IMG/VR virus record: IMGVR_UViG_3300049919_000418 | Coordinates: 150,928 to 166,137 of that record | Direction: 5' to 3' (one strand) | Length of the DNA stretch: 15,210 nucleotides | From: a virus | Taxonomy: Duplodnaviria; Heunggongvirae; Uroviricota; Caudoviricetes | Part shown: positions 1 to 15,210 of the stretch, one piece after another | Numbering within the stretch: the first letter of the stretch is position 1 | How the letters are laid out: the number at the start of each line of letters is the position of its first letter | Translations under genes and position numbers: made by a program | Notes under the pieces: model-generated | Seen by the model: the letters and a program-made list of their open reading frames with translations, nothing else | What the model was told of the DNA's origin: nothing | Databases searched by the model: none

Positions 1-1
1 C

Positions 2-247
2 ATTTCTGCACAACGTCAAAGTGGTGGCACCGCCGCCATTGAAAAGCGATTGAACCGAAACTGGAAAGCTAATGGGCGGTTGTCCACCCACGTCTTGTTA
101 GCCATCTTTTTTCTCTTCTTTGGGTCGATTGGGACATTTGCCCTTATGAAGGTTCATTCCAACTTGGGAGGCAAGTTCCGCAGACCTTTTATCTCCATTG
201 AGAATTTCATGCTTAACAAAATCACCACACCCATACGGGCAATATAA
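2..247 (+). CDS. Possible C-terminal part of a hypothetical protein (5' truncated by window edge)
   Basis: Frame of track ORF 50..247 stays open back to base 2; contains a hydrophobic stretch (VLLAIFFLFFGSIGTFALM); frame 3 ending at 53 is an alternative. Confidence 0.3.
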   Translation: MSAQRQSGGTAAIEKRLNRNWKANGRLSTHVLLAIFFLFFGSIGTFALMKVHSNLGGKFRRPFISIENFMLNKITTPIRAI

Positions 248-268
248 ATAAACATAATCAGACATAAT

Positions 269-574
269 ATGAGAAATCTTGTTAAATTAGAGGATCATTC
301 GATTCTTTCGGAGTTCAAAGAAAACACAAATCAATTAAAGGGAAAAACAATCAGCGCGGTTTTGGTTGCGGAGGATGAAGCCGATTACTATGAAATCCGT
401 TTCACGGACGGAACGGGGGCGAGGGTTGACGTTCATTGCGATAAGTTTTGTGAAGGCGCTCCAGTTGCGCGAGCTACAATTGTTTTCTTGACTAACGTTA
501 AATGTCCGCCCACGGGCGCGGCTGAAAAAGCTGAAGAACCGCGACGGGAAAGCTTATGGCCCGTTGATGCGTGA
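269..574 (+). CDS. Hypothetical protein, 101 aa
   Basis: ATG start after AT-rich spacer, normal globular composition, non-overlapping. Confidence 0.75.
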   Translation: MRNLVKLEDHSILSEFKENTNQLKGKTISAVLVAEDEADYYEIRFTDGTGARVDVHCDKFCEGAPVARATIVFLTNVKCPPTGAAEKAEEPRRESLWPVDA

Positions 575-625
575 CGCCTTGTTCGGCTTTTTTAAATTAA
601 AAAAATAAACAATCAATAAAAAGCA

Positions 626-655
626 TTGCATTGCTTAAAAAAATAGGGTATTCAT
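626..655 (+). promoter_or_regulatory. Possible sigma70 promoter for 727 ORF (leadered)
   Basis: TTGCAT-17bp-TATTCA(T) in AT-rich intergenic region. Confidence 0.35.
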
Positions 656-726
656 TAGCACGTAACGCAACCGGAGCACAAAGCGAAGGGAAGCAAAGCA
701 AACTAAATATAAACTGAATACAAGCC

Positions 727-1020
727 ATGAGCACCACCCCAAAAAATAACGACAAGCGCGGACGGAAAAAAGGTTCAACCGACTCTGTTTTCGTGACGCT
801 TGAAACACTTTCGAAATATTTGAAACCAAACATGGCGATTCCAATTCGCCGGAAGTTCATCGAACAAATCGAAGCGGTGCATCAAGTAAAATTCGTTACC
901 GAAAACGATGTTCAAGAGGTTGAGGTTGCGGTTTCCATTCCAGTTTTTGCTGAGGAAAGCGCTGCCGCCAAAGCAGAATCGATTCGTCCGCATCTGGATC
1001 TTAACGAAGAAACTCTGTAA
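727..1020 (+). CDS. Small putative DNA-binding protein with AT-hook-like N-terminus
   Basis: KRGRKKGS resembles AT-hook (K/R)GRP(K/R); basic N-terminus, acidic C-terminus. Confidence 0.7.
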   Translation: MSTTPKNNDKRGRKKGSTDSVFVTLETLSKYLKPNMAIPIRRKFIEQIEAVHQVKFVTENDVQEVEVAVSIPVFAEESAAAKAESIRPHLDLNEETL

Positions 1021-1028
1021 GTTTTCAA

Positions 1029-1057
1029 TTGACAAACATTAAAAAATAAAACATTCT
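1029..1057 (+). promoter_or_regulatory. sigma70 promoter, leaderless geometry
   Basis: TTGACA-17-CATTCT-6nt-ATG(1064). Confidence 0.75.
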
Positions 1058-1063
1058 ATTTCC

Positions 1064-2146
1064 ATGAGCACGAAAAAAGTTGTGAAAAGCGGTGCGGTTG
1101 CCAAGAAAAGCGCCGCCGTGGTGAAAAAAAATATCAAACCTGCTGTGAAGAAATCTCATGCGGTTGTCAAATCTCACGATTCGGACGTTGACCTTTACTT
1201 TGATGAAGTGGTTGGACAACCACGGGCGAAAAAGCAACTCGGATTCTATCTGGATCGTCACATCAAAAACGGTTCCCCGGTTCCCCACCTGCTTTTGCTT
1301 GGAAGCAAGGGCGACGGTAAAACCCACCTTGCCAAAAAGTTCGCCAAAAATCTTCCCGATACGAAAGATCCGACACGAACAAACAAAGCGTTTTTCGCTT
1401 TCAACGGCAGCGCCATCGCATCGGTAACGATGCTTTTGGAAGATGTTTTGTCAAAGCTGCAAGACACGTATTGCACGGTGTTTATTGACGAGGCGCATGG
1501 ATTGCCGCCAAAAGTTCAAACGTCTTTGCTGACGATTCTTGAACCAAACGCGGCCAACCGAACGACTTACACCTTCAACGATGTTCAATACGAATTCGAT
1601 TTCCGCAAAATTACTTTCGTTTTCGCAACGACAGAAGATGACAAAATTTTTCATGCGCTGAAAGATCGGCTTCAATGCCTTGTGCTTGAACCATATACGG
1701 CAAAAGAACTGGCGGAAATTATCAACCGGATTGTCGGCAGCAAGGTTTCCTTTGAAAAGGGTCTTTTGGAAGAAATTTCAGGCTATGTGCGCCGAAATGC
1801 GCGGGATGCTGATCGGATGGCCAAAAACGTATTGTCTTTCGGCACTTCGCTTTTTGAGCGGGGACATTTTGAGATTCTTAAGGACAAGTTGAATCTTTTC
1901 CCTTACGGAATTACTCACGATGAAATCCGGGCGCTTAAGATTCTTCAATCGGACGGTGAATGCGCCCTTGGGCATTTAAGTTCGCGGTTGGCGCAACCCG
2001 CCAAAGCAGTTCAAAAGAGTCTGGAACCTTACCTTATTGCAGTTGGCCTTATGGAAATTGACGGCAAGCGCCGGATTACTGGGCTTGGGCGGACATTCCT
2101 TAAGGGAATCGGTGAAGGTGTGGAAACACCCGAAAAACTTCCGTAA
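1064..2146 (+). CDS. ruvB: RuvB-family Holliday junction branch migration AAA+ ATPase
   Basis: FDEVVGQ, PHLLLLG-SKGDGKT (Walker A), VFIDEAH (Walker B), FATT (sensor I), ALKDRL (Arg finger), RNARDA (sensor II), C-terminal winged helix with LEPYLIAVGLM...RRIT matching RuvB YEPYL...GR.AT. Confidence 0.9.
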   Translation: MSTKKVVKSGAVAKKSAAVVKKNIKPAVKKSHAVVKSHDSDVDLYFDEVVGQPRAKKQLGFYLDRHIKNGSPVPHLLLLGSKGDGKTHLAKKFAKNLPDTKDPTRTNKAFFAFNGSAIASVTMLLEDVLSKLQDTYCTVFIDEAHGLPPKVQTSLLTILEPNAANRTTYTFNDVQYEFDFRKITFVFATTEDDKIFHALKDRLQCLVLEPYTAKELAEIINRIVGSKVSFEKGLLEEISGYVRRNARDADRMAKNVLSFGTSLFERGHFEILKDKLNLFPYGITHDEIRALKILQSDGECALGHLSSRLAQPAKAVQKSLEPYLIAVGLMEIDGKRRITGLGRTFLKGIGEGVETPEKLP

Positions 2147-2154
2147 GAAATCCT

Positions 2155-2184
2155 TTGACAGAATAAAAAATCTCTGATAAACAT
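2155..2184 (+). promoter_or_regulatory. sigma70 promoter, very short leader
   Basis: TTGACA-18-AAACAT; ATG at 2195 (40 bp from -35). Confidence 0.6.
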
Positions 2185-2194
2185 AAAGCACGAT

Positions 2195-2506
2195 ATGAGC
2201 ACCCAAACGCAAGAGAAAAAAGAAACAGTTTACACGGTTGAGAACCTACGCCGGAAAGGTTACAAGGTTGAAATCACCCACCTTCGGAAAACGAAGGGCA
2301 AACACCCTCGTTTGCTTGAAAAGCGGGAAATCGAAAACCGCAATGACATTAACCCCAAGGGCGGTGCAACCAAAGCGGTTATCACCACCCCTGAAAAAGT
2401 TGAGGTTGAAGCTACTGTAAACTGCTTTTGGCGTGACGCATACTGCAAAAACACAGGTATCACTACTTCGCTGGAGCGGGCATTCGAGATACTTAAAGAT
2501 TCTTAA
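2195..2506 (+). CDS. Phage hypothetical protein, 103 aa
   Basis: KGGAT...C..RDAYCKNTGITTSLERA resembles, from memory, a phage motif A-x-C-S-x2-D-x-F-x4-G-x3-A-L-x-R-A; function unknown. Confidence 0.8.
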   Translation: MSTQTQEKKETVYTVENLRRKGYKVEITHLRKTKGKHPRLLEKREIENRNDINPKGGATKAVITTPEKVEVEATVNCFWRDAYCKNTGITTSLERAFEILKDS

Positions 2507-2580
2507 CATTTAAGTGTTTCCTCTAGTCCGCACAATTAGACAAGTAAAAACAAAAACAAAAGTAAAGAAAGAATAGTTGT

Positions 2581-2907
2581 ATGGCTACGAAAACAAAAAA
2601 GCTGGGACGCCCTGATTCAATCGACTGGAGCAAATTCCGGTCCTTGTGGAGGAACCTCACCAATATTCAAATCGCCAAACTGGCAGGATGCACGCCTGTT
2701 TGCGTTTACATTCGCCGAAAGAAACTGATCGATGAAGCTGAGGCCGCTGGAAAACCAGCCTCGCCCTTCATCTGCAAGCTTCCCAAGTGGACGCACGGCG
2801 ATATCGGGGAAGTCACGCCATTTGTGGCAAAAAAGATTCTGGCTGTCAAAAAGACCGGAGCCAAAAAGAACCTAAAAAAGAGTCGGAAGGTGGCGCTGTC
2901 CTCTTAA
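2581..2907 (+). CDS. Helix-turn-helix DNA-binding protein with basic tail
   Basis: LTNIQIAKLAGCTPVCVYIRRKKL fits the HTH pattern; Lys-rich termini. Confidence 0.75.
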   Translation: MATKTKKLGRPDSIDWSKFRSLWRNLTNIQIAKLAGCTPVCVYIRRKKLIDEAEAAGKPASPFICKLPKWTHGDIGEVTPFVAKKILAVKKTGAKKNLKKSRKVALSS

Positions 2908-2943
2908 TCCAAAGAGTTGAATCCCACTGTTTCCTATAGGAGT

Positions 2944-2980
2944 AGGGCAGAATCCAGAGGGGTTCTGCCCTTCTTTAATT
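2944..2980 (+). terminator. Rho-independent terminator
   Basis: 12-bp stem AGGGCAGAATCC/GGGTTCTGCCCT (one G-U), AGAG loop, followed by TCTTTAATT. Confidence 0.7.
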
Positions 2981-3003
2981 TTAATACATTACTATTTAAA
3001 AGA

Positions 3004-3333
3004 ATGAGCATTGACGAAGCAACGGAAATTTTGGCGAAACAAGGCGTTCGCGTGGATAGAGTTGGCAAAAACCAATTTAAATTAAATTATAAAGGCGGCG
3101 AGGTTTGCGTGCCTTGGGTAAGCGCCCGCTCAAAAAGGCAAGAAGGGGTCTGGAGGGGTCGGGAAGTGATTCAGTGGGCAAGGCACCCTCACAATGTTTC
3201 AAAGGGTCTGTTGAAGCACTACGACGCAAGAAAGAATCGAACGGCAACTCGGGACGCGATTCAGAGCGAGGACTTCGATTCAATTCCGCAGCAAGGCAAA
3301 ACCAAGCCAGAAAATAAATGGAACTGGGATTAA
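3004..3333 (+). CDS. Hypothetical basic protein, 109 aa
   Basis: ATG at 3004 preferred over track TTG 2917, whose extension crosses the terminator. Confidence 0.75.
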   Translation: MSIDEATEILAKQGVRVDRVGKNQFKLNYKGGEVCVPWVSARSKRQEGVWRGREVIQWARHPHNVSKGLLKHYDARKNRTATRDAIQSEDFDSIPQQGKTKPENKWNWD

Positions 3334-3353
3334 TCTAACGGGCAAAAGTTAGA

Positions 3354-3382
3354 TTGACGGCGGGCAAATATTATTTAATGCT
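3354..3382 (+). promoter_or_regulatory. sigma70 promoter, leaderless, with GC dyad
   Basis: TTGACG-17(GCGGGCAAATATTATTT)-AATGCT-6nt-ATG(3389). Confidence 0.7.
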
Positions 3383-3388
3383 TTTGAT

Positions 3389-3529
3389 ATGAAGCCGCCG
3401 CAAGCATACATTTTGTTTTATCTTTTGCGCACGAACAGACATGCGCTGTTGCCGAAATTTTTGGAGAACAAGAATCCATCCACACGGGCCAGCCTTCAAC
3501 TGATTATTAATTATGAAAGCGACCGATAA
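3389..3529 (+). CDS. Small hypothetical protein, 46 aa (not in ORF track)
   Basis: MKPPQAYILFYLLRTNRHALLPKFLENKNPSTRASLQLIINYESDR; ATG exactly 35 bp after -35 box. Confidence 0.6.
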   Translation: MKPPQAYILFYLLRTNRHALLPKFLENKNPSTRASLQLIINYESDR

Positions 3530-3854
3530 ATGGAAAAAGCTGCGCGAGGGGAACATCTGTGGCATCGTGGATTCTTACGGCGCGGTTCATTCCGTGTTAA
3601 CAGAAACGGTGGAGTTTCACGCCGATCATTTTCCCCTTTCCCATTGTCAATGGCGTTGGGATTTTGACGAAAGCATTAATTGGATTTCAATTGAGCGCCG
3701 CCCATCTGAGGAGCAGTATGAAGCTATCAGAACCCATCTAACCAAAAAATACGGAATCAAGTGGTGGGATAATGGATATCATGATATTGACCACATCTTA
3801 ACGAAGTGTGGCAAGGTTCAAAATGAATTCGGCGTTTGGGTGGATAAGGCTTGA
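3513..3854 (+). CDS. Hypothetical protein, 113 aa
   Basis: ATG start, overlaps previous ORF by 17 bp, Trp/His-rich globular sequence. Confidence 0.8.
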   Translation: MKATDKWKKLREGNICGIVDSYGAVHSVLTETVEFHADHFPLSHCQWRWDFDESINWISIERRPSEEQYEAIRTHLTKKYGIKWWDNGYHDIDHILTKCGKVQNEFGVWVDKA

Positions 3855-3880
3855 CGGCGGCGCAAATATTAATTATTACT
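3851..3880 (+). promoter_or_regulatory. sigma70 promoter, leaderless, with GC dyad
   Basis: TTGACG-17(GCGGCGCAAATATTAAT)-TATTAC(T); ATG 3887; near copy of the 3354 promoter. Confidence 0.7.
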
Positions 3881-3886
3881 TTGTTT

Positions 3887-4099
3887 ATGAAAAGCGCTAA
3901 CATTCTTCGCGATCAAGAAATTGGTTTCCCAATGCTTACAGTGAGCGAAAAAACCGTAACAATATTCCTTCCCCAAGGGTGGGCGAAGTGGAGATTAAAT
4001 AAAATCATTAATTTCTTCCGCGATGTTGCTTTCGAAATTGAAGGACTTGGGATCACCGAAAAGGTTCGGGCTTTCTTTTCCAAGGGCAAATTGTTATGA
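3887..4099 (+). CDS. Hypothetical protein, 70 aa
   Basis: ATG 3887 chosen; the track TTG start 3851 is the -35 box itself. Confidence 0.7.
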   Translation: MKSANILRDQEIGFPMLTVSEKTVTIFLPQGWAKWRLNKIINFFRDVAFEIEGLGITEKVRAFFSKGKLL

Positions 4100-4356
4100 T
4101 GCCAATAAACGGTGTCAATACTCCAGTTCTGACTAAGGATTTTGAAATGGGCGGGCGCGAATGGCGGATTCTTTTTTGGCACGGTGGCGTTAGTGAAGAG
4201 CAGAAGGTGAAACTTGAAAAAATCTGTTATAAAAAAGACAGCGACGAGTATTTTTGGTATAAAGGTAGTCTTGATTACTTTGAATTGGCGTGGGAGGAAA
4301 AGTTTTTGCTTTTAAATTCGGACGGAGGGGGACTTAATCTGCGTTACGCCTCATAA
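4096..4356 (+). CDS. Hypothetical protein, 86 aa
   Basis: ATGA 4-bp overlap with previous stop (translational coupling). Confidence 0.75.
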   Translation: MMPINGVNTPVLTKDFEMGGREWRILFWHGGVSEEQKVKLEKICYKKDSDEYFWYKGSLDYFELAWEEKFLLLNSDGGGLNLRYAS

Positions 4357-4383
4357 CAACTTTGGCCAACGATAAATTAACTT

Positions 4384-4530
4384 ATGAAAACAATTCCAAA
4401 ATTAGGAAGAACAGATAGAGAATTCGTTGCCCTAGCTGCCGCCGTTTTTGAGCAAGACGAAGAGACTAAAACAAAAATAATTTCCAGACAAGAGGAGATC
4501 CTCAAAGAGATGGAAGCGGCGGGCAGATAA
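4384..4530 (+). CDS. Small hypothetical protein, 48 aa (not in ORF track)
   Basis: MKTIPKLGRTDREFVALAAAVFEQDEETKTKIISRQEEILKEMEAAGR; helical composition, fills a gap. Confidence 0.6.
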   Translation: MKTIPKLGRTDREFVALAAAVFEQDEETKTKIISRQEEILKEMEAAGR

Positions 4531-4596
4531 CCATGCATTTAAAAAGAATCACCCGGAACATTCGAAAAATAAATCCATCGTGGTGTCGATTATTTG

Positions 4597-4624
4597 TTGA
4601 CAAATCGAATCATTAATTAATAAT
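4597..4624 (+). promoter_or_regulatory. sigma70 promoter, leaderless geometry
   Basis: TTGACA-16-AATAAT-6nt-ATG(4631). Confidence 0.75.
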
Positions 4625-4630
4625 AACGCC

Positions 4631-5119
4631 ATGACGAAACGAGAAAAGCTTTTAGAGTTTGCGACAAAGATGCACGAGGGTGTTTACCGTAAAGATGGGG
4701 TAACACCTTACATTGAACACCCGAAAGCGGTTGCCGCAATCGCGTTGGAAATGTATGAAAATGGGCATTGGATTGCTGAAAAAATTGACGCTCAAACTAA
4801 TTGGGACCACGTTTCCGCAGATACCATTTATGGCGTTGCGATCCTTCACGACCGGGAAGATGTTCCTTGGGTAACTCATGAAATGATTCTTGAGCGCTTT
4901 GGAAAGGAAATCGCAAATGGGGTGAAGGCTCTAACGGATGAAGGCGAGGCGACTTATCTTGACAAGGTATTAAAAGCAAAGCAAAATTTAATCTCCCGCC
5001 TTGTCAAGGTCGCTGATAACATCCATAACGGATCTGACTTACCACAAGGGAATTTAAAGGACAAATACTTGCTCTCCCGATATATTCTTGAAACTTATTC
5101 GGGCGGGCCAACTGCATAA
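4631..5119 (+). CDS. HD-domain small alarmone hydrolase (RelA/SpoT hydrolase, Mesh1-like)
   Basis: MHEGVYRKDGVTPYIEHPKAVA, ILHDREDV, FGKEIANGVKALTD, LVKVADNIHN match RSH hydrolase motifs; no synthetase domain. Confidence 0.88.
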   Translation: MTKREKLLEFATKMHEGVYRKDGVTPYIEHPKAVAAIALEMYENGHWIAEKIDAQTNWDHVSADTIYGVAILHDREDVPWVTHEMILERFGKEIANGVKALTDEGEATYLDKVLKAKQNLISRLVKVADNIHNGSDLPQGNLKDKYLLSRYILETYSGGPTA

Positions 5120-5121
5120 AT

Positions 5122-5451
5122 ATGTCCCGCAGAAAATCCAACAAAATAATGCGGGAGCAACATATTGCTCATTGCATTGATCGTGCCGCCGAAAGGTTCC
5201 AGCTAACCCTAACAAAAGAGGACGTTCGGCATATTTCAAGGCAAATTGGAAAAGCACGTATGGGCCGGGAAGTAACGACTCCCATAAAGAAAATTAAAGC
5301 AAGATCCCTGCGCACAATTGAATATCAAATCACGTTCAGCGGCGCTACATTTTTTTGCTATTATTCTCTTAATGATCGATTAATTAGAACAATTTTCCAC
5401 CAAAGGCCGCCTTTAGATAAGGTAGTTGACACCCCTACCGGAATTAGCTAG
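5122..5451 (+). CDS. Basic hypothetical protein, possible RelE/BECR-fold (DUF4258-like) RNase
   Basis: N-terminal HCIDRAAERF (H-x3-R-x3-R) and C-terminal beta-rich IEYQITF...FCYY...LIRTIF; fold call is an inference. Confidence 0.7.
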   Translation: MSRRKSNKIMREQHIAHCIDRAAERFQLTLTKEDVRHISRQIGKARMGREVTTPIKKIKARSLRTIEYQITFSGATFFCYYSLNDRLIRTIFHQRPPLDKVVDTPTGIS

Positions 5452-5454
5452 CCT
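5426..5454 (+). promoter_or_regulatory. sigma70 promoter inside 3' end of upstream ORF, leaderless
   Basis: TTGACA-17-TAGCCT-6nt-ATG(5461). Confidence 0.75.
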
Positions 5455-5460
5455 TCCGCT

Positions 5461-5709
5461 ATGATTCTTCACACACTTTACGGCGGACGTTCTAAATCCA
5501 AAATGGTTCGCCTTGAAACAAATTCAAAAGAAAAATGCGAGCGTTATCGTGACGCGCTGAAGGTTACGGCCAATTGTAAATACAGATGGTTTGAAATTAA
5601 AATCGCCGCGCCCGATGAGGAATTGAAGGTTCACCGTTCGCAAAATGCTTGGACTGGATACAATCAGGGCGGGCCGAAAATCACTAAGGGGAAAACTCGC
5701 ACGCGTTAA
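5461..5709 (+). CDS. Basic hypothetical protein, 82 aa
   Basis: ATG at promoter +1 position. Confidence 0.75.
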   Translation: MILHTLYGGRSKSKMVRLETNSKEKCERYRDALKVTANCKYRWFEIKIAAPDEELKVHRSQNAWTGYNQGGPKITKGKTRTR

Positions 5710-5799
5710 AGAGGGTCTTTAATTTCTAGCGGAATAGAAACCATGTCGCTTCTGTCATCGTGCAAATCGTTCTTTCTGTGGATATTTACACATATTTTG

Positions 5800-5827
5800 T
5801 TGACTTGTGAGGGTTAAATGATAAGTT
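5800..5827 (+). promoter_or_regulatory. sigma70 promoter, leaderless geometry
   Basis: TTGACT-16-TAAGTT-5nt-ATG(5833). Confidence 0.65.
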
Positions 5828-5832
5828 CGTTC

Positions 5833-6384
5833 ATGGCTGAGGAGAAAAACATTTTAAAGAGAGTTATGAACAGGGTTGAGGAATGCTTTGTAATTGCCGA
5901 AAACCATTTTGGTCAAAAATTCCCCCGCGCTGTAGTAAGGTTCGATTTGACCGGAAAAACTGCCGGGACGAGCTTTTACGCAAAAAAACTTTTACGATTC
6001 AATAGAAAGTTGTTGATCGACAATGAGGCTTATTTTATGGAAACCTGCCTACCTCACGAGATAAGTCACCATATTTCCAGACACCTTTTCTCTTATAAAA
6101 ATAACCCAAGTCACGGGCCACATTGGAAACGGATTATGGTGGAGGTATTTAGACTTCCGCCAAAGCGTTGTCATTCACTCGATGTTTCCAAGACTCGACG
6201 TAAAACAACGGAATATAGATATATTTGTTTGTGCCCAAACAAGTTCCATTTTTGCGGCCTTAACAAACACGAGAAAATCAGGCGTGGGAATACAGAATGC
6301 TGTTCAAAGTGCAATTCTAAACTGGTTTTCGACGGCAAGGGACATTCACACGCCCCAACAAAACTAATTGAAACTGAATTGTAA
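5833..6384 (+). CDS. sprT: SprT-like zinc metalloprotease with C-terminal Zn ribbon
   Basis: FDLTGKTAG, LPHEISH (HExxH), HGPHWKRIM, H-S-L-D, YICLCP...CSKC; start at 5833 by promoter geometry. Confidence 0.9.
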   Translation: MAEEKNILKRVMNRVEECFVIAENHFGQKFPRAVVRFDLTGKTAGTSFYAKKLLRFNRKLLIDNEAYFMETCLPHEISHHISRHLFSYKNNPSHGPHWKRIMVEVFRLPPKRCHSLDVSKTRRKTTEYRYICLCPNKFHFCGLNKHEKIRRGNTECCSKCNSKLVFDGKGHSHAPTKLIETEL

Positions 6385-6388
6385 AATA

Positions 6389-6715
6389 ATGAAATCGATT
6401 GAATTATACGCGCTAGCAATTGTAATGACACTTACGATATCTTTGCCTCTTTTGGTAAGCTGTGACTCACAAGCCGAAAGGGACACCCAAAACGCCGCTA
6501 ACGCTCGTCAAGCTGAAAGCGCGTTCACACTTCCCGATGGAAGAAATGTAAAACGAATGGAGGTTATAATGGCGGGCCTTGCGCACAACCATTATGTTTA
6601 TTTCGTTGACAATACCGTAACTGTTAATCACACGGTTCAGCAAGGTAAAACATCTTATAGCGCGGTTGAGATTTTCATTGACGGCGTGAAATACGTTCCC
6701 GCCGAAAAATCTTAA
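6389..6715 (+). CDS. Putative lipoprotein, 108 aa
   Basis: MKS + hydrophobic helix + LVSC lipobox; ATG 6389 just after the sprT stop preferred to TTG 6368. Confidence 0.75.
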   Translation: MKSIELYALAIVMTLTISLPLLVSCDSQAERDTQNAANARQAESAFTLPDGRNVKRMEVIMAGLAHNHYVYFVDNTVTVNHTVQQGKTSYSAVEIFIDGVKYVPAEKS

Positions 6716-6727
6716 AGGGCGGCGCAA
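6714..6727 (+). repeat. 14-bp direct repeat AAAGGGCGGCGCAA (copy at 14605-14618)
   Basis: Exact match, both copies essentially intergenic; core GCGGCGCAA shared with promoters 3851 and 13833. Confidence 0.8.
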
Positions 6728-6745
6728 ACATTTTTAATAATTTTC

Positions 6746-6774
6746 TTGCTATTCCGGCTAGGATTCAATAGCTT
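6746..6774 (+). promoter_or_regulatory. sigma70 promoter (leadered transcript, predicted start ~6781)
   Basis: TTGCTA-17-TAGCTT. Confidence 0.55.
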
Positions 6775-6780
6775 GAATTT

Positions 6781-6845
6781 GACATACGGGAAGTTACCCG
6801 CCTATGGCAGTTTAGGTCTGCCGCGATTTTAAAACAAAATAAAAC
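6781..6845 (+). promoter_or_regulatory. Putative structured 5' leader
   Basis: CATA-CGGG/CCCG-CC-TATG and GGCAG/CTGCC stems, then A-rich tract before ATG 6846. Confidence 0.45.
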
Positions 6846-7307
6846 ATGAAACCCCGCACAATATTAGAATCAATTAATTCAAAGCCAAGCGCCGCCATCG
6901 AAGCGATGTGTCGCGGGCTTAAGAAACCCGTCAAGGAGCGAGGGTTTAAAGTTAATATGAATACTTTTGGCACGGTGGACGGCAAGGTTTGTTTCGGTTG
7001 CGCTGCAACCTGCGCAATTCAGGATCTTGCGGGATACAAATTCGGGCCGAGTGAGGTTGACTTTGTTGGAGGTTCAACCTACGGGGAGTTTCTCTTTTCC
7101 AAAAAAGAGGTTTTGAAATTTGAAAACGCGATGGATGACGCTCGCACGGGAAACTTCACAACTTTGTTTGAATTTTGCGGGCTGGATTATTACGAATGTG
7201 CCGTTGTCAGTGAAGAGCCGCGCATTCATATGTTCACAGATGATTATAAAAAACAAATCAAACCATTGTTGAAGTTCGCGGAATACCTCAAATCACAAGG
7301 ATATTAA
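6846..7307 (+). CDS. Hypothetical protein, 153 aa, CxxCxxxC motif
   Basis: VCFGCAATCAI; long clean ORF. Confidence 0.85.
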   Translation: MKPRTILESINSKPSAAIEAMCRGLKKPVKERGFKVNMNTFGTVDGKVCFGCAATCAIQDLAGYKFGPSEVDFVGGSTYGEFLFSKKEVLKFENAMDDARTGNFTTLFEFCGLDYYECAVVSEEPRIHMFTDDYKKQIKPLLKFAEYLKSQGY

Positions 7308-7308
7308 C

Positions 7309-7413
7309 ATGCATATTTTAGCTGAAGCGGCAACTTGGCCCGGAGTTGCGAATCAATTGATTAGCGGCGCGGTGGCTTGTTTTGTTATTTATATTCTTTT
7401 TCGCAAAGGTTGA
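7309..7413 (+). CDS. Small single-TM membrane peptide, 34 aa (not in ORF track)
   Basis: MHILAEAATWPGVANQLISGAVACFVIYILFRKG; TM helix plus basic C-terminus; 1 bp after previous stop. Confidence 0.65.
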   Translation: MHILAEAATWPGVANQLISGAVACFVIYILFRKG

Positions 7414-7419
7414 TTTTCG

Positions 7420-7448
7420 TTGACAGCATCCAGTTAATTAACTAATCT
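7420..7448 (+). promoter_or_regulatory. sigma70 promoter, leaderless geometry
   Basis: TTGACA-17-TAATCT-6nt-ATG(7455). Confidence 0.85.
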
Positions 7449-7454
7449 CCACCT

Positions 7455-7697
7455 ATGGCCAAGACAAGCATTCACAGCCCCTCAGAAATTGAGGTTGGAA
7501 AGATTTATGAAAGAGCGCGGCATGCCCGTGCAACTTACTTGGGGGTAGGTCGAAAAGCGTGGGGAGGCGAAGGATTTGAATTTAAATCATTAATTGTTCT
7601 TGAGGATTCGGGTGAGGGGTGTGTTGGGATGATTGTCACTACCCCTGAAGATAACGAAGAGTTTTGGGCCGAAGGGTTCTCTCTAATTGAAGACTAA
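7455..7697 (+). CDS. Hypothetical protein, 80 aa, acidic C-terminus
   Basis: ATG at promoter +1. Confidence 0.8.
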   Translation: MAKTSIHSPSEIEVGKIYERARHARATYLGVGRKAWGGEGFEFKSLIVLEDSGEGCVGMIVTTPEDNEEFWAEGFSLIED

Positions 7698-7701
7698 CTC
7701 C

Positions 7702-8004
7702 ATGAAAATTAAAAGCATTTTAGTTTGGCCAGACGAAGTCTGTTTGGGATGGGCGGCGGGTTGTGAAAACTACTCCGACGATACCCACCACGATCAAAAC
7801 AGCGCAGTTTCCGTTTGTGAAACTTTAATTAAAAAGGGGTTTGGCTGTGAGGGGGAAATCTTTCCAATTGCCGCACGGGTAGAAATCGACAAAGTTAAGG
7901 TTTTTGAGTGGACAAAAAACGAAGGGTTCGTTATGGTTCCTGAGCGTCAACCAAGCATGGTTGATCTTTGGACAAAAGAAACTTTATTTAACTTCAAAAG
8001 ATGA
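7702..8004 (+). CDS. Hypothetical protein, 100 aa
   Basis: ATG 7702 preferred to TTG 7687; DTHH...VCETL...GFGCEGEIFP. Confidence 0.75.
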   Translation: MKIKSILVWPDEVCLGWAAGCENYSDDTHHDQNSAVSVCETLIKKGFGCEGEIFPIAARVEIDKVKVFEWTKNEGFVMVPERQPSMVDLWTKETLFNFKR

Positions 8005-8468
8005 AGCCGCAATTTTCTCACGACTGCCCGCAGTGCAAATTTCTTGGGATTTCTTCCGATGGAAAGGATCTTTATTTTTGCCCAAAAGGACTAACAACTC
8101 TGATTGCGCGTTACGGCGATGGCGGGCCGCGCTATGTTAGTGGAATTGCTTTCGCCGATACGGTTCCAGCGTTAGGTGAAGCGAAAAAGCTTGCAATTGA
8201 CGCGGGCCTTACCATAGATAAGGCGAAGATGCCTGACGGCGATTTGATTTACGTTCTTTATGAGTGCAAGTTTGCGGACGATACCCAAGATTTTGACAGA
8301 ACAACAATCGCTGTTTCTCCGAGTCTATCCAAGATTCAGCAATGGGTTGCCGTCAACAAACCTGAATACACTTTAGATCCGGCAGAACCGGGCGACGACG
8401 AACTTATTTACGACAACGGCGCGGATTATCTGGTTTGCTATTTAAATAAAAAAATTCCATCACTATGA
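8001..8468 (+). CDS. Hypothetical protein with putative metal-binding HDCxxC...C N-terminal domain
   Basis: FSHDCPQCKFLG...DLYFC...LIARYG...YVSG; ATGA overlap. Confidence 0.8.
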   Translation: MKPQFSHDCPQCKFLGISSDGKDLYFCPKGLTTLIARYGDGGPRYVSGIAFADTVPALGEAKKLAIDAGLTIDKAKMPDGDLIYVLYECKFADDTQDFDRTTIAVSPSLSKIQQWVAVNKPEYTLDPAEPGDDELIYDNGADYLVCYLNKKIPSL

Positions 8469-8665
8469 AAAAAGCATTTACTTTTACTGCGATAAAGTCT
8501 GAGCCTAATGACCCGGACGCTTTTATTTTGGACCCCGAAAGGGAAGCGGCCAAAAATTCACGGCGTATCATTCAAGAAATGGAGCGCCAAAACGAAATTA
8601 CTGAGGAATCCAATCGAATTCGCCGCGAGGAATTGAATCGCAGTAATAATGCGGAAAAGCCGTAA
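8465..8665 (+). CDS. Hypothetical protein, 66 aa, charged helical C-terminus
   Basis: ATGA-type overlap with previous ORF. Confidence 0.7.
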   Translation: MKKAFTFTAIKSEPNDPDAFILDPEREAAKNSRRIIQEMERQNEITEESNRIRREELNRSNNAEKP

Positions 8666-8672
8666 AATTAGC

Positions 8673-8700
8673 TTGCATCTTCCTCAAATTGTGATACATA
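8673..8700 (+). promoter_or_regulatory. Probable sigma70 promoter, leaderless, TTG-N9-CAA dyad
   Basis: TTGCAT-16-TACATA-6nt-ATG(8707). Confidence 0.55.
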
Positions 8701-8706
8701 TAACCC

Positions 8707-9000
8707 ATGAAAGCAAAATGCATTGTCGCCGGATTGCTATTCGCCCTTACTTCGATTGCGCTTTGTGGGTCAGTTGAGGAAACTGAAGCGCGAAATAAGG
8801 CTCAAGAGCAAGCGAATCGAGAGAAAATTCAAAAGGAAAACAAAGAACAGCGCGAAGCCTTTAATCGTCAACCCGTGATAGATTGGGCTGTTAGAGAGCA
8901 CAATGCTGTTGTTCGGCACATTCGAGCATTGGAGGCGGCACAAATCAAAGATCGAGCAAAAGCAAAGCAAAAAGTTTTTGCTCCAGCAAAAAACAAATAA
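8707..9000 (+). CDS. Putative exported or membrane-anchored helical protein, 97 aa
   Basis: MKAK + hydrophobic IVAGLLFALTSIALCG signal-like N-terminus, coiled-coil-like body. Confidence 0.75.
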   Translation: MKAKCIVAGLLFALTSIALCGSVEETEARNKAQEQANREKIQKENKEQREAFNRQPVIDWAVREHNAVVRHIRALEAAQIKDRAKAKQKVFAPAKNK

Positions 9001-9006
9001 AATAAT
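8978..9006 (+). promoter_or_regulatory. Probable sigma70 promoter inside upstream ORF end, leaderless
   Basis: TTGCTC-17-AATAAT-6nt-ATG(9013). Confidence 0.6.
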
Positions 9007-9012
9007 AAATAA

Positions 9013-9306
9013 ATGTATTTTCTATTAGGATTAATTATCGAGATTGGTCTTACAATTTTTCGGGGTTTTGTATTTATGAAACTTTGGCTATGGTTTGTTG
9101 TTCCAACTTTTGCGGCAGCGGCTTTGAACATTCCGCAAGCGATAGGGATTAGTTTGATCGTAGGGTTTTTGACGATTCGTTCCATGAATACCTCACCGCA
9201 GGATGGCAAAACTTTGGTTGAAAGATCTATCGAACCCATGACGGCTTGGGCTGTCTTCTATACAATTGTGCTGATTTCTGGATTCGTCACAAAACAATTT
9301 CTTTAA
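9013..9306 (+). CDS. Integral membrane protein (about 3 TM helices), 97 aa
   Basis: Three long hydrophobic segments; FMKLWLWFVVP...IPQAIGISLIVGFL. Confidence 0.8.
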   Translation: MYFLLGLIIEIGLTIFRGFVFMKLWLWFVVPTFAAAALNIPQAIGISLIVGFLTIRSMNTSPQDGKTLVERSIEPMTAWAVFYTIVLISGFVTKQFL

Positions 9307-9336
9307 ATAAAAACGAATAAAAAACAAAATACAAAA

Positions 9337-9567
9337 ATGGCTAATTCCAACACTACTCGCGCCCGAAAGGGCGACCCACGCAACGGCATTGCACCAAATT
9401 CATGCTGGAGAGAATTTGCCATCGGGACAGGTGAATTTCATGGTTTTGGATACCGTGATGAGGCACCTATCTTCAAAGGTGTGGCTTGTGACACTAGCAG
9501 GCGCGGAAAAACCAAGTGGCGAGGAGCACTTCAAGCCCAAAAATTCATGGGCAAGGGAGATAATTAA
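9337..9567 (+). CDS. Basic hypothetical protein, 76 aa
   Basis: ATG after A-rich tract, followed by terminator. Confidence 0.7.
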   Translation: MANSNTTRARKGDPRNGIAPNSCWREFAIGTGEFHGFGYRDEAPIFKGVACDTSRRGKTKWRGALQAQKFMGKGDN

Positions 9568-9599
9568 AATAAATTTCCACATTGCGGAGAGTTAGCAGG

Positions 9600-9639
9600 A
9601 TGCGGCGGGGACTGGATGCCCGCCGCATTTTCTTTTTTT
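9600..9639 (+). terminator. Rho-independent terminator
   Basis: Perfect 10-bp stem ATGCGGCGGG/CCCGCCGCAT, 9-nt loop, then TTTCTTTTTTT. Confidence 0.9.
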
Positions 9640-9644
9640 AATGT

Positions 9645-9672
9645 TTGACAGAACATAATATTTCCATAAGAT
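9645..9672 (+). promoter_or_regulatory. sigma70 promoter, leaderless geometry
   Basis: TTGACA-16-TAAGAT-6nt-ATG(9679). Confidence 0.8.
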
Positions 9673-9678
9673 TGCGGC

Positions 9679-10425
9679 ATGACGAAAGAACGCATCGCGG
9701 AATTTATCGGGTTTTCAAAGGACGAATCCAAAAAACAAAATGGATATGTTTACGTTGGGCGCGGAAGTCTAACCAACTCTCTAGGGGGAGAGCTTGGAAT
9801 TAAACGGGGCGAGCTTCATCAATTTTTGCCAACTTCCAAGATTATGGATCGTGGCGAAAATTCGGGGTCTGAAAGATACTGCGAATATTATATCAAAAAA
9901 TCAAAGTGGAACGAACTTTTCGCCGAAAAAGAAACTGAAAACCCCGAACCGTTAGAATCGCGCATTGCGGCGGCGCAAGAACACATCGGGAAAGATATTG
10001 TTTCATTGTATAATAAAAATCGCCACGGGGTTGTAAAAAGGGTTGCGGTTTGCCTTTCTGAAGAGTCTGGAACTAAAGATTTTGGGCTGGACAAAAGAAT
10101 CACTCAAAAACACTTTAAAAACGGGCCGGAAATTCTTCTTTTGGGGGGTTGGAGCGACGGTGCTAAAATGGTTAGGGTTTTTGACAACAATTCCCTTGAA
10201 ATTTACGTTGAAAAAATCAAAGTCAACGGATTTGACGCCGAAGATATGGGGGAGTATTATAAGTTTGGTTGCGCACAGATTCAAAAATCTCAACTTAAAC
10301 GAGCGAAAGAGTTTCTAATTGAAACAAACAAAGGTCTTTCGGGCTACTGCAACCGAAAAACTGAATCAGTTAAAATCGGTCAAGGCGACTTCACTCTGGA
10401 TATCCTCAACAAATTAAATCTTTAA
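9679..10425 (+). CDS. Hypothetical protein, 248 aa
   Basis: Long ORF at promoter +1; no recognisable motif. Confidence 0.9.
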   Translation: MTKERIAEFIGFSKDESKKQNGYVYVGRGSLTNSLGGELGIKRGELHQFLPTSKIMDRGENSGSERYCEYYIKKSKWNELFAEKETENPEPLESRIAAAQEHIGKDIVSLYNKNRHGVVKRVAVCLSEESGTKDFGLDKRITQKHFKNGPEILLLGGWSDGAKMVRVFDNNSLEIYVEKIKVNGFDAEDMGEYYKFGCAQIQKSQLKRAKEFLIETNKGLSGYCNRKTESVKIGQGDFTLDILNKLNL

Positions 10426-10441
10426 AATAGTAAATAATGCA

Positions 10442-10469
10442 TTGACGCCGCGCCCGATTTCGCTATGTT
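10442..10469 (+). promoter_or_regulatory. sigma70 promoter, leaderless, GC-rich spacer
   Basis: TTGACG-16(CCGCGCCCGATTTCGC)-TATGTT-6nt-ATG(10476). Confidence 0.8.
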
Positions 10470-10475
10470 TATCCC

Positions 10476-10658
10476 ATGACGACAACGAAGGACAAGCCGA
10501 ACAGCTATCGCGCCGAACTATTTCGGATGGCAATGGTGTGCTTTCCTAACCGTCACCACGAAAACGGCATGGCGCGGAGGAATGCGCGGGACAAACTGAA
10601 TTCCTTTTTTGCTCACGGACGGAGTTGGAATCGGTGGAGGGATGGAGTTTTAAAGTAA
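10476..10658 (+). CDS. Small basic hypothetical protein, 60 aa
   Basis: ATG at promoter +1. Confidence 0.7.
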   Translation: MTTTKDKPNSYRAELFRMAMVCFPNRHHENGMARRNARDKLNSFFAHGRSWNRWRDGVLK

Positions 10659-10663
10659 AAATC

Positions 10664-10807
10664 ATGAGAACCTCTTTAATCGAATGTAAATGCCGTAAGA
10701 CGGCTTGGAGACGCGCCCCTTGGGCATCAGCAGTCACAAAGGTTTGTGGCGGCTTCAGGGCCTTTGAGTGCGTTGAAAGCTATCGCATTTGGAAAAATCA
10801 AAAATAA
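10664..10807 (+). CDS. Small phage protein, 47 aa
   Basis: MRTSLIECKCRKTAWRRAPWASAVTKVCGGFRAFECVESYRIWKNQK; resembles, from memory, a small phage family (PWA..I.KV.GG..AFES..DY..W..QK); ATG 10664. Confidence 0.75.
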   Translation: MRTSLIECKCRKTAWRRAPWASAVTKVCGGFRAFECVESYRIWKNQK

Positions 10808-10814
10808 ATAAAAT

Positions 10815-10830
10815 GCTAACAGTTGTTGCG
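10815..10830 (+). repeat. 16-bp direct repeat GCTAACAGTTGTTGCG (copy at 13483-13498)
   Basis: Exact match; both copies end in the TTGCG -35 box and lie 35 bp (from the -35) upstream of an ATG. Confidence 0.85.
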
Positions 10831-10854
10831 GCGGGGCAAATAATATGATTACTT
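10826..10854 (+). promoter_or_regulatory. Probable promoter, leaderless geometry, GC dyad
   Basis: TTGCGG-17-TTACTT-6nt-ATG(10861); alternative -10 TATGAT at 10844-10849. Confidence 0.55.
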
Positions 10855-10860
10855 ATTCGT

Positions 10861-11229
10861 ATGGATTTCAACATTACATCCCTCGCCGCCGAAAAGCTTG
10901 TGCCAATCACCTATTCCCCGAAAAATCGGGGATCGGAATGGAAAAGGGCAAAGCGCAAAGCGACTCAATTTAAATTCATTGATTCGGTTGACAAGATCGG
11001 AGCCATGCTGGAATACATGAAAGATTCTGGCGGGTGGGATGCTGAGGAACGCCGCGCAATGAGCTTGCACGATTTTAACGCGCTATTTCTTCAAATGGTT
11101 GCCAGCGAGCTACGCGATGCCAATGCGGAAACACTGGATTCAATTGATTGGGGCGCGTATGAAGCGAACGACAATCGCGGAAATCTTTTCAAATCATGCG
11201 AGGAATACTTTATTTATATTGGGAATTGA
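10861..11229 (+). CDS. Phage hypothetical protein, 122 aa
   Basis: SGGWDAEE...DFNALFLQMVASELRD conserved-looking block. Confidence 0.85.
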   Translation: MDFNITSLAAEKLVPITYSPKNRGSEWKRAKRKATQFKFIDSVDKIGAMLEYMKDSGGWDAEERRAMSLHDFNALFLQMVASELRDANAETLDSIDWGAYEANDNRGNLFKSCEEYFIYIGN

Positions 11230-11230
11230 A

Positions 11231-11259
11231 TTGACAGCGCCCGAAATTTTAAGTAATCT
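11231..11259 (+). promoter_or_regulatory. sigma70 promoter, leaderless, GC-rich spacer
   Basis: TTGACA-17-TAATCT-6nt-ATG(11266). Confidence 0.85.
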
Positions 11260-11265
11260 GCGCCT

Positions 11266-11445
11266 ATGAAAACGTTTAGCGCTCTAGTCGCCCGCATCAA
11301 TTCAGCGAAAACCCCTGAAGATTTCAGTAACTTTCAAAAACAGATTGATCGCCACTACGGCAACGGAACACTAACGGTTAATGAATACAAGCGGTTGGAC
11401 GTTAAAATCATGGTCGATTCAGTCAAGCAAGACCAAGCAAAATGA
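11266..11445 (+). CDS. Small hypothetical protein, 59 aa (not in ORF track)
   Basis: MKTFSALVARINSAKTPEDFSNFQKQIDRHYGNGTLTVNEYKRLDVKIMVDSVKQDQAK; ATG at promoter +1. Confidence 0.75.
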   Translation: MKTFSALVARINSAKTPEDFSNFQKQIDRHYGNGTLTVNEYKRLDVKIMVDSVKQDQAK

Positions 11446-11600
11446 AAGTGCATATCATCATTCCAGAAGAGGGGTTTAGACTTTACAATCAAGCGAAGTC
11501 TGACGCGGTTGAAGCCATCAAAACGATGGGCACCACGGCGACGACATTATTTTGGTTGTCAAGGCAGGAATTCCAAAAAAGGAAATTCTTCAAGCTCTGA
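11442..11600 (+). CDS. Small hypothetical protein, 52 aa (not in ORF track)
   Basis: ATGA overlap; MKVHIIIPEEGFRLYNQAKSDAVEAIKTMGTTATTLFWLSRQEFQKRKFFKL. Confidence 0.6.
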   Translation: MKVHIIIPEEGFRLYNQAKSDAVEAIKTMGTTATTLFWLSRQEFQKRKFFKL

Positions 11601-11639
11601 AACAGATTGAGGAATACGTCAAAAAAGATCTTTAATGTA

Positions 11640-11668
11640 TTGACCGATTCCAAAACGTTTAATAATCT
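11640..11668 (+). promoter_or_regulatory. sigma70 promoter, leaderless, TTG-N8-CAA dyad
   Basis: TTGACC-17-TAATCT-6nt-ATG(11675). Confidence 0.8.
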
Positions 11669-11674
11669 TCCGGC

Positions 11675-11941
11675 ATGAACATTCTCCCATTCACAAAAGC
11701 GGTTAGCTTCGCGAAACTCCAAAGCGGGACAACTGGACTGATTCACCAAGTCACGCCAAGTTTCCAATGGGTTTTTGACGGTGTGGACGATTACCGGAAA
11801 CTCCACGGTTGGGCTGTTAAACTGCTTGTGGAAAACGGCAGAACGGTTGAAGTGAACCATAACGGATCAACTGGACGGCGTAAAACTTACAAGCGCAAAG
11901 ACCTTGGGCGGGCAATGGCTCGCTTGACAGTTAAATTTTAA
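11675..11941 (+). CDS. Hypothetical protein, 88 aa
   Basis: ATG at promoter +1. Confidence 0.8.
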   Translation: MNILPFTKAVSFAKLQSGTTGLIHQVTPSFQWVFDGVDDYRKLHGWAVKLLVENGRTVEVNHNGSTGRRKTYKRKDLGRAMARLTVKF

Positions 11942-11951
11942 TTTAAAAAAT
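11924..11951 (+). promoter_or_regulatory. Probable promoter inside upstream ORF end, leaderless geometry
   Basis: TTGACA at 11924, ATG exactly 35 bp later (11959); weak -10 (AAAAAT). Confidence 0.5.
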
Positions 11952-11958
11952 CAAAATC

Positions 11959-12111
11959 ATGAGCGCCGTCAATCCTATTTTTATTCATACCCGTATCAAC
12001 GGTGACATGAACCGCACTACATATTCAAAGAAACAATTGAATTGTATTAAAAACGAAACCCGCACGCAAGTTAGATTTTTCCTCTTGCATATTCGTGAAA
12101 AACATTTATAA
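11959..12111 (+). CDS. Small hypothetical protein, 50 aa (not in ORF track)
   Basis: MSAVNPIFIHTRINGDMNRTTYSKKQLNCIKNETRTQVRFFLLHIREKHL. Confidence 0.6.
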   Translation: MSAVNPIFIHTRINGDMNRTTYSKKQLNCIKNETRTQVRFFLLHIREKHL

Positions 12112-12114
12112 ATC
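12085..12114 (+). promoter_or_regulatory. Possible promoter, leaderless geometry
   Basis: TTGCAT 36 bp before ATG 12121; -10 imperfect (TAAATC). Confidence 0.4.
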
Positions 12115-12120
12115 ATTTCC

Positions 12121-12606
12121 ATGACAACAACAGCAAAGTCAAGTCTCGCCCGCCTCGCTCTTTTCGCCCTTGCCGAAACCCGCTTCGGGTTTGACATGGC
12201 GCGATTTGTGACTCGAAAGGATGGGAACTTTGGGGTTTATGATCCCCATACGGTTCCGACTTCTTTAGAAACGGATCAGATTGAATCACTGTGCCTTGCG
12301 GGACATGCACCGTTGGCCCTAGGCAAAACCAAAGCAAAAGAAAGTTGGGATCATTATTTGGCAAGAGTTGTTTTCGACAAAATGCCCGAAGATGAACTTT
12401 ACGGCGCGAAAGATTTTCTCTTTTTTGGCGATTATGGGCAAACCCGACTGCAAGCGGTCAAACGGGTGTTGTATTTCCTTTTAAAAGGGCTTCCCAAGAA
12501 TCATGACGGGAACGATCAGAAGTATCTAACCAGTTTTAACGCCGCCAAGGTGCGCGAAGAGCTTGAAAAGTTCGTCAAGCTGGACGTTAAACTTGATTCA
12601 AAATAA
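12121..12606 (+). CDS. Phage hypothetical protein, 161 aa
   Basis: SLCLAGHAP...ESWDHYLARV...FLF...AVKRVLYFLLKGLP conserved-looking pattern. Confidence 0.85.
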   Translation: MTTTAKSSLARLALFALAETRFGFDMARFVTRKDGNFGVYDPHTVPTSLETDQIESLCLAGHAPLALGKTKAKESWDHYLARVVFDKMPEDELYGAKDFLFFGDYGQTRLQAVKRVLYFLLKGLPKNHDGNDQKYLTSFNAAKVREELEKFVKLDVKLDSK

Positions 12607-12613
12607 AAATACC

Positions 12614-12745
12614 ATGTCACTACTTGAAGGATTACTTGATGGACTTGCATTCAGCGCGGAACCGAAATCGGCCCCGAAAAGGGTTGACAAACGGCGGAAA
12701 AGATCCAAACTAGCAAAAGTTAGCAGGAAACGCAATCAAAAATAA
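12614..12745 (+). CDS. Very basic small protein, 43 aa
   Basis: ATG 12614; C-terminus KRVDKRRKRSKLAKVSRKRNQK. Confidence 0.65.
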   Translation: MSLLEGLLDGLAFSAEPKSAPKRVDKRRKRSKLAKVSRKRNQK

Positions 12746-12966
12746 TGAAATCACGTTTGGGTGAACTTCAATCAAAATTCAATAACTCTGGAATTAAAGG
12801 TCCGGTTATTACTGACGCGGAATTAAAAGAGCTTTTGTTAGGATTGGTTGAGTGTGCCAACTTCATGTCAGACCGGGGAGATGGTTCGATGTGTTTTTGC
12901 ATGAGAATGGAGTCTGAATCCGTTGAGCGAATGATTGACGCCCGCAAAGAAAAATCTTTTTATTAA
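12745..12966 (+). CDS. Hypothetical protein, 73 aa
   Basis: TAATG 1-bp overlap with previous stop. Confidence 0.75.
   Translation: MKSRLGELQSKFNNSGIKGPVITDAELKELLLGLVECANFMSDRGDGSMCFCMRMESESVERMIDARKEKSFY
12935..12966 (+). promoter_or_regulatory. Possible promoter inside upstream ORF end, GC dyad
   Basis: TTGACG-CCCGCAAA; ATG 37 bp downstream; -10 uncertain. Confidence 0.45.
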
Positions 12967-12971
12967 ATATC

Positions 12972-13475
12972 ATGAGCGAATACAAAGGAAAACTAATCGG
13001 TGTTCGGGCTTTTGCCAAAATGAGTGACGCTGAAAAGCGAGTTGCAATAGCGAAAGACGTTCTTTTGAGAGTCGAACTTGAAAACGTAATGCCAAGACAG
13101 GGAAATTTTTGGAGGTCAGATTGGAATGATAGCAGTTTGACCCCACAAAAGGCAATTAATAAAGGCGGTTGTTCGGTTTGTGCGAAGGGCGCGATTTTTT
13201 GCACTTGGGTTGGAAATTTCAACAAGATTGATTGGAGTTATGCAAGGTATGTTAGCGAGAGAAGCACGAGCTTTCCAGAAGAAATTTTAGAAGTCTTTCC
13301 TGCCGAAATGCTTGACAATATCGAAGCGGCGTTTGAGGGGGATAATTATGCTTGGCATGTAAACGGCCACCTTTCTCGCAAATATGCAGTCGCTTTTAGG
13401 GGGAAAGCATCCCTAGGGGAAATCATGGAATATCTCGTTAAGCATGGGGGAGAATTTCCACTACCAACAATTTAA
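12972..13475 (+). CDS. Hypothetical protein, 167 aa, CxxC motif
   Basis: GCSVCAKGAIFC ... IEAAFE; long clean ORF. Confidence 0.85.
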   Translation: MSEYKGKLIGVRAFAKMSDAEKRVAIAKDVLLRVELENVMPRQGNFWRSDWNDSSLTPQKAINKGGCSVCAKGAIFCTWVGNFNKIDWSYARYVSERSTSFPEEILEVFPAEMLDNIEAAFEGDNYAWHVNGHLSRKYAVAFRGKASLGEIMEYLVKHGGEFPLPTI

Positions 13476-13493
13476 ATTAAAAGCTAACAGTTG

Positions 13494-13522
13494 TTGCGCC
13501 GCGCCAATTAATATGTTTTTAT
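13494..13522 (+). promoter_or_regulatory. Probable promoter, leaderless geometry, GC dyad
   Basis: TTGCGC-CGCGCCAA...; ATG 13529 at 35 bp; alternative -10 TATGTT at 13512-13517 in the same register as the 10826 promoter. Confidence 0.55.
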
Positions 13523-13528
13523 TTGTTT

Positions 13529-13825
13529 ATGAATGAAACTCCCATCGCGCCGCCAATCAATTGCAGGACTGTTCCCCAAGCGAACGGTCTTCCAATTGGA
13601 TTTGTTTTTGTTTCGGCTGGTTCCCACCGCGCTCGTCAAAAAATGTATGGCGTGTGCGGATCGCGCAAGGTGGTTGAACACTACCTCTCTCTTTCTTTGC
13701 GGGGCGGACAACACGCCGCCCTTATTTCGAATGAAGAATACGAACGGGCAAAAAACATTACTGGAGTGAGAAAAACAAGAAAACAAAGGGTTTCGGAATG
13801 GATTCCCTGCATGTCATTTATGTAA
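13529..13825 (+). CDS. Basic hypothetical protein, 98 aa
   Basis: ATG 13529 chosen by promoter geometry. Confidence 0.75.
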   Translation: MNETPIAPPINCRTVPQANGLPIGFVFVSAGSHRARQKMYGVCGSRKVVEHYLSLSLRGGQHAALISNEEYERAKNITGVRKTRKQRVSEWIPCMSFM

Positions 13826-13832
13826 AATTCAA

Positions 13833-13861
13833 TTGACAGCGGCGCAAAATTTAGCTATTGT
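13833..13861 (+). promoter_or_regulatory. sigma70 promoter, leaderless (GTG start), GC dyad
   Basis: TTGACA-17(GCGGCGCAAAATTTAGC)-TATTGT-6nt-GTG(13868). Confidence 0.85.
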
Positions 13862-13867
13862 CTTTTT

Positions 13868-14227
13868 GTGAGCAAATTCAAAGTCGGGGACAGAATCAGG
13901 GTTATTTCCAACAAAGGGAATGAAAATTTTTTCAGCGTGGGGGAGGTCGGAATTTTAGCGGCCCGCTGCGTCGATGGCGATTGGAAGGCGAGCTTTAAAA
14001 ACGAACATCCAAAACGGTATATTGAAGAGTCTGATTTTGAATTGGAGGAACCGATAACAGAAACTTTCACGATTGCGGAAATCGCGGATTACATTGCAGG
14101 TTGGGCAAGTGGACCCTTTGAATCTGTCAAGGCGATTGGCGCGGCAACCCTGCTGAATGCGCTGAATCAGTTGGAGGACGATCAAGACGGCATTTCCGCT
14201 GTTCGTAAAAGAAAAGAGAATCAATAA
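13868..14227 (+). CDS. Hypothetical protein with N-terminal KOW/SH3-like barrel
   Basis: KFKVGDRIRVI...VGEVGIL...WKASF...IEESDFEL pattern; helical acidic C-terminal domain. Confidence 0.8.
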   Translation: MSKFKVGDRIRVISNKGNENFFSVGEVGILAARCVDGDWKASFKNEHPKRYIEESDFELEEPITETFTIAEIADYIAGWASGPFESVKAIGAATLLNALNQLEDDQDGISAVRKRKENQ

Positions 14228-14228
14228 G

Positions 14229-14507
14229 ATGAAAACAATTGAAATCCCGGAAACGGAGAATGACGGCATTGCGCTTTTAAAGAAAAGGAATCCAAAAATG
14301 CGGCGAACAAATTCGACGGCTATTTGTCGCTCAGGAGGGCGGCAAACCATTTTTGATTGTGTTTGTGGTGCGCGACACACCACAAGCACCGGCTGGAATG
14401 GGCGAAGTGCCCTTCATGTTCGAGTGTGGAGGGGTGAGCATTCTGATTGCGCCATCAAAGAGGCAAAGAGGTTGCTAATCGAGGATCTGACAAAACAAGT
14501 CAAATAA
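14229..14507 (+). CDS. Hypothetical protein, putative Zn-binding (CxC...H...HxxC)
   Basis: IFDCVCGARH...LHVRVWRGEHSDC; 1 bp after previous stop. Confidence 0.75.
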   Translation: MKTIEIPETENDGIALLKKRNPKMRRTNSTAICRSGGRQTIFDCVCGARHTTSTGWNGRSALHVRVWRGEHSDCAIKEAKRLLIEDLTKQVK

Positions 14508-14718
14508 TTTCGTTAAATGAGCCAAAAGCGGGTAGTCAAATAGAATGCAGCGTTATTAAAGGAAAAGTAAACCTTAAACCCAAACAAAACGGTGCATATC
14601 AGTCAAAGGGCGGCGCAATTTAAATGAATTACATTATTTACTTTTAAATAGTAATTAAAACCAAAAAACTCCAGCGAAAAAGCGGGGAAGGTGCCAAGGG
14701 GAATGATCTAAATTACGA

Positions 14719-14786
14719 GCAGGCTCACGCGGAATATTGAATTGGAAATCCTGCCCGTGTGGTCCTGCGAGCCTTATGGAATAAGG
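14719..14786 (+). ncRNA. Candidate structured RNA element (unclassified)
   Basis: 14-bp imperfect stem 14719-14732/14755-14768 with two G-U pairs, then hairpin CCTTAT/ATAAGG; GC-richer island in a non-coding AT-rich region. Confidence 0.3.
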
Positions 14787-14830
14787 ACTCCAGCCACCTA
14801 AAGCAAAGAACAAAAAACAAAACAGAACAG

Positions 14831-14850
14831 AGTAGATAACAGTAGATAAC
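14831..14850 (+). repeat. Tandem 10-bp repeat (AGTAGATAAC)x2
   Basis: Exact duplication, preceded by (AACAG)x2. Confidence 0.85.
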
Positions 14851-14895
14851 AATAGGGAATAATAAAACAGAAAATCGGTTTTCAATAATTTCTGA

Positions 14896-14917
14896 AAGTT
14901 CAGGAAGAAATGAACTT
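14896..14917. repeat. Inverted repeat AAGTTCA-N8-TGAACTT
   Basis: Perfect 7-bp arms. Confidence 0.75.
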
Positions 14918-14947
14918 AGGAGGCCCATTTTCTAACAAAATCTAACC

Positions 14948-14971
14948 TTTGTAGGTAATTCTCCCTACAAA
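14948..14971. repeat. Inverted repeat TTTGTAGG-N8-CCTACAAA
   Basis: Perfect 8-bp arms. Confidence 0.8.
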
Positions 14972-14990
14972 AAAAATTTTCGACTACTGA

Positions 14991-15007
14991 TTATAAGTCA
15001 CTTATAA
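14991..15007. repeat. Palindrome TTATAAGT-C-ACTTATAA
   Basis: Perfect 8-1-8 dyad. Confidence 0.85.
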
Positions 15008-15079
15008 ACCTAACCAAATTAGTAAGGTTACCAACTAAACCCAACAAAACAAAGAAAAACCCAATTCCCCCAATTAGAA

Positions 15080-15160
15080 TTTCGTTAGTTTTCGCCCTTT
15101 TTCGATCTAAAATGCCGCCGTTGGCGCAATAATACACAAATTTCGACGTTTTTCGCGAAA
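15080..15160 (+). repeat. Phased TTTCG direct repeats and TTTCGCGAAA palindrome
   Basis: TTTCG at 15080, 15090, 15100 and 15141, 15151 (10-bp spacing); 15151-15160 is a perfect palindrome. Confidence 0.75.
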
Positions 15161-15210
15161 TCTCCTGAAAATGCTTTTCTATACGGCTCTAGGGCTTTTT
15201 GAAAAAAAGG

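Follow-up and report, generated by a model that had tools for sequence, protein, structure and literature searches.

How does a large freshwater phage whose genes lack Shine-Dalgarno (SD) signals begin their expression, and do the −35 boxes that recur at a nearly fixed distance ahead of its start codons mean that many of its mRNAs are made without a leader? The window analysed here is a stretch of 15,210 nt from the genome of this uncultured phage (166 kb; 246 genes were scored genome-wide). An earlier note on this DNA had listed 19 TTG(A/C)nn boxes in the window. All of them were found at the listed coordinates and distances, all on the + strand and 33–37 bp ahead of an ATG (18 sites) or a GTG (position 13868), and at each of the 19 sites an xAnnnT-like hexamer lies ~5–8 nt upstream of the start codon (a good one in 13 cases). 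We call such predicted promoters ‘fused’ to the start codon. They are distributed among ~37 genes, thus about one gene in two is preceded by a candidate site (Table 1). The sigma70-type architecture, a −35 box, a spacer of 16–18 nt and TAnnnT, is present at ~13 of the 19 sites, graded strong or good; of the six others, some have a poor −35 or −10 box, and in some a leader of 4–5 nt would result from use of an alternative −10 box.

Table 1. Predicted promoters and candidate sites ahead of start codons in the window (window coordinates)
Feature	Position	Strand	Sequence elements	Grade
Promoter fused to RuvB-like AAA+ gene	1029..1066	+	TTGACA, −10 CATTCT, 6 nt, ATG 1064	strong/good
Near-leaderless exception	2155..2197	+	TTGACA 40 bp ahead of ATG 2195; predicted leader ~4–5 nt	
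Promoter fused to 46-codon ORF overlapping gene 3513	3354..3391	+	TTGACG, AATGCT, ATG 3389	strong/good
Promoter fused to ATG 3887	3851..3889	+	TTGACG, 17 nt, TATTAC, 7 nt	strong/good
Promoter fused to HD phosphohydrolase gene	4597..4633	+	TTGACA, 16 nt, AATAAT, 6 nt, ATG 4631	strong/good
Promoter fused to ATG 5461	5426..5463	+	TTGACA, TAGCCT; within 3′ end of preceding gene	strong/good
Promoter fused to SprT-like gene	5800..5835	+	TTGACT, 16 nt, TAAGTT, 5 nt, ATG 5833	strong/good
Promoter fused to first gene of four-gene unit	7420..7457	+	TTGACA, 17 nt, TAATCT, 6 nt, ATG 7455	strong/good
Weak candidate ahead of ATG 8707	8673..8709	+	TTGCAT (−35 4/6), ATACAT/TACATA (−10 poor)	weak/ambiguous
Weak candidate ahead of ATG 9013	8978..9015	+	TTGCTC (−35 3/6), AATAAT; sole site with purine at −1	weak/ambiguous
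Promoter fused to ATG 9679	9645..9681	+	TTGACA, 16 nt, TAAGAT, 6 nt	strong/good
Promoter fused to ATG 10476	10442..10478	+	TTGACG, 16 nt, TATGTT, 6 nt	strong/good
Ambiguous site	10826..10863	+	TTGCGG 35 bp ahead of ATG 10861; alternative −10 TATGAT would give 4–5 nt leader	weak/ambiguous
Promoter fused to ATG 11266	11231..11268	+	TTGACA, 17 nt, TAATCT, 6 nt	strong/good
Promoter fused to ATG 11675	11640..11677	+	TTGACC, 17 nt, TAATCT, 6 nt	strong/good
Promoter fused to ATG 11959	11924..11961	+	TTGACA, 16 nt, AAAAAT, 7 nt	strong/good
Weak candidate ahead of ATG 12121	12085..12123	+	TTGCAT, TATAAA/TAAATC	weak/ambiguous
Weak candidate ahead of ATG 12972	12935..12974	+	TTGACG, 37 bp, −10 poor	weak/ambiguous
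Ambiguous site	13494..13531	+	TTGCGC 35 bp ahead of ATG 13529; alternative −10 TATGTT would give short leader	weak/ambiguous
Promoter fused to GTG 13868	13833..13870	+	TTGACA, 17 nt, TATTGT, 6 nt	strong/good

As to the choice of start codons, each of the 19 starts has an in-frame stop codon within the preceding 51 nt, and an upstream in-frame ATG is present at a single one, the start at 5833, where ATG 5818 falls within the promoter itself. RuvB-like homologues share the same initial Met, and the gene callers applied to related phages picked matching starts. It is uncertain whether the 46-aa ORF at 3389 is a real gene. Fused sites leave no space for an SD sequence. The earlier observation that these starts are not preceded by one is correct, but it applies equally to every other gene of the phage. 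SD-like 4-mers were found upstream of 11.4% of the 246 phage genes versus 13.3% of random positions, so the absence of SD throughout the 166-kb genome does not discriminate the fused genes from the rest.

The + strand of the window contains 41 TTGAC words, 14 of which lie 33–37 bp ahead of one of 37 gene starts, while 0.5 would be expected (Poisson P = 4e-16). Genome-wide, the histogram of + strand TTGAC-to-ATG distances has a peak at 33–36 bp, with 45 cases versus ~16 expected. We also scanned the + strand of the genome for a −35 box followed by a 16–18 nt spacer and TAnnnT, and recorded the distance to the next ATG or GTG. Gaps of 6 nt (19 cases) and 7 nt (8 cases) stood out from a baseline of 2–5 cases per position; gaps of 5–8 nt numbered 32, above every one of 50 shuffled sequences (mean 13, maximum 23). 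The consensus reads TTGAC(A/G), a spacer of 16–18 nt, a TAATCT-like −10 box, 6 nt and ATG; the spacer usually opens with a GC-rich block and continues with AAAT. A strict form of this pattern occurs 12 times on the + strand of the phage, and neither on the reverse strand nor in a reversed control. The −10 box ends 6 nt ahead of the start codon, which would place the A of ATG at the normal +1. The nucleotide at −1 is a pyrimidine at 18 of the 19 fused sites (11 of 18 other starts), in agreement with the Y-1/R+1 start-site rule (PMC4782308). This evidence supports the prediction of sigma70-type promoters that have the A of the start codon as their +1.

Nearly all recognisable promoters of the window are of this type, which is confined to first cistrons. 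The remaining genes are downstream cistrons (four with 4-nt ATGA overlaps) or stand behind A-rich leaders, and at least two units (2155 to 2195 and ~6712 to 6846) appear to be leadered. The suggestion that nearly the whole early region is expressed from leaderless mRNAs was therefore overstated: it would hold for the first cistrons, ~19 of ~37 genes, 13 of them with strong promoters.

Three related uncultured phages, L010 (21 kb), L011 and L013, have the same arrangement. TTGAC occurs 32–38 bp ahead of 11 of 46 independently called starts in L010 and of 6 of 49 in both L011 and L013, with less than one expected in each. Fusion is present in orthologues of genes 727, 1064, 2195, 3004, 3513 and 4631, and spacer sequences have diverged; orthologues at 50–68% protein identity keep the geometry despite different promoter sequences. 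For the RuvB-like gene, TTGAC lies 34–36 bp ahead of independently called starts in all three relatives. The L010 orthologue of the HD phosphohydrolase gene (start 11776) has TTGACA 35 bp upstream, the L010 orthologue of gene 2195 has the exact 34-bp geometry, and the L013 orthologue of gene 3513 carries the fusion itself. Fusion at a given orthologue differs between relatives: the L011 and L013 orthologues of the SprT-like gene have no promoter like that at 5800, and those of gene 12972 have no box like that at 12935.

The core of an attC-type repeat of the phage matches 32 genome contigs, ~29 of which are named as Verrucomicrobiota. These shared repeats, together with a shared lack of SD, make Verrucomicrobiales the likely host group. 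In one Verrucomicrobiales genome, SD-like 4-mers precede 7.4% of starts versus 13.2% of random positions. In the same genome the distance from −10 box to start peaks at 6 nt (18 cases versus ~6), and 10 of 349 genes have TTGAC at −34 to −37. Among genes whose upstream gap is 40 nt or more, 4–11% show leaderless geometry. The strict pattern occurs 6 times in the 15-kb window, 12 times in the 166-kb phage and 10 times in the 21-kb L010, versus 17 times in 4.2 Mb of the richest of five Verrucomicrobiota genomes. These counts support a density of fusion far above chance and above that of the likely host lineage. SD sequences are scarce in some Verrucomicrobia (PMC10783764), and Cappable-seq found 10% leaderless transcription start sites (TSS) in Akkermansia muciniphila (PMC4782308). 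The earlier note had named a similar peak in host genes as grounds for calling the pattern a host trait. Given this 6-nt peak, the lack of SD and the Akkermansia figure, that objection was partly borne out: the fusion, denser than in the likely host lineage and conserved in relatives, would exaggerate a trait of that lineage and would be no invention of the phage.

We consider it probable that host-type promoters are placed so that transcription starts at the start codon and first cistrons are leaderless. In each short unit, the first nucleotide transcribed by RNA polymerase would be the A (in one case the G) of the first gene's start codon. Such mRNAs would lack a 5′ leader, and ribosomes would translate the first cistron through the leaderless, 70S/IF2-dependent pathway, by direct recognition of the 5′-terminal AUG; downstream cistrons may start by coupling or by an SD-independent route used throughout the phage. 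In Verrucomicrobiales SD pairing appears to be barely used and about a tenth of transcripts may already be leaderless; the phage would extend this design, compatible with its host, to about half the genes of the region. Fragments of the phage occurred in only one metatranscriptome run, as contigs of 150–270 nt, none of which crosses any site. Host-type promoters and small genes of unknown function suggest that activity may be of the early class. Upstream of structural genes the motif is another one, GTGTAA, and a sigma-like protein is among the products of the phage.

An alternative that we regard as unlikely is that the promoters are real, most protein is made from read-through transcripts with internal ATGs by SD-independent initiation, and fusion is a by-product of tight packing. 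Terminator-like hairpins are indeed not enriched in comparison with shuffled sequences (23 versus 20.7), so read-through transcripts would also carry fused ATGs as internal, leadered cistrons. Many promoters are located in gaps of 5–50 nt or within the end of the preceding gene, and non-fused genes likewise start without SD, behind A-rich sequence. Packing alone, however, would not fix the gap between −10 box and ATG at 6–7 nt, nor would it produce the excess of pyrimidines at −1; moreover, the spacing is kept in gaps of 100–147 nt (genes 4631, 5833, 7455 and 9679) and across diverged relatives.

Still less probable is a copied module, in which promoter and ATG spread together by duplication or as a small mobile cassette, and leaderless starts were not selected independently. 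Over ~40 nt the 10826 and 13494 modules hardly differ, with unrelated proteins behind them, and the GC-rich block followed by AAAT is common to many spacers. Most spacers and the 6 nt ahead of ATG nevertheless vary between sites, flanks beyond the functional boxes are largely not shared, the diverged orthologues described above hold the geometry with different promoter sequence, and the same peak appears on the Verrucomicrobiales chromosome with unrelated sequences. That the TTGACA-N17-TAnnnT words are sites of another DNA- or RNA-binding factor, or chance products of composition, is hardly credible: a generic sigma70 scan gave only 34 promoter-like sites in the window versus 23.2 in shuffles, but the hexamers, the 16–18 nt spacing and the strand bias (12 versus 0) are those of a standard bacterial promoter, and the Poisson probability given above speaks against chance.

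The predicted arrangement of fused, host-type promoters has partial parallels in known systems. T4-type early promoters are strong sigma70 promoters with a phage-specific extended consensus. As in T4, many closely spaced host-sigma promoters precede small genes of unknown function, with a phage-specific consensus beyond the hexamers; T4 early mRNAs, however, have leaders with SD sites, whereas here the start codon is at the predicted +1. The cI mRNA of phage lambda, transcribed from PRM, is the classic leaderless mRNA of an E. coli phage. It likewise starts at the A of AUG (in our case a prediction) and is translated without SD; cI is a single regulatory gene, while here the design would be region-wide and in an SD-scarce lineage. 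In E. coli, the host of lambda, ~0.4% of TSS are leaderless (PMC4782308). Leaderless transcripts constitute 10–30% of the total in Deinococcus-Thermus, Actinobacteria and Akkermansia (PMC12340547; PMC4633059; PMC4782308). ORF-adjacent promoters of these bacteria also have a −10 box a few nucleotides before the start, no SD and an AUG at the 5′ end; compared with their 10–30%, about half of the window genes are predicted to be of this kind.

A precedent in phages of Thermus bears on the claim that such a density is unusual. Transcripts of phiYS40 were reportedly found to be mostly leaderless by Sevostyanova et al. in 2007. For both phiYS40 and Lalka27a, most transcripts are leaderless (bioRxiv 10.64898/2026.04.20.719267). 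The density is unusual relative to chance and to the likely host lineage, but has precedents among phages. As predicted for our phage, a large share of the units of the Thermus phages have the A or G of the initiator codon as their first nucleotide, and the host phylum is itself rich in leaderless mRNAs. Their starts were mapped experimentally, ours are predicted; their hosts belong to Deinococcus-Thermus, ours probably to Verrucomicrobiales. Late promoters of Lalka27a lack a canonical −35 box and rely on a special −10 box, TAGGGT, in contrast to the strong TTGACA boxes seen here, which have a host-sigma, early-type look.

A bolder and rather doubtful extension is that, in a clade of large freshwater Verrucomicrobiota phages, fusion is the default design of early genes for host takeover, with the GC-block/AAAT signature as the off-switch site of a phage factor. 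If so, translation of leaderless early mRNAs would continue during a shutdown of leadered host mRNAs imposed by the phage or by the stressed cell, and the phage factor would later silence this promoter class through the conserved spacer signature.

In annotation, starts in such phages will be misplaced by gene callers that look for a ribosome-binding site; here it is the promoter that shows where the start codon lies. Compact promoter/start modules of this kind could be tried for expression in poorly tractable Akkermansia-like bacteria. Verrucomicrobiota would be, beside Deinococcus-Thermus, a predicted second host lineage with phages that go well beyond the leaderless level of their host, which argues that the expression signals of phages track the translation habits of their hosts and do not follow a universal phage rule.

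All 19 TTG(A/C)nn −35 boxes that the earlier note had placed a near-fixed distance before start codons were found at their positions, with an ATG (in one case a GTG) 33–37 bp downstream. In the window, 14 of the 41 plus-strand TTGAC words are located 33–37 bp ahead of a gene start, where 0.5 would be expected (Poisson P = 4e-16), and the genome-wide histogram of plus-strand TTGAC-to-ATG distances peaks at 33–36 bp. A full promoter scan (−35 box containing TTG and four or more of six matches, spacer of 16–18 nt, −10 box TAnnnT) gave a peak in the gap separating the −10 box from the next ATG or GTG, at 6 nt (19 cases) and 7 nt (8 cases), over a baseline of 2–5 cases; the real count of 32 was never reached in block-shuffled sequences (mean 13, maximum 23).

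Given a six-base gap, the A of the ATG becomes the seventh position past the −10 box, which is the usual start site. A pyrimidine directly precedes the start codon at 18 of the 19 sites; for the window's other starts the figure is 11 of 18. This agrees with the pyrimidine/purine start-site rule (PMC4782308). All 19 frames have an in-frame stop codon no more than 51 nt upstream; therefore, no start further upstream is possible. Taken from sequence, it is quite probable that these promoters, fused to their start codons, give leaderless first cistrons.

The quality of the sites varies. About 13 are strong; the other six are weak or have an alternative −10 box that would produce a leader of 4–5 nt. 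In many fused promoters the spacer follows a common scheme: directly downstream of the −35 box comes a GC-rich stretch of 6–8 nt, which is followed by AAAT or AATT and then by AT-rich sequence as far as a −10 box resembling TAATCT. This signature, present in loci of three related uncultured phages (L010, L011 and L013) and absent from the chromosomal matches in Verrucomicrobiales, could serve as a regulator site or affect promoter strength. Over their first 40 nt, the predicted leaderless mRNAs are slightly weaker in folding than random windows (−3.5 versus −5.1 kcal/mol, P = 0.05) but do not differ from other gene starts; the comparison is not decisive.

Positions of the features discussed; (−), minus strand
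Feature	Window	Phage genome or locus
Fused sites, strong	1029, 3354, 3851, 4597, 5426, 5800, 7420, 9645, 10442, 11231, 11640, 11924, 13833	
Fused sites, weak or with alternative −10 box	8673, 8978, 10826, 12085, 12935, 13494	
Spacer signature	3354–3385, 3851–3885, 10442–10470, 11231–11262, 13833–13862	73130, 102780, 105273, 128511, 137538
Near-identical promoter modules	10806–10863, 13474–13531	
Genes with fused orthologues	727, 2195, 3004, 3513, 4631	
TTGACA with predicted short leader	2155 (ATG 2195)	
Degenerate same-class promoter region	6712–6848 (second TTGACA 6779, ATG 6846)	
Downstream cistrons with ATGA overlap	4096, 8001, 8465, 11442	
Strongest hairpin	2944–2971 (between gene 2581–2907 and start 3004)	
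N-terminal extension of RuvB-like protein	1064–1180	
GTGTAA sites		411, 8301, 10142, 14394, 17164, 18430, 20369, 66926(−), 71119, 121714(−), 127144(−)
151-aa Sigma70_r2 protein		64419–64874 (+); L147:1429–1881
attC-like repeat array		142500–150927; L009:2500–10927

The absence of Shine-Dalgarno (SD) motifs before the 19 starts is true but not specific, since the whole phage lacks them: 11.4% of the phage's 246 called genes have an SD-like 4-mer 5–20 nt upstream, versus 13.3% of random positions. This phage-wide lack points to a host that does not depend on SD pairing. Non-fused genes have A-rich upstream sequence or a 4-nt overlap with the previous gene. In four downstream cistrons the start overlaps the preceding stop codon by 4 nt as ATGA; such overlaps suggest termination-reinitiation coupling, which would replace the SD. 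Neither IF3 nor ribosomal protein S21, both linkable to leaderless translation, is encoded by the phage.

Whether the geometry is a phage strategy, as had been proposed, or a trait of the host was examined in the likely host group. As a host lead we used the attC-like repeat array situated directly upstream of the window. Its 23-nt attC-type repeat core matches 32 contigs in a species-level genome collection, ∼29 of them named as Verrucomicrobiota (Akkermansiaceae, Luteolibacter, Verrucomicrobiales and others). Alignment of the RuvB-like protein to genome contigs was rejected as a host marker, its matches being ordinary bacterial RuvB from many phyla. In a 400 kb sample of a Verrucomicrobiales genome (G002, GC 55%), genes have fewer SD-like words upstream than random positions do (7.4% versus 13.2%), and the same promoter scan gives a −10-to-start peak at 6 nt (18 versus ∼6). 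Ten of 349 genes have TTGAC at −34 to −37; of the 254 genes whose upstream gap measures 40 nt or more, 4% (strict) to 11% (loose) have the leaderless geometry, versus 0.2–2% of random positions. Some Verrucomicrobia have been classed as SD-scarce (PMC10783764), and Cappable-seq in Akkermansia muciniphila placed 10% of start sites at annotated start codons, compared with 0.4% in E. coli (PMC4782308). The G002 geometry and the Akkermansia data together indicate that leaderless starts are a trait of the likely host lineage, and to that extent the peak is not the phage's own; the phage nevertheless amplifies it. By a strict pattern, the 15-kb window scores 6 hits, the 166-kb phage 12 and the 21-kb L010 locus 10, as compared with 17 over 4.2 Mb of G002 and 1–5 for each of four other Verrucomicrobiota genomes.

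The window makes up the final 15.2 kb (150928–166137, plus strand) of the 166,137-bp IMG/VR record, which has a GC content of 41.8% and an estimated completeness of 78%. The record codes for a large terminase, a tape measure protein of 2,398 aa, ribonucleotide reductase, rIIA, 17 tRNAs and a DnaE-type polymerase that is split and carries an HNH insert. Lake metagenomes (runs X1–X8) contain the phage at a word share of 0.8–1.0. Few of the ∼37 small genes of the window, all on the plus strand, belong to known families (a RuvB-like AAA+ protein, an HD hydrolase and a SprT-like protein). Megablast gave no match of the window to isolated phages; TerL and the DnaE-like polymerase as queries returned distant matches only (24–31% identity, mixed hosts) and no near isolated-phage relative. 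The RuvB-like protein carries a Lys/Ala/Val-rich N-terminal extension of 38 aa, absent from most homologues; two homologues (P0002 and P0003) have a similar one.

Relatives were found through a protein database with the RuvB-like protein, while a scan of viral contigs with a RuvB-like protein pattern yielded none. The homologues, 50–68% identical, reside on large uncultured phage contigs sharing with the window the gene order RuvB-like, two small genes, HD, SprT-like. In L010, L011 and L013, TTGAC is located 34–36 bp before the independently called RuvB-like start, with a −10 box 6–8 nt before the ATG. Called starts with TTGAC 32–38 bp upstream number 11 of 46, 6 of 49 and 6 of 49, respectively (fewer than one expected in each). 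Orthologues of five window genes are also fused in at least one relative, with different spacer sequences. Presence of the promoter at a given gene varies between relatives; promoters that do occur are as a rule fused to the start codon, with 5 of 23 at 37–38 bp instead of 33–36. Since the geometry is kept while the spacers differ, the design is a trait of the clade, and copying of one promoter module fails to explain it. Within the window, two promoter modules are near-identical over ∼40 nt (GCTAACAGTTGTTGCG...), and the proteins encoded downstream have no detectable similarity.

The proposal that nearly the whole early region is expressed as leaderless mRNAs can apply to first cistrons only; ∼18 genes are downstream cistrons or leadered. 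One TTGACA lies 40 bp before its ATG, for which a short leader is predicted. A degenerate promoter (TTAAAG, 17 nt, TAATAA) belonging to the same class is situated ∼100 nt before an ATG, with a second TTGACA and palindromic stretches in between; it is a leadered exception or, possibly, a small RNA. Terminator-like hairpins are not enriched in the window, so read-through transcripts probably also carry fused genes internally. The strongest hairpin, with 12 pairs followed by a T-rich tail, is a likely terminator. Metatranscriptome X24 (12% of sampled words), the single metatranscriptome listed in a search of public runs, gave 13 short contigs on the window at depth 2–7, which as contigs cannot show transcript starts; among the eight listed, none crosses a claimed site, and the contigs speak neither for nor against leaderless starts. 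An RNA-only search of public runs listed no run containing the phage.

We infer the early timing of the fused-promoter genes, citing in support a different motif at structural genes. This motif, GTGTAA, precedes 13 gene starts at a distance of no more than 45 nt (1.7 expected); most belong to structural genes, the tape measure gene included, and at 9 of the 13 the motif ends 8–11 nt before the ATG. As a candidate late promoter, it would yield transcripts with very short leaders. A 151-aa protein matching Sigma70_r2 only (36 bits, above the cut-off) is a candidate late sigma factor for this class.

In Actinobacteria and Deinococcus-Thermus, both leaderless mRNAs and promoters whose −10 box adjoins the ORF have been described in detail (PMC4633059, PMC12340547), and the majority of transcripts of the Thermus phages phiYS40 and Lalka27a are leaderless (bioRxiv 10.64898/2026.04.20.719267). 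The present phage would be a new case of the same kind in a different, SD-scarce host lineage. This predicted case features strong −35 boxes and a spacer signature specific to its clade.

Follow-up and report, generated by a model that had tools for sequence, protein, structure and literature searches.

What distinguishes the promoters of this phage in which a run of G and C follows the -35 box? The source is an uncultured freshwater tailed phage, and the window (the whole stretch of 15,210 nucleotides analysed here) is a small-gene region of early type, in which most ORFs have no known family in a Pfam scan and an Rfam search returns zero matches. The phage runs a multi-stage programme and encodes a sigma factor of its own, with region 2 only (genome 64419-64874). 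Judging by attC type, it probably infects Verrucomicrobiota. The original prediction described a GC-rich dyad, TTG-N6-9-CAA, built onto the -35 box of nine promoters, and took it for an undescribed operator or activator site defining a promoter subclass.

Leaderless promoters in the window

The promoters fit the consensus TTGAC(A/G/T)-N16/17-TAnnnT followed by 6 nt and ATG. This is a leaderless geometry: since the start codon lies 6 nt past the -10 box, the predicted transcript begins at the A of the ATG. Among 45 plus-strand matches to TTGAC-N16-18-TANNNT, 14 have an ATG or GTG exactly 6 nt past the -10, where about 1 is expected. On the same strand, the distance from TTGAC to ATG or GTG peaks at 33-35 nt (8, 8 and 17 counts), and nearly all distances outside the peak have 0-4 counts, the exception being 9 at 41 nt. 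Applied to the genome, the promoter rule returns 29 calls, whereas 10 simulated genomes average 4.3; a generic promoter scan, barely above its shuffles (34 vs 23.2), was left out of the counts. A Shine-Dalgarno signal is absent genome-wide (14/173 ORFs vs 10.3% in the control).

These promoters are of the sigma-70 type, with a TTGACA-like hexamer, a 16-18 bp spacer and a TAnnnT-like hexamer, and on geometry alone they are leaderless, for no Shine-Dalgarno site is present and the start codon coincides with the predicted +1, 6-7 nt past the -10. The window has about 19 of them per 15 kb, directly upstream of small ORFans, and dozens of phage genes apparently are leaderless. Start sites, activity and timing are predictions throughout, and the one metatranscriptome run, with 26 short pieces that lack usable ends, is uninformative on starts. 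The promoters referred to below are the following.

3354..3391, + strand: leaderless promoter with G/C block; -35 TTGACG at 3354-3359, G/C run 3358-3365, then A/T tract, -10 AATGCT at 3377-3382, ATG at 3389 of a 46-aa ORF
3851..3889, + strand: leaderless promoter with G/C block; -35 TTGACG at 3851-3856, G/C run 3855-3863, -10 TATTAC/ATTACT at about 3874-3880, ATG at 3887
10442..10478, + strand: leaderless promoter with G/C block; TTGACG at 10442-10447, G/C run 10446-10456, junction GAT and no CAA, -10 TATGTT at 10464-10469, ATG at 10476
10826..10863, + strand: GC-rich promoter, ambiguous; either TTGCGG-N17-TTACTT-6-ATG (10861), or CTAACA (10816)-N17-AATAAT (10839) with a 16-nt leader; G/C run 10828-10837
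11231..11268, + strand: leaderless promoter with G/C block; TTGACA at 11231-11236, G/C run 11237-11243, junction GAA, -10 TAATCT at 11254-11259, ATG at 11266
12935..12974, + strand: promoter with G/C block, the least regular; TTGACG at 12935-12940, G/C run 12939-12945, weak -10 (TTTATT/TTATTA), ATG at 12972, 37 nt from the TTG
13494..13531, + strand: GC-rich promoter, duplicate module of 10826 and equally ambiguous; TTGCGC at 13494-13499, G/C run 13496-13505, ATG at 13529
13833..13870, + strand: leaderless promoter with G/C block; TTGACA at 13833-13838, G/C run 13839-13845, -10 TATTGT at 13856-13861, GTG at 13868
8673..8709, + strand: leaderless-type promoter without G/C block; TTGCAT-N16-TACATA-6-ATG, ATG at 8707
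8978..9015, + strand: leaderless-type promoter without G/C block; TTGCTC-N17-AATAAT-6-ATG, ATG at 9013
11640..11677, + strand: leaderless promoter without G/C block; TTGACC-N17-TAATCT-6-ATG, ATG at 11675
1029..1066, + strand: A/T-spacer leaderless promoter, comparison class; TTGACA...CATTCT-6-ATG, ATG at 1064
Starting at 4597, 5426, 5800, 7420, 9645, 11924 and 12085: further A/T-spacer leaderless promoters

The ORF upstream of the 3851 promoter ends in a TGA stop that lies within the -35 box at 3851-3856, and the 12935 promoter sits within the end of the ORF at 12745-12966.

A G/C block abuts the -35 hexamer

What marks the subclass is a block of 6-10 bases, all of them G or C, that lies immediately 3' of the -35 hexamer and spans about -30 to -23; from there an A/T-rich tract runs on to the -10. 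Eight of the roughly 19 promoters in the window have it, as do five elsewhere in the genome (73130, 102780, 105273, 128511 and 137538), so that members range from 73 kb to 165 kb. The enrichment over background that the original prediction looked for is found for this block: the 7 nt past the hexamer are all G/C in 7/24 promoter TTGACs and in 7/469 non-promoter TTGACs, a 20-fold enrichment (Fisher P=7e-7). Under the promoter rule the same holds for 8/29 promoters, compared with 0/43 calls in ten simulated genomes. The G/C content of these 7 nt is bimodal, with the promoters that do not reach 7/7 mostly at 0-5. The GC-rich element is the mark of a real promoter subclass, about half of the host-type promoters.

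For class comparisons we used a curated set of 28 leaderless promoters picked by hand, 13 with the G/C block and 15 others; these hand-curated lists underlie the duplication, block-similarity, CAA, fold and ORF-GC comparisons. The blocks agree at 3.23 of 7 positions, against 3.50 +/- 0.16 for random genomic G/C runs. This random-level similarity rejects a motif common to the blocks, and it makes them unlike a sequence-specific operator. The block is defined by its composition and position, not by its sequence. A hairpin or terminator was likewise rejected, as 85-nt folds around the 13 G/C-block promoters are as stable as their shuffles (mean z -0.03) and show no hairpin. Import with GC-richer foreign cassettes was rejected on the GC of the downstream ORFs (0.443 vs 0.433, P=0.75), and descent from paralogous genes was rejected because the downstream proteins are not paralogous.

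Relatives and candidate hosts

We found no close relatives of the phage in the following searches. Megablast of the window against phages gives zero matches; tblastn with the terminase, rIIA and RNA ligase gives distant matches only; scans of IMG/VR with rIIA, RNA ligase and terminase return nothing, just HNH-domain matches, or fragments that are 100% identical (L013 and L014); and a scan of genome contigs with an rIIA alignment gives zero matches. The closest rIIA protein is 47% identical. In the sequencing runs the phage population is nearly clonal, and no variants fall within promoters in that population.

A metagenome scan with rIIA finds 80 distant loci to which the leaderless geometry is common. 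The G/C block occurs in 1 of their 88 leaderless-type promoter calls, many of these loci being near-duplicates, and the sole case (L065) has a different architecture, with spacers that are G/C-rich throughout. In the closest locus, L042, a TTGACT is followed by CGCCGC before rIIA; its spacing is irregular and it was left out of the count.

As candidate hosts we took four Verrucomicrobiota genomes, reached via an attC core that they have in common with the phage. Over their approximately 19 Mb the leaderless pattern turns up 5 times. The G/C-block pattern occurs 3 times, against 9 for reversed-pattern controls, whereas the phage has 5 against 1 in 166 kb. With 3 matches to 9 controls in these inferred hosts, host promoter style was rejected as the origin of the block. 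The element is so far a statistical regularity of one genome.

What the block may do

The reading we favour, tentatively and with a probability of about 0.4, is that the block is a composition-defined spacer element that sets a promoter class apart and may tune the kinetics or timing of RNA polymerase. In this proposal, which is built from sequence features, many early-region genes would be served by individual promoters of the host sigma-70 type, with a transcript starting at the ATG, and the block would act in cis on the kinetics of the polymerase at the promoter. The G/C half of the spacer would be stiff and hard to untwist, and it would adjoin an A/T tract that could preserve the known backbone contact at -17 to -23. 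Promoters with the block would then differ from those with an A/T spacer in strength, supercoiling dependence or timing, and the difference could arise without a sequence-specific repressor. An effect that depends on composition fits the absence of a motif in the blocks. In the E. coli promoter libraries reported by Klein et al. (2021, PMC8695583), the spacer's GC content governs supercoiling sensitivity and promoter timing, and in the work of Warman et al. (2020, PMC7229825) transcription gains, via sigma70 R451, from an A/T tract at -17 to -23. Against a cis effect, the E. coli libraries are described as responding to overall spacer GC and not to its position, which leaves the strict anchoring at the -35 unexplained there; such anchoring is also in line with a factor bound adjacent to sigma region 4. 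Further points go against the cis reading: the 166 kb of the phage record yielded no topoisomerase gene, three members are imperfect, 10826 and 13494 with their alternative promoter reading and 12935 with its irregularity, and the class lists were picked by hand.

That the block is instead a docking site, where a phage or host protein senses G/C composition or DNA shape beside the -35 and activates, represses or re-targets the sigma-70 RNA polymerase, is possible but doubtful. Such a site would resemble the T4 MotA box or a spacer operator in its logic, though not as a dyad. The strict anchoring of the block at the 3' edge of the hexamer and its all-or-none G/C content speak for it, as does its being peculiar to the phage and not to the genomes of the candidate host lineage. 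The multi-stage programme and the region-2-only sigma factor are in keeping with such a protein, and the many window ORFs without a known family leave room for one. The blocks, however, have neither a common sequence nor symmetry, and a Pfam scan of 38 window ORFs and 128 other ORFs shows no recognised DNA-binding regulator. Searches with PF09114 and PF09010, like the Pfam scans, give no match to the MotA or AsiA family, a weak negative in a record that is about 78% complete and with profiles that are silent in the control genomes as well. A more specific version is a degree less probable, and we consider it rather unlikely: a phage factor beside sigma region 4, at a kept -35, would read composition or shape and, in the course of infection, turn some of the leaderless host-type promoters on or off. 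The block would then be a novel kind of class-specific promoter element, with a MotA-like logic attained along another path, in a phage whose probable hosts are Verrucomicrobiota.

It is distinctly unlikely that the block has no function and that promoter cassettes simply spread by duplication or recombination among small early genes of a genome rich in G/C runs. Such spread has a known precedent in the PeSL cassettes, as these are described for T4-type phages (PMC2839356), and some promoters here do have sequence in common. The pair 10826/13494 has a 43-nt module that is 86% identical, and 3851/13833, 11231/13833 and 102780/128511 have 16-20 nt in common. G/C runs of at least 7 are frequent in the genome (593 vs 490 expected), and in 217 places a G/C run leads into an A/T-rich tract. 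Yet 10826/13494 is the sole pair with an extended common module, all other pairs having 11-20 nt in common, and flanks and downstream proteins are unrelated, which speaks against the original prediction's own counter-reading, promoter duplication and nothing else. The blocks differ among themselves as much as random G/C runs do, their members are dispersed over the genome, and both the enrichment over non-promoter TTGACs and the empty count in simulated genomes count against cassette spread.

The TTG-N6-9-CAA pattern

Part of what was first seen at these sites stands. The nine promoter strings and the string at 11904 all lie exactly at the positions given for them, 10442 and 11231 do have the related GC boxes, and each of the nine sites lies 34-37 nt upstream of an ATG or GTG that opens an ORF (46-167 aa), so placing them at promoters is reasonable. 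The estimate that about 2 of 20 promoters would have the CAA by chance is sound, as genome-wide the CAA pattern follows 839/8476 TTGs (9.9%) and 52/493 TTGACs (10.5%). A GC-rich core was claimed for all nine sites; six have it, and 8673, 8978 and 11640 do not (4/9, 4/6 and 4/8 G/C).

The symmetry does not survive. The arms are merely TTG and CAA (3 bp) and the complementarity inside them, 9/37 positions, is that of chance; a dyad-symmetric operator of the lambda, LexA or TetR type would have arms of at least 4 bp and a common consensus, which these sites lack. The CAA arm lacks conservation and is absent from 7/13 G/C-block promoters, where the junction of block and A-tract reads CAA in 6, GAA in 5 and GAT in 2. 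The dyad arises secondarily, from the -35 TTG together with the point where a block ending in C meets AA. The string at 11904, described as a free copy, is present and unremarkable, as are similar strings at 6717 and 14608, given how often a G/C run precedes an A/T-rich tract in this genome. The loose pattern is found in 9/28 curated promoters (P=0.001 against a background of about 10%), in 6/13 with the block and 3/15 others (P=0.18), and either strand of the window has 56 copies of it. Of an operator or activator site that defines a subclass, the subclass with a GC-rich element abutting the -35 remains, and the dyad operator goes, for want of common sequence or symmetry in the blocks; despite its excess at curated promoters, a TTG-N6-9-CAA dyad on the -35 box is highly improbable given its short arms, chance complementarity, often absent CAA, three missing cores and abundance in the window.

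Significance

If timing or strength does depend on the block, a phage would have in it an uncomplicated means, independent of sequence, of sorting host-type promoters into classes, with a compact design rule: -35, G/C clamp, A/T tract, -10, ATG. The wider picture may outweigh the block, for here is a large freshwater phage, linked by attC to Verrucomicrobiota, that does without Shine-Dalgarno sites and may offer a way into the gene expression of hosts that have been little studied.

Comparison with known systems

The MotA-dependent middle promoters of T4 have a MotA box (TGCTT core) centred at -30 that replaces the -35 hexamer. The present promoters resemble them in having, between -35 and -25, an element that sets one promoter class apart, in a staged phage with its own late sigma factor. 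The analogy proposed originally breaks down beyond this point: here the -35 TTGAC is kept, TGCTT is in 0/28 promoters, and no consensus describes the element. The operators of lambdoid phages, conserved near-palindromes of 17 bp, come in tandem and have a repressor gene close by. They too put G/C-rich sequence in the spacer of TTGAC-type phage promoters, but the near-palindrome, the tandem copies and the nearby repressor gene are all unseen here.

With the E. coli spacers the likeness is that one 16/17-bp spacer joins a G/C-rich segment with an A/T tract located at about -13 to -22. Those are synthetic or E. coli promoters in which, as reported, G/C position is irrelevant, whereas here a sharp block is fixed at the -35 in a natural and discrete subclass known from its sequence. 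In RB49 and phi1, T4-type phages without MotA, promoter-early stem-loop (PeSL) cassettes carry sigma-70-type early promoters before small ORFans (Arbiol et al. 2010, PMC2839356). As the cassettes are described there, both systems have dense small genes of unknown function, each with a near-consensus -35/-10 promoter directly upstream, and both can have G/C-rich sequence between the -35 and -10, with one pair here having an extended module. PeSLs, in contrast, have a stable G/C stem-loop, about 100 bp of conservation and genes with Shine-Dalgarno sites, whereas the phage studied here has a 6-10 bp block with neither hairpin nor conserved sequence, and leaderless genes that lack those sites. In the literature searched, which took in main texts outside subscription journals, we came across no phage promoter class described by a -35-proximal G/C block. 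These promoters are a fresh variant on known phage early promoters.

Predicted leaderless promoters

Start codons (ATG or GTG opening an ORF of 40 aa or more) on the + strand cluster sharply at 33-35 nt from TTGAC, with counts of 8, 8 and 17. Between 20 and 60 nt, nearly all the remaining distances have counts of 0-4, apart from 41 nt with a count of 9. On the minus strand, the TTGAC-to-start peak is absent. The pattern TTGAC-N16-18-TANNNT has 45 + strand matches, and an ATG or GTG follows exactly 6 nt later in 14 of them and 5 or 7 nt later in 3, where about 1 start at the exact spacing is expected by chance (background 0.023 per position). Sigma-70 promoters start transcription 7 nt past the -10 box, so this start codon spacing places +1 on the A of the ATG, and dozens of genes with an ATG exactly 6 nt after the -10 hexamer are therefore predicted to be leaderless. 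A promoter rule that combines -35, spacer, -10 and start codon makes 29 calls genome-wide (27 on the + strand), compared with a mean of 4.3 in ten first-order Markov genomes. The single RNA run includes short contigs only, and the predicted starts rest on sequence geometry.

Predicted leaderless starts (window positions)
1064, 3389, 4631, 5461, 7455, 9679, 10476, 11266, 11675, 13868 and others: ATG/GTG 6 nt past the -10

We find no Shine-Dalgarno signal in the ORFs (14/173 versus 10.3% in random windows), and their upstream regions are rich in A/T and poor in G. Translation with scarce Shine-Dalgarno sequences is described for Bacteroidota and some Verrucomicrobia in PMC10783764. The leaderless geometry, rIIA start included, occurs in this phage and in many distant rIIA-bearing metagenome contigs. 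We also observe a promoter-like string, TTGACAGATCCGC…, with the start codon 6 nt past the -10, in a metagenome phage contig (L065:17080), and the string appears again twice in an Akkermansiaceae genome (G003 contigs C246 and C298). Another possible promoter, in window 6711-6845, consists of TTAAAG (no good -35), a G/C run (6717-6725), an A/T tract and TAATAA, and some 90 nt of untranslated sequence separate it from the ATG at 6846; this region has no Rfam match.

A G/C block anchored to the -35 box

A subset of these promoters has a block of pure G/C directly 3' of the -35 hexamer. The 7 nt right after the hexamer are all G/C in 7 of 24 leaderless-promoter TTGACs versus 7 of 469 others (Fisher P=7e-7), and at least 6 of the 7 are G/C in 9/24 versus 38/469 (P=1e-4). 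Among the 29 promoters of the broader rule, 8 score 7/7 and 3 score 6/7, with the rest mostly at 0-5; in simulated genomes, none of 43 promoter calls reaches 7/7. This bimodal G/C distribution supports block promoters as a discrete subclass of the predicted promoters, and to that extent the original prediction of a distinct promoter subclass holds.

For the architecture, we use class lists curated by hand from promoter scans and sequence reading, 13 promoters with the block and 15 without, which take in five sites with a -35 other than TTGAC. The block is 6-10 bp long and starts within the hexamer, on its final one or two bases. TTGACG is the -35 in 7/13 block promoters and in 0/15 of the others. 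In the position profile, both classes have an A/T-rich tract up to the -10. The element, carried by a discrete group of the predicted promoters, is shown to be position-locked and defined by composition; we know the subclass from the sequence of one genome. Upstream of the -35, at -14 to -18, the G/C fraction is 0.08-0.23 in the 13 block promoters and 0.33-0.47 in the other class (small numbers), and this A/T-rich stretch may be an UP-like element tied to the block.

Block promoters outside the window (genome positions)
73130: NUDIX gene downstream
102780: M23 peptidase gene downstream
105273: RNA ligase/HNH gene downstream
128511: block promoter
137538: rIIA downstream

Three window members have a less certain reading. 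At 12935, the distance is 37 nt and the -10 is weak. For 10826 and 13494, a generic scan proposes CTAACA-N17-AATAAT or ATTAAT instead, with a 16-nt leader and a -10 that falls in the conserved portion of a common 43-nt module (…GCTAACAGTTGTTGCG…TAATATG). The two copies of the module, 86% identical, lie in window 10790-10850 and 13460-13520, upstream of two unrelated small ORFs. They are the sole clear promoter-region duplication; the remaining pairs among the 28 promoters have 11-20 nt in common.

What the block is not

The original prediction had described nine promoter sites as a GC-rich dyad, TTG-N6-9-CAA, forming an operator or activator site built onto the -35 box. All ten strings that it quoted are where it placed them, and the promoter subclass stands, but the dyad does not. 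Its arms are only 3 bp, with 9 of 37 positions inside them complementary; each strand of the window has 56 copies of the pattern, and genome-wide 9.9% of TTGs begin one. Of the nine sites, 8673, 8978 and 11640 have a core that is only about half G/C. The TTG-N6-9-CAA pattern is enriched in the curated promoters as a whole (9/28, P=0.001), but by class it is found in 6/13 block promoters and 3/15 others, the latter not significant. At the junction of the block with the next bases, the 13 block promoters have CAA in 6 cases, GAA in 5 and GAT in 2. The recurring feature is a G/C block followed by AA; CAA as such does not recur. The genome has 593 G/C runs of at least 7 (490 expected) and 217 cases of a G/C run followed by an A/T-rich tract. 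Since such strings are common, no weight attaches to the "free copies" at 6717, 11904 and 14608. With neither symmetric arms nor a motif shared by the blocks, we regard a dyad operator as very improbable.

Several other descriptions of the block also fail. A common motif is not seen: 7-mers anchored at the right agree on average at 3.23 of 7 positions, where G/C runs drawn at random from the genome give 3.50 +/- 0.16, and the pure G/C blocks taken separately give 3.62 mean matches (P=0.25). A hairpin is not predicted either: compared with shuffles, the mean z of 85-nt folds at the 13 sites is -0.03, with no consistent pairing partner for the block. Cassettes with the block are not GC-richer, with a downstream ORF GC of 0.443 versus 0.433 (P=0.75) and likewise no difference in upstream GC. 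Gene duplication finds no support among the 28 downstream proteins, which have 0 blastp matches at E <=0.01, and 10826/13494 is the one shared promoter module. The block is not a general trait of leaderless promoters in rIIA-bearing phages: it appears in 1 of 88 calls from 80 loci (many near-duplicates), and the spacer of that single block-like case is G/C-rich over its whole length. Nor is it a trait of four Verrucomicrobiota genomes with the attC core (~19 Mb), which have 3 matches to the block pattern versus 9 to reversed-pattern controls; in the phage there are 5 matches versus 1 control in 166 kb.

Phage genome, probable host and candidate late promoters

The virus record (166,137 bp, 41.8% GC, of which the window is the final 15.2 kb) is listed as linear, with a completeness of about 78%. 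It codes for a large terminase, a 2383-aa tape measure protein, ribonucleotide reductase, rIIA, RNA ligases, NAMPT, a family-A DNA polymerase with an HNH insert, a DnaB-like helicase and 17 tRNAs. The phage is found in many freshwater metagenome runs, and no collection searched has a close relative; the nearest rIIA genes are 47% and 46% identical. An 18-nt attC core from the first bases of the window has matches in the genomes of 24 species, of which 11 are Verrucomicrobiota, consistent with a verrucomicrobial host. The record ends in 700 bases free of genes, and these contain a short direct repeat, AGTAGATAAC, in two copies plus a third imperfect one (window 14830-14865).

The phage also encodes a sigma factor with region 2 only, which points to a separate late-promoter class. 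A recurrent motif, (A/G)GTGTAA(T/C), follows an A/T-rich stretch some 10-40 nt before the starts of several structural genes, and is a candidate late promoter element for this factor.

Sigma factor and motif (genome positions, outside the window for the motif)
64419-64874 (L004:4419-4874, in a piece of the phage genome), + strand: phage sigma factor, 151 aa, Pfam Sigma70_r2 E=5e-9, phrog_351 E=3e-19
395, 2056, 8284, 10124, 17135, 20327, 31058, 71104, + strand: (A/G)GTGTAA(T/C) motif

Possible roles of the block

We tentatively favour, with a probability of about 0.4, that the block acts in cis on polymerase-promoter kinetics, which a G/C half-spacer next to the -35 would alter. According to PMC8695583, spacer GC content in E. 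coli libraries determines supercoiling sensitivity, and even growth-phase timing, without a regulator. Contact between sigma70 R451 and the backbone of an A/T tract at -17 to -23 stimulates initiation (PMC7229825). If a 16/17-bp spacer retains that tract, it has room for G/C only beside the -35, as observed. Against an intrinsic effect, PMC8695583 reports no effect of G/C position, and we find no topoisomerase gene in the 166,137-bp record (~78% complete). A protein factor that reads the shape or composition of the block is somewhat less probable; docking beside sigma region 4, it would suit the all-or-none block and its -35 anchoring equally well. It is rather unlikely that the block is a relic passed on by the shuffling of promoter cassettes.

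Comparison with known systems

The analogy to the T4 MotA box breaks down, as the box sequence does not match and the -35 is retained; motA and asiA have no match in the phage record, an absence weakly shown at ~78% completeness. The closest known arrangement is that of T4-type phages that lack MotA, where ORFans are preceded by early promoters of the sigma-70 type, above all in the PeSL cassettes, in which a G/C stem-loop can sit between the -35 and the -10 (PMC2839356). The promoters described here differ in having neither the stem-loop that defines PeSLs nor long conservation, but in both systems there is one promoter per ORFan. The block promoters are probably a variant of this known phage promoter type, forming a putative subclass of leaderless promoters in one genome.
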